Source of the DNA: Rebecca billardiae RCC1528
Taxonomy: Eukaryota; Protista; Haptophyta
Direction of reading: 5' to 3'
DNA: 64,000 bases
Assembly (NCBI GenBank): GCA_965240325.2
Contig: OZ251252.1
Span: forward strand, 496,001 to 560,000
Part shown: positions 1 through 64,000 of the stretch, in pieces
How positions within the stretch are numbered: position 1 is the stretch's first letter
How the letters are laid out: the number at the start of each line of letters is the position of its first letter
Notes under the pieces: generated by a model
What the model saw: the letters and a program-made list of their open reading frames with translations, nothing else
Told to the model about the DNA's origin: nothing
The model's database searches: none
Made by a program: the position numbers and the translations under genes

Positions 1-142
1 CGCGCTGCGGCGGCCCGCCAGCGCGGCGCGGCCTCCTGGTGGTGGGCCCGGCTGGTGCCGGTGGTGCGGACGGGTTGGCGCTGACGCAGCTTGCCCCGCG
101 TGCACCGCGCGTGGCTATGCGTGCGCCTCCCCGCCCGCGCAG

Positions 143-1215
143 ACGCTGCTGTACCAGCTCCTCCGCGGCGTGGCGTTCTGCCACGACAGGCGCGTGCTGC
201 ACCGCGACCTCAAGCCGCAGAACCTGCTCATCAACAAGGTGCGGACTGGGCGGCGGGGGGCGCACGCGCGCACGCGGGGCATGCGCGACCCGGCGCGCGC
301 GGGCGGAATGCGGGGCGCTGAACACCCCGCTCCCTTCCGTGCGCGCGTCCGCGCTGCCTGCGCCGCCACTGCCGTCGCCGTCGTCGCCGCGCGCGTGCGT
401 GTGCGTGCGCGTGCGTGTGCGTGTGCGCGCAGGATGGCGCCCTGAAGCTTGCGGACTTCGGCCTCGCGCGCGCTTTCGGCATTCCAGTTCGTAGCTACAC
501 ACACGAGGTGCGCACGCGTGCCCGAGCTCGACGCTCGGGACAGCTTGCGCCGGCGCTGGCGCGGCGAGCCGGGGCTGCCCCTCGGCAGGCGCGCGCTCCC
601 GAGCAAGCCCGCGCCGGCGGGTCAGCGCTGACCGCCTCGCTCGGCGCCCGGCGCGCGCTGCGCAGGTGGTCACACTCTGGTACCGCGCCCCGGACGTGCT
701 GATGGGATCCCGCAAGTACTCGACGCCAGTGGACATGTGGTCGGTCGGCTGCATCTTCGGCGAGATCGCGTCGGGCCGGCCGCTCTTCCCGGGCTCGTCG
801 GAGGAGGACCAGCTGATGCGCATCTTCCGACTGCTCGGCACGCCCAACGAGGAGTCGTGGCCGAGCATGGCCGAGCTCCCGGAGTTCAAAACGGACTACC
901 CGCACTACGATGCGCAGCCGCTATCAAAGATCTGCCCGAAGCTGGATGCGGTGGTGCGCGCACGCCTTAGCCGCGCGCTGTGCGCACCGCAGCGCACCTC
1001 GTCCTCGGCCGCGCGCTGAGCCTCGCGCCACGCGGACGCGTGCCGTGCGGCGCCGCCGTGCGCAGGGCCTCGACCTGCTGTCGTGCATGCTAAGATACGA
1101 GCCGTCGTCCAGGATCTCGGCCAAGCAGGCGATGGCTCACCCCTTCTTCGACGACCTCGACCCGGCGTTCAAGAATGGTGCCATGCCCTCCGGCCCTGCC
1201 AGCGGTGCCCGATGA
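143..1215 (+). CDS. Cyclin-dependent kinase (CDK2/CDK5/PfPK5-like), 5' part outside the window; exons 143-238, 433-507, 666-953, 1066-1215
   Basis: Spliced translation gives [15 protein letters not shown]|[25 protein letters not shown]|[31 protein letters not shown]...[13 protein letters not shown]. All introns are GT-AG and phase 0. The donor could be 951 instead of 954. The PSTAIRE helix is not in the window, so the subfamily is unresolved. Confidence 0.95.
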
Positions 1216-1838
1216 TCGCGATTTCCACCGCCGCAAGCGTGAGGATGCAGCTGCTCAGGCGCGCACGGCTCGCCCGACCCGACCAGTGCACCGACGGCAC
1301 CTCGAGGCGCACGCGCTCGCCTGTGTGCCACATCACGCCGGCGCCGAACCACGGGCACAGCCGAGTGTCCAATGGCTGCCGCCACAGCGTCAGGCGTCAG
1401 CAGTCGGCACCCCGCGCCCGCGGCGTTGGACGTGACCCGCGGGCGTGCAGACCATCAGACATCATCAGTCCATCACGGATCGCCACGCGCCGCGGCCGAG
1501 CCTCCCGTGCCGCCGCCCGTGCGCGACTCTGCGAGCCGACAGGCCGAGCCGCTCGGCGTGCGCGCGCGTTCCGCTCTGCTCATATGAAATCTGCATCGAC
1601 GACATCTGCGAGGGGAGAGGCCGCCCGGTATTGTCAATGACGAGCCACAACCCACGCCTCATCAGAAAAATCCGCGCCGCAGAGGCGACGACAATTGTTT
1701 ACGACGCGCGCGCGACGACGACGTACGTGATGTATCGTAGTCGTCGTTATTTTTATTATTTGATTTTTCATCGCGCGCATCACCGCGCGCGCGTGTACTG
1801 TATTTTAGCATCAGTCGCGCATATCTTTTCACGCCGCG

Positions 1839-4800
1839 ATGGCGGCGGCAACCACCGTCGTCGTCGACGACGACCTCTGTCCATCAATGTTGGAAGAGAG
1901 CCGGACGCCAGCTGCTGATGATGGCGCATGCGCGCACGGTGACTTTGTCGGGCCCGTGACCGCTGTCCACTTTGTCGGCGCCGATGGGCTGCTCGCAGGC
2001 ATCGGGCCGGCCGTGCATGCCTACCCGCAGCTTGGCCACGGCGCGCCCCGCGGCAGCGTGCGGTCGTCACACGTGCTTGCCAGCGCGTGGGTGCACGGGA
2101 TCACCAGCACACGCCCAGACGCGTCATCTGGCGGGCTGACACGTCGCGACCACCTGGTACTCGTGCATGGTGGGCGCGAGTGCGCACTCCTCGCACTCGA
2201 CGAGTCCTCATTCGCACTGCGGCCGCTCTGGCGAGCCACTTTCGCTGCGTGGGTCTTGTCTGCGGCCATCGCCCCGGCGGTTATGCCTGCGCCTGGGGAG
2301 ACTCCTCTGCGAATCAACTTCATCACGAACCGGTCGGAGGTGTGGCGATGCGACCTAGTGCGCGGCTGTGCCGTCCGCATGCAACACAGCGCGATCGAGG
2401 GCGGGTTCCGGGCCGCCGCGTTCTGCATCGCACAGCGGCCCGCCGCTGCGCCGGATGCGGAGGTTGTGCTCACGTCGGGCACTGTGGACGGCACGCTGCT
2501 CTTCTGGACGCCGCGCGCCGCTGGGGCGGCGCACGTGCTGCAAGCCTACGCGGGCGCGCACGACGGCGCCATCTTCGCGTGTGCGTGGCACGCCGCAGGC
2601 GACCGGCTCGCGACGGTCGGCGACGATCGGCGACTTGTCGCATGGGCCTGGGAGGAGCCCGAACGCACCGTGCGGCCTCTCGACGCGTGGTTCGCGCACG
2701 AGGCGCGGCCATGGGCCGTGGCCTTCGTCGACGAGCACACCCTCGTCACGGCGTCCGAGGATTGCACCGCGAAGGTGTGGCGCGTGGGCACGCGCGCACC
2801 CGTGCGCGTGATTCGCGGAATGCAGCACGGGAAGGGGCTGTGGTGCGTGGCTGTGCGCCTCGCCGTGTCTGCCGAGCTGCTGGCTGCGTCGGCGACGCCA
2901 GCCGCGCTCTGCGTTCTCGGTGGCTCGGACTCGAGTGTCCAGCTGTGCGCTCTGAACGTGTTGCAGCACGGCACTGAGTCGGCGGGGGCAGATTCGAAGC
3001 CGACCGCGGCGCTCGACGGTTCGGAGCGGCGCCGCAGGGAGCATACCCACGGCGTGGCTGCGCACGCGCGACTGGCGCTCCCGCCCGGCCTCCCGCCCCG
3101 CCCACCGTGGCTCTCGGCAAGAGGACCGTCCGCCGAAGCGGCTCAGCCAACGCCGGAAGAGAGCAAGCTGCTCGTCAAAGCGATCTCCATCCTGCCGGGC
3201 AGCGAGTGTGCCCTTCTCATCACCTCTGAGGGCTGCGTGTATGCGATCAACCTCGTGACCCCTGCCACTGACGGTGGCGAGCATGCGGAGCCGCGGGCGA
3301 GTGGCCGCATGCCCGCCGACGCGCACACGCGCGCCCTGCGCCTGTTTGTGGCACCCTCTCAGCGCACGTTGTCATCGCTGTCGGCGGCCTGGGACGGCCT
3401 CGCGAGCGGGCGTCACGTTGCCTTCGGCGTGGGCGCCGTCGATGGGTTCGTCCACGTGCTGGCAGTCGACGCATCGGCCCTCGCTGGCGAGCTCCGCAGA
3501 GCAGATGGCGCTGAGCGCTCGTCTTCTGTGCTCGAGTTGCTGGCGTGGCAGGCGCATGGGGCGCGCATCTCTCAGTGCAGTTGGTGCGATCGGCAGGGCA
3601 TCGGCAGCAGCGGCTCGCGCGACACGTTGGCCACAGCTAGCCACGACGGCGGTGGCGCTGACGCCGCGGTGCATCTGTGGGCCTTGCCGCCTCTTTCGCA
3701 CGCCGTGCTTGCGGGGCCCGAGAAGTGCCCAGGCGAGCCACCGGCGCTCTTGTGCACCGTGCAATGCACGGGTTCCGAATGGCCGGCGTGTACCCTTCCT
3801 TTGATGCGCGGCGACGCTGTCGCATGGGGCGCGGCGCGCGGCGGCGTCGTCGGGGTGCGACTACGAAATCCAAACGACGGCACGTGGCGGACTGTCGTTG
3901 CTCGCCGTGCGCACGGGAAGGCGGGCGTGAGCGCGCTCGTCGCGAAGATGCACGCCGATCCTGCCTCCTCGAGCTCGGATGACGGCACGGACACCTTTTT
4001 CTCAGCGGGTGGCAACGGCCGCGTGCTCGAGTTCCGCGTGCACGGCAACCACATCGCAGGCGGCGTTCTTCGGCCCCTGCGCACATTCACGTGTGCCACG
4101 AGCCACATCGAGAGCCTGCTCTGCACAGAGGCGGGGCTGTATGCTATCACGACCGACGAGCACAAGGACGTCCTCCTGTGGGAGTTGCGCTCGTCGGAGC
4201 TTCTGATGCGCGCGAGCGTCGGCAGCTTGCGGCGCGGCCATGCAGTGTGCTTGACTAGGGCGGGCGCGTTGGTGCTGTGCACCGCCAACCGAGCGCTCGT
4301 GCACTGCATCGAGGGGCCGAAGCTTTGCGCGGCGGGCACGCGGCCGGGCGCTGGCGATGCATCTGGCCACATCAGCGTGGCGCCCACGGCGCGGCTGCTG
4401 CGCGCACGGCATCACGCGCACAAGCTGTACGGTGTCTCCGTTTTGGGCAGCTGCCACCCGGCAGGGAGCACCGAGGCGGCGCTCGTGTTTGCGAGCGTCT
4501 CAGAGGACGCGAGCGTACTTTTGACGCAGCATCAGCCCGCGCGAGGCGAGGCAGACGGCGGCGTCGCACACGATCGCATGCTGCCAGCAAGCGATCCGCT
4601 GCGCGGCCACTTCTGCCCAGTGCGCGCGCTGGCAAGCTCGCAGATGGTGCCCATGGGCGACTCCGGATTCTCGGTGAACCTCGAGCACGACTCGCGTATC
4701 GTGCTTGTGAGCGCAGGAGGACGCGAGTCCCTGAGGGCGTGGCTCGTGACGGGCGCACCTGTTGCAGCTGCAACGGACGCAGCAGCCGCCGAGTGTGATT

Positions 4801-5915
4801 CGCCCGAGCCTGGCCTGCGTGCCATCGAGGTGGCGCGTGATGACGCGAGCTCGCGCACTGTGCGCGGCGCGAACGCGCCAGAAAGCAAGCTCCTCTCCGT
4901 TGGCATCCTGCGGCTGCACGCCTCGTTCGCCCCTATGCCTACGGCTGGGCCCGAGGCGTTTCTGGTCGCCACGGGCTCCTCGACAGGGATCATACAGACC
5001 ATCTCCCTGTGGCCTTTGGAAGGGCGCATGCAGCGCATCGCCGCCTTGCAGCCGCGCGGCGGCCCCGTGCTTTGCATCGCCATGGTGCAGGCTACCTTCA
5101 GCGGCCACGGAGCCATCGGCAACATCGACACCACCGGTGCGCACATTGTCGGCACGGCGCTGCTGTTGGCAGGTACCACAGATGGCTTGCTGCGCGCTTT
5201 CGACGTCACATCGTGCGCAAGGAGCGCGGCGGGGGCAACCAGCGCACGCTCTCCGTGCATCGTGCCAGTGCTGGCGGTGAGGCTGCACGCGATGGGCACA
5301 AACTGCGTGCACGTGCGCCCAGCGTGCAGCAGTGTCACCTCCGACGGCGCACAGTACTTTCATGTCGCGACGGGAGGGGACGACCAAGCTGTCGGGCTCA
5401 GCACGCTTTCCATGCGCACGGCAGAGGTGGGCGGGCCTGCGAGTGGCGGTGTCACAGCTGCGTGTGCTCCGTCCGCTTCTGCCGATGGCGGTGACAGTGA
5501 ACCGCAGCCGCCGCACTGCGTCGTTGGGTTGCGCGGCGCGACGCGCGTGACGTGTGCGCACGGCGCGTCAGTTCGTGGCGTGCACGTCCTTTCCCACAGC
5601 GGCGATGTCCTCACCGTTGGCCCCGACCAGCTCCTCATCGTCTGGCGGGTCAACTGGGACATGCTGCAGCCCGTCATTGGCACCGAGCCTGGGCCGCTGC
5701 ATGTCGTCGAGTGGGATGCGCGCGTGAGCATCTCGAGGTCACCTGCCCGTGCCCGCGCGTGCTTTCCTACTGCAGTGCAGCACGCCAGCGCGTTAGACGC
5801 CTGCGTTCTCGAGAGTGATGCCAACGCGCCGTGCGTGCGCGCAATCGTCGCAGGCGAAGGGGTCGAGGTGATCAATTTGCCGGACAGCGTCGTCAACGCC
5901 TTCAGCCTTGACTGA
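1839..5915 (+). CDS. Multi-propeller WD40 protein, WDR6/Trm734-like (partner of tRNA 2'-O-methyltransferase Trm7/FTSJ1); intronless, 1358 aa
   Basis: WD40 repeats (AHDGAIFACAW..RLATVGDDRRLVAW; AHEARPWAVAF..LVTASEDCTAKVW). LVSAGGRE, ATGGDDQA and TVGPDQLLIVW segments resemble the WDR6 family. WD40 call is firm; orthology is from recognition only. Confidence 0.8.
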   Translation: MAAATTVVVDDDLCPSMLEESRTPAADDGACAHGDFVGPVTAVHFVGADGLLAGIGPAVHAYPQLGHGAPRGSVRSSHVLASAWVHGITSTRPDASSGGLTRRDHLVLVHGGRECALLALDESSFALRPLWRATFAAWVLSAAIAPAVMPAPGETPLRINFITNRSEVWRCDLVRGCAVRMQHSAIEGGFRAAAFCIAQRPAAAPDAEVVLTSGTVDGTLLFWTPRAAGAAHVLQAYAGAHDGAIFACAWHAAGDRLATVGDDRRLVAWAWEEPERTVRPLDAWFAHEARPWAVAFVDEHTLVTASEDCTAKVWRVGTRAPVRVIRGMQHGKGLWCVAVRLAVSAELLAASATPAALCVLGGSDSSVQLCALNVLQHGTESAGADSKPTAALDGSERRRREHTHGVAAHARLALPPGLPPRPPWLSARGPSAEAAQPTPEESKLLVKAISILPGSECALLITSEGCVYAINLVTPATDGGEHAEPRASGRMPADAHTRALRLFVAPSQRTLSSLSAAWDGLASGRHVAFGVGAVDGFVHVLAVDASALAGELRRADGAERSSSVLELLAWQAHGARISQCSWCDRQGIGSSGSRDTLATASHDGGGADAAVHLWALPPLSHAVLAGPEKCPGEPPALLCTVQCTGSEWPACTLPLMRGDAVAWGAARGGVVGVRLRNPNDGTWRTVVARRAHGKAGVSALVAKMHADPASSSSDDGTDTFFSAGGNGRVLEFRVHGNHIAGGVLRPLRTFTCATSHIESLLCTEAGLYAITTDEHKDVLLWELRSSELLMRASVGSLRRGHAVCLTRAGALVLCTANRALVHCIEGPKLCAAGTRPGAGDASGHISVAPTARLLRARHHAHKLYGVSVLGSCHPAGSTEAALVFASVSEDASVLLTQHQPARGEADGGVAHDRMLPASDPLRGHFCPVRALASSQMVPMGDSGFSVNLEHDSRIVLVSAGGRESLRAWLVTGAPVAAATDAAAAECDSPEPGLRAIEVARDDASSRTVRGANAPESKLLSVGILRLHASFAPMPTAGPEAFLVATGSSTGIIQTISLWPLEGRMQRIAALQPRGGPVLCIAMVQATFSGHGAIGNIDTTGAHIVGTALLLAGTTDGLLRAFDVTSCARSAAGATSARSPCIVPVLAVRLHAMGTNCVHVRPACSSVTSDGAQYFHVATGGDDQAVGLSTLSMRTAEVGGPASGGVTAACAPSASADGGDSEPQPPHCVVGLRGATRVTCAHGASVRGVHVLSHSGDVLTVGPDQLLIVWRVNWDMLQPVIGTEPGPLHVVEWDARVSISRSPARARACFPTAVQHASALDACVLESDANAPCVRAIVAGEGVEVINLPDSVVNAFSLD

Positions 5916-6411
5916 TCCGCCGTTCCCTGAAATCTGATCAACCGTGGGAGCAAGGGGGTGGGAGAGAGTGGACGCGCCGGACAAAGCGCGCAAGCTTGCA
6001 GTCGGCGCGCACGCTGAAAGCTACTGCAGCGTGCGGCGGGCGGTCTGTGTACTCACGCCATGGAGAGCGGTTCTAGAGTGCAATTATCGCAGCATGTCGA
6101 CCCACTGTAAACCCCTGCTCGTCTATTCGCGCGGGTTCGTTCACATTGGACGAAATGAAGCCGGCGCGACGCGACCGCCAATGTGATGACGAATTGTGGC
6201 ACGGGCGGACTCGCGTTCGCAACTCACGCCACACATCACTGCTCACACCTTCGGCCGAGGCCTTGTGAAGGAGCGCGAACACGCCTGGTTTGTGTTCTAG
6301 GACGTGATAACTGACCAGCGCTGACAAGCAAGACTGGCAGACCTGAGCTCGGCGCACACTCAGACACGGTCTTCTCTTGATAACAGGCGCAACGCCACTG
6401 CTGAGCACGCA

Positions 6412-8088
6412 TCAGGACAATCCGCTGCCGGCTGCCGTCTTCATCAGCATGCGCAGGTCGACTTCCTCGATGGTGATGCCAAGCTCACGCCTCAGGGTGG
6501 CGATCACCGGCTGGCGTGCGGGTGGCACAATGGAGACGACCGTGCCTCGCCGCCCCTGCCGGCCCGTGCGGCCGGCGAGATGCACGTACGCGTCGACGCT
6601 CCGCGGCAGCTGCTGCACAATCACGGCGTCTACGGCGTGCAGGTCTAGGCCACGAGCGGCGCTTTCCGTCGTGACGACGAGCGGCACCGCTGCGCGGCGC
6701 GCGAAGGCGTTGGCGAGCTTGCCGCGCTGCACGCGTGCGCGCGAGAGCACATCGCCGCCTGCCGCGGCTGCGCGTTCGTGATCACCCAGCCCGAGCACGC
6801 GGTGCAACGCAACGGCGCTCGGAAAGCCACCGTCGCGCAGCGCGTCGACCGCGGCGCGCACCGACGCGTCGTCGGGGATGACCACGACGGGCGCCTCGGC
6901 CGAGAGCTCGGCCAGAGCTGCGAGAACGCCGAGCATCGACGCGCTCTTCGGCCCGTCTTTCACGAGGTAGGCTACGTGGCGGATGGTCGAGGGCAGCGTG
7001 ACGCTTGCCGCGCCGCGGCGCACGAGCCTGCGATTCGAGTGCGGCGCGTCGGCGCCCGCGACCGTGAACGCACCGACCTGCGATGCAGCGATGCTATCCG
7101 CCGCAGCGCGCTTGGCACCTCCAGCTCCGCCGTCGGGGCGTGCTCGCCGCCCGCGCGGGAGGCCCACGGCCGCAGCAACGCGCTCGCAGACGCCGCGGTC
7201 GAGCGTGGCTGAGGCCAGCACCAGCTGAGGCAGCGGCGAGCGGGCGAGCGCGGCATCAGCAGCCTCGCCACTACGCGTGTACCGCGACGCCAACTTCGCC
7301 AGCAGCTGCTCGATCGGCCGGCGCTGCGCGAGCCGGCGCTCTGCGGCGTGCATGCCTGGCGCGCCACCACCAGCCACGCGCGGGCGCGCGCCGGCGCGGA
7401 TCGGCGTGCGCTTTCCCGGTGGCGATCCGCGCGAGCCGGCACGCTGGGGCACGGGCGCACGCGCGGCGACGGTCGGCGGCAGCATCAAGTCCACCTCGTC
7501 GAGGACGACTGTCGCCAGGCGCGCCAGGCGCGCCCAGCGTCGCTCTGCTTGGCCGAGCACGTCACGCAGCTGCTTGGCGGTGCCCACCAGGACGGGGCCG
7601 CGGTAGCCGTCGAGCGCGCGGCGCTGCGTGTCGAGGTCCTGGACGCCATCTTGCGCGAGCACGAGCGGCGGGCGGTCGCACAGCTGCTCGACCACCGCCC
7701 CGAGCTGCACGGCGAGCTCGACCGTCGGCGTCACAACCAGCACGCGGATGTCGTCGCCCGCGTGCGCGCCCGAGAGCCGCGCGAGGGCGGGCACGACGAA
7801 GGCGAGTGTCTTGCCTGTGCCCGTCGGCGAGTGTATGGCCACATGCCCGCCCTCGAGCACGCGGCTCAGCGCCTGGCCCTGGATGGGCGTGGGCCGCCCG
7901 TAGCCCGCCGCGACAAGCCGCGCGCGCAGCTCAGCGGGCACGTCCTCGGGCCAGTGGGCGGCGGCGGCGGCGCCGAGCATGGCTGGGCAGCGTCGTGCGC
8001 GCAACAGCTCGCGGCGGACGGAGACGCTCGCGTGCGCACGGCATCCCGCCAGAAATGCGAGCACCAGGATGGAACACCGCCCCGGCAT
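6412..8088 (-). CDS. DEAD-box RNA helicase (DEVD variant), likely organelle-targeted; intronless
   Basis: Q motif GYGRPTPIQ, motif I SPTGTGKT, Ia PTVELAVQ, II LDEVD, III SAT, V ARGLD, VI HLAGRTGRQGR. ATG at 8088 starts a hydrophobic signal-like segment (MPGRCSILVLAFLAGCRAHAS). Confidence 0.92.
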   Translation of the reverse strand: MPGRCSILVLAFLAGCRAHASVSVRRELLRARRCPAMLGAAAAAHWPEDVPAELRARLVAAGYGRPTPIQGQALSRVLEGGHVAIHSPTGTGKTLAFVVPALARLSGAHAGDDIRVLVVTPTVELAVQLGAVVEQLCDRPPLVLAQDGVQDLDTQRRALDGYRGPVLVGTAKQLRDVLGQAERRWARLARLATVVLDEVDLMLPPTVAARAPVPQRAGSRGSPPGKRTPIRAGARPRVAGGGAPGMHAAERRLAQRRPIEQLLAKLASRYTRSGEAADAALARSPLPQLVLASATLDRGVCERVAAAVGLPRGRRARPDGGAGGAKRAAADSIAASQVGAFTVAGADAPHSNRRLVRRGAASVTLPSTIRHVAYLVKDGPKSASMLGVLAALAELSAEAPVVVIPDDASVRAAVDALRDGGFPSAVALHRVLGLGDHERAAAAGGDVLSRARVQRGKLANAFARRAAVPLVVTTESAARGLDLHAVDAVIVQQLPRSVDAYVHLAGRTGRQGRRGTVVSIVPPARQPVIATLRRELGITIEEVDLRMLMKTAAGSGLS

Positions 8089-8193
8089 GGCCGGCCGCGC
8101 GCGGCTGGGGCCAAGGCAGTGAAGGCACGTGCCGTTTGCCGCAGCCGACTCCTTCTGGGTCGGCAACGTCGTCGGCCGGCCGTGGAAAGCAGC

Positions 8194-9861
8194 ATGGCCG
8201 TCCTAACCCGCGCTCTCGCGCGGCCGCGCGCGTCTCTGGGTGCCATGCCGATGCTCTTCGCCGTCGCCTCCGCGGCGAGGTCGCCCGTCGGAGCCTCTGC
8301 GCTTCTTGCGGTGCGCCCGGCCGCGTCGCACGCGCACGTGCGCGCGGGCGGCGCGCGCTCGGGCCGCGCGCCGCGGCAGCCGCGAGGCGGCGTGGCCGCT
8401 GCCGTCGTGATGCGGCCCTCCGACGAGCAGAGCGAGCTGTCGGCGGCGGGCGCGGCGACAGCCCGCGATCGGCCGCCGGTGCCACTACCGCGCGCGCCCA
8501 AGGAGCTCGACGCGTTCTGCGCGGCGTGCGTGCAGGCGGGCGCGCCGCGCAAGCTGTCGCGCGCGTACACGCACGCGCTCGAGGGCGATGCGTTCGCCGA
8601 GCCGTGGGCGCTGGACCGGGTGGTGCGCGCGCTGATCAAGCTGTCGCGCGAGGACCTGGCGGCTGAGGTGCACGCCGCCCACCACGCCGCGTGCGCCGGC
8701 GCGCCCGGCCCGAGCGCCGAGTGGTGCGAGGCGAGCCAGCGCGTCGTGCGCGCGTGCGTGCGCGCCTCGCAGCTGGACGCGGCCGAGGGCGCGTGGGCGC
8801 GCGTGGCGCACGCGGCGGCCACGGGCGCGCTGGGCGAGCGCGCGGACGCGCTGCGCGCCGCGATCGTGCCCTCGCTCGCCTGCGCCCACCTGCGCAACGG
8901 TGACGAGCGCCGCGCGCTCTCGCTGCTCGCCGAGCTGCCGGCGGGGCGTGGCGCGGCCGCGGTGTCCGCTCGCTCGTGGGCCGAGCTCGTGCGCTGGTTC
9001 GGCAAGTGCGCGTGCTTCGAGGGCGTGCACGCCACGCTCGTGCGGATGGAGGACGCGGGCGTCGAGCCGAGCAGCGAGGCGAACGAGTTCCTCGGCAGCG
9101 CCGCCGTGAAGAGCGTCGAGTTCCTCACCGGCGCCGTCGACATCGCCGGGCTGCCCGCGCCGGGGTGCTTGCTCGAGGCCGCGTTTGTGGGGCGGTCCAA
9201 CGTGGGCAAGTCGTCGCTGCTCAACATGCTCACCGCGCGCAGGGCGGTGGCGTACACGTCGAGCACGCCGGGGAAGACGCAGCAGTTCAACTACTTCGGC
9301 GTGAACACGCAGGAGCCCCCGGGGCGCGCGCACGCGCGCTTCCTGCTCGCAGACCTGCCGGGCGTGGGCTACGCCAAGGTGCCGCGCGCGCTGCGGCAGG
9401 GCTGGGAGGGGCTGTTCGCGGCGTACCTGCAGGACCGCCACTGCCTCAGGCTGGTGTGCCACCTCGTCGACGGCAACCACGGCGTGAAGCCCGCGGACCT
9501 CGAGCTCATGGGCGCCGTCGCGGCCAACCTGCCCCCCGCGCGGGGCACGGTGTACGCCGTCGTGCTCACCAAGCTCGACCGGCCGGCCGCGCGCAAGAAG
9601 ATCACGGCCGCGCGCGCGAGCGCGAGCGGGGGAGCGAACGCGCCCGCCGCCGCGCGCGTGCGCGCGCCGCCGGCGATCGAGCAGCAGGTGCGCACGGCGC
9701 TCGCCGACGCGGGCCTGCCTGCCGACACGCCCATCCTCGCCACCTCCGCCAAGGACAGGCGCGGGCGCGCGGCGCTGTGGCGGCTGCTCGGCACCGAGCT
9801 GCTCGGGCTGCCGAGCACGTTTGCTGATGCCGCCCAGGGCGGAGCCGCCGCTGACGGCTGA
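8194..9861 (+). CDS. EngB/YihA/YsxC-family ribosome-biogenesis GTPase with N-terminal PPR-like repeats
   Basis: G1 GRSNVGKS, G2 STPGKTQQFNYF, G3 DLPGVGYA, G4 TKLD, G5 TSAKDRRG. Upstream helical repeats such as SWAELVRWFGKCACFEGVHATLVRMEDAGVEP look PPR-like. Ala/Arg/Ser-rich leader. Confidence 0.9.
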   Translation: MAVLTRALARPRASLGAMPMLFAVASAARSPVGASALLAVRPAASHAHVRAGGARSGRAPRQPRGGVAAAVVMRPSDEQSELSAAGAATARDRPPVPLPRAPKELDAFCAACVQAGAPRKLSRAYTHALEGDAFAEPWALDRVVRALIKLSREDLAAEVHAAHHAACAGAPGPSAEWCEASQRVVRACVRASQLDAAEGAWARVAHAAATGALGERADALRAAIVPSLACAHLRNGDERRALSLLAELPAGRGAAAVSARSWAELVRWFGKCACFEGVHATLVRMEDAGVEPSSEANEFLGSAAVKSVEFLTGAVDIAGLPAPGCLLEAAFVGRSNVGKSSLLNMLTARRAVAYTSSTPGKTQQFNYFGVNTQEPPGRAHARFLLADLPGVGYAKVPRALRQGWEGLFAAYLQDRHCLRLVCHLVDGNHGVKPADLELMGAVAANLPPARGTVYAVVLTKLDRPAARKKITAARASASGGANAPAAARVRAPPAIEQQVRTALADAGLPADTPILATSAKDRRGRAALWRLLGTELLGLPSTFADAAQGGAAADG

Positions 9862-10463
9862 GGCCGAGCAGCCGCGCTCATCGGCGGCGTCGCGCTCCAG
9901 CGGCGGCGCTGCGCGGGCTGTGGGCGCGGGGCAGCGACTGGCGGCGCCACGCGTAGAAACTAGTGACATCGGAACGGCCCTGAAACGCCAACGGCAACGG
10001 GGCTTGCTGCAGCCTCAGGCTGGGCAGCACTCTCGAGCGCCGACCGGGGTACAGTTTACTACTAATCTGACGCGAATAAGAGACGCGCACACAGCTATAT
10101 ACAGTCATCAGGCAGGCGAGATTGACGCCCGCCAATCATTCTGTCAATAAGGCTACGACTGTAATCTCGCCTGTCTGAGTGTGTAATGAGTGTGTCTCAT
10201 CATATTCTGAGTAAACTGTACTGGCTGTGGCATAGCCGGACTTGTACGGTTCGGCTCCCCCGACGACGGTTGGTCAGCACTGAGGACGCTGAACCAAGGG
10301 AGTCAGCTGAACGCTGGTTGGTCCTTCGGGGTCCTGCGACGCGCCGCGCGCTGCGCGAGAGGCGATCCCGTTGGCACCGACCCCGCGCCCACGCCGCCGA
10401 GGAGCTCGCCCGCGAACTGAACGCGCGCCTGGCCTGGGGCGGGGTGCACCGCGCGAGGGCGAC

Positions 10464-11869
10464 ATGACGATCACGACTGGTGGCCGGCCGATGGCGAGCA
10501 TCCTGCCCGCGAAGCGCGAGTGCCTCCCGCTCGAGAGCGCCGGCGCGCTCGCCATGACGATTGGCTCAGCCTATGGCGGCCCGGGCCAAGGGAGCGCGGC
10601 GACGGTCGACGTGCACTGTGGCTGGGACGAGTGCTTTTGGACGGTGCGTCGCACCCGCAAGGACTTTGACCGGCTGCGCGCCGCCCTGGCCGAGCTGGCG
10701 CCGGGTGAGAAGCTGCCCGAGCTGCCGTCGGCGCCGCACGCGCTCAACGCAAGCCTCGACGCCGCCTCGCTGACGCCGCGACGTGCGGACGCGCTGCAGG
10801 TGCGCGCGTCGCGGCGTAGGTGCTCCGTGCCCATCGGCTTCGCGTCCGCACGGGCGCGCCGCGCCGCGCCCCGCCTGGCACGCGATGCTGACGCGCGCCG
10901 CGTGGGTGCGCCCCCCTGCGCATGCCGCAGGCATTCGCCAACCGCGCGGCCGAGCTCTGTCGGGCGGAGCCGCCGGGCGCGGCCGTATCCGACACGGTGC
11001 TCGCATTCGCGGGCGCCGCCACGGCGCTCAAGCAGCAGCTCAACTCCGCCAACGCGCGGCTGGCGGTGCAGGGCGCGGAGCTGGACGCGCTGCGGCAGCA
11101 GCTTGAGCGGCGCGTGGGCGCGCACAGCCCAGGCGCGGGGCGCGCGCAGCACGGGGCGCAGCGGGCCGAGCCGTCCGACGCGCGCGCGCCGCCCGGCGAT
11201 GCCGCCCGGGCCGCGACCGACGGCGCAGACGATGCGCTGCTGGCTCTCCGCCAAGACGCCGCGTCGCCCCGGCAGCGCGCGGCGTCCATCTCTGCCGGCC
11301 TGCACGCGCGCACGGGCGTGCTGCCGCGCGCCGTGCACGCGCCCACGGCCGGGGCGCAGGGCGCCGCCGAGAGCGAGGGCGCGCTCGAGGGCGCGCCAAG
11401 CGCGGAGGCGCAGCCGCCCGCGCCAGCGCCGCTGCCGCTGTGCGTCCCGCCGCTCGCTCTCCCCGAGGACGCCCCGCCGCCCTCCGCCGCGCCCGCTGCC
11501 GCCCCCGCGTGCCGGGTGCGCGCGCTCAAGGTCGGTTGGATCACCAAGCGCTCCTTCTTCCTGCAGCAGTGGCGGCCGCGCTACCTCGAGATGGGCGTCG
11601 ACGGGCAGCTGCGCGCGTACGACGCGGAGGAGGGCGACGGCGCGCCCACGCTGTGCCTGCAGCTCGCGCGCGTGAGCGACGTGTGCCCGTGGGGCCTCAC
11701 CTCCTTCGACGTGCACGCGGCGGGGCACGCGTACGCGTTCGAGGCGCCGTCCGCGTGCGAGCGCGACGAGTGGGTGCGGCTGCTGCGCACGCAGGCGCGT
11801 CACGCGCGCGGCGAGGACGCGCCCGGTCGTACGGGCGTGCCCGTGGTGCGCCGCTCGTCCGTGCCGTGA
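10464..11869 (+). CDS. Protein with PX-like domain, coiled coil and C-terminal PH domain; exons 10464-10799, 10931-11869
   Basis: PX-like FWTVRRTRKDFDRLRAAL..LPELPS; PH KVGWITKRSFFLQQWRPRYL...AYAFEAPSACERDEWVRLL. Phase-0 intron GTGCGC...CTGAC...GCAG. Start codon uncertain. Confidence 0.78.
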
Positions 11870-12891
11870 TCCGGCCACGCGTCGATCCGGCCGCCGGCTT
11901 TGTTCGAATCATCACGGCATTCGAGATGAGCGTGGCATCATCATCCCAGTGGTTCAGTGGTTGTCGCCACTGCTGACTGCTTGCTTGCTGCTGCTGCTGT
12001 CAGCCTGCGCACGAGCCACACTTGCTGCGCCGGTTGCGAAGCCCACCTCGCAGCTCGGACTCGGCTGCGTCTGGTCGCTCTCGAGATCAGAGAGCACCAT
12101 GCCCATGGCAAGCAGGTCCCCGATGAATGCAGGCTTCACGACTCTCCAGGGGGCACCGTGGGCACTGCGCTCAGCGCTGCGGCGCCATCGCCGTTGTCAC
12201 GGAGCCTCGCCCCTCAGTCGGCGACCTACCCGACGACTACAACTACTGTCTACTATCTGCTATACTCGACCAGCGCGCGCGACATCATCAAGCTTATTAA
12301 TGATGACGATTACGCGGGTTATAACTGATCGGTGACTGGCACTGCAGAGTGAGAGTGACGGTCAGTCGGACTCACTCGGCGGAGTTATGATTATGAACGA
12401 AGCCTACTAGTACTACGAGTTACATCGCATGATGCGCAGATAACGACTAGCAGCTATATACGTACGTATACTGATATAATAAGACTCATCAACGTGAGTG
12501 ATGTCAGACTCTGCATGCATTAGACTATCGCGTATATGCGGTATCACTCGGGTATGGTCGGTATGATGGATAGGCATGTGACTGACGATGATGAAGTGTG
12601 TCATCAGTGATGATAGTTGACGACTGATTAAGTGCTGCCTGAGTATTAAACTGCTGCTATACTACTCGATCGTATACGATCGACATATACGAGATGATGC
12701 GACTGCTGATGTAGTGCGCGCGCGCTTTATTCATTCGCCAGCACCGCGCATCGATCTTTATGATGATGATGTCTGATGATCGCATGTCATTCGATCCGGC
12801 GAGCGTGCCGCGACGTCTCGCGGATCGATCATCATCATGATTGACCTCGAGTCGGCTTGGCCAGCCAGCGTGTCGCGTCACTGGGTTGGCC

Positions 12892-13293
12892 TCAGGTCTC
12901 GGTGATAGCACCACATAGCGTAAGCGCGTTCATGTCCGGCAAGACCTGCCTTCTCACCACTCGCCTTTCCGTCACAGCTGCGAGTCGGAAGATGCGCAGC
13001 AGCACGTCCTTTGGCATCTCGTGTGGCGCGTGGCAGCGCCACGCCAGGAGGAAGGCAAGCCGCTGCCCCAGTGAGAAGGCGCGCACGTCACTAATGGTTT
13101 CATACACAGCGCCGTCCGGCCCGCAGCACAGGCAGGCGGGCAGGCAGGCAGAGCCACTAGCCTTGTTGGCGCGGTGCACCCCCATCGTCAAGGATGAGCG
13201 CACTCCCAAGAGATGCATCACCGTTACGCGCCGAGAGTCGACGTTGCGAGTTGCGACGAATCGTTTAGCGCTCATCCGAAAGCCAGGCGCCAT
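12892..13293 (-). CDS. Small hypothetical protein (133 aa)
   Basis: ATG at 13293 lies head-to-head with the next gene (89 bp gap), like other pairs in this window. Non-repetitive composition; C-terminal RLAFLLAW..MPKDVLLRIFRLA resembles an F-box/SOCS-like helix. No family recognised. Confidence 0.45.
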   Translation of the reverse strand: MAPGFRMSAKRFVATRNVDSRRVTVMHLLGVRSSLTMGVHRANKASGSACLPACLCCGPDGAVYETISDVRAFSLGQRLAFLLAWRCHAPHEMPKDVLLRIFRLAAVTERRVVRRQVLPDMNALTLCGAITET

Positions 13294-13382
13294 CTTCAGA
13301 TCGATCCGGCGTGGGCCGTCGCGACTCGCGACCGACCGCCCCCGAGTCGCCGACACCCGCCGCGGGCGGCAGCCGGCACGCG

Positions 13383-16084
13383 ATGCTCGCGGGGGGCGCG
13401 TCGTGGCTGCGGCGCAGGGCCACGGTGCGCGCGCTGAGCACGGGCAAGGCGAAGCGGCTCACCCCGCCGCGTCTGCGCGAGCTTGTGCTCGTGCGGCACG
13501 GCGAGTCGGAGGGCAACATTGCGCACCAGCGCTCGCTCCGCGGCGACCACTCGCTGTACGACAACCCGCACTTCGCGCGGCGGCACTCGTCGATGTGGCG
13601 GCTCACCAACCGCGGCATCGAGGAGGCGATCAAGGCGGGCCAGTGGCTGCGCGAGAACATCGACGTCAACTTTGACCGCTTCTACGTGTCCGAGTACGTG
13701 CGCGCGATGGAGACGGCGTCCAAGCTCGCGCTGCCCAACGCGATCTGGTACGCCGAGACGTTCCTGCGCGAGCGCGACCTGGGCATCTTTGACCTCATGT
13801 CGCACGCCGAGCGCCGCCAGAAGTTCGCCGAGGAGCTGCGCCGGCGCGAGCGCGATCGGTGCGTCCATCACGCAGCGCGCGCGCGCGCGCGCAGAGCCGC
13901 TCGGGCGCGCGGCTGCGCGCGCGCGTCCGCGCCGTTCCGAGCCGCGCGCGCCCGCATGCGTCGCGTGCCGCGCGTGCCGCGCAGCTTCTTCTTCGCGCCG
14001 CCGGGCGGCGAGTCCCTCGCCGACGTGTGCCTCCGCGTCGACCGCATGATCAACATTCTGCACCGCGAGTGCCAGGACCAGCGCGTGATCATCGTGTGCC
14101 ACGGGGAGGTGATGTGGGCCTTCCGCATCAGGTGGGGAAAACGCAGTGCGCACCGGCAGTGCGCACGGGCAGTGCGCACGAGCGGCGGCACGCCGGTTGC
14201 GGCGCGGCGCGCCCCCCTGACGCCGCCGCCGCCGCCGCCGCGCGCCGCGCTTTGCGCCTTGCGCTTTGCGGTCTGTCCAGGCTGGAGCGCATGGGCCAGC
14301 TGCACTACCGCGAGATGGAGCAGATCCAGTCGGTGCACGACCACATCCACAACTGCCAGGTGCTGCACTACACGCGCGACAACCCGCACACGGGCGAGAC
14401 CGCGCCGTGGCTCACGCACATGCGCTCGGTCTGCCCGTGGGACCTGGGCCGCTCGCGCAACACGTGGGAGGAGATCGAGCGCCCAAAGTACACGAGCGTG
14501 GGGCTGATGCAGCAGGTGGTGCGCGTGCACCGCATCATCGACGACGACGCGGCGGCCGACCGGCTCTCGCGCGAGCAGGAGCGCTCGCAGCCGCTGTGGG
14601 AGGAGATGGCGTCCAAGCACCCGGCGCAGCACCCCGCCGCGCCCGCGCAGCCGGCCGCGCCGGGCGCGCCGCCGCCCGCCGCCTCGGCCGCGCGGCCGGC
14701 CGGCCCGGAGCCGCCCGCGGAGGCGGAGGTGATGCCGGCGCGCGCCAGCGCGCGCGCGGCGGGCCCGCCGCCGGCCGCGGCGGCGGACGGCGGCGCGCAC
14801 GCGGCGTCCGCCGCCGCGGCCACCGCGTCGGGCTTCGGCGCGCCCTCCTCCCCGGCCGCCGCCTCCGCGTTCGGCGGCGACGAGATGGGCGCGGCCATCT
14901 TCACGGGCGCGGAGGCGAGCGTCTCGCCGTGGTGGCCGGCGCAGACGCTGCCGTCCGCGGCGGAGCGCGCGCCCGCGCTCGCGCGCGCGGCGGGCGCGGG
15001 GAGCAAGGGCGTCTCGCGCGCGCTCGCGCTCCGGCGCATCGCCCTCGTCTCCAAGTCGACGCGGCTCGACCGCGTGGGCGCGGCCGTGCTCGACGTGGAC
15101 GACGCGCTCGCGCACCGCCTGCGCGACGCGCACGAGCGCCACGCCGCCGCGATCGACTCGATGCAGGTGCTGCTCGAGAAGCAGGGCATCCAGGTCACGC
15201 CCGTCGGCGTGCAGAACGCGCGGCCCGACCTGCTCGCCGGCGCCGACCTGGTCGTGTGCGCCGGCGGCGACGGCACCATCCTCTCCACCGCCGCGCAGCT
15301 GCTGGACGGCTCCCTGCTGCTCGGCGTGAACACGGACCCGGAGCGCAGCACGGGCGCGCTCACCTGCCTCGCGTACGAGGACGACGCGCCGAGCCGCGAG
15401 GCGCTGCTCGCGGCGCTCGAGCGGCTGCGGCGCGGCACGTACACGGTGCAGTCGCGCAGGCGCATCGTCGTGCGCATCCGGCCGGTGGGCGGCTCCGAGT
15501 ACACGCTGCCGCGGCTCGCGCTCAACGACGTGTTCATCTCGGAGCGCAACTCCGGGCGCGTGTACGCGTGCGAGGCGGCGGGCGAGGGCGGGCCCGTGCG
15601 CGTGCGCCGCTCCTCCGGGCTGCTCTTTGCCACCGGCACCGGCTCGACCGCGCGGCTGCGCAACCAGATGCGCATCGACGCGCGCGTCGTCGAGCACGTG
15701 CTGCGCGAGGCGATCGCGCGCGGCGCGATCGGCGGCGTCGCCGAGCCGGCGGACGCGCACACGCCGGTCGTCTCGGAGGCGGAGTGCATCGGCATCGCCG
15801 AGTCGTGGACGAAGCGCTGGTCGCTCTCGCCCGACACGCCGCTGATGGCGTACTCCATCCTCGAGCCGATGGTGCCCGACTGCGCGCCGCGCAACGCCGC
15901 CGGCCACGTCGAGCGCATGCTCGTCAAGTCGCTCGGGCACAACACGGTGCTCACGCTCGACGGCTTCTACGAGCACCCGATCCGGTACGGCGACGAGCTC
16001 ACGGTCGCAATCGGCGACGAGGACACCGCCGTGCACACCGTGCACTTCCCGTCGCACGACGTCTTCCACGTGCAGCCCACGTGA
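13383..16084 (+). CDS. Fusion of a histidine phosphatase (PGAM/Det1-like) and an NAD kinase (NADK2-like); exons 13383-13858, 13985-14131, 14281-16084
   Basis: N-domain: LVLVRHGESEGN, RLTNRG..EA, SEYVRAMET, LRERDLG, PPGGESLADV, IIVCHG. C-domain: CAGGDGTIL, LLGVNTDPERSTG, LALNDVFISE, SSGLLFATGTGSTA. Two phase-2 GT-AG introns restore the frame. Arg-rich, acid-free N-terminus resembles a mitochondrial presequence. Confidence 0.88.
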
Positions 16085-17274
16085 GCCAGGCATCCGGCAG
16101 ACCGGCAGCCGAGGCGGGCTGCCGGTCTGCAGCCCGCCCCGGCTGCCGATGCACGCGGGCTGCAGACCGGCAGCCGGGGCGGGCTAGCCGCACCCAACGC
16201 GAGGAGGCAGCCGGTAGCCGCGGCAGCCGGCCGCGCATGGGTGGGCGCGATGTCTGACGCTGATGTCGTGCGGCACATATACAGTCGTAGTACGACTTTA
16301 CGAGTGCCGACATTCTGCGCGATGATATCGGATGACGCGACGCGCGCAGATCAATCATCGTCGCGCTATATGACTGCGACGACGCGACCGGACTGGCCGG
16401 ACGCGATGATGATGATGTCAATACGTTGAAACGACGGACGACGACTTGACGAGTTGTAAGCTAGTATAGTTCCTGCTGCTGCGGCTCCTGTGACGGCGGG
16501 GTCGCGACGCCGACGACCGATCGTCCGACTGCGATGCTCACCTGCGCTGCTCGGGATGCGGATGGCGGTTGATCTCCGTTGCTGACCGACGCCGCACGTA
16601 CGCGGCCGTGCAGGCGCTGGTGCATCACCTGGTGCGCGCGCGCGACCACTCGGCGGCGGGGACGGCGGCGATCTGGCCGCCAGCAGCGGCACCGTCAGTC
16701 CGCGCGCGCGCACACCATCCGGCTGAGGCGCGCAGATGGCGGCCGTCGAGGATGGCGGCGTGCGACGGGAGCGCCGAGGCGACGGGATGCCGGCCTGGCC
16801 GCGGGGCCGCCCCACGCACGCCCGCGCCGCCTGAGCGGTGCACGAGGCGGCGCCGCGTGCGCCCAGCGCGCGCCGACGCAGCGGCCGTGTGAGCGGCTCG
16901 GCGCTCTCCGCGCCGCCCCCGCGGGCGGCGCGCGCGCCCGCGGGCGCGCGGCGAGGCACAGGCCGACGGAGGCACGCCGCACGCCCCGCGCGCCACATGC
17001 GCACCGTCCACGCGTGCACGCGCGCGTGCGCGCTCCGCGCCGAGGGCCCAGGAGGCGAGCGTATCTGCCGCGCGCGCGGGGCGCGCGCGGCGCCGTCACA
17101 GGCCGACAGGCCGGCCGCGGCGCGCACGCCCGGCGCTGCGGCGCGCGAGCGCGCGCGCGCGCGCGCAGGGCTCCGGCTCGCCTCCGCCCGAGCCGAGCGG
17201 CGCGTGAGCAAGTGGCGAGCGCGAGCGCGGCGGCGGCGGCGCGCGAAGGGCCAAAGGGGGCGCGGCGCGGCGCG

Positions 17275-19298
17275 CTACGCGTCCGGCGGCGGCGGCAGCA
17301 CGGCCGTCGGCTTGAGCCTGGCCGCGTCGAGCGCGCCGGGCGCGAGGTAGTGCGTGCCCAGCTGCCGCCCCGAGTACCAGCGGCCGGTGAGCGAGACGCT
17401 CGCGCGCACGCAGGACTCGACGTCGGCGAAGCGCACGTACACCGTGCCGGGCGGCGCGCGGTCGGCGAAGCAGTCGGTGACCGGGCCGAACTTTGCGCAC
17501 TCGTCGCGCACGTCGTCGATGAGGTCGGGGAAGAAGTCCTGCAGCCGCCGCACGCACGGCAGCGCGGAGGGCGAGGGCGGCGCCGGCCGAGGGCGGCGGC
17601 GGCGGCAGCGGACGGCGAGGGCGCGGGAGCGCGGCGCGCGGCGGGTGAGCGCGCGCCGCCGCAGGGGCCCGCGCGCGCGCGCGCGCGCGCGGGCTGCGCG
17701 CGGCGCGCGCGCGCGCAGCTGCCCCACCGGCTCGTCCAGCGCGTCCGCGCCCGCCGGGTCGAACATGTGCACGATGCCGAGCTGCTCCGAGGGCGGGTAC
17801 GGGGGCACGGCGCCCGGGGGCAGCGGGCCCGGCGCGGGCGGGAAGGGGCTCGCGCCCGCGGCGGCGGCGGGCATGAGCGCGGCGGCGGGGAGCATCCCCG
17901 GCGGCGCGGGCGGCGGCGGCGGCAGCGCGCCCCTCGGCGGGTGCAGCATGAGGTGGTTCGCCCGCAGCGTGTGCGCGCCCAGCACGTACCCGTCCAGCCC
18001 GGCCACGGCGGTGGACGCGTCCTCCGCGCGGCTGTACTCGACGACGCACTGCAAGGAGGCGGGCGCGGAGGGCGAGCCCGCCGGCGCGTCGTCCGCCGCG
18101 GGCGCGCCCGCCGCCGTGGCGCGCTTGAGCTCGAGCTTCGCCAGCTCCCCGAACGCGAGCAGCACGGCGCGCAGGTCGGCCTCCTCGAGCGCCGCGGGCA
18201 GGCCCTGCACGAACACGCACGTGGCGGAGGGCACGCCCGGCGGCACGGACTGCGGCGTGATGCCCGGGCCCGCGCCGCCGCCGTTGGTGAGCAGCTTGGC
18301 CGCCGCGCTCGCGTTCTTGCTCTGCTGCGCCGCGCGGTTCCGCTCGGCCAGCGACGGCTGCACGAGGAGGGGCTGCCCCATGAACGCGATGCCCGAGAGC
18401 GCCATCGCGCGTGTGAGCGACTCCGCGTCTGCAAACTCCACGTACGCCACGCTGCACGGCCGCGCGGCCGCGGGGGGGGGGGCAGGGCGGGCGGGCGGGC
18501 GGATGGGCGGGCGGGTGAGCTAGGCGCGCGGCGCGCGGGCCGCGCACTCGCGCCGCCCCCTGCCCGCGCCCACCCCTTCGATCGGCCCGAGCGCTGGTCC
18601 TTGATGATGCGGATGTCGTTCACCTCGCCCGCCTGCGAGAAGAACTCGAAGAGCTCAAAGTCGTCCGCGCGCGGGTGGATGCGCTGCACCAGCACCGTCA
18701 GCTCGTCACGCGCGATCTCCTCCGCCTCGAGCGCGGCGGCCCGCGCCGCGCGCTCGCCCTCGTCCTCGTCGCGCGCGCGGCGCGGGCCGTCGCGCTCGCG
18801 GTGCTCGCGCTCGTGCCGCCGCTCGCGCTCGTACTCGTACGGGCGGCGGCGGCCGTAGTCGTCGTCCCGGTACCCACGCGACCGCCCGTCGCGCTCGTGC
18901 CGCTCGTACCGCTCGCGCCGCTCGTACCGATCTCGATCTCGATCTCGATCTCGGTCGTGATGGCGCGAGTACTTGCGCTCGCGGTGCGAGTCGCGCCGCC
19001 CGCGCTCGTCGCGGCCGCGGCTCCTCGAGCCGCGCTCGTCGGGTCCGCGGCTCGTGCCGCGCTCACGCTCCTCGCGCGCGCGGCGCTCCTCGCTCCGCCC
19101 CGCGTCGCGCTCGCGCTCCCCGCGCGAGTCGCCCGCCTGCTCGGGTGGCGCGCCGTCCTCGCGCGGCGCTCCGCGCGCGTCCGGCTCCGCGGCCGCGTCC
19201 GGCTCGGGCGGCGGCGGCGGCGGCGGCGACTTGGCCGCTGCGTGGCTCTCGTCCAAGAGCGCGTCCACGTCCACGCCCGCGAGCCGAGCGGAGGTCAT
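17275..19298 (-). CDS. RBM39: RBM39/RBM23 (CAPER/CC1)-like splicing factor with RS/RD region, two RRMs and a UHM; exons 19298-18574, 18451-17728, 17538-17275
   Basis: RD/RS-rich N-terminus. RRM1 LFEFFSQAGEVNDIRIIKDQRSGRSKG|VAYVEF...GQPLLVQPSLAERN. UHM MFDP...DDVRDECAKFG...GTVYVRF...LTGRWYSGR. Confidence 0.88.
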
Positions 19299-19453
19299 GA
19301 TGTTCACGCGTGCGCGCGGGGCCGTGCGCGTGCACACTGCTGGGGGTGCAGGATGGATGCGCTCGCGTCCTGCGTGACTGGAGCGCGCCCGCGGCCGCGT
19401 GCCTCCTCGCCGGACTTCTTCTCAACGATCGGCGCGGGTCTTTGCTCGCCGCC

Positions 19454-21207
19454 ATGAGCGCGTCCGCCGTCGACGAGTCGCTGCTGCAGGAGATCCGGCA
19501 GTCGCTGCCGAGCGTGCGGGTGCGCCGCCGCGCCGTGGCCACGCGGGCCCCTCGCCTTCTGCGCACCATGCGCACCCCTCGCCGCTTCGCACGCCGCGCG
19601 CCGACGGCCGCACTGCCGCTCGCGCGAGCGTGCGCGCGCGTGCGCGCGCTCACGCCGCGGCGCGGCGCGGCGCGCGCGCAGGTGCCCGGCGCGTACGACG
19701 TGGTGCACAACGAGGAGTGCATCTTCTCCACGGACACGCCGTTCGCGCCCGGCGGGATCTACGTCTCGCTGCACACCTTCCGCTCGTACTCCGAGTCCGA
19801 CGTGCGCACGCGCGCCGGCGCCGACCGTCTGTTTGTGCGGCTGAAGGCGCGGCGCGTGAAGAAGGCGGCCGCGCCCGCGGCGGCGGCGGACGGCGAGGCC
19901 GGCGCCGCGCCGCAGAAGCTCGCGCTCGGCGTGGACGGCGGCTTCGCGCTCGACGGCGCCGACGAGGAGACCGTCAAGGACGCGGCGCTCTTCGTGCTCC
20001 CGCGCGGCGCGCTCGTGCCACTGCCGTGCGCCGAGCTGCCCGAGCTCGTGCTGCAGGCGTGCGCGGCGGTGCAGGCGCACTCGTCGTCGTTCGCGCAGGA
20101 GCAGGTGGGCGCGTGGGAGGAGGAGGTGAAGGTCTCCAAGTACGCCGCCGACCTGCCGCAGGAGGACGGCGTGCGCATCTCGGCCGACCCGAGCACGTGG
20201 GTGTGCGCGGAGTCGGGCGCTCGCGAGAACCTGTGGCTCAACCTCTCCGACGGGCACATCGGCTCGGGGCGGCAGCAGGCGCTGGGGATGGGCGGCACGG
20301 GCGCGGCGCTGCGGCACTACGAGGCGATGAAGGCGCAGGGCAAGCACTACCCCCTCGTCGTCAAGCTCGGCACCATCTCCGCGCACGGCGCGGACGTGTA
20401 CTCGTACGCGCCCGACGAGGACGACTCGGTCAAGGACCCGCTGCTGCCCGCGCACCTCGCGCGGCTGGGGATCAACGCGATGGAGCTGACGAAGACGGAG
20501 AAGACGACGACGGAGATGCAGATCGAGCTGAACGCCACCTTCGAGTTCGACCGCATCACCGAGGCGGGCAAGGCGCTCGTGCCGCTCTCCGCGCCCGGCT
20601 GCGTCGGGCTGGCCAACCTGGGCAACACGTGCTACGTCAACTCCACGCTGCAGCTGCTGCTCTCCACGCCAGAGGCGCAGGCGCGGTACGCGCGCGCGGC
20701 GGCGGCGTGGCTGGACAGCGCGCCGGCGGACGACCCCGCGTCCGACCTGCACGCGCAGCTCGCTAAGCTCGCCGCCGCGCTGCACTCGGAGCGGTACGTG
20801 CGCGCGGACGCGGCGGAGGCGGAGGGCAGCGCTGACTGCGTGCAGCCGCGCCTCTTCAAGAGCCTGATCGGCCGCGGCCACGCCGAGTTCGGCTCGAGCC
20901 GGCAGCAGGACGCGCTCGAGTTCCTGCAGTACCTGCTGCAGAAGCTCGAGCGCGCCGAGCGCGCCGAGCGCGCGCGCGTCGCGCAGTGCGTCGGCGGCGC
21001 CGCCGACGCCGCGCGCGCGGGCGGCGACTCGCTGCCGCGGCTGTTTGCGCTGCAGCTCGAGGAGCGCACGCAGTGCGGCGCGACCGGCGCGGTGCGGTAC
21101 GTGCGCCGCGAGGACAACTGCCTCTCGCTGCCGATCCCGCTCGAGGCGGCGACGAACATGGAGGCGGTGCGCGAGGCGGAGGCCGCCGCGAAGAAGCAGC
21201 GCCTCGA

Positions 21208-21240
<33 letters not shown>

Positions 21241-22440
21241 GGGCTCGGGCTCGGCGCCCGCGCGCGTGCAGCCGGTCGTGCCCTTCGAGTCGTGCGTCGC
21301 CGCGCTCGGCGCGGACGAGACGGTGGCCGACTTCTACTCGAGCGCGGCGAAGGCGAAGGTGACGGCGCTGAAGCGGCTGCGCATCGCGCGCTTCCCCCGC
21401 TACCTCCTCGTGCAGATGCGCCGGTACTACGTGGGCGACGACTGGGCGCCCAAGAAGCTGGACGCGCTCGTGGCCGCGCCGAGCGCGCTCTCGCTCGAGC
21501 ACCTGCGCGCGAGCGGGCCGCAGCCCAACGAGGAGCAGCTGCCCGACGAGGAGGAGGGCGCGGCCGCCGCCGGCGGTGGCGGTGGCGGCGCGGCCGCCGT
21601 CGAGCCGAACGAAGAGATCGTCGCCGCGCTCGTCTCGATGGGCTTCTCCGAGAACGGCTCGAAGCGCGCCGCGGTCGCGACGGGCAACGCGCCCGCCGAG
21701 GTGTGCATGGAGTGGGTGCTGGCGCACATGGACGACGCCGACTTCAACGAGCCGCTCACGCAGGGCGCGCAGCCGGCCGCCGCGGGCGGCGGCGGCGGCG
21801 GCGGCGGTGGCGCGGACCCCGCGTCGGTCGAGATGCTCGCCGCGATGGGCTTCACGGCCGAGCAGGCCAGCGTCGCGCTGCGCGAGACGAGCGGCAACCT
21901 CGAGCGCGCGGCCGACTGGCTCTTCAGCCACGCGGACGACCTGCCCGCCGCCATCGCCGCCGCCTCGGCCGGCGCGGACGCAGCGGCTGGCGCGGGCGGC
22001 ACGGCCTCGTTCGACGACGGCGTCGGTGCGCCCCACGCCGCGCCCGCCGCGCCGCCAGCTCGCGCCGCCCTGACCCGCCGCGCCCCGCGCCGCGCGACCC
22101 CGCGGTGCGTGCGCACGCGCGTGCGCGCAGGCGAGTACGAGCTGCACGGCTTTGTGAGCCACATGGGCGCCAACCTGGGGTGCGGGCACTACGTGGCGCA
22201 CATCAAGCGCGGGGACCAGTGGGTGCTCTTCAACGACCGCAAGGTGCGCCCGCGCTGCCGCGCGCTCCGCACTTTGCCGCGCGACGCCTGCATGCCGCGC
22301 GCTCAGCATCCATCGTGCTGCGCGCCGACGTGCGTTGACCTGCGCACCAGGTCGCCGTCTCCGAGGCGCCGCCATTCGACATGGGCTACCTCTACCTCTA
22401 CCGCCGCACCACGCCCTCCACCGCACCCTCGCCGGCGTAG
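19454..22440 (+). CDS. USP5: Ubiquitin C-terminal hydrolase USP5/USP13/UBP14 (ZnF-UBP, USP, two UBA); exons 19454-19519, 19682-22025, 22131-22243, 22351-22440
   Basis: ENLWLNLSDGHIGSGR, YPLVVKLGTI, Cys box GLANLGNTCYVNS, QQDALEF, two UBA domains (SMGFS, AMGFT), His box SHMG..GCGHYVAHI, WVLFNDRK|V, terminal GYLYLYRR. Confidence 0.95.
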
Positions 22441-23127
22441 AGCTGCTTCTGCGGCGTGCGCACGCGTGCGCGCCCGCCGGTCCTGCGCATGCCGCGGCGG
22501 GGCGATATGCGCCGGCCACGCACGCGACGAGGAATGACGTTGACCGGGCAGGCCTAGGCGAAGCAGTTTCATAGAGCTGCTAGTGCTGCTACTGACGATC
22601 ATGCGCGGTCACGCGACTGCCGCGACGACTGCGCTGCTTGATCAGTAGTGCATAATGCGACGACTACAGTTCGGCGGATGCGACGCGATGATATATATAT
22701 ATATAATCATATATAGCAGAGCGTAATAACTATATATAGCTAGATCGTCGCCGAAATAACTTATTATTTAATAACGCGGGTCACGGGCCACCGGCCGATC
22801 GACCGCCGCCGCACTCACGACCCCGGAGTCGGAGCAGTCGCGTATGACCATCAGATGATATTATGCTATTCTGAATAGCTATATATAAGGCTGCCCGGCC
22901 GCCGCCGGAGCCTATAGCCTGCAGGGTCGAAGGCCGCCGGAGCCCGGAGAGCCCGGAGCCGACGGTCGGCCCGGAACTGGCGGAACGGCGCGGGCACGGC
23001 GCCGGACGAGCGAGCCGGGGCCGGGCCCGCCGCGCGCACTCCAAACGAGATTCACCGGCGCGCGCGTGGCATGCAATCTGCGCGGGCGTCGGATCTTAGA
23101 CGTCGTAGAATAAGCATGCACCTGCCA

Positions 23128-23389
23128 TTATTTGGGCAAGCGGAAGCTGCGAATGGACCTGAGCTCTTGCCTCGAGAAGGTCTCCTCGCGGCATGTCGGG
23201 CACACCTGCTCGCCCTGCGCGGGAACCCAACCCAGTATCGCACGCGGCGAGCGCGCAGCCCTAGGCGGCGTGCCGAACAGACTTGGCCTGCTCGTTCAGC
23301 GCGGTCATCTCGCTCAAGTTCATGCACAACGGCGAGGTCGTACTTGCGCTCGTCAACCTCACCACGGCCGTGTCCGAGCCCAACGTGCA
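23128..23389 (-). pseudogene. Degenerate C-terminal RING-finger fragment
   Basis: After an acceptor-like CGCGCAG, 23214-23128 reads GEQVCPTCREETFSRQELRSIRSFRLPK*. Upstream in another frame: CTLG...LCMN. Zinc ligands are incomplete and there is no clean in-phase donor. Confidence 0.35.
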
Positions 23390-23745
23390 GCCCGTGACGA
23401 CCGTTGCCGCTCGGCGGGACGGTCCGGCATCCCGTGTCACAGCTCAGCCGCTCTGTGCCCGGACCGCGCGGGCCGCGCGGCTCGCCGCCGTTGAAGCTCC
23501 GCCGCCGCCGCAGCAGCCAGCGCAGCAGTCGGCGGCGCGACGGCTGCCGCCGCTGCCGCCGGCGCCGCGGCTCGCTCGCTGCACGAGACAGACAGAAGTC
23601 GGCGCGCGCCACCAGTCGTCGCAGCGGTCCGTACCGGCGCGATCCTCGCGTGAGGCCATCATGAGAGCTGACTACGGGGACTCTCACTCGCCGCCGGGTC
23701 ACAATGGCCGAGCGGCCGCGGCCGCGGCAGGGCGGGTCACCGGTG

Positions 23746-23837
23746 GCGCGGGTGCCAGTAGCTACCGCCCGGGTGCCAGTAGCTACTGGCACCCGGGGCC
23801 TAGCTAGTATCTATAGTATAGCTACTGGCACCCGCGC
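23746..23837. repeat. Nested palindrome: 19-bp outer inverted repeat around a perfect 30-bp palindrome
   Basis: GCGCGGGTGCCAGTAGCTA at 23746-23764 with its reverse complement at 23819-23837; CCCGGGTGCCAGTAGCTACTGGCACCCGGG at 23768-23797. Confidence 0.9.
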
Positions 23838-24107
23838 GCCCGGGCCCGGCCGCGGCGTCACGCAGTCAGCACGGCTCACACTACGATGACCGGTTACTCA
23901 GCGGACTACCGGGAATCTGTCCGGTTGGACGTCGAGTTTCATTGCGGACTACGCGGCTGACCGCCCGACGATCGGCCGGCCCCGCGGCGGAGGCGGCAGC
24001 GGGCGCGGAGGCTGACCGGAGGCGCGGAGCGGGTCGGGCGCAGCTGACTCAGCAGCCTCCTCGATGACTCTCACGACGTACGGTCCTACTGGTCGATAAC
24101 ACGACTC

Positions 24108-25049
24108 TCACTTGGTCAGGCGACTGCTACTACAGTGAGCCGCGCGGGCCCGGGCTCGGACCGCGCGCACCGCCGGGCGCGGCTGCTGCCACAAGTCACG
24201 ACTCAGCGCCGGACGATGACCGGGACCGGGACTCAGTCCGACAGCTGCGTGGCAGGCCGTGACCGACGTGAACGGTGAATCCGACTCCGAGCTTTGAAGC
24301 ACTTCATCACTGCTCGTCCGACTGGATGGCGCGGCTGCTCGCTGCTCGTGCGCCGCACCGCCGCCACCGCCTCCGCCGCGCTCTCGTGCGCGGAGGCTTG
24401 GCGCCGAGTCCTTCGCGCGCGAGCTCGAGCTTGCACGCGCCTGGGACGCGCGCCCACACCCCGCACGTGTCACCTCGTGCGCAGGAGCCAGGTCCGCTTC
24501 GAGCCGCCCAAGCTCCTCCGCGCCTTCCTCGCGCGCGGCAGCGCGCTCGGCCACGTGCGCGCGCGCCTCACGCCGAGCAGCAGCGGCAAGCGCGAACGCA
24601 GCGGTTTGCCGAGCAGGCTTGCTCGCGGCGGCATCGGCCGAGGCTGCGCGCCACTTGGCCTCGGCCACGCCGAGCAGCACCCTACGTGCAGCCATCGTCT
24701 CGGCGGCCGCCGCCGTCCGTTCGGCTGCTGCAGCGTGCTCCGCGTGCAGCTGCTTCTCGAGTCTCGGCACGGCGCTCAGCTCGCAGCTCTTGCGCACGTT
24801 CGCCTCCGACAGTTCGGCAACGTGGATCGCGAGCAGGTCGGCGCTGCCGTCCACGGCAGCAATGCTTGCCGCCGAGAGCTGCGTGCCGTGCGGCGGGCGC
24901 CGCGGCGCGGGCGGGCGGGTGGCGGGCGATGAGCGATGGGCCGGGCCAGCGATCGGCGTCTCGTCGACGAGTGCGGGCAGCTGGTGGCGAGCTCCGGCTT
25001 GCACGGGCAGCAGGGAGGTGGAAGGGTGAGGGCAGCGGGCAGTCGGCAC
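24108..25049 (-). CDS. Hypothetical coiled-coil ORF or pseudogene fragment
   Basis: Helical Ala/Glu/Arg-rich core (LLAIHVAELSEANVRK...RLEKQLHAEH...EELGRLEADL). Boundaries unsupported. Confidence 0.3.
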   Translation of the reverse strand: MPTARCPHPSTSLLPVQAGARHQLPALVDETPIAGPAHRSSPATRPPAPRRPPHGTQLSAASIAAVDGSADLLAIHVAELSEANVRKSCELSAVPRLEKQLHAEHAAAAERTAAAAETMAARRVLLGVAEAKWRAASADAAASKPARQTAAFALAAAARREARAHVAERAAAREEGAEELGRLEADLAPAHEVTRAGCGRASQARASSSSRAKDSAPSLRARERGGGGGGGAAHEQRAAAPSSRTSSDEVLQSSESDSPFTSVTACHAAVGLSPGPGHRPALSRDLWQQPRPAVRAVRARARAAHCSSSRLTK

Positions 25050-26058
25050 GGCCAGGCGGCGGTAGTGACACGACGGCGGTCAACACGGAGGGGTCGAGCC
25101 GCGGGCACGTGGTCTCGGCAGCTGCCGCGCGGGCAGCTGGGTCATGCGGGGCGGCGCTGCAGGTTGCACCCGCCGTGTGAGGCGTCGAGCCGCATCCGCT
25201 CTGAGGGCTCGATCTGGGCGGTGGACACGAACGCCGTAAGCGGAGTGCTGCAGGCGGGGCCGCGAGAGGCGGGGCCGCAACAACTTCCGCCGTTATCGCC
25301 GGGCGGCGACGCCTAGTCGCCGCCCTCCTCGCGCGCCATCGCAGTGATCTGACCCCACACGCCTGGCATCATCGCCTCGGAGAAGTGCTAGTGCCGCGCA
25401 GCTCCAAACTCGAGCGGCGTGCGTGCTCGGAGCAGCAGCCGGCTGCGGATCAGGCTTCAGTCGAATGCATACGCACCTGTGGCTGCCGTGCATGGCCTCC
25501 TCACCGAGGAAGAAGGGTGTTCTGTGGCCATCCATAAAAAAAGGTGCGCACTGGCGCCCGAGCCGCCCGCGCGGCACGCGACCTCAACTGCACCTGTTCC
25601 GATCTCGAGCTGTGGGCAGGGCGGGGTGTCTTGGATCGATGGGGAGACGCTCGGGGAAATTCGTCGGGGTAGTCTGGGACTGCGCGCGCACGCTCCCCGC
25701 CCTTCAGCGCGCCGCGCGTCGCCATGCTGAATTTCCGCGAGCGGGCGGGTGCAGGGGGGGGCCCGTAACGACATCTTTTCCGAAATCTTGCGCTGTGGCA
25801 TGCAATAATAATTATAAACGGCAACGCAACTGACCACACTACGCGACGGCAATTTAGCTGAACAAAGTATTGGGCCATCATCCACGGCAATACTGTACAC
25901 CTGACACAAGTATTCGACGTTGGCGACAAGATTGACACGTGATTCCCAAACATGGAAAACGGCAATACAACTGGGCCACGGTAGTCAAATTCAAAACTTG
26001 CGTTTTGCAATACACTACCTGACCATCACACTTTCCAAAACGGCAATACAGCTGACAT

Positions 26059-26069
26059 TTATATATATA

Positions 26070-26130
<61 letters not shown>

Positions 26131-26345
26131 GCATGCGCATGCATGCATGCATGCATGCATGATTCATCATACATACATACATCATACATCATACCGCATA
26201 CATACATACATGTACATACATACATACATACATACATGCATACATACATACATACATACATACATACATACATACATACATGTAGTACATACATACATAC
26301 ATACATACATACATACATACATACATACATACATACATACATACA
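26059..26345. repeat. Compound microsatellite (TA)n-(TGCA)n-(TACA)n
   Basis: Directly visible: TA tract about 26059-26128, TGCA about 26130-26160, TACA about 26170-26345. Confidence 0.97.
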
Positions 26346-27577
26346 CTACCGCCATAAATAGCATAATAGTATCCACAAGACCACAACGCCTGAAGGATAT
26401 GGGAAGCAGCCCGACACTCGGCTTGCCGAAGGCCCGGCCCGCACGCGTGCGGTGCGCGCGGCTGCGGTTCGCGCTTGGATTAGTTGGGCGGCAGGGGCGA
26501 GATCGACGTACGATGCAGCATAGCTTCTGAAGCTGCTGCTTCCTCCTTCCGTCGAGCTGCTGTCTGAAGGAGGCCGGAAGCAGCACTGCGCGAAGCAGCC
26601 TCAGCCAGCAAACACTAAGCGTTTCAACTTTCAAAAGAAACGCGCGGCGCGGGGCGAGGAGCGGCGGGCGCGGCGCGGAGGTCGGAAGGATAGCCGAGGC
26701 GAAATTCACGTATGAGGGGCACTCACTATGCCGCATCATGCATGCGCATTGGCACTAACCACGCCGCCGCCTCCGCACTGGGGTGTCCGCGGTCGCAGGA
26801 GCGTGCGCCTCGCGAAGCAGGCGCCGCCGCAACCGGCCCGGCGGTCCGGCACGGCGGGCACGGGCCGGTACATTACGACGGATCATTGGAAATCGCGGCC
26901 ATGCCAAGTCGACATCCGCACACTCTCCACAGCCGTCCGGGCCCGGGGCCGGCGCCGCGTGTGACGCTGCTGGAAGAGCCGAAGAGGAGGGCGCGGCCGC
27001 GGGGATGATGGTGGCACCAGCATTCCTCCCAAATGCTGAGTCAACCAACATTAGCCCGCAGCTGCGGGATGTGGCTGAGTCCGCTGTCTGGAGCAGGCTC
27101 CCTCCCCGTGATGCAGCCGCAGCGGCGTGGCGTGCGCGACCGGGCTCGGAGCGCAGCGGATCATTCTGCGGCCGTAATCATCGTCATCGAAGTAGGCTGC
27201 GCAGCAAGGCTGATCCGTAGTTGACAGAGCGTGCGCGAGGCCTCAGCTACCTGGCGGCTTGGCGGCCGCTCGCGCTCTGCGACTGGGGCACACGGTGGAA
27301 CGCGGCGGCGCCCGGCCTCGGTGTTCCGGACGGCGGGGACGCGCTCGTTTCTGTGTTCGGGGCCGGGCCGGGGGGGTACATACCTGCACGGTGAACCGTT
27401 GCGCGCGTCATCAAGACATCCACTCAATACTGAATGGAGAATACTCATCATCAGCTTCCAATTTTGTCATCGATCCCAGGCAGCGTAATCAACAAAATAA
27501 TGATGAGCTGTGAGATTGAACCCTCTTGATCTGACGCGCTGCCATTCGCCGGTGATGGATAAACAGCAAAGGGTTTA

Positions 27578-28716
27578 ACCAAGGGCGGTAAGGGCTGTCA
27601 ACTCCCAGTGGCGCCGAGTGGCGGAGGTTGGGCGCCCCTCAACTCGTGCGGCCTCGTGGCGCAGCGGCGAAGTCTCCTGGGGCGCCGCCATGGAGGGCGC
27701 GTGGGGTGCGCACGCCGCGGGCTCCTGCGCCCGCGGCAGCGGCCGCGGACACGGCGCGCGTGGTTGGTCGCATGCTAGACAGCATGTAGTACCCTCCCAC
27801 GCCGCGCGCCGCGCTCGCCGGTGCCCTCGCCGTGCCTCAGGCCAGCCGCGCACGCGCGCCGCACCAATGGCCAGCCGTGGCCACGCGCCAGCCGCCGGCG
27901 CGCGCGCGGTGCGCGGTGCGGTCGGCGCGGGTCGGGCGCGCGCCCGGGGCGAGGCTCACGTGTGGTGGGCGCGCGCCATGCCGCCTTGCGCCGCCGCACA
28001 CGAGCTTGATCACGTTCCACGCGGCTGCTGAAGGGTGCTCGTCGAGCATTCCTCGGCCATCAGAAATGAGCTTGGACAAGCGGCTGTGAGCGCATCAGTG
28101 CGAGGAACGCGAGCACTTGGGGGCTCGCGTGCCTTATTAGGAGGCTAGTCGTGCACATATCAGTGGTCTGCGCTTGTCTATCACGCGTCGCTGCCTTCCC
28201 ATGATCGTCTCAACATGAGCATTTTCAAACATGGCAATGCACACTCGACAGCATGATAACGCGTGCGCGCCGACCCATGCGGGCGCCAGCGCGGCGGCAC
28301 GAGGCGGCATGGCGCGCGCCCACCACACGTGAGCCTCGCCCCGGGCGCGCGCCCGACCCGCGCCGACCGCACCGCGCACCGCGCGCGCGCCGGCGGCTGG
28401 CGCGTGGCCACGGCTGGCCATTGGTGCGGCGCGCGTGCGCGGCTGGCCTGAGGCACGGCGAGGGCACCGGCGAGCGCGGCGCGCGGCGTGGGAGGGTACT
28501 ACATGCTGTCTAGCATGCGACCAACCACGCGCGCCGTGTCCGCGGCCGCTGCCGCGGGCGCAGGAGCCCGCGGCGTGCGCACCCCACGCGCCCTCCATGG
28601 CGGCGCCCCAGGAGACTTCGCCGCTGCGCCACGAGGCCGCACGAGTTGAGGGGCGCCCAACCTCCGCCACTCGGCGCCACTGGTCACCGGAGTTGACAGC
28701 CCTTACCGCCCTTGGT
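27578..28716. mobile_element. Non-autonomous long-TIR DNA element, PIF/Harbinger-type TSD; about 420-bp near-identical arms
   Basis: Arm 27578-27997 is the reverse complement of 28291-28716, with one 6-bp indel and two substitutions seen at the inner end. Spacer 293 bp. Ends ACCAAGGGCGGTAAGGG / CCCTTACCGCCCTTGGT; TTA on both flanks (27575-27577, 28717-28719). No transposase seen. Confidence 0.75.
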
Positions 28717-29116
28717 TTAACAGAGGCGATCTCGATCTCGATATCGCCCTCCTTTATTTAAAGTCGTCAGATGGCAGATGCAATCTTCCAGAACCAAATG
28801 AACCACTTAAAATTATACCCCGCTGGCTACCGCTAAAAATTACCCCGACGGCCATACCGCTAAAAATAATGATAAGATATATCAGCGGCCGCGCAACCGC
28901 GGCCGTCCGTGGGTCCCAGACTTAAAAATTACTTTACCATAGCTGACTCTGTGAGTGGTCGCCAATATGACTAGGGGCTACGGCAACCAGATTGGTTAGT
29001 GCTCAGCTGCCGAGAGCCGAATGGTGATGTGCCCGATGCCTGGCCCGCGCCGCGAGCACGCGGCCGCCGGGCGCGGCGCCGCCCAAGCCGGCCTCCGCCG
29101 CGCGCCCCGCACCGCG

Positions 29117-32100
29117 ATGGCTCGGAGGCACACGCCGCTCCGGCTCGGTCTCGCCGTCGTGCTGGCCGTGTGCTTTGGCGCGCAGCCGGCGCGGCTTGAT
29201 GCGCCGCCGTCGCCGCCGTCGCCGCCGCCGTCGCCGCCGCCGCCGTCGCCGCCGCCGTCGCCGCCGCCGTCGCCGCCGCCGTCGCCGCCGCCGTCGCCGC
29301 CGCCGTCGCCGCCGCCCTCGCCGCCGCCCTCGCCGCCGCCCTCGCCGCCGCCCTCGCCGCCGCCCTCGCCGCCGCCCTCGCCGCCGCCGCCAAGCCCACC
29401 GCCGCCCCCGCCGCCGCCCTCGCCGCCGCCCAGCCCGCCGTCCGCGCCGCCACAGCCCCCGAACGCGCCGCCGTCAGCGCCACCGCCCTCGCCGCCATCA
29501 CCGCCCCCAAGCCCGCCGAGCCCGCCACCGAGCCCGCCGCCGCCCTCGCCGCCGCCCTCGCCGCCGCCATCTCCTCCGCCGCCGAGCCCACCGCCATCTC
29601 CGCCGCCGAGTCCCCCGCCGCCGAGCCCGCCACCGAGCCCACCACCGCCGCCGAGCCCGCCGCCCTCGCCGCCGCCGCCCCGGGAACCGCCCAGCCCGCC
29701 GCCCAGCCCGCCGCCGCCAAGTTCGCCGCCCAGCCCGCCGCCCAGCCCGCCGCCGCCGCCCAGCCCGCCGCCCAGCCCGCCGCCGCCCAGCCCGCCGCCC
29801 AGCCCGCCGCCCAGCCCGCCGCCACCGTCGCCGCCGCCGCCGCCGCCGCCCTCGCCGCCGCCGCCCTCGCCGCCGCCGGCCCCGCCGCCGCCGACCCCGC
29901 CACCCAGCCCACCGCCCTCCCCGCCGCCCTCCCCGCCGCCGCCTTCGCCGCCGCCTTCCCCGCCGCCGCCGTCGCCGCCGCCTTCCCCGCCGCCGCCGTT
30001 GCCGCCGCCCAGCCCGCCGCCGCCGTTGCCGCCGCCCAGCCCGCCGCCGCCTGCAGCTCCGCCGTCGCCTCCGCCCAGCCCGCCGCCCAGCCCGCCGCCC
30101 AGCCCGCCGCCCAGCCCGCCGCCACCGTCGCCACCGCCGTCACCGCCGTCGCCGCCGAGCCCGCCGCCGAGCCCGCCGCCCCCTCCGCCGTCGCCGCCGC
30201 CGAGCCCGCCGCCACCGATGTCGCCACCGAGCCCGCCGCCGTCGCCGCCGCCGTCGCCGCCGCCGGCACCGCCGCCCTCGCCGCCGCCGAGCCCACCGCC
30301 CAGCCCGCCGCCCGCACCGCCGCCCTCGCCGCCGCCTCCGAGCCCGCCACCGAGCCCGCCGCCGAGCCCGCCGCCGCCGAGCCCGCCGCCGAGCCCGCCG
30401 CCGAGCCCGCCGCCTCCCAGCCCGCCGCCGAGCCCGCCGCCGCCCTCGCCGCCGCCCAGCCCGCCGCCGAGCCCGCCGCCGCCGTCGCCGCCGCCGTCGC
30501 CGCCCCCGAGCCCGCCGCCGCCGGGCCCGCCCCCGAGCCCGCCGCCGCCCTCCCCCCCGCCATACCCCCCGGTGGCCCCGCCCTCGCCGCCGCCGAGCCC
30601 ACCGCCGCCGAGCCCGCCGCCGTCGCCGCCGCCGTCGCCGCCGCCGCCGAGCCCGCCGCCGTCGCCGCCGCCGTCGCCGCCGCCGAGCCCGCCGCCGAGC
30701 CCGCCGCCGAGCCCGCCGCCGAGCCCGCCGCCGTCGCCGCCGCCGTCGCCGCCGCCGTCGCCGCCGCCGTCGCCGCCGCCGCCGAGCCCGCCGCCGTCGC
30801 CGCCGCCGTCGCCGCCGCCGTCGCCGCCGCCGTCGCCGCCGCCGTCGCCGCCGCCGTCGCCGCCGCCGCCGAGCCCGCCGCCCTCGCCGCCGCCCTCGCC
30901 GCCGCCGCCGAGCCCGCCGCCGTCGCCGCCGCCGTCGCCGCCGCCGACCCCGCCGCCGCGCCCGCCGCCCAGCCCGCCGCCGAGCCCGCCGCCGAGCCCG
31001 CCGCCGATGCCGCCCCCGTCGCCGCCCCCACCGAGCCCGCCGCCGAGCCCGCCGCCGTCGCCGCCGCCGTCGCCGCCGCCGTCGCCACCGCCGTCGCCGC
31101 CGCCGTCGCCGCCGCCCAGCCCGCCTCCGAAATCGCCGCCGCCGCCGTTGCCGCCGCCGAGCCCGCCGCCGAGCCCGCCGCCCAGCCCGCCGCCCAGCCC
31201 ACCGCCGTCACCACCGCCGCCGTCGCCGCCGCCGTCGCCACCGCCCAGCCCGCCACCGAGCCCGCCGCCGAGCCCGCCGCCGAGCCCACCGCCGAGCCCA
31301 CCGCCGCCGCCGAGCCCGCCGCCGAGCCCGCCGCCGAGCCCGCCGCCGAGCCCGCCGCCGAGCCCACCGCCGAGCCCGCCGCCGAGCCCGCCGCCGTCGC
31401 CCCCGCCTTCCCCGCCGCCCAGCCCGCCGCCCAGTCCGCCGCCTTCTCCGCCGCCTTCCCCGCCGCCCTCGCCGCCGCCTTCCCCGCCGCCTTCCCCGCC
31501 GCCGTCACCGCCGCCACCGAGCCCGCCGCCGAGCCCGCCGCCGAGCCCGCCGCCGAGCCCGCCGCCGAGCCCTCCGCCACCGCCGAGCCCGCCGCCTTCC
31601 CCGCCGCCGAGCCCGCCGCCGAGCCCTCCGCCTTCCCCGCCGCCGAGCCCGCCGCCGCGCCCGCCGCCGTCGCCGCCGCCGAGCGCGCCGCCCAGCCCGC
31701 CGCCCAGCCCGCCGCCGAGCCCGCCGCCGAGCCCGCCGCCCAGCCCGCCGCCGAGCCCGCCGCCGAGCCCGCCGCCGCCGAGCCCGCCGCCGAGCCCGCC
31801 GCCGAGCCCGCCGCCGAGCCCGCCGCCGAGCCCACCACCACCGAGTCCGCCACCTACCCACCCGCCGAGCCCACCGCCGTCTCCGCCGCCCAGCCCGCCG
31901 CCTCCAAGCCCACCGCCCAGCCCGCCGCCCCCGAGCCCGCCTCCGAGCCCGCCGCCAAGCCCGCCGCCGAGCCCGCCGCCGAGCCCGCCCCCTAGCCCGC
32001 CGCCGCCGAGCCCGCCGCCGAGCCCGCCGCCGAGCCCGCCGCCGTCGCCGCCGCCTTCTCCGCCGCCGAGCCCGCCGCCGTCACCGCCGCCGCCGAGCCC

Positions 32101-32726
32101 GCCGCCGAGCCCGCCGCCGAGCCCGCCGCCGAGCCCACCGCCGCCGCCGAGCCCGCCGCCGAGCCCGCCGCCGAGCCCGCCGCCCAGCCCACCGCCGCCG
32201 AGCCCGCCGCCGAGCCCGCCGCCGAGCCCGCCGCCGAGCCCGCCGCCGAGCCCGCCGCCGAGTCCACCGCCGAGCCCACCGCCGTCACCACCGCCGAGCC
32301 CACCGCCGCCCAGCCCGCCGCCGAGCCCGCCGCCGAGCCCGCCGCCGAGCCCGCCGCCCAGCCCGCCGCCGAGCCCGCCGCCGCCGAGCCCGCCGCCGTC
32401 GCCGCCGCCGAGCCCGCCGCCGTCACCACCGCCGAGCCCGCCGCCGCCGAGCCCGCCGCCGAGTCCTCCGCCGAGCCCACCGCCTGGCCCTCCGCCCCGC
32501 CCTCCGCCGAGCCCGCCGCCCAGCCCGCCGCCGAGCCCGCCGCCAAGCCCGCCGCCGCCGCCGAGCCCGCCACCCAGCCCGCCGCCGAGCCCGCCGCCGA
32601 GCCCGCCGCCGCCGAGCTCGCCGCCGAGCCCGCCACCGTCACCGCCGCCGAGCCCACCTCCGCCGAGCCCGCCGCCGAGCCCGCCGCCGAGTCCGCCGCC
32701 CAGCCCGCCGCCCAGCCCGCCGCCCA

Positions 32727-32765
<39 letters not shown>

Positions 32766-35700
32766 CGAGCCCGCCGCCGAGCCCGCCGCCGAGCCCGCCG
32801 CCCAGCCCACCGCCGCCGAGCCCGCCGCCGAGCCCGCCGCCGAGCCCGCCGCCGAGCCCGCCGCCGAGCCCGCCGCCGAGCCCGCCGCCGAGCCCGCCGC
32901 CGTCACCACCGCCCAGCCCACCGCCGCCGAGCCCGCCGCCGAGCCCACCGCCGAGCCCGCCGCCGAGCCCACCTCCGCCGAGCCCGCCGCCGAGCCCGCC
33001 GCCGAGCCCGCCGCCCAGCCCGCCGCCCAGCCCGCCGCCCAGCCCGCCGCCGAGCCCACCGCCGCCGCCGAGCCCGCCGCCGAGCCCGCCACCGAGCCCG
33101 CCGCCGAGCCCGCCGCCCAGCCCACCGCCGCCCAGCCCGCCGCCGAGCCCGCCGCCGAGCCCGCCGCCGAGCCCGCCGCCGAGCCCGCCGCCGAGCCCGC
33201 CGCCGAGCCCGCCGCCGTCACCACCGCCCAGCCCACCGCCGCCGAGCCCGCCGCCGAGCCCGCCGCCGAGCCCGCCGCCGAGCCCGCCGCCCAGCCCACC
33301 GCCGCCGAGCCCGCCGCCGAGCCCGCCGCCGAGCCCGCCGCCGAGCCCGCCGCCGAGCCCGCCGCCGAGCCCGCCGCCGAGCCCGCCGCCGTCACCACCG
33401 CCCAGCCCACCGCCGCCGAGCCCGCCGCCGAGCCCACCGCCCAGCCCGCCGCCGAGCCCGCCGCCCAGCCCGCCGCCGAGTCCACCGCCGAGCCCGCCGC
33501 CGTCACCACCGCCCAGCCCACCGCCGCCGAGCCCGCCGCCGAGCCCGCCGCCGAGCCCGCCGCCGAGCCCACCGCCGCCGAGCCCGCCGCCCAGCCCGCC
33601 GCCGAGCCCTCCGCCCAGCCCTCCGCCGAGCCCGCCGCCGAGCCCGCCGCCGAGCCCGCCCCCATCGCCGCCGCCGTCGCCACCGCCCAGTCCGCCGCCG
33701 TCGCCACCGCCCAGCCCACCGCCCTCGCCACCGCCGAGCCCGCCGCCCTCGCCGCCTCCAAGCCCACCCCCCAGCCCACCGCCGTCACCGCCGCCGTCGC
33801 CGCCGCCGAGCCCGCCGCCATCACCGCCGCCGAGCCCGCCGCCGAGCCCGCCGCCGAGCCCGCCGCCCTCGCCACCACCGTCGCCGCCACCGAGCCCGCC
33901 GCCGTCGCCGCCGCCGTCGCCGCCGCCGTCGCCGCCACCGTCGCCGCCGCCGTCGCCGCCACCGTCGCCGCCGCCGAGCCCACCGCCGAGCCCGCCGCCG
34001 AGCCCGCCGCCGAGCCCGCCGCCGAGCCCGCCGCCTTCGCCGCCACCGTCGCCGCCTCCGAGCCCGCCACCGTCGCCGCCGCCGTCGCCCCCACCGTCGC
34101 CGCCGCCGTCGCCACCGCCATCGCCGCCGCCGTCCCCGCCGCCAAGCCCACCGCCATCGCCGCCGCCGAGCCCGCCGCCGAGCCCGCCGCCGAGCCCGCC
34201 GCCTTCGCCGCCACCGTCACCGCCACCGAGCCCGCCGCCGTCGCCGCCGCCGTCGCCGCCGCCGTCGCCGCCGCCGTCGCCGCCGCCGTCGCCACCGCCG
34301 TCGCCGCCACCGAGCCCACCGCCATCGCCGCCGCCGAGCCCGCCGCCATCCCCTCCGCCGTCGCCGCCACCCAGCCCGCCGCCCAGCCCACCGCCCAGCC
34401 CGCCGCCCAGCCCACCGCCCAGCCCGCCACCGTCGCCGCCGCCTTCGCCACCACCATCGCCGCCACCGAGCCCGCCGCCAAGCCCGCCGCCGAGCCCGCC
34501 GCCGTCGCCGCCGCCCTCACCGCCACCAAGCCCGCCGCCCTCACCACCCCCGTCGCCACCGCCCAGTCCGCCGCCCTCGCCACCACCGAGCCCGCCGCCA
34601 AGCCCGCCGCCCAGCCCACCGCCGTCACCGCCCCCGTCGCCGCCGCCGAGCCCGCCGCCGTCGCCACCGCCCTCGCCACCACCTTCGCCGCCGCCGTCGC
34701 CGCCGCCGTCGCCGCCGCCGAGCCCACCCCCATCCCCGCCGCCGTCGCCCCCGCCGAGCCCGCCACCCTCGCCGCCTCCGAGCCCGCCACCGTCGCCGCC
34801 GCCATCGCCGCCACCGAGCCCACCGCCCAGCCCACCGCCGTCACCACCGCCATCACCGCCGCCGAGCCCGCCGCCGTCGCCGCCGCCGAGCCCGCCGCCG
34901 AGCCCGCCGCCGTCGCCGCCGCCATCGCCACCACCATCGCCCCCGCCCAGCCCACCGCCGTCGCCACCGCCCAGCCCGCCACCATCGCCCCCGCCGAGCC
35001 CGCCGCCGAGCCCTCCGCCCTCGCCGCCTCCGAGCCCGCCACCGTCGCCGCCGCCGTCGCCGCCGCCGAGCCCACCGCCCTCGCCGCCGCCGAGCCCGCC
35101 GCCGTCGCCGCCGCCGAGCCCGCCGCCGTCGCCGCCGCCGAGCCCGCCGCCCTCGCCGCCGCCGAGCCCGCCGCCGAGCCCGCCGCCGAGCCCACCGCCG
35201 AGCCCGCCGCCGTCGCCGCCGCCGTCGCCGCCGCCGAGCCCGCCGCCGTCGCCGCCTCCGTCGCCGCCACCCAGCCCGCCGCCGTCGCCGCCGCCGTCGC
35301 CGCCGCCGAGCCCACCTCCCAGCCCGCCGCCGTCGCCGCCGCCGTCGCCACCGCCATCGCCGCCACCGAGCCCGCCGCCGTCGCCGCCGCCAAGCCCGCC
35401 GCCCAGCCCGCCGCCGAGCCCGCCGCCGAGCCCGCCGCCGTCGCCGCCGCCGTCGCCGCCGCCGTCGCCGCCGCCGTCGCCGCCGCCGTCGCCGCCACCC
35501 AGCCCGCCGCCGTCGCCGCCGCCGTCGCCGCCGCCGTCGCCGCCGCCCAGCCCGCCGCCGTCGCCGCCGCCGTCGCCGCCGCCGAGCCCACCTCCCAGCC
35601 CGCCGCCGTCGCCGCCGCCGTCACCACCGCCATCGCCGCCACCGAGCCCGCCGCCGTCGCCGCCGCCAAGCCCGCCGCCCAGCCCGCCGCCGAGCCCGCC

Positions 35701-38236
35701 GCCGAGCCCGCCGCCGTCGCCGCCGCCGTCGCCGCCACCGAGCCCGCCGCCGTCGCCGCCGCCGTCGCCGCCACCGAGCCCGCCGCCGTCGCCGCCGCCG
35801 TCGCCGCCGCCGTCGCCGCCGCCCAGCCCGCCGCCGTCGCCGCCGCCGTCGCCGCCGCCGAGCCCACCTCCCAGCCCGCCGCCGTCGCCGCCGCCGTCGC
35901 CGCCGCCCTCACCGCCACCGAGCCCGCCGCCGTCGCCGCCGCCGTCGCCGCCGCCCAGCCCGCCGCCGTCGCCACCGCCGTCCCCTCCGCCCAGCCCGCC
36001 GCCGTCGCCACCGCCAAGTCCGCCGCCATCGCCGCCGCCGTCGCCGCCACCGAGCCCACCTCCCAGCCCGCCGCCGCCGAGCCCGCCGCCGTCGCCGCCG
36101 CCGTCGCCGCCGCCGTCGCCACCGCCGTCGCCGCCGCCGAGCCCACCTCCATCCCCGCCGCCGTCGCCCCCGCCATCGCCGCCGCCCCGCCCGCCGCCGT
36201 CACCACCGCCGTCACCGCCTCCGCCGAGCCCGCCACCCTCGCCGCCTCCGAGCCCGCCGCCTTTGCCACCATCGCCGCCGCCGCCGAGCCCTGGCCCGAC
36301 CCACCCCTCGCCGCCGCCGGTGCCGCCGTCGCCGTCGCCGGACCTGACGGTCGAGGACTACGTCGAGCTGCGGCTCAACCTGACCGGCCTGGACGCGGAC
36401 GTTGTGACGGCGCAGCTGCTCGCCAACATTGCGGAGGAGGCGGGCGTGGACGTCTCGCGGCTCTCGATCGAGAGGATCGACCCGCTCGGCGACGGCGCGT
36501 CGCTAGTCGTCGTGAAGTCGACGACCGACCCGGCCGCTGGCGAGAGGCTCACCGACCTCTCCTCGCTGCTCCAGCCGGAGCCGCCGGCGCTCGCGCCGCT
36601 GGACGCGCTGAGCGCAGAGCTCGGGTACACGCTGGTGGACGTGAGATGGCACATGCCGCCGTCCTCGCCGCCCGCGCCGCCCGCGCCGCCCTCGCCGCCC
36701 TCGCCGCCCCCCAACCTCGACACCGAGGAGTACCTCGGCCTGCACCTGAACATGACCGCGGATCAGCTCGTGGGCTCGACCGAGTCCGCGCTGCTCGGCG
36801 CGCTCGCCTCTGAGCTGGGCGTCGACGCGTCTCGGCTCTCGTTCGAGTCGGTGGCCGACCAGGGCGACGGCACGACCCAGCTCGTCATCAAGCTGAAGAC
36901 CGAAGAGTCTTCCGGCGAGTCGAAGGTGGACCCGACATCTCAACTCACACCCAACAATGGGCCGGGCACGCCAGCGTCGCTCGCGGATCTCTCGTTGCGG
37001 CTGGGCGTGCCGGTGGCCGAGCCGCCGTACAACCACGTGCCGCCCTCGCCACCGCCCGCGCCGCCGTCGCCGCCGTCGCCGCCCTCGCCGCCGCCCGACC
37101 ACGCCAACGAGGAGTACGTTGCGCTCGAGCTGGCTCTGACGCCGGCGCAGCTCGAGGCTGCGAGTGACGCCCTACTTGGCTCGCTGGCGTCCGAGCTGGG
37201 CGTCGACGTGTCTCGGCTCTCGTTCGAGTCGGTGGCCGACCAGGGCGACGGCACGACCCAGCTCGTCATCAAGCTGAAGACCGAAGAGTCTTCCGGCGAG
37301 TCGAAGGTGGACCCGACATCTCAACTCACACCCAACAATGGGCCGGGCACGCCGACGTCGCTCGCCGATCTCTCTGAGAGGCTGGGCGTGCCGGTGGCCG
37401 AGCCGCCGTACAACCACGTGCCGCCCTCACCACCGCCCGCGCCGCCATCGCCACCGCCGCCCCCGTCGCCGCCCTCGCCGCCGCCTGACCTCGGCACCGA
37501 GGAGTATGTCGCACTCCGAGCGGCCGTTCCGTACGCCTACCTGCAGGGCCTCACGCCCGAGTCGCTGGCTTCCAGGATCAACGGCCTGCTCGGCAACCTC
37601 GCCCTCGAGCTGGGCATCGACGTGTCGAGGCTCTCGCTCGAGGCGATGCTGGACCAGGGCGACGGCACGACGAGTCTCGTGATCAAGCTCACCACGGACG
37701 AGTCGGCGGGCGAGTCGCAGGTGGACCCGGCCTCCCAGCTCACGCCGAACAGCGGGCCGGGCACGCCAGCGTCGCTCACTGACCTGTCGGAGCGCCTGGG
37801 CCTGCCGATGGCCGAGCCGCCGTACAACCACGTGCCACCCTCGCCGCCGCCCGCGCCGCCCTCGCCGCCATCACCTCCCTCTCCTCCCGCGCCGCCGCCC
37901 GACCACGTCAACGAGGAGTACCTCGCGCTCGAGCTTTCGCTCACGCCCGCGCAGCTCGAGGCCGTGCAGGAGGCGCTGCTGGGCTCGCTCGCGGCCGAGC
38001 TCGGCATCGACGCGTCTCGGCTCTCGTTTGAGGCGGTGACCGACCAGGGCGACGGCACGACCAAGCTGGTGGTCCACGTCAAGACCAACCTGGGCGAGTC
38101 GAAGCCAAATGCGACGGCCCAGCTCACGCCGAACAACGGGCCGGGCACACCATCGTCGCTTGCAGATCTCTCGGAGCGGCTGGGCGTGCCGGTGGCCGAG
38201 CCGCCGTACAACCACGTGCCGCCCTCGCCGCCGCCA

Positions 38237-38268
<32 letters not shown>

Positions 38269-39346
38269 GCCGCCAGACCACACCACCGAGGAGTTCCTCG
38301 CTCTCGAGCTGGCTCTGACGCCGGGTCAGCTCGAGGCCGCGCGCGAAGCGCTGCTGCGCGCTCTCGCGTCCGAATTGGGTGTCGGCGAGTCTCGGCTCTC
38401 GTTCGAGTCGGTGACCGACCAGGGCGACGGCACGACCAGGCTCGTCGTGAAGCTGGCGACCGACCCGTTTGCTGGCGAGTTGCAGGTCGACCCAAGTGGC
38501 CAGCTCACGCCGAACAACGGGCCAGGTACGCCGGCGTCGCTTGCGGATCTCTCGTCCAAGCTGGGCGTGCCGGTAGCGGAGTACCCGTACAACCACGTGC
38601 CGCCCTCGGCGCCGCCGTCCCCTTCGCCGCCGCCCAACCTCGAGCTGTATGGCTACGCTGCGCTGAGGGTCAACTCGACCGAATTTGCGTTGGACGAGTT
38701 CTCGATCGACTTCTTGGCGAGGGTGGCCGAGGCGCTCGGCGTGGACGTGGAGCGGCTGTCGGTGCACGCGACGAACGTGCTGAGCGACACGACCACGCGC
38801 GTCGTCGTCCGCATCCGCAACGATCCGTCGGTCGGCGACGCGCCGGTCGATGTCGTGCAGTCGCTGTCGCAGGAGGCTCCCCCGGTGGTTCCGCCGTTGG
38901 AGCAGCTCACCGACAAGCTCGGCGTGCCCGTGCTGGAGGTGCCGAAGGCCTTTGAGCCGCCTTCGCCGCCGCCCTCGCCACCGTCGCCGCCTCCGGACCT
39001 GACCGTGGAGGACTACGTCGAGCTGCGGCTCAACCTCACCACGTGGGAGGCGGCCGCGGCGGCGGATGAGCTGCTGGCCGCGCTGGCGGAGGTGGCGGGC
39101 GTGGACCCGTCGCGCCTGTCGATCGAGCGGATCGAGCCGGTGGGCGACGACGACTCGTTGGTCGTGATCAAGTCGACGACCAACCCGGCCGCGGGCGAAA
39201 CGCAAACCGACCTCTCATCCTTGCTGCAGCAAGTCACGGAGCAGCCGCCGGCGCCGGCGCCTTTGGACGCGCTGAGCTCGGATCTGGGGTTCGCGCTGGT
39301 GAGCGTGCACAGGCATGTCCCACCGTCTTCCCCACCGTCGCCACCG

Positions 39347-39382
<36 letters not shown>

Positions 39383-42300
39383 CCCAACCTCGACACCGAG
39401 GAGTACCTTGGCCTGCACCTGAACATGACCGCGGATCAGCTCGTGGGCTCGACCGTCCCCTCCACTCTGCTTGCTGCCGTTGCGGCCGAGCTGGGCGTAG
39501 ACCCGTCGCGGCTCTCGTTCGAGGCGGTGACCGACCAGGGCGACGGCACGACCAAGCTCGTCGTGAAGCTGGCGACCGACCCGTCTGCTGGCGAGTCGCA
39601 GGTCGACCCGACCTCCCAGCTCACACCGAACAACGGGCCTGGCACGCCGTCGTCTCTCGCCGATCTCTCGGAGAGGCTGGGCGTGCCGTTGGTCGATGGG
39701 CCGTACAGCCACGTGCCGCCCTCACCGCCGCCCGCGCCGCCATCGCCGCCGTTGCCTCCGTCGCCGCCTCCTGATCTTGCCAACGAGGAGTACCTCGCGC
39801 TCGAGCTGTCGCTCAGCCCCGCTCAGCTCGAGGCCGCGCGGGAGGCGCTGCTGGGCGCGCTCGCGACGGAGCTGGGCGTCGACGTGTCTCGGCTCTCGTT
39901 CGAGGCGGTGGTTGACCGGGGCGATGGTACAACGAAGGTTGCGATCAAGCTCGCGACGAACCCGTCGGCCGGCGAGTCGAAGGTGGACCCGACCTCCCAG
40001 CTCACGCCGAACAGCGGGCCTGGCACGCCGGCGTCGCTCACCGATCTCTCTGAGAGGCTGGGCGTGCCGGTTGCCGAGCCACCGTACAACCACGTGCCGC
40101 CCTCGCCGCCGCCCTCACCGCCCTCGCCGCCCTCGCCACCGTCGCCGCCGCCTGACCCCGCCAACGAGGAATACTTAGCGCTCGAGCTGTCGCTCACGCC
40201 GGCGCAGCTCGAGGCTCAGGAGAAGGACCTGCTCGAGACGCTGGAGTCCGAGCTGGGCGTCGACGTGTCTCGGCTCTCGTTCGAGGCGGTGACCGACCAG
40301 GGCGACGGCACCACCAAGGTGGTAGTCAAAATCGTGACCGACCCGTCCGCTGGCGAGTTGCAGGTCGACCCAACTGGCCGGCTCACACCGAACAACGGGC
40401 CGGGCACGCCGACTTCGCTTGCGGATCTGTCGTCGCGGCTGGGCGTGCCGGTCGCGGAGCCCCCGTACAACCACGTGCCGCCTTCGCAGCCACCGTCCCC
40501 GCCCTCACCGCCATCCCCGCCTGCGCCGCCTTCGCCGCCCGCGCCGCCGCCCGACCACGCCAACGAGGAGTACCTCGCGCTCGAGCTCTCGCTCACGCCG
40601 GCGCAGCTCGAGGCTCAGCAGCAGGACCTGCTCGAGGCGCTCGCGACTGAGCTGGGCATAGCCGGGTCTCGGCTCTCGCTCGAGGCGGTGGCCGACCAGG
40701 GCGACGGCACGACCAGGCTCGTCGTGAAGCTGACGACCGACCCGTTTGCTGGCGAGTCGCAGGTGGACCCAACTCGCCAGCTCACACCGAACAATGGGCC
40801 GGGCACGCCGTCATCGCTCGCCGATCTTTCTGAGCGGCTGGGCGTGCCGGTGGCTGAGCCGCCGTACAACCACGCGCCGCCCTCACCACCGCCATCGCCG
40901 CCCGCGTCGCCGCCGTCCCCTTCGCCCCCGCCCAACCTCGAGCTCTACGAATACGCTGCGCTGATTGTCAACTCGACGGAAGCTGCTTTCGCCGAGCGGA
41001 CCGACGAGTTCCTCGCGAAGCTGGCCGCTACGCTGGGCGTCGACCCCGAGCGCCTCGACGTTCAGGCAGTCGAGGGGCTTAGCGACACGGCCACGCGCGT
41101 CGTCGTCCGCTTCCGCAACGACCCGTCGTCGGGCGATGCGCCGGTCGATGCCGTAGAAACGCTCTCGCAGGGCCCTTCGCCGACGCTCACGCCGGTGCAG
41201 AAGCTGACAGACACGCTCGGCGTGCCCGTGCTCGTTGTGCCGAAGGCGTTCGAGCCGCCCTCGCCGCCGCCCTCGATGCCGTCGCCGCCTCCAGACCTGA
41301 CCGTGGAGGACTACGTCGAGCTGCGGCTCGACCTGACCACGTGGGAGGCGGCAGCGGCGGCGGACGAGCTGCTGGCCGCGCTGGCGGAGGCGGCGGGCGT
41401 GGGCCCGTCGCGCCTGTCGATCGAGCGGATCGAGCCGGTGGGCGAGGACGACTCCTTGATCGTCATCAAGTCGACGACCAACCCTGCCGCAGGCGAGACG
41501 CTGACCGACCTCTCGTCCTTGCTGCAGCATATGGCAGGGCCGGAGCAGGCGCAGGCGCCTCTGGACGCGCTGAGCTCGACGCTCGGGTACACGCTCATCA
41601 GTGTGCATTCGCACATGCCGCCCTCTGCCCCTCCGGCCCCGCCGTCGCCGCCGTCGCCGCCCTCGCCGCCCTCGTCGCCGCCCGACCACGCCAACGAGGA
41701 GTACCTCGCGCTCGAGATCTCGCTCACGCCCGCGCAGCTCGAGGCTCAGCAGCAGGACCTGCTCGACTCGCTCGCGTCCGAGCTGGGCGTCGATGCGTCT
41801 CGGCTCTCGTTCGAGGCGGTGACCGACCAGGGCGACGGCACCGCCAAGGTGGTAGTCAAAATCGCGACGGACGAGTCGGCGGGCGAGTCGAAGGTCGACC
41901 CAAGTGGCCGGCTCACACCGAACAACGGGCCGGGTACGCCGTCGTCGCTGGCGGATCTGTCGTCGAGGCTTGGCGTGCCGGTGGCCGAGCCACCGTACAA
42001 CCACGTGCCGCCCTCGCCGCCGCCCTCGCCACCGTTTCCACCATTGCCACCGTCGCCGCCGCCCGACCACGCCAACGAGGAGTACCTCGCGCTAGAGCTC
42101 TCGCTCACGCCGGCGCAGCTCGAGGCCGCGCGCGATTCGCTGATCGGCGCGCTCACGTCCGAGCTGGGCGTCGATGCGTATCGGCTCTCGTTCGAGGCGG
42201 TGACCGACCAGGGCGACGGCACCACCAAGGTGGTAGTCAAAATCGCGACGGACGAGTCGGCGGGCGAGTCGAAGGTCGACCCAAGTGGCCGGCTCACACC

Positions 42301-43943
42301 GAACAACGGGCCGGGTACGCCGTCGTCGCTGGCCGATCTGTCGTCGAGGCTGGGCGTGCCGGTGGCCGAGCCGCCGTACAACCACGTGCCGCCCTCGCCG
42401 CCGCCCGCGCCGCCCTCGCCGCCGCGGCCGCCCGCGCCGCCGCCCGACCACGCCAATGAGGAGTACGTTGCGCTCCCAGTGGCCGTTCCGTACGCCTACC
42501 TGCAGGGCCTCACGCCCGAGTCGCTGGCTTCCAGGATCAACGGCCTGCTCGGCAACCTCGCCCTCGAGCTGGGCATCGACGTGTCGAGGCTCTCGCTCGA
42601 GGCGATGCTGGACCAGGGCGACGGCACGACGAGTCTCGTGATCAAGGTCACCACGGACGAGTCGGCGGGCGAGTCGCAGGTGGACCCGGCCTCCCAGCTC
42701 ACGCCGAACAGCGGGCCGGGCACGCCAGCGTCGCTCACTGACCTGTCGGAGCGCCTGGGCCTGCCGATGGCCGAGCCGCCGTACAACCACGTGCCACCCT
42801 CGCCGCCGCCCGCGCCGCCCTCGCCGCCATCACCTCCCTCTCCTCCCGCGCCGCCTCCTGATCTTGCCAACGAGGAGTACCTCGCGCTCGAGCTGTCGCT
42901 CAGCCCCGCTCAGCTCGAGGCCGCGCGGGAGGCGCTGCTGGGCGCGCTCGCGACGGAGCTGGGCGTCGACGTGTCTCGGCTCTCGTTCGAGGCGGTGGTT
43001 GACCGGGGCGATGGTACAACGAAGGTTGCGATCAAGCTCGCGACGAACCCGTCGGCCGGCGAGTCGAAGGTGGACCCGACCTCCCAGCTCACGCCGAACA
43101 GCGGGCCTGGCACGCCGGCGTCGCTCACCGATCTCTCGGAGCGGCTGGGCGTGCCGGTTGCGGACCTGCCACACAGCCACGTGCCGCCTTCGTCCCCGCC
43201 TACGCCGCCCTCGCCGCCCGCCTCGCCGCCGTATCCTGCGCCGCCTCCCAACCTCGAGCTGTACGAGTTTGCTGCTGTGACGATCGACTCGAATGAGCTC
43301 GACTTCGAGGACTTCTCGGTCAACTTCATCGCGGAGGTGGCTGCGGCTCTGGGTGTCGATCCCGAGCGCCTCGACGTGCACGCCGTCGAGGAGCTAAGCG
43401 GCACGAAGACGCGCGTCGTCATCCGTATTCGCACAGATTCGTCGGCTGGCGAGTCGCCAGTGGACGTGGTCGGGACGCTGTCGCAGGAACCGCCCACGCC
43501 GGCGCAGAGGTTGAGTGACGTGCTGGGCGTGCCCGTGCTCGACGTGCCGGACGCGTTCGAGCCGCCCTCGCCTCCGCCCGCAGCGCCGTCGCCGCCGCCC
43601 GACTTCCGCGTGGAGGACTACGTCGAGGTCCGACTCGACCTCACCCCGGCAGAGGCGGCCGCGGCGGCGGACGAGCTGCTGGCCGCGCTGGCGGAGGCGG
43701 CGGGCGTGGACCCGTCGCGCCTCTCGATCGAGCGGATCGAGCCGGTGGGCGAGGACGACGCCCTGGTCGTCATCAAGTCGACTGCCAACCCGGCCGCAGG
43801 CGAGACGCTGACCGACCTCTCGTCCATGCTGCAGCAGCTGTCCGCGCAGCCGCAACCGCCCGCGCCGCTGGACGCGCTGAGCTCGGAGCTGCCGTACACG
43901 CTGATCGACGTGCAGTGGCACATGCCGCCGTCCTCGCCGCCCG

Positions 43944-43987
<44 letters not shown>

Positions 43988-46900
43988 CCCAACCTCGACA
44001 CCGAGGAGTACCTTGGCCTGCACCTGAACATGACCGCGGATCAGCTCGTGGGCTCGACCGTCCCCTCCACTCTGCTTGCTGCCGTTGCGGCCGAGCTGGG
44101 CGTAGACCCGTCGCGGCTCTCGTTCGAGGCGGTGACCGACCAGGGCGACGGCACGACCAAGCTCGTCGTGAAGCTGGCGACCGACCCGTCTGCTGGCGAG
44201 TCGCAGGTCGACCCGACCTCCCAGCTCACACCGAACAACGGGCCTGGCACGCCGTCGTCTCTCGCCGATCTCTCGGAGAGGCTGGGCGTGCCGTTGGTCG
44301 ATGGGCCGTACAGCCACGTGCCGCCCTCACCGCCGCCCGCGCCGCCATCGCCGCCGTTGCCTCCGTCGCCGCCTCCTGATCTTGCCAACGAGGAGTACCT
44401 CGCGCTCGAGCTGTCGCTCAGCCCCGCTCAGCTCGAGGCCGCGCGGGAGGCGCTGCTGGGCGCGCTCGCGACGGAGCTGGGCGTCGACGTGTCTCGGCTC
44501 TCGTTCGAGGCGGTGGTTGACCGGGGCGATGGTACAACGAAGGTTGCGATCAAGCTCGCGACGAACCCGTCGGCCGGCGAGTCGAAGGTGGACCCGACCT
44601 CCCAGCTCACGCCGAACAGCGGGCCTGGCACGCCGGCGTCGCTCACCGATCTCTCTGAGAGGCTGGGCGTGCCGGTTGCCGAGCCACCGTACAACCACGT
44701 GCCGCCCTCGCCGCCGCCCGCGCCGCCTACGCCGCCCTCGCCGCCCTCGCCGCCCGCGCCGCCGCCCGACCACGCCAACGAGGAGTACCTCGCGCTAGAG
44801 CTGTGGCTCACGCCGGCGCAGCTCGAGGCCGCGCGGGAGGCGCTGCTGGGCGCGCTCGCGACGGAGCTGGGCGTCGACGTGTCTCGGCTCTCGTTCGAGG
44901 CGGTGGTTGACCGGGGCGATGGTACAACGAAGGTTGCGATCAAGCTCGCGACGAACCCGTCGGCCGGCGAGTCGAAGGTGGACCCGACCTCCCAGCTCAC
45001 GCCGAACAGCGGGCCGGGCACGCCGTCATCGCTCACCGATCTCTCTGAGCGGCTGGGCGTGCCGGTGGCCGAGCCGCCGTACAACCACGTGCCGCCCTCG
45101 CCGCCGCCCGCGCCGCCCTCGCCGCCCTCGCCGCCCGCGCCGCCGCCCGACCACGTCAGTGAGGAGTACCTCGCGCTCGAGATCTCGCTCACGCCTGCGC
45201 AGCTCGAGGCTGCGAGTGACGCCCTACTTGGCTCGCTGGCGGCCGAGCTGGGCGTCGACGTGTCTCGGCTCTCGTTTGAGGCGGTGACCGACCAGGGCGA
45301 CGGCACCACCAAGCTGGTGGTCAAAGTGAAGACCAACCTGGGCGAGTCGAAGCCAAATGCGACGGCCCAGCTCACGCCGAGGAGCGGGCCGGGCACGCCG
45401 GCATCGCTCACCGACCTCTCTGAGCGGCTGGGCGTGCCGGTGGCGGAGCGGCCGTACAACCACGTGCCGCCCTCGCCACCGCCAGCGCCGCCCTCGCCGC
45501 CCGCTCCGCCGCCCTTACCCTCGCCTCCACCCAACCTCGAGCTGTACGACTTCGCTGCCGTGCGGGTCAACTCGACCGAGTTTGCGTTCGAGGAGTTCTC
45601 GATCGACTTCTTGGCGAAGGTGGCCGAGGCGCTCGGCGTGGACGCGGAGCGGCTGTCGGTGCACGCGACGAACGTGCTGAGCGACACGACGACGCGCGTG
45701 GTGATCCGCATCCGCAACGATCCGTCGGTCGGCGATGCGCCGGTGGACGTTGTGGGGACGCTCTCGCAGGCCGCGCCGCCGGTGCTCTCGCCCGTGCAGA
45801 AGCTGAGCGACGCGCTGGGTGTACCCGTGCTCGTTGTGCCGGACGCGTTCGAGCCGCCCTCGTCGCCGCCCTCGCCTCCGTCGCCGCCTCCGGACCTGAC
45901 CGTGGAGGACTACGTCGAGCTGCGGCTCAACCTCACCACGTGGGAGGCGGCCGCGGTGGCGGACGAGCTGCTGGCCGCGCTGGCGGAGGCGGCGGGCGTG
46001 GACCCGTCGCGCCTCTCGATCGAGCGGATCGAGCCGGTGGGCGAGGACGACTCCTTGGTCGTGATCAAGTCGACGACCAATCCGGCCGCAGGCGAGACGC
46101 TGACCGACCTCTCCACGCTCCTGCAGCAGGTTGCAGGCGCAGTCCAGACGCCGGCGCCTCTGGACTCGCTGAGCTCGACGCTCGGGTACACGCTCATCAG
46201 TGTGCACTCGCACATGCCGCCCTCTGCCCCTCCGGCCCCGCCGTCGCCGCCGTCGCCGCCCTCGCCGCCCTCGCCGCCGCCCGACCACGCCAACGAGGAG
46301 TACCTCGCGCTCGAGATCTCGCTCAGCCCCGCTCAGCTCGAGGCTCAGCAGCAGGACCTGCTCGACTCGCTCGCGTCCGAGCTGGGCGTCGATGCGTCTC
46401 GGCTCTCGTTCGAGTCGGTGACCGACCAGGGCGACGGCACGACCAAGCTCGTGGTCAAGCTCACCACCGACCCGTCGGGTGGGTCGCAGTTGGACCCGAC
46501 ATCTCAACTCACGCCGAACAATGGGCCGGGCACGCCGACATCGCTCGCCGATCTGTCGTCGAGGCTGGGCGTGCCGGTGGCCGAGCTGCCGTACAACCAC
46601 GTGCCGCCCTCGCCGCCGCCCTCGCCGCCCTCGCCGCCCTTGCCGCCCTCGACGCCGCCCGACCACGCCAATGAGGAGTACGTTGCGCTCGAGCTGGCTC
46701 TGACGCCGGTGCAGCTCGAGGCTGCGAGTGACGCCCTACTTGGCTCGCTCGCGGCCGAGCTGGGCGTCGACGTGTCTCGGCTCTCGTTCGAGTCGGTGAC
46801 CGACCAGGGCGATGGCACCACCAAGGTGGTGGTCAAGCTGGCGACCGACCCGTCGGGTGAGTCGCAGGTGGACCCAACAGGCCAGCTCACGCCGAACAAC

Positions 46901-48537
46901 GGGCCGGGCACGCCGACGTCGCTCGCCGACCTGTCGTCCAGGCTGGGCGTGCCGGTGGCCGAGCCGCCGTACAACCACGTGCCGCCCTCGCCGCCGCCCG
47001 CGCCGCCCTCGCCGCCGCGGCCGCCCTCGCCGCCGCCCGACCACGCCAATGAGGAGTACGTTGCGCTCCCAGTGGCCGTTCCGTACGCCTACCTGCAGGG
47101 CCTCACGCCCGAGGCGCTGGCTTCCAGGATCAACGGCCTGCTCGGCAACCTCGCCCTCGAGCTGGGCATCGACGTGTCGAGGCTCTCGCTCGAGGCGATG
47201 CTGGACCAGGGCGACGGCACGACGAGTCTCGTGATCAAGGTCACCACGGACGAGTCGGCGGGCGAGTCGCAGGTGGACCCGGCCTCCCAGCTCACGCCGA
47301 ACAGCGGGCCGGGCACACCGTCGTCGCTCACTGACCTGTCGGAGCGCCTGGGCCTGCCGATGGCCGAGCCGCCGTACAACCACGTGCCGCCCTCACCACC
47401 ACCCGCGCCGCCGTCGCCGCCATCACCTCCCTCTCCTCCCGCGCCGCCGCCCGACCTCGCCAACGAGGACTACCTCGCGCTCGAGCTTTCGCTCACGCCC
47501 GCGCAGCTCGAGGCCGCGCGGGAGGCGCTGCTGGGCTCGCTCGCGGCCGAGCTCGGCATCGACGCGTCTCGGCTCTCGTTCGAGGCGGTGACCGACCAGG
47601 GCGACGGCACGACCAAGCTCGTGTTGAAGCTGGCGACCGACCCGTCCGCTGGCGAGTCGTCCGTCGACCCGATGGGCCAGCTCACGCCGAACAACGGGCC
47701 GGGCACACCATCGTCGCTTGCAGATCTCTCGGAGCGGCTGGGCGTGCCGGTGGCCGAGCCGCCGTACAACCACGTGCCGCCGTCGCCACCTCCGGCGCCG
47801 CCGTCCCCACCGGTGTCACCGCCCATTCCATCGCCGCCTCCCGATCTCGAGCTGTACGATTTCGCCGCGGTGGTCATCAACTCGACCGAGGCTGCGTTTG
47901 GCGAGTTCTCGGTCGACTTCATCTCAGAGGTCGCCGCGGCGCTCGGCGTCGACCCTGCCCGGCTGTCCGTGCACCACGTCGAGGGGCTGAGCGACACGGC
48001 CACGCGCGTTGTGATCCGCGTCCGCAACGACCCGGCAGTCGACGATCCACCGGTGGACGTGGTGGGCACGCTGTCGCAAGGGCCGTCGACGCCCGCGCAG
48101 AAGCTGAGCAATGTGCTGGGCGTGCCCGTGCTCGACGTGCCGGACGCGTTCGAGCCGCCCTCGCCTCCGCCCGCAGCGCCGTCGCCGCCGCCCGACTTCC
48201 GCGTGGAGGACTACGTCGAGGTCCGACTCGACCTCACCCCGGCAGAGGCGGCCGCGGCGGCGGACGAGCTGCTGGCCGCGCTGGCGGAGGCGGCGGGCGT
48301 GGATCCGTCGCGCCTCTCGATCGAGCGGATCGAGCCGTTGGGCGAGGACGACGCCCTGGTCGTCATCAAGTCGACTGCCAACCCGGCCGCAGGCGAGACG
48401 ATGACCGACCTCTCGTCCATGCTCAAGCAACTGTCCGCGCAGCCGCAACCGCCCGCGCCGCTGGACGCGCTGAGCTCGGAGCTGCCCTACACGCTGATCG
48501 ACGTGCAGTGGCACATGCCGCCGTCCTCGCCGCCAGT

Positions 48538-48571
<34 letters not shown>

Positions 48572-50811
48572 CCCAACCTCGACACCGAGGAGTACCTCGG
48601 CCTGCACATCGACCTGACGGCGGACGACTTCATCAGCTCGACCATCCCGGCGACCTTGCTCGCGGCCGTTGCAGCCGAGCTGGGCGTCGATGCGTCCCGC
48701 CTGTCGCTCGAGGCCATCACGGACCAGGGCGACGGCACGACGAAGCTGGTGGTGAAGCACACGGCCGACCCGTCCGCGAGCGAGTCGCAGGTGGACCCGA
48801 CCTCCCAACTCACGCCGAACAGCGGGCCGGGCACGCCGTCGTCGCTCGCCGATCTCTCCTCGAGGCTAGGCGTGCCGTTGGTCAGCGAGCCGTTCAACCA
48901 CGTGCCACCGTCGCCGCCTCCCTCACCGCCATCGCCACCCTCACCGCCGTCGCCGCCGCCCGACCTCGCCTCGGAGGAGTACCTCGCGCTCGAGGTCTCG
49001 CTCACGCCGGCACAGCTGGACTCTGCTCGGGAGGCGCTGCTCGTCTCTCTCGCGGCCGAACTTGACATCGACATGTCTCGGCTCTCGTTCGAAGCGGTGA
49101 CGGCCTTGGGCGACGGCACGACCAAGCTGGTGGTGAAGCTCACCAGCGACCCGTCGGGTGAGTCGAAGGTGGACCCAACGGGCCAACTCACGCCGAACAA
49201 TGGGCCGGGCACGCCGTCGTCGCTCGCCGATCTGTCGTTGAGGCTGGGCGTGCCGGTGGCCGAGCCGCCGTACAACCACGTGCCGCCCTCGCCGCCGCCC
49301 GCGCCGCCATCGCCGCCGCAGCCTCCCGCGCCGCCGGCGCCGCCGCCCAACTACGCCAACGAGGAGTACCTCGCGCTCGAGCTCTCGCTCACGCCCGCGC
49401 AGCTCGAGGCTCAGCAGCAGGGCCTGCTCGGGTCGCTTGCCTCCGAGCTGGGCGTCGACGTGTCTCGGCTCTCGTTCGAGGCGGTGGTTGACCGGGGCGA
49501 TGGTACAACGAAGGTTGCGATCAAGCTCGCGACGAACCCGTCGGCCGGCGAGTCGAAGGTGGACCCGACCTCCCAGCTCACACCGAACAACGGGCCTGGC
49601 ACACCATCGTCGCTTGCAGATCTCTCGGAGCGGCTGGGCGTGCCGGTGGCCGAGCCGCCGTACAACCACGTGCCGCCCTCGCCGCCGCCCGCGCCGCCCT
49701 CGCCGCCCTCGCCGCCCGCGCCGCCGCCCGACCACGTCAGTGAGGAGTACCTCGCGCTCGAGATCTCGCTCACGCCTGCGCAGCTCGAGGCTGCGAGTGA
49801 CGCCCTACTTGGCTCGCTGGCGGCCGAGCTGGGCGTCGACGTGTCTCGGCTCTCGTTTGAGGCGGTGACCGACCAGGGCGACGGCACCACCAAGCTGGTG
49901 GTCAAAGTGAAGACCAACCTGGGCGAGTCGAAGCCAAATGCGACGGCCCAGCTCACGCCGAGGAGCGGGCCGGGCACGCCGGCGTCGCTCACCGATCTCT
50001 CTGAGAGGCTGGGCGTGCCGGTGGTGGAGTCGCCGTACAACCATGTGCCGCCCTCGCCGCCGCCCGCGCCCCCGTCGCCACCTGATCCGCCGCCGTCCCC
50101 TTCGCCGCCGCCCAACCTCGAGCTGTACGACTACGCGAGAGTGCGGGTCAACTCGACCGAGTTTGCGTTCGAGGAGTTCTCGATCGACTTCTTGGCCAAG
50201 GTGGCCGAGGCGCTTGGCGTGGACGTGGAGCGACTGTCGGTGCACGCGACGAACGTGCTCAGCGACACGACGACGCGCGTGGTGATCCGCATCCGCAACG
50301 ATCCGTCGGTCGGCGACGCGCCTGTGAACATCGTGGAGAAGCTCTCGCAGGTTCCTGCGCCGCTCTCGCCCGTGCAGAAGCTGAGCGACACGTTGGGCGT
50401 GCCCGTCCTCGACGTGCCGGACGCATTCGAGCCGCCCTCGCCTCCGCCCGCAGCGCCGTCGCCGCCGCCCGACTTCCGCGTGGAGGACTACGTCGAGGTC
50501 CGACTCGACCTGACCCCGGCAGAGGCGGCCGCGGCGGCGGACGAGCTGCTGGCCGCGCTGGCGGAGGCGGCGGGCGTGGACCCGTCGCGCCTCTCGATCG
50601 AGCGGATCGAGCCGGTGGGCGAGGACGACGCCCTGGTCGTCATCAAGTCGACTGTAAACCCGGCCGCAGGCGAGACGCTGACCGACCTCTCGTCCGTGCT
50701 GCAGCAGCTGTCCGAGCAGCCGCCGCAGGCGCCTCTGGACGCGCTGAGCTCGGAGCTGCCGTACACGCTGATCGACGTGCAGTGGCACATGCCGCCGTCC
50801 TCGCCGCCAGT

Positions 50812-50845
<34 letters not shown>

Positions 50846-51578
50846 CCCAACCTCGACACCGAAGAGTACCTCGGCCTGCACATCGACCTGACGGCCGGCG
50901 AGCTTGCGAGCGCGTCCAACGCGACGACACTGCTCGCGTCCGTCGCTGCCGAGCTCGGCATCGCGGCATCGCGGCTGTCGTTCGAGGCGGTGACGGAGCA
51001 GGGCGACGGCACGACCAAGGTGGTGCTCAAGCTCATCACGGACGAGTCGGCGGGCGAGTCGCAGGTGGACCCGACATCTCAACTCACACCGAACAACGGG
51101 CCGGGCACGCCTGCGTCTCTGGACGAGCTCTCGTCGAGGCTGGGCGTGCCGATGGTCGCCGCGCCGTTTAGCCACGTGCCGCCCTCGCCGCCGCCTGCGC
51201 CGCCCTCGCCGCCCTCGCCGCCGGCACCGCCGCCCGACCTCGCCAACGAGGAGTACGTTGCGCTCGAGTTGGCGCTGACGCCGACGCAGCTCGAAGCTGC
51301 GCGCGCGGCACTGCTCGTTTCGCTCGCCGCCGAGCTGGGCGTCGACGTGTCTCGGCTCTTGTTTGAGGCTGTGACCGACCAGGGCGACGGCACGACCAAG
51401 CTCGTGGCTAGGCTGACGACGAACACGTTCGCCGGCGAGTCGAAGGTCGACCCGACGGGCCAACTCAAGCCGAACAACGGGCCGGGTACGCCGTCGTCGC
51501 TCGCCGATCTCTCGTCGAGGCTGGGCGTGCCGGTGGCCGAGCCGCCGTACAACCATGTGCCGCCCTCGCCGCCACCCG

Positions 51579-51643
<65 letters not shown>

Positions 51644-53097
51644 GCGCCGCCGCCTGACCACGCCAACGAGGAGTACCTCGCGCTTGAGATCTCGCTCACG
51701 CCCGCGCAGCTCGAGGCCGCGCGGGAGGCGCTGGTGGCCTCGCTTGCGGCCGAGCTGGGCGTCGACGCGTCTCGGCTCTCGTTCGAGGCGGTGGCCGACC
51801 AGGGCGACGGCACGGCCAAGCTCGTGGTGAAGCTGACGACCGACCCGTCCGCGGGCGAGTCGTTGGTGGACCCCACAAGCAGGCTCACGCCGAACAACGG
51901 GCCGGGTACGCCGTCGTCGCTGGCGGATCTGTCCTCGAGGCTTGGCGTGCCGGTGGCCGAGCCGCCGTACAACCACGTGCCGCCCTCGCCGCCGCCCTCG
52001 CCGCCTTCCCCTGCGCCGCCGCCCGACCACGCCAGTGAGGAGTACCTCGCGCTGGAGCTCGCGCTCACGCCGGCGCAGCTCGAGGCTCAGCAGCAGGACC
52101 TGCTGGCGGCGCTTGCCTCCGAGCTGGGCGTCGACGTGTCTCGGCTCTCGTTCGAGGCGGTGGCCGACCAGGGCGACGGCACAACCAAGCTCGTGTTGAA
52201 GCTGACGACCGACCCGTCCGCGGGCGAGTCGTTGGTGGACCCCACAAGCAGGCTCACGCCAAACAACGGGCCGGGTACGCCGACGTCGCTCGCCGATCTT
52301 TCTGAGAGGCTGGGTGTGCCGGTGGCCGAGCCACCGTACAACCACGTGCCGCCCTCGCCGCCGCCCTCGCCGCCGCTGCCGCCCTCGCCGCCGCCCAACC
52401 TCGAGCTGTACGACTACGCGAGAGTGCGGGTCAACTCGACCGAGTTTGCGTTCGAGGAGTTTTCGATCGACTTCTTGGCCAAGGTGGCCGAGGCGCTCGG
52501 CGTGGACGTGGAGCGACTGTCGGTGCACGCGACGAACGTGCTCAGCGACACGACGACGCGCGTGGTGATCCGCATCCGCAACGATCCGTCGGTCGGCGAC
52601 GCGCCTGTGAACATCGTGGAGAAGCTCTCGCAGGTTCCTGCGCCGCTCTCGCCCGTGCAGAAGCTGAGTGACGTGTTGGGCGTGCCCGTGCTCGACGTGC
52701 CGGACGCGTTCGAGCCGCCCTCGCCTCCGCCCGCAGCGCCGTCGCCGCCGCCCGACTTCCGCGTGGAGGACTACGTCGAGGTCCGACTCGACCTCACCCC
52801 GGCAGAGGCGGCCGCGGCGGCGGACGAGCTGCTGGCCGCGCTGGCGGAGGCGGCGGGCGTGGACCCGTCGCGCCTCTCGATCGAGCGGATCGAGCCGGTG
52901 GGCGAGGACGACTCCTTGGTCGTCATCAAATCGACTGTAAACCCGGCCGCAGGCGGCGAGACGCTGACCGACCTCTCATCCTTGCTGCAGCAGCTGTCCG
53001 AGCAGCCGCCGCAGGCGCCTCTGGACGCGCTGAGCTCGGAGCTGCCGTACACGCTGATCGACGTGCAGTGGCACATGCCGCCGTCCTCGCCGCCAGT

Positions 53098-53131
<34 letters not shown>

Positions 53132-53864
53132 CCCAACCTCGACACCGAGGAGTACCTCGGCCTGCACATCGACCTGACGGCCGGCGAGCTTGCGAGTGCG
53201 TCCAACGCGACGACACTGCTCGCGTCCGTCGCTGCCGAGCTCGGCATCGCGGCATCGCGGCTGTCGTTCGAGGCGGTGACGGAGCAGGGCGACGGCACGA
53301 CCAAGGTGGTGCTCAAGCTCACCACGGATGAGTCGGCGGGCGAGTCGCAGGTGGACCCGACATCTCAACTCACACCGAACAACGGGCCGGGCACGCCTGC
53401 GTCTCTGGACGAGCTCTCGTCGAGGCTAGGCGTGCCGATGGTCGCCGCGCCGTTTAGCCACGTGCCGCCCTCGCCGCCGCCTGCGCCGCCCTCGCCGCCC
53501 TCGCCGCCGGCACCGCCGCCCGACCTCGCCAACGAGGAGTACGTTGCGCTCGAGTTGGCGCTGACGCCGACGCAGCTCGAAGCTGCGCACGCGGCACTGC
53601 TCGTTTCGCTCGCCGCCGAGCTGGGCGTCGACGTGTCTCGGCTCTTATTTGAGGCTGTGACCGACCAGGGCGACGGCACGACCAAGCTCGTGATTAAGCT
53701 GACGACGAACACGTTCGCCGGCGAGTCGAAGGTCGACCCGACGGGCCAACTCAAGCCGAACAACGGGCCGGGTACGCCGTCGTCGCTCGCCGATCTCTCG
53801 TCGAGGCTGGGCGTGCCGGTGACGGAGTACCCGTACAACCACGTGCCGCCCTCGCCGCCACCCG

Positions 53865-53899
<35 letters not shown>

Positions 53900-55377
53900 C
53901 CCTCGCCGCCCTCGCCGCCCGCGCCGCCCGCGCCGCCGCCTGACCACGCCAACGAGGAGTACCTCGCGCTCGAGATCTCGCTCACGCCCGCGCAGCTCGA
54001 GGCCGCGCGGGAGGCGCTGCTCGGCGCGCTCTCGACCGAGCTGGGCGTCGACGCGTCTCGGCTCTCGTTCGAGGCGGTGGCCGACCAGGGCGACGGCACA
54101 ACCAAGCTCGTGTTGAAGCTGATGACCGACCCGTCCGCGGGCGAGTCGTTGGTGGACCCCACAAGCAGGCTCACGCCAAACAACGGGCCGGGTACGCCAA
54201 CGTCGCTCGCCGATCTCTCTGAGAGGCTGGGCGTGCCGGTGGCCGAGCCGCCGTACAACCACGTGCCACCCTCGCCGCCGCCCTCGCCGCCTTCCCCTGC
54301 GCCGCCGCCCGACCACGCCAGTGAGGAGTACCTCGCGCTGGAGCTCGCGCTCACGCCGGCGCAGCTCGAGGCTCAGCAGCAGGACCTGCTGGCGGCGCTT
54401 GCCTCCGAGCTCGGCATCGACGTGTCTCGGCTCTCGTTCGAGGCGGTGGCCGACCAGGGCGACAGCACAACCAAGCTCGTGTTGAAGCTGACGACCGACC
54501 CGTCCGCGGGCGAGTCGTTGGTAGACCCCACAAGCAGGCTCACGCCAAACAACGGGCCGGGTACGCCGACGTCGCTCGCCGATCTCTCTGAGAGGCTGGG
54601 TGTGCCGGTGGCCGAGCCGCCGTACAACCACGTGCCGCCCTCGCCGCCGCCCTCGCCGCCGCTGCCGCCCTCGCCGCCGCCCAACCTCGAGCTGTACGAC
54701 TACGCGCGAGTGCGGGTCAACTCGACCGAGTTTGCGTTCGAGGAGTTCTCGATCGACTTCTTGGCCAAGGTGGCCGAGGCGCTCGGCGTGGACGTGGAGC
54801 GACTGTCGGTGCACGCGACGAACGTGCTGAGCGACACGACGACGCGCGTGGTGATCCGCATCCGCAACGATCCGTCGGTCGGCGACGCGCCTGTGAACAT
54901 CGTGGAGAAGCTTTCGCAGGTTCCTGCGCCGCTCTCGCCCGTGCAGAAGCTGAGTGACATGCTGGGCGTGCCCGTCCTCGACGTGCCGGACGCGTTCGAG
55001 CCGCCCTCGCCTCCGCCAGCGCCGTCGCCGCCGCCTGACTTCCGCGTGGAGGACTACGTCGAGGTCCGACTCGACCTCACCCCGGCAGAGGCGGCCGCGG
55101 CGGCGGACGAGCTGCTGGCCGCGCTGGCGGAGGCGGCGGGCGTGGACCCGTCGCGCCTCTCGATCGAGCGGATCGAGCCGGTGGGCGAGGACGACGCCCT
55201 GGTCGTCATCAAGTCGACTGTAAACCCGGCCGCAGGCGAGACGCTGACCGACCTCTCGTCCGTGCTGCAGCAGCTGTCCGAGCAGCCGCCGCAGGCGCCG
55301 CTGGACGCGCTGAGCTCGGAGCTGCCGTACACGCTGATCGACGTGCAGTGGCACATGCCGCCGTCCTCGCCGCCAGT

Positions 55378-55411
<34 letters not shown>

Positions 55412-56144
55412 CCCAACCTCGACACCGAACAATACCTCGGCCTTCACATCGACCTGACGGCCGGCGAGCTTGCGAGCGCGTCCAACGCGACGACACTGCT
55501 CGCGTCCGTCGCTGCCGAGCTCGGCATCGCGGCATCGCGGCTGTCGTTCGAGGCGGTGACGGAGCAGGGCGACGGCACGACCAAGGTGGTGCTCAAGCTC
55601 ACCACGGACGAGTCGGCGGGCGAGTCGCAGGTGGACCCGACATCTCAACTCACACCGAACAACGGGCCGGGCACGCCTGCGTCTCTGGACGAGCTCTCGT
55701 CGAGGCTAGGCATGCCGATGGTCGCCGCGCCGTTTAGCCACGTGCCGCCCTCGCCGCCGCCTGCGCCGCCCTCGCCGCCCTCGCCGCCGGCACCGCCGCC
55801 CGACCTCGCCAACGAGGAGTACGTTGCGCTCGAGTTGGCGCTGACGCCGACGCAGCTCGAAGCTGCGCGCGCGGCACTGCTCGTTTCGCTCGCCACCGAG
55901 CTGGGCGTCGACGTGTCTCGGCTCTCGTTCGAGGCTGTGACCGCCCAGGGCGACGGCATGACCAAGGTGGTGGTCAAAGTCAAGACCGACCCGTCGGCCG
56001 GCGAGTCGAAGGTCGACCCGACATCTCAACTCACACCGAACAATGGGCCGGGCACACCATCGTCGCTTGCGGATCTCTCGTCGAGGCTGGGCGTGCCGGT
56101 TGCCGAGCCGCCGTACAACCACGTGCCGCCCTCGCCGCCACCCG

Positions 56145-56209
<65 letters not shown>

Positions 56210-57663
56210 GCGCCGCCGCCTGACCACGCCAACGAGGAGTACCTCGCGCTTGAGATCTCGCTCACGCCCGCGCAGCTCGAGGCCGCGCGGGAGGCGCTGG
56301 TGGCCTCGCTTGCGGCCGAGCTGGGCGTCGACGCGTCTCGGCTCTCGTTCGAGGCGGTGGCCGACCAGGGCGACGGCACGGCCAAGCTCGTGGTGAAGCT
56401 GGCGACCGACCCGTCCGCGGGCGAGTCGTTGGTGGACCCCACAAGCAGGCTCACGCCGAACAACGGGCCGGGTACGCCAACGTCGCTGGCTGATCTGTCC
56501 TCGAGGCTTGGCGTGCCGGTGGCCGAGCCGCCGTACAACCACGTGCCGCCCTCGCCGCCGCCCTCGCCGCCTTCCCCTGCGCCGCCGCCCGACCACGCCA
56601 GTGAGGAGTACCTCGCGCTGGAGCTCGCGCTCACGCCGGCGCAGCTCGAGGCTCAGCAGCAGGACCTGCTGGCGGCGCTTGCCTCCGAGCTGGGCGTCGA
56701 CGTGTCTGGGCTCTCGTTCGAGGCGGTGGCCGACCAGGGCGACGGCACAACCAAGCTCGTGTTGAAGCTGACGACCGACCCGTCCGCGGGCGAGTCGTTG
56801 GTGGACCCCACAAGCAGGCTCACGCCAAACAACGGGCCGGGTACGCCAACGTCGCTCGCCGATCTCTCTGAGAGGCTGGGCGTGCCGGTGGCTGAGCCGC
56901 CGTACAACCACGTGCCACCCTCGCCGCCGCCCTCGCCGCCGCTGCCGCCCTCGCCGCCGCCCAACCTCGAGCTGTACGACTACGCGAGAGTGCGGGTCAA
57001 CTCGACCGAGTTTGCGTTCGAGGAGTTCTCGATCGACTTCTTGGCCAAGGTGGCCGAGGCGCTCGGCGTGGACGTGGAGCGACTGTCGGTGCACGCGACG
57101 AACGTGCTGAGCGACACGACGACGCGCGTGGTGATCCGCATCCGCAACGATCCGTCGGTCGGGGACGCGCCTGTGAACATCGTGGAGAAGCTCTCGCAGG
57201 TTCCTGCGCCGCTCTCGCCCGTGCAGAAGCTGAGTGACGTGTTGGGCGTGCCCGTGCTCGACGTGCCGGACGCGTTCGAGCCGCCCTCGCCTCCGCCCGC
57301 AGCGCCGTCGCCGCCGCCCGACTTCCGCGTGGAGGACTACGTCGAGGTCCGACTCGACCTCACCCCGGCAGAGGCGGCCGCGGCGGCGGATGAGCTGCTG
57401 GCCGCGCTGGCGGAGGCGGCGGGCGTGGACCCGTCGCGCCTCTCGATCGAGCGGATCGAGCCGGTGGGCGAGGACGACTCCTTGGTCGTCATCAAATCGA
57501 CGGCCAACCCGGCCGCAGGCGGCGAGACGCTGACCGACCTCTCATCCTTGCTGCAGCAGCTGTCCGAGCAGCCGCCGCAGGCGCCTCTGGACGCGCTGAG
57601 CTCGGAGCTGCCGTACACGCTGATCGACGTGCAGTGGCACATGCCGCCGTCCTCGCCGCCAGT

Positions 57664-57697
<34 letters not shown>

Positions 57698-58430
57698 CCC
57701 AACCTCGACACCGAGGAGTACCTCGGCCTGCACATCGACCTGACGGCCGGCGAGCTTGCGAGTGCGTCCAACGCGACGACACTGCTCGCGTCCGTCGCTG
57801 CCGAGCTCGGCATCGCGGCATCGCGGCTGTCGTTCGAGGCGGTGACGGAGCAGGGCGACGGCACGACCAAGGTGGTGCTCAAGCTCACCACGGACGAGTC
57901 GGCGGGCGAGTCGCAGGTGGACCCGACATCTCAACTCACACCGAACAACGGGCCGGGCACGCCTGCGTCTCTGGACGAGCTCTCGTCGAGGCTAGGCGTG
58001 CCGATGGTCGCCGCGCCGTTTAGCCACGTGCCGCCCTCGCCGCCGCCTGCGCCGCCCTCGCCGCCCTCGCCGCCGGCACTGCCGCCCGACCTCGCCAACG
58101 AGGAGTACGTTGCGCTCGAGTTGGCGCTGACGCCGACGCAGCTCGAAGCTGCGCACGCGGCACTGCTCGTTTCGCTCGCCACCGAGCTGGGCGTCGACGT
58201 GTCTCGGCTCTTATTTGAGGCTGTGACCGACCAGGGCGACGGCACGACCAAGCTGGTGGTGAAGCTGACGACGAACACGTTCGCCGGCGAGTCGAAGGTC
58301 GACCCGACGGGCCAACTCAAGCCGAACAACGGGCCGGGTACGCCGTCGTCGCTCGCCGATCTCTCGTCGAGGCTGGGCGTGCCGGTGACGGAGTACCCGT
58401 ACAACCACGTGCCGCCCTCGCCGCCACCCG

Positions 58431-58465
<35 letters not shown>

Positions 58466-59943
58466 CCCTCGCCGCCCGCGCCGCCCGCGCCGCCCGCGCC
58501 GCCGCCTGACCACGCCAACGAGGAGTACCTCGCGCTTGAGATCTCGCTCACGCCCGCGCAGCTCGAGGCCGCGCGGGAGGCGCTGGTGGCCTCGCTTGCG
58601 GCCGAGCTGGGCGTCGACGCGTCTCGGCTCTCGTTCGAGGCGGTGGCCGACCAGGGCGACGGCACAACCAAGCTCGTGGTGAAGCTGACGACCGACCCGT
58701 CCGCGGGCGAGTCGTTGGTGGACCCCACAAGCAGGCTCACGCCAAACAACGGGCCGGGTACGCCAACGTCGCTCGCCGATCTCTCTGAGAGGCTGGGCGT
58801 GCCGGTGGCCGAGCCGCCGTACAACCACGTGCCACCCTCGCCGCCGCCCTCGCCGCCTTCCCCTGCGCCGCCGCCCGACCACGCCAGTGAGGAGTACCTC
58901 GCGCTGGAGCTCGCGCTCACGCCGGCGCAGCTCGAGGCTCAGCAGCAGGACCTGCTGGCGGCGCTTGCCTCCGAGCTCGGCATCGATGTGTCTCGGCTCT
59001 CGTTCGAGGCGGTGGCCGACCAGGGCGACGGCACAACCAAGCTCGTGTTGAAGCTGACGACCGACCCGTCCGCGGGCGAGTCGTTGGTGGACCCCACAAG
59101 CAGGCTCACGCCAAACAACGGGCCGGGTACGCCGACGTCGCTCGCCGATCTCTCTGAGAGGCTGGGTGTGCCGGTGGCCGAGCCGCCGTACAACCACGTG
59201 CCACCCTCGCCGCCGCCCTCGCCGCCGCTGCCGCCCTCGCCGCCGCCCAACCTCGAGCTGTACGACTACGCGCGAGTGCGGGTCAACTCGACCGAGTTTG
59301 CGTTCGAGGAGTTCTCGATCGACTTCTTGGCCAAGGTGGCCGAGGCGCTCGGCGTGGACGTGGAGCGACTGTCGGTGCACGCGACGAACGTGCTGAGCGA
59401 CACGACGACGCGCGTGGTGATCCGCATCCGCAACGATCCGTCGGTCGGCGACGCGCCTGTGAACATCGTGGAGAAGCTTTCGCAGGTTCCTGCGCCGCTC
59501 TCGCCCGTGCAGAAGCTGAGTGACATGCTGGGCGTGCCCGTCCTCGACGTGCCGGACGCGTTCGAGCCGCCCTCGCCTCCGCCAGCGCCGTCGCCGCCGC
59601 CTGACTTCCGCGTGGAGGACTACGTCGAGGTCCGACTCGACCTCACCCCGGCAGAGGCGGCCGCGGCGGCGGACGAGCTGCTGGCCGCGCTGGCGGAGGC
59701 GGCGGGCGTGGACCCGTCGCGCCTCTCGATCGAGCGGATCGAGCCGGTGGGCGAGGACGACGCCCTGGTCGTCATCAAGTCGACTGTAAACCCGGCCGCA
59801 GGCGAGACGCTGACCGACCTCTCGTCCGTGCTGCAGCAGCTGTCCGAGCAGCCGCCGCAGGCGCCGCTGGACGCGCTGAGCTCGGAGCTGCCGTACACGC
59901 TGATCGACGTGCAGTGGCACATGCCGCCGTCCTCGCCGCCAGT

Positions 59944-59977
<34 letters not shown>

Positions 59978-60710
59978 CCCAACCTCGACACCGAACAGTA
60001 CCTCGGCCTTCACATCGACCTGACGGCCGGCGAGCTTGCGAGCGCGTCCAACGCGACGACACTGCTCGCGTCCGTCGCTGCCGAGCTCGGCATCGCGGCA
60101 TCGCGGCTGTCGTTCGAGGCGGTGGCGGAGCAGGGCGACGGCACGACCAAGGTGGTGCTCAAGCTCACCACGGACGAGTCGGCGGGCGAGTCGCAGGTGG
60201 ACCCGACATCTCAACTCACACCGAACAACGGGCCGGGCACGCCTGCGTCTCTGGACGAGCTCTCGTCGAGGCTAGGCGTGCCGATGGTCGCCGCGCCGTT
60301 TAGCCACGTGCCGCCCTCGCCGCCGCCTGCGCCGCCCTCGCCGCCCTCGCCGCCGGCACCGCCGCCCGACCTCGCCAACGAGGAGTACGTTGCGCTCGAG
60401 TTGGCGCTGACGCCGACGCAGCTCGAAGCTGCGCGCGCGGCACTGCTCGTTTCGCTCGCCACCGAGCTGGGCGTCCACGTGTCTCGGCTCTCGTTCGAGG
60501 CTGTGACCGCCCAGGGCGACGGCATGACCAAGGTGGTGGTCAAAGTCAAGACCGACCCGTCGGCCGGCGAGTCGAAGGTCGACCCGACATCTCAACTCAC
60601 ACCGAACAATGGGCCGGGCACACCATCGTCGCTTGCGGATCTCTCGTCGAGGCTGGGCGTGCCGGTTGCCGAGCCGCCGTACAACCACGTGCCGCCCTCG
60701 CCGCCACCCG

Positions 60711-60775
<65 letters not shown>

Positions 60776-62238
60776 GCGCCGCCGCCTGACCACGCCAACG
60801 AGGAGTACCTCGCGCTTGAGATCTCGCTCACGCCCGCGCAGCTCGAGGCCGCGCGGGAGGCGCTGGTGGCCTCGCTTGCGGCCGAGCTGGGCGTCGACGC
60901 GTCTCGGCTCTCGTTCGAGGCGGTGGCCGACCAGGGCGACGGCACGGCCAAGCTCGTGGTGAAGCTGACGACCGACCCGTCCGCGGGCGAGTCGTTGGTG
61001 GACCCCACAAGCAGGCTCACGCCGAACAACGGGCCGGGTACGCCGTCGTCGCTGGCTGATCTGTCCTCGAGGCTTGGCGTGCCGGTGGCCGAGCCGCCGT
61101 ACAACCACGTGCCGCCCTCGCCGCCGCCCTCGCCGCCTTCCCCTGCGCCGCCGCCCGACCACGCCAGTGAGGAGTACCTCGCGCTGGAGCTCGCGCTCAC
61201 GCCGGCGCAGCTCGAGGCTCAGCAGCAGGACCTGCTGGCGGCGCTTGCCTCCGAGCTGGGCGTCGACGTGTCTCGGCTCTCGTTCGAGGCGGTGGCCGAC
61301 CAGGGCGACGGCACAACCAAGCTCGTGTTGAAGCTGACGACCGACCCGTCCGCGGGCGAGTCGTTGGTGGACCCCACAAGCAGGCTCACGCCAAACAACG
61401 GGCCGGGTACGCCGACGTCGCTCGCCGATCTCTCTGAGAGGCTGGGCGTGCCGGTGGCCGAGCCGCCGTACAACCACGTGCCACCCTCGCCGCCGCCCTC
61501 GCCGCCGCTGCCGCCCTCGCCGCCGCCCAACCTCGAGCTGTACGACTACGCGCGAGTGCGGGTCAACTCGACCGAGTTTGCGTTCGAGGAGTTCTCGATC
61601 GACTTCTTGGCCAAGGTGGCCGAGGCGCTCGGCGTGGACGTGGAGCGACTGTCGGTGCACGCGACGAACGTGCTGAGCGACACGACGACGCGCGTGGTGA
61701 TCCGCATCCGCAACGATCCGTCGGTCGGCGACGCGCCTGTGAACATCGTGGAGAAGCTCTCGCAGGTTCCTGCGCCGCTCTCGCCCGTGCAGAAGCTGAG
61801 TGACGTGTTGGGCGTGCCCGTTCTCGACGTGCCGGACGCGTTCGAGCCGCCCTCGTCGCCGCCGTCGCCGCCGCCGCCGCCGTCGCCGCCGTCGCCGCCG
61901 CCGGACTTCAGCACCGAGGACTACGTCGACCTGCTGCTCGACCTGACAGGGCTCGACGTGGATGAGGCGATGGCCGATCTCCTCGAGGCGATCGCAGAAG
62001 ACGCCGGAGTTGACGTCTCGCGGCTGTCGATCGAAAAGATCGAGCCGCAGGACGATGGCTCCACGCTCGTGGTCGTGAAATCCACGGCCAACCCTGCCGC
62101 CGGCGAGACGCTCACCGACCTGCGATCGGTGCTCCAGCCCAAGCCGCCTGTGTTGGCGCCTCTGGACGCGCTGAGCTCGGAGCTGCCGTACACGCTGATC
62201 GACGTGCAGTGGCACATGCCACCGTCCTCGCCGCCAGT

Positions 62239-62272
<34 letters not shown>

Positions 62273-63005
62273 CCCAACCTCGACACCGAGGAGTACCTCG
62301 GCCTGCACATCGACCTGACGGCCGGCGAGCTTGCGAGCGCGTCCAACGCGACGACACTGCTCGCGTCCGTCGCTGCCGAGCTCGGCATCGCCGCATCGCG
62401 GCTGTCGTTCGAGGCGGTGACGGAGCAGGGCGACGGCACGACCAAGGTGGTGCTCAAGCTCACCACGGATGAGTCGGCGGGCGAGTCGCAGGTGGACCCG
62501 ACATCTCAACTCACACCGAACAACGGGCCGGGCACGCCTGCGTCTCTGGACGAGCTCTCGTCGAGGCTGGGCGTGCCGATGGTCGCCGCGCCGTTTAGCC
62601 ACGTGCCGCCCTCGCCGCCGCCTGCGCCGCCCTCGCCGCCCTCGCCGCCGGCACCGCCGCCCGACCTCGCCAACGAGGAGTACGTTGCGCTCGAGTTGGC
62701 GCTGACGCCGACACAGCTCGAAGCTGCGCGCGAGGCACTGCTCGTTTCGCTCGCCGCCGAGCTGGGTGTCGACGTGTCTCGGCTCTCGTTCGAGGCTGTG
62801 GCCGACCAGGGCGACGGCACGACCAAGCTGGTGGTGAAGCTGACGACGAACACGTTCGCCGGCGAGTCGAAGGTCGACCCGACGGGCCAGCTCAAGCCGA
62901 ACAACGGGCCGGGCACGCCGTCATCGCTCGCCGATCTCTCGTCGAGGCTGGGCGTGCCGGTGGCGGAGTACCCGTACAACCACGTGCCGCCCTCGCCGCC
63001 ACCCG

Positions 63006-63070
<65 letters not shown>

Positions 63071-64000
63071 GCGCCGCCGCCTGACCACGCCAACGAGGAG
63101 TACCTCGCGCTCGAGATCTCGCTCACGCCCGCGCAGCTCGAGGCCGCGCGGGAGGCGCTGGTGGCCTCGCTTGCGGCCGAGCTGGGCGTCGACGCGTCTC
63201 GGCTCTCGTTCGAGGCGGTGGCCGACCAGGGCGACGGCACGGCCAAGCTCGTGGTGAAGCTGACGACCGACCCGTCCGCGGGCGAGTCGTTGGTGGACCC
63301 CACAAGCAGGCTCACGCCGAACAACGGGCCGGGTACGCCGACGTCGCTGGCTGATCTGTCCTCGAGGCTTGGCGTGCCGGTGGCCGAGCCGCCGTACAAC
63401 CACGTGCCGCCGTCGCCGCCACCAGCACCGCCTTCCCCTGCGCCGCCGCCCGACCACGCCAGTGAGGAGTACCTCGCGCTGGAGCTCGTGCTCACGCCGG
63501 CGCAACTCGAGGCTCAGCAGCAGGACCTGCTGGCGGCGCTTGCCTCCGAACTGGGCATAGCCGCAGCTCGGCTCTCGTTTGAGGCGGTGACCGACCAGGG
63601 CGATGGCACCACCAAGCTGGTGGTGAAGATCACCATCGACCCGTCGGGCGAGTCGAAGGTGGACCCGACATCTCAACTCACACCGAACAATGGGCCGGGC
63701 ACGCCGACGTCGCTCGCCGATCTCTCTGAGAGGCTGGGCGTGCCGGTGGCTGAGCCGCCGTACAACCACTTGCCGCCCTCGCCGCCGCCCTCGCCGCCGC
63801 TGCCGCCCTCGCCGCCGCCCAACCTCGAGCTGTACGACTACGCGCGAGTGCGGGTCAACTCGACCGAGTTCGCGTTCGAGGAGTTCTCGATCGACTTCTT
63901 GGCGAAGGTGGCTGAGGCGCTCGGCGTGGACGTGGAGCGGCTGTCGGTGCACGCGACGAACGTGCTGAGCGACACGACGACGCGCGTGGTGATCCGCATC
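29117..64000 (+). CDS. Giant secreted/surface protein (at least 11,628 aa, 3' partial): signal peptide, Ser-Pro extensin-like stalk, at least 73 tandem SEA-like domains
   Basis: ATG 29117 gives MARRHTPLRLGLAVVLAVCFGAQPARLDAPPSPP. The same frame is in register at 36341, at all 12 type-A domain starts and at 63998. The ORF track has no + ORF ending in this frame after 29117, consistent with no stop. Alternative in-frame ATG at 29021. Confidence 0.9.
29203..36340 (+). repeat. Coding low-complexity array, (Ser-Pro3-4)n, about 7.1 kb
   Basis: Degenerate 12-15-nt units such as TCGCCGCCGCCG and AGCCCGCCGCCG. Confidence 0.95.
36341..64000 (+). repeat. Coding tandem domain array: ~380-bp modules, ~2.28-2.3-kb hexamer, ~4.57-4.6-kb dodecamer
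   Basis: Type-A domain starts at 36341, 38996, 41294, 43601, 45893, 48194, 50471, 52754, 55037, 57320, 59603, 61904; spacing is exactly 2283 bp from 50471 to 59603. Confidence 0.95.

Follow-up and report, generated by a model that had tools for sequence, protein, structure and literature searches.

A stretch of 64,000 nucleotides from the haptophyte Rebecca billardiae RCC1528 (contig OZ251252.1; hereafter the window) contains a stop-free frame of about 34.9 kb, raising the question of whether such a frame corresponds to a real gene and, if so, what kind of protein it would encode. Our preferred reading, to which we assign a probability of roughly two in three, is that of a real, secreted fibrous protein with a passive, structural role at the cell surface or in the matrix, where it would act as a polyanionic filament of the mucin/HRGP kind.

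Coding evidence for the giant frame

Exact translation of positions 29117-64000 (plus strand, as for all parts of the gene described below) yielded 11,628 codons without a single stop, and the frame was still open at position 64000, the window edge, as the original prediction had stated; the nearest in-frame stop upstream of 29117 lies at 28997. The frame was also correctly said to be missing from the program-made ORF listing, because this listing omits ORFs running off the window. In-frame ATGs are present at 29021, 29027 and 29036, and 29117 is therefore a candidate start only; initiation at 29021 would add a putative N-terminal extension (29021-29116) of 32 residues, mostly basic or Ala/Gly, ahead of the hydrophobic core. 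This core of 15 residues belongs to a signal-peptide-like N-terminus (aa 1-29; 29117-29203), a heuristic, by-eye call in line with the proposed signal peptide, which comprises a basic n-region, the core, and small residues preceding the Ser-Pro-rich segment. Upstream, an AT-rich island (28700-28990, plus strand) constitutes a candidate promoter region with two exact copies of TAAAAATTAC at 28834 and 28923; this motif was matched 3 times against 0.01 expected, the third match being located 93 bp upstream of the ATG of the neighbouring WD40 gene.

In the domain array (36317-64000), approximately 151 stops were expected from base composition and none was seen (log10 P of none = -65.6), with 37-213 stops in each of the five other frames. 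GC content by codon position in the giant gene was 0.72/0.53/0.90, and dN/dS between domain copies was ~0.3 (469 domain pairs) and 0.14 for the youngest copies. Furthermore, every array segment could be assigned to a linker or aligned as a complete domain, and therefore no leftover sequence could serve as an intron. These features strongly support 29117-64000 as a genuine protein-coding gene, with no space for an intron in the 34.9 kb seen, as had been noted. Conversely, the accompanying remark that most neighbouring genes have introns did not hold, since the WD40 gene (1839-5915), the DEAD helicase (6412-7980, minus strand), the GTPase (8194-9861) and the USP5-like gene (19310-22537) each consist of a single ORF. 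The frame could otherwise be a silent or decaying ORF, that is, a satellite-like tandem array open by chance or by high GC and giving no functional protein; high GC does reduce stop frequency, and shadow ORFs in other frames of the Ser-Pro segment reach 2,453 aa. This explanation is highly improbable given the stop counts and dN/dS values above, the confidently predicted domain fold, and the conservation of the architecture in another organism and of the domain in the transcriptome of a relative (see below).

A Ser-Pro3 rod followed by a domain array

Composition and repeat analysis delimited a (Ser-Pro3)n rod of ~2,380 aa (aa 30-2408; 29204-36340), which agrees with the predicted Ser/Pro segment. 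Pro makes up 75% of it and Ser 23%; it contains 535 SPPP units, and 36 residues are neither Ser nor Pro, one of them Tyr. At the DNA level, repeat identity is only 76%, the longest perfect run spans 7 units, and each 301-mer is unique. The encoding of a near-pure SPPP peptide by 77 distinct 12-mers and by two unrelated Ser codon families (AGC 312, TCG 181) points to selection acting on the peptide rather than to microsatellite expansion. This segment had been described as a stalk; the N-terminal Ser-Pro segment is indeed present, but its position directly after the signal peptide would make it the free distal end, not the base, of a C-terminally anchored protein.

The array comprises 72 complete domains (104-116 aa, ~108) and 1 partial domain, joined by Pro/Ser/Ala linkers of 7-32 aa of the PPSPP type and arranged in 12 six-domain super-repeats, consistent with the at least 73 acidic, PPSPP-linked domains of the original prediction. 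Its net charge is -792 (~-11 per domain) and its pI 4.2. The only Cys in the whole protein seen is residue 19, within the signal-peptide-like segment, leaving the array Cys-free as anticipated, and the part of the protein within the window has a mass of at least 1.18 MDa without glycan. N-x-S/T sequons do recur as claimed (26: NST 11, NAT 9, NLT 3 and NMT 3), but only because the domains are copies of one another, and they are not enriched over the ~36 that we estimate from composition. Conserved domain positions lie mostly in the hydrophobic core and turns, as fits a structural module, the only invariant polar residue being the Arg in 'SR[LV]S'.

Two halves of different age can be recognised. 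The older, diverged half (36341-50113) contains 36 domains with Pro/Ser/Ala linkers, in the order CDAaAA BCDAAA BCAAaA BCDAAA BCAAaA BCDAAA; domains of one type are ~80% identical, and the figure falls to 28-37% when types B, C and A/D are compared with each other. The younger, homogenised half (50114-64000) consists of six BCDAAA super-repeats and then a partial B domain, with the frame still open where the window ends. Units 4,566 bp apart share 96-99.6% of their DNA sequence, and for most domains the protein identity to the domain 12 places away is 94-100%, dropping where the comparison involves the deviating last C domain. As demonstrated by these sequence comparisons, the super-repeats grew via tandem duplications, in blocks of 6 and of 12 domains.

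Such a structure calls for considering a real gene whose size was inflated by assembly, with the BCDAAA super-repeats (50.1-64 kb), the rod, or both being over-expanded or mis-joined. The high identity of the 4,566-bp units, the low proportion of unique 31-mers in the younger half (only 16%) and the coverage by an independent DNA run of just 6% of the sampled words would all be compatible with inflation. However, every 1001-mer in the array and every 301-mer in the rod is unique, which allows each copy to be placed by long reads; the copies of the younger half are non-identical, with scattered and mostly synonymous changes (dS ~0.04, dN/dS 0.14); the absence of any frameshift across 34.9 kb of 70-89% GC sequence argues for high base accuracy; and the 36 domains of the older half are diverged enough for unambiguous placement. 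We thus regard inflation as unlikely.

Fold of the repeat unit and its relatives

AlphaFold2 modelling was carried out on a type-A domain (37097-37420; pLDDT 92.4, pTM 0.83) and on a domain of the most divergent type, B, which includes an NST sequon (50114-50431; pLDDT 88.2, pTM 0.80). The type-A model displays a beta-alpha-beta-beta-alpha-beta fold, and the type-B model keeps this order of elements through the second long helix, with the last strand partly formed. The best structural matches for both types were Nup54 (Z 10.2-10.9) and the MADs of cadherin-23, protocadherin-15 and CELSR1 (Z 8.6-9.8), in alignments of 94-98 residues at 2.9-3.5 Angstrom and 7-15% sequence identity, followed by the MUC16 SEA structures 1ivz and 7sa9 (Z 7.2-7.4 for type A, 5.4-7.3 for type B); Z values of 7-11 are in a range where a match may reflect merely a common arrangement, and Nup54, which ranks first, is an intracellular protein. 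The ranking was the same for types A and B, and further matches included dystroglycan, IA-2 and Notch HD, protist entries of AFDB that bear the name 'SEA domain-containing', and KIAA0319 and ALE2_N in the ESM Atlas. The models thus predict that the repeat unit adopts a SEA-like, ferredoxin-like fold of the extracellular SEA/MAD group. The original prediction invoked the SEA modules of MUC16, a comparison that stands as far as the fold is concerned, reproduced with two domain types; no Pfam family matched the domain, and the Pfam SEA model was unmatched even at E<=10, so that membership in the SEA family is not shown by sequence.

Among 1.84 billion representative proteins, the domain has only 16 relatives, all weak. 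An environmental contig (L001) encodes (PPPS)n followed by at least 8 tandem domains of the same family with their own 4-domain super-repeat, and a transcript fragment of Pavlova gyrans carries the domain and then a Pro linker; both are independent relatives. In more distant relatives, the domain occurs in tandem adjoining a TM helix, in Ephrin_rec_like surface proteins.

Given this fold, the domains might serve, like those of membrane mucins, for cleavage or mechanosensing: self-cleavage by N-to-O acyl shift would occur at the strained hairpin between beta2 and beta3 in types A and D ('G-D-G / T-T-K-L-V-V'), and the array would disassemble under force. The hairpin is found at the position of the SEA G/SVVV site, with Gly, a hydroxyl residue and a beta-branched/aliphatic run in succession, and SEA, dystroglycan, IA-2 and Notch HD are among the structural matches listed above. 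Nevertheless, the motif differs from G-S-[VI]-V-V, the Gly is missing from type B ('S-D-T-T-T') as well as from type C ('E-D-D-[SA]-L'), Gly-rich turns are commonplace in beta hairpins, and MUC16 SEA domains are themselves mostly non-cleaving, all of which makes cleavage quite improbable.

A putative polyanionic filament

The layout had been compared with MUC16 and the SEA membrane mucins, a fair resemblance because the repeat unit has a SEA-like fold that matches 1ivz and 7sa9. Both proteins are giants in which a long, presumably O-glycosylated N-terminal segment precedes dozens of modules of ~110-156 aa, arrayed in tandem and sharing a SEA-type ferredoxin-like fold, with glycosylatable linkers between them. 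MUC16 repeats have a conserved Cys pair. Conversely, the domains of the algal protein are strongly acidic, Cys-free and without a Pfam SEA match, its N-terminal segment repeats Ser-Pro3 almost perfectly instead of forming a Ser/Thr/Pro-rich mucin domain, and its C-terminus, where MUC16 has a TM region and tail, lies beyond the window. The likeness may be convergent or reflect distantly shared ancestry.

A similar case arises with extensins and green-algal HRGPs (Chlamydomonas MST1/MST3, sexual agglutinins and cell-wall GPs), which share Ser-Pro3-4 motifs, a signal peptide and a chimera of PPII rod (predicted, for the giant protein) and globular domains, the HRGP product being an extracellular filament. 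In the Chlamydomonas mastigoneme, with its SPPP motifs, all Pro of the PPII helix is glycosylated Hyp and the interspersed Ser is galactosylated (PMC11015965). However, the Pro region of MST1 spans 78 residues, compared with a rod 30 times longer here; Tyr cross-link motifs are absent from the rod (a single Tyr in 2,370 aa); and its globular counterpart consists of at least 73 copies of a domain that is unnamed and unrelated, in a host outside the green lineage. Applying the plant and green-algal Hyp-glycosylation code to the rod was thus an extrapolation, as the host is a haptophyte rather than a green alga, an assignment with which its very high GC content agrees (PMC8379373); our literature search found no paper on haptophyte HRGPs.

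The TLP-4-type glycofibrils and giant tetrapeptide-repeat proteins of diatoms and dinoflagellates offer another parallel. These glycan-sheathed tetrapeptide fibrils have a rise of 12.4 Angstrom, and the family includes a 6,077-aa diatom (Nitzschia) protein with 667 PSxx repeats; TLP-4, whose own sequence is unknown, has repeats with 3,4-dihydroxyproline and two non-Pro positions, e.g., PTAA (PMC11725842). The rod likewise displays hundreds of consecutive tetrapeptides with Pro beside Ser/Thr (~590 vs 667 in Nitzschia), SPPP fits the formal pattern 'SPxx' (PMC11725842), and the predicted length is ~0.7-0.8 micrometres. As differences, three of every four residues in the rod are Pro, and no folded-domain array is described for these fibrils (PMC11725842).

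By extrapolation from the green lineage and from an unidentified pond fibril, the Ser-Pro3 segment would be hydroxylated and O-glycosylated, giving a glycan-sheathed polyproline-II rod of ~0.73 micrometres at 1.24 nm per tetrapeptide. The linkers would form short rods of the same PPII kind (~0.37 micrometres summed) and the domains beads of ~3.5-4 nm; rod, linkers and beads together would thus make the whole molecule a polyanionic filament exceeding 1.3 micrometres in length.

The real gene may instead encode a freely secreted product without a membrane anchor, either a polyanion of matrix or mucilage or an acidic matrix protein that binds cations or minerals; Ca2+/Mg2+ binding by its acidic beads would turn the extracellular matrix into a gel. 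No 19-residue window among the 11,628 residues seen exceeds a Kyte-Doolittle value of 1.6, and therefore no TM helix is present in this part; such a product would also suit the charge of the domains and an N-terminal rod with no head domain. Pavlovophyte algae have palmelloid stages embedded in mucilage. However, the C-terminus lies outside the window and may hold an anchor, the distant relatives of the domain adjoin a TM helix, and no Ca-binding motif was identified; we consider free secretion possible, if rather unlikely.

Returning to the surface or matrix filament, the array recalls the extenders of giant bacterial RTX adhesins, with tens to >100 near-identical acidic ~100-aa domains derived from recent tandem duplication, which hold the remainder of the protein at a great distance from the cell. 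Those are Ca2+-rigidified Ig-like beta-sandwiches with another secretion route and no Pro-rich linkers. The MADs of cadherin-23, protocadherin-15 and CELSR1 occur once per protein, adjacent to the membrane, in contrast to an array of 73, and the ferredoxin-like domain of Nup54 is intracellular. An enzyme or a specific receptor is not expected. The domain array would rather be an extender, perhaps a force-absorbing element, and the protein may serve as a cell-surface coat fibre, a flagellar or body hair, or an adhesive or mucilage tether; in this organism, such a filament would space, shield and hydrate the surface.

The open reading frame and its coding evidence

Exact translation of the plus-strand frame beginning at position 29117 yielded 11,628 codons with no in-frame stop, and the frame is still open at the window edge (64000), in agreement with the single stop-free frame of about 34.9 kb of the original prediction; the nearest in-frame stop upstream lies at 28997. 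The window is GC-rich (60-77% outside the giant gene, up to 89% in its stalk and ~71% in its domain array), and long ORFs are therefore common in it. For the 9,228-codon array part (36317-64000), base composition predicts ~151 stops, with a log10 probability of -65.6 of encountering none, and the five other frames of this stretch contain 37 to 213 stops. Further, the GC content by codon position in the array (0.72/0.53/0.90) distinguishes the proposed frame from the others, and dN/dS (Nei-Gojobori) was ~0.3 over 469 equal-length domain pairs, which are non-independent and give a value below 1 in every identity class; among the youngest copies it was 0.14. Regarding the stalk or rod (29204-36340), its protein sequence is near-invariant, yet the underlying DNA repeat of 12 nt shows a match of only 76%, with 77 distinct 12-mers, a longest perfect run of 7 units, and Ser encoded by both AGC (312) and TCG (181). 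This constancy of the peptide, despite a varied DNA repeat and two Ser codons, argues for a peptide kept by selection and against microsatellite slippage. Since every stretch corresponds to a linker or to a full-length alignable domain, the translated sequence leaves no room for introns within the seen part of the gene.

As a repetitive locus of this kind may arise by assembly expansion, word uniqueness was assessed: no 301-mer of the stalk and no 1001-mer of the array occurs more than once, and no frameshift interrupts the 34.9 kb, which makes such an expansion unlikely. Across sequencing runs of all kinds, one of unstated kind contains 6% of the sampled words, and a listing of RNA runs gave none. 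The absence of the gene from the ORF track, noted in the original prediction, was confirmed and corresponds to the omission from that listing of ORFs leaving the window; the shadow ORFs listed are indeed out of frame. Those overlapping the stalk (29000-36400), the longest of which measure 2,453 aa (minus strand) and 2,439 aa (a different plus frame), were rejected as genes, as they arise because the repeat is CCG-rich.

Three in-frame ATGs on the plus strand (29021, 29027 and 29036, within 29021-29116) precede the start at 29117 and would add up to 32 residues ahead of the hydrophobic core, so that the segment could act either as a signal peptide that is cleaved or as a signal anchor. Upstream of the gene, an AT-rich island (28700-28990) contains two exact copies of TAAAAATTAC (at 28834 and 28923), and a third copy with one mismatch (1746-1755) is located 93 bp upstream of the ATG of a gene for a WD40 protein. 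Because 3 matches were found versus 0.01 expected, this element may be a core promoter motif of a very GC-rich genome.

The neighboring upstream genes are single ORFs: that of the 1,358-aa WD40 protein lies at 1839-5915, and those of a DEAD-box helicase (minus strand), a GTPase (MMR_HSR1) and a USP5/13-like deubiquitinase lie at 6412-7980, 8194-9861 and 19310-22537, respectively. The Logan contig L005 (run ERR14847151), which comes from the same organism, carries exactly the GTPase of the window, a WD40 ORF call of equal length and a helicase call of the same length and position, which confirms the upstream genes as single ORFs. This contig provided the only match of the GTPase, and the only named relative of the helicase was from Prymnesium parvum (37%). 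The USP5-like protein had its best match (63%) in an MMETSP transcript of 68% GC, the next matches being in green algae and stramenopiles, at ~45-48% for both groups. The GC content of the window is similar to the 73% of Diacronema lutheri (PMC8379373). This similarity, the P. parvum match of the helicase and two leads from the domain searches below (a Pavlova gyrans fragment and Haptophyta-labelled ESM Atlas clusters) indicate that the organism is probably a haptophyte.

Signal-peptide-like N-terminus, rod and domain array

The N-terminus (aa 1-29) is signal-peptide-like, as anticipated, displaying a basic n-region and a 15-residue hydrophobic core, then small residues preceding the rod; no other hydrophobic segment was found in the seen protein. 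It also contains the only Cys of the seen protein (residue 19), the array being free of Cys as claimed. The rod spans aa 30-2408, matching the proposed Ser/Pro stalk of ~2,380 aa, and consists of 75% Pro and 23% Ser, with 36 residues being neither. It includes 535 SPPP and 68 SPPPP occurrences, and its Pro runs are of length 3 in 482 cases and of length 4 in 58. Repeated Ser-Pro(3-5) behind a signal-peptide-like N-terminus, a feature of extensins and other HRGPs, is thus present in the rod. Classical extensins also carry the Tyr-based cross-linking motifs YXY and VYK; the rod does not display them, with 1 Tyr in ~2,370 residues, and the array harbors a single conserved aromatic before each linker (YNHV, FSHV, WHM, AFE) and is without YXY. 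TLP-4-like glycofibrils are defined by more than 50 consecutive tetrapeptides of the form [ST]Pxx or P[ST]xx (PMC11725842), and ~590 tetrapeptides of this kind were found in the rod, 535 of them exactly SPPP. Being N-terminal, the rod would be the distal end of the protein, given a C-terminal anchor.

The array starts at nt 36341 and was split at Pro/Ser/Ala linkers of 7-32 aa into 72 complete domains of 104-116 aa and one partial domain at the window edge, which bears out the predicted count of at least 73 acidic domains: the pI of the array is 4.2 and its net charge is -792 (~-11 per domain). The seen part amounts to 1,180 kDa of bare polypeptide. Regarding the recurrence of N-glycosylation sequons, they are present (26 N-x-S/T); enrichment was rejected, as ~36 are expected by composition.

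Four domain types (A, B, C and D) were recognized, as well as "a", a variant of A with an 8-residue insertion. Domains of one type are ~80% identical, A, a and D are 62-68% identical to one another, and comparisons of B, C and the A/a/D group with each other give 28-37%. The domains are arranged in 12 six-domain super-repeats, in the order CDAaAA, BCDAAA, BCAAaA, BCDAAA, BCAAaA, BCDAAA, followed by six more BCDAAA units. These last six are near-identical: DNA sequences 4,566 bp apart agree at 96-99.6%, and most domains agree at 94-100% in protein sequence with the domain 12 places away. The array therefore expanded through tandem duplications of blocks of 6 and 12 domains. The three "a" copies (37487-37834, 42446-42793 and 47039-47386, plus strand) share ~95% mutual identity and occupy a constant position of the alternate super-repeat BCAAaA; their insertion, VPYAYLQG, lies between strand 1 and helix 1.

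Fold and relatives of the array domain

No Pfam-A family matched the array domains (hmmscan of five single domains and one six-domain unit, E<=10), including the SEA profile (PF01390) at the same threshold; weak matches of the domains and their relatives to HTH_3, DUF167, SPOR and RHH_3 were discarded, as they fell below cut-offs or covered short stretches only. Sequence search of the PDB gave no significant match, only collagen-like low-complexity ones, and a 42-domain profile against PDB sequences retrieved Nup54 alone (E 0.16). The AlphaFold2 model of a type A domain (37097-37420), built on an alignment of 42 domain copies, displayed a predicted beta-alpha-beta-beta-alpha-beta order (pLDDT 92.4, pTM 0.83); that of a type B domain (50114-50431), whose alignment also took in environmental relatives, displayed the same elements with the last strand partly formed (pLDDT 88.2). 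Both models thus correspond to the ferredoxin-like sandwich of ~110-120 aa that characterizes the SEA fold.

In a structural search independent of Foldseek, the type A and type B models ranked the same proteins. The top match was the ferredoxin-like domain of Nup54 (Z 10.2 and 10.9 for the two models), followed by the membrane-adjacent domains of CELSR1, protocadherin-15 and cadherin-23 (Z 8.6-9.8); the SEA structures of MUC16, 1ivz/7sa9, scored 7.4/7.2 with the type A model and 7.3/5.4 with the type B model. In this tool, unrelated folds too typically reach Z 7-8. The top 15 also included dystroglycan, IA-2 and Notch HD, and TROP2 was matched as well. Furthermore, Foldseek against AFDB retrieved protist proteins named "SEA domain-containing", and the ESM Atlas fold matches comprised KIAA0319, ALE2_N and haptophyte clusters, the few labelled members of the nearest clusters being Haptophyta. 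The assignment of the predicted fold to the SEA/MAD-type ferredoxin-like class is well supported by these models and matches; homology to SEA is not supported by them. The original prediction had proposed the layout of MUC16, a stalk followed by SEA modules; of this, the layout and a SEA-like fold hold, and a match to the SEA profile does not.

Many SEA domains, not all, carry the autoproteolysis motif G/S-[VI]-V-V in the beta2-beta3 hairpin. In this hairpin, types A and D have G-T-T-[KQ]-[LV]-V, and types B and C are without a sequence of the G-T-T type at the motif site. The Ser/Pro linkers and the signal-peptide-like N-terminus fit a putative extracellular position of the domains beside sequence that would be heavily O-glycosylated. 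Conserved positions are mainly core or turn residues, together with one invariant Arg in "SR[LV]S", as expected of a structural module.

A domain profile searched against 1.84 billion representative proteins gave 16 matches at E<=1e-3, one of them below 1e-30, and the giant protein itself was absent from both protein libraries. Among the profile matches examined, none was an animal mucin; they were protist-type or environmental, and both species-labelled ones were algal. The best match (P0001) is encoded on a 3.2-kb environmental contig (L001, 1-3183; 63% GC; JGI sample 3300038657), open at both ends and with one apparent frameshift near nt 1240, which opens with (PPPS)n and continues into at least 8 domains of the family in tandem; these lack Pro linkers and form a four-domain super-repeat of their own (lag 1,275 bp). 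By its sequence, the rod-then-array layout is therefore conserved in a second organism. An 85-aa fragment from the Pavlova gyrans transcriptome (P0005) comprises a domain followed by a Pro linker. The weaker relatives P0003, P0010, P0011 and P0014 (the latter from Rhodomonas salina) are surface proteins of protists in which Cys-rich Ephrin_rec_like repeats are numerous; in P0003, a mucin-like segment rich in Thr is followed by a tandem of four related domains, a TM helix and a tail.

Four other matches (P0002, P0004, P0006 and P0007) belong to a separate repeat family with units of ~75-85 aa ('DCWLS..EIASDPEAAAFAA.FIA.TAA.LGVDPS...GISTDGD..PGC'), which has in common with the window domain only a helix-'LGVDPS'-strand motif; some members carry the JGI label poly(3-hydroxybutyrate) depolymerase, which looks mis-annotated. 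A degenerate DNA pattern searched against metagenome contigs had its sole match in an unrelated bacterial contig with a response regulator (L006), which was rejected.

A possible surface filament

The PPII helices of the Chlamydomonas mastigoneme have all of their Pro as glycosylated Hyp and their interspersed Ser galactosylated, the glycans encasing the helix; the rules of Hyp O-arabinosylation and galactosylation come from plants and Chlamydomonas (PMC11015965). The TLP-4 fibril is a linear tetrapeptide repeat with a rise of 12.4 Angstrom per unit and a glycan shell several nm thick (>3-4 nm), bearing 3,4-dihydroxyproline with two glycans and glycosylated Ser/Thr (PMC11725842). A literature search for Hyp glycosylation or HRGPs in haptophytes found no paper. 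On mastigoneme and TLP-4 rules, the rod would extend ~0.73 micrometres, to which the linkers would add ~0.37 and the domains ~0.26-0.29 micrometres, for a total above 1.3 micrometres in the seen part. Such a Cys-free, strongly acidic bead-and-rod filament would most plausibly serve a passive role, as a surface fibre, hair, spacer or adhesive/mucilage tether.

Taken together, these findings partly support a mucin/HRGP-like design built on an unnamed domain family. The likeness to a MUC16-type membrane mucin is one of layout and fold. The seen frame ends open at 64000, and no sequence homology to animal mucin repeats appeared among the profile matches examined. More speculatively, with a probability of roughly 0.15, the protein could be the core of a haptophyte glycofibril of the mastigoneme or TLP-4 kind, in which a 0.7-micrometre Ser-Pro3 rod and an array of a lineage-restricted SEA/MAD-like domain, with a Gly-Thr hairpin that self-cleaves or unfolds under load, would form a micrometre-long, force-sensitive tether, such as flagellar hairs, a surface coat or an adhesive. 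If true, no surface filament of the hydroxyproline type would have been defined by sequence before outside the green lineage.

Context for overlooked giant algal genes comes from FMG1B of Chlamydomonas, which has been called "a mucin orthologue" (bioRxiv 10.1101/2024.09.28.615573), and from giant PKS genes that had been missed in Prymnesium (bioRxiv 10.1101/2024.01.29.577497). Genes of this kind escape ORF lists and gene finders, and loci that are rich in repeats and have 70-89% GC need validation by long reads. If expressed, the protein would be among the largest single-exon proteins in any alga, with a polypeptide of more than 1.2 MDa and a further part beyond the window, and would provide a defined sequence for a class of surface filaments hitherto documented by microscopy alone or as anonymous fibrils in cryo-EM. 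It would also mean that a glycosylated rod followed by a SEA-like array, the design of mucins, exists outside animals, on an unnamed domain family for which 1.84 billion representative proteins contain hardly any relatives, and, if the organism is a haptophyte, that extensin-like Ser-Pro3 chemistry extends beyond the green lineage.
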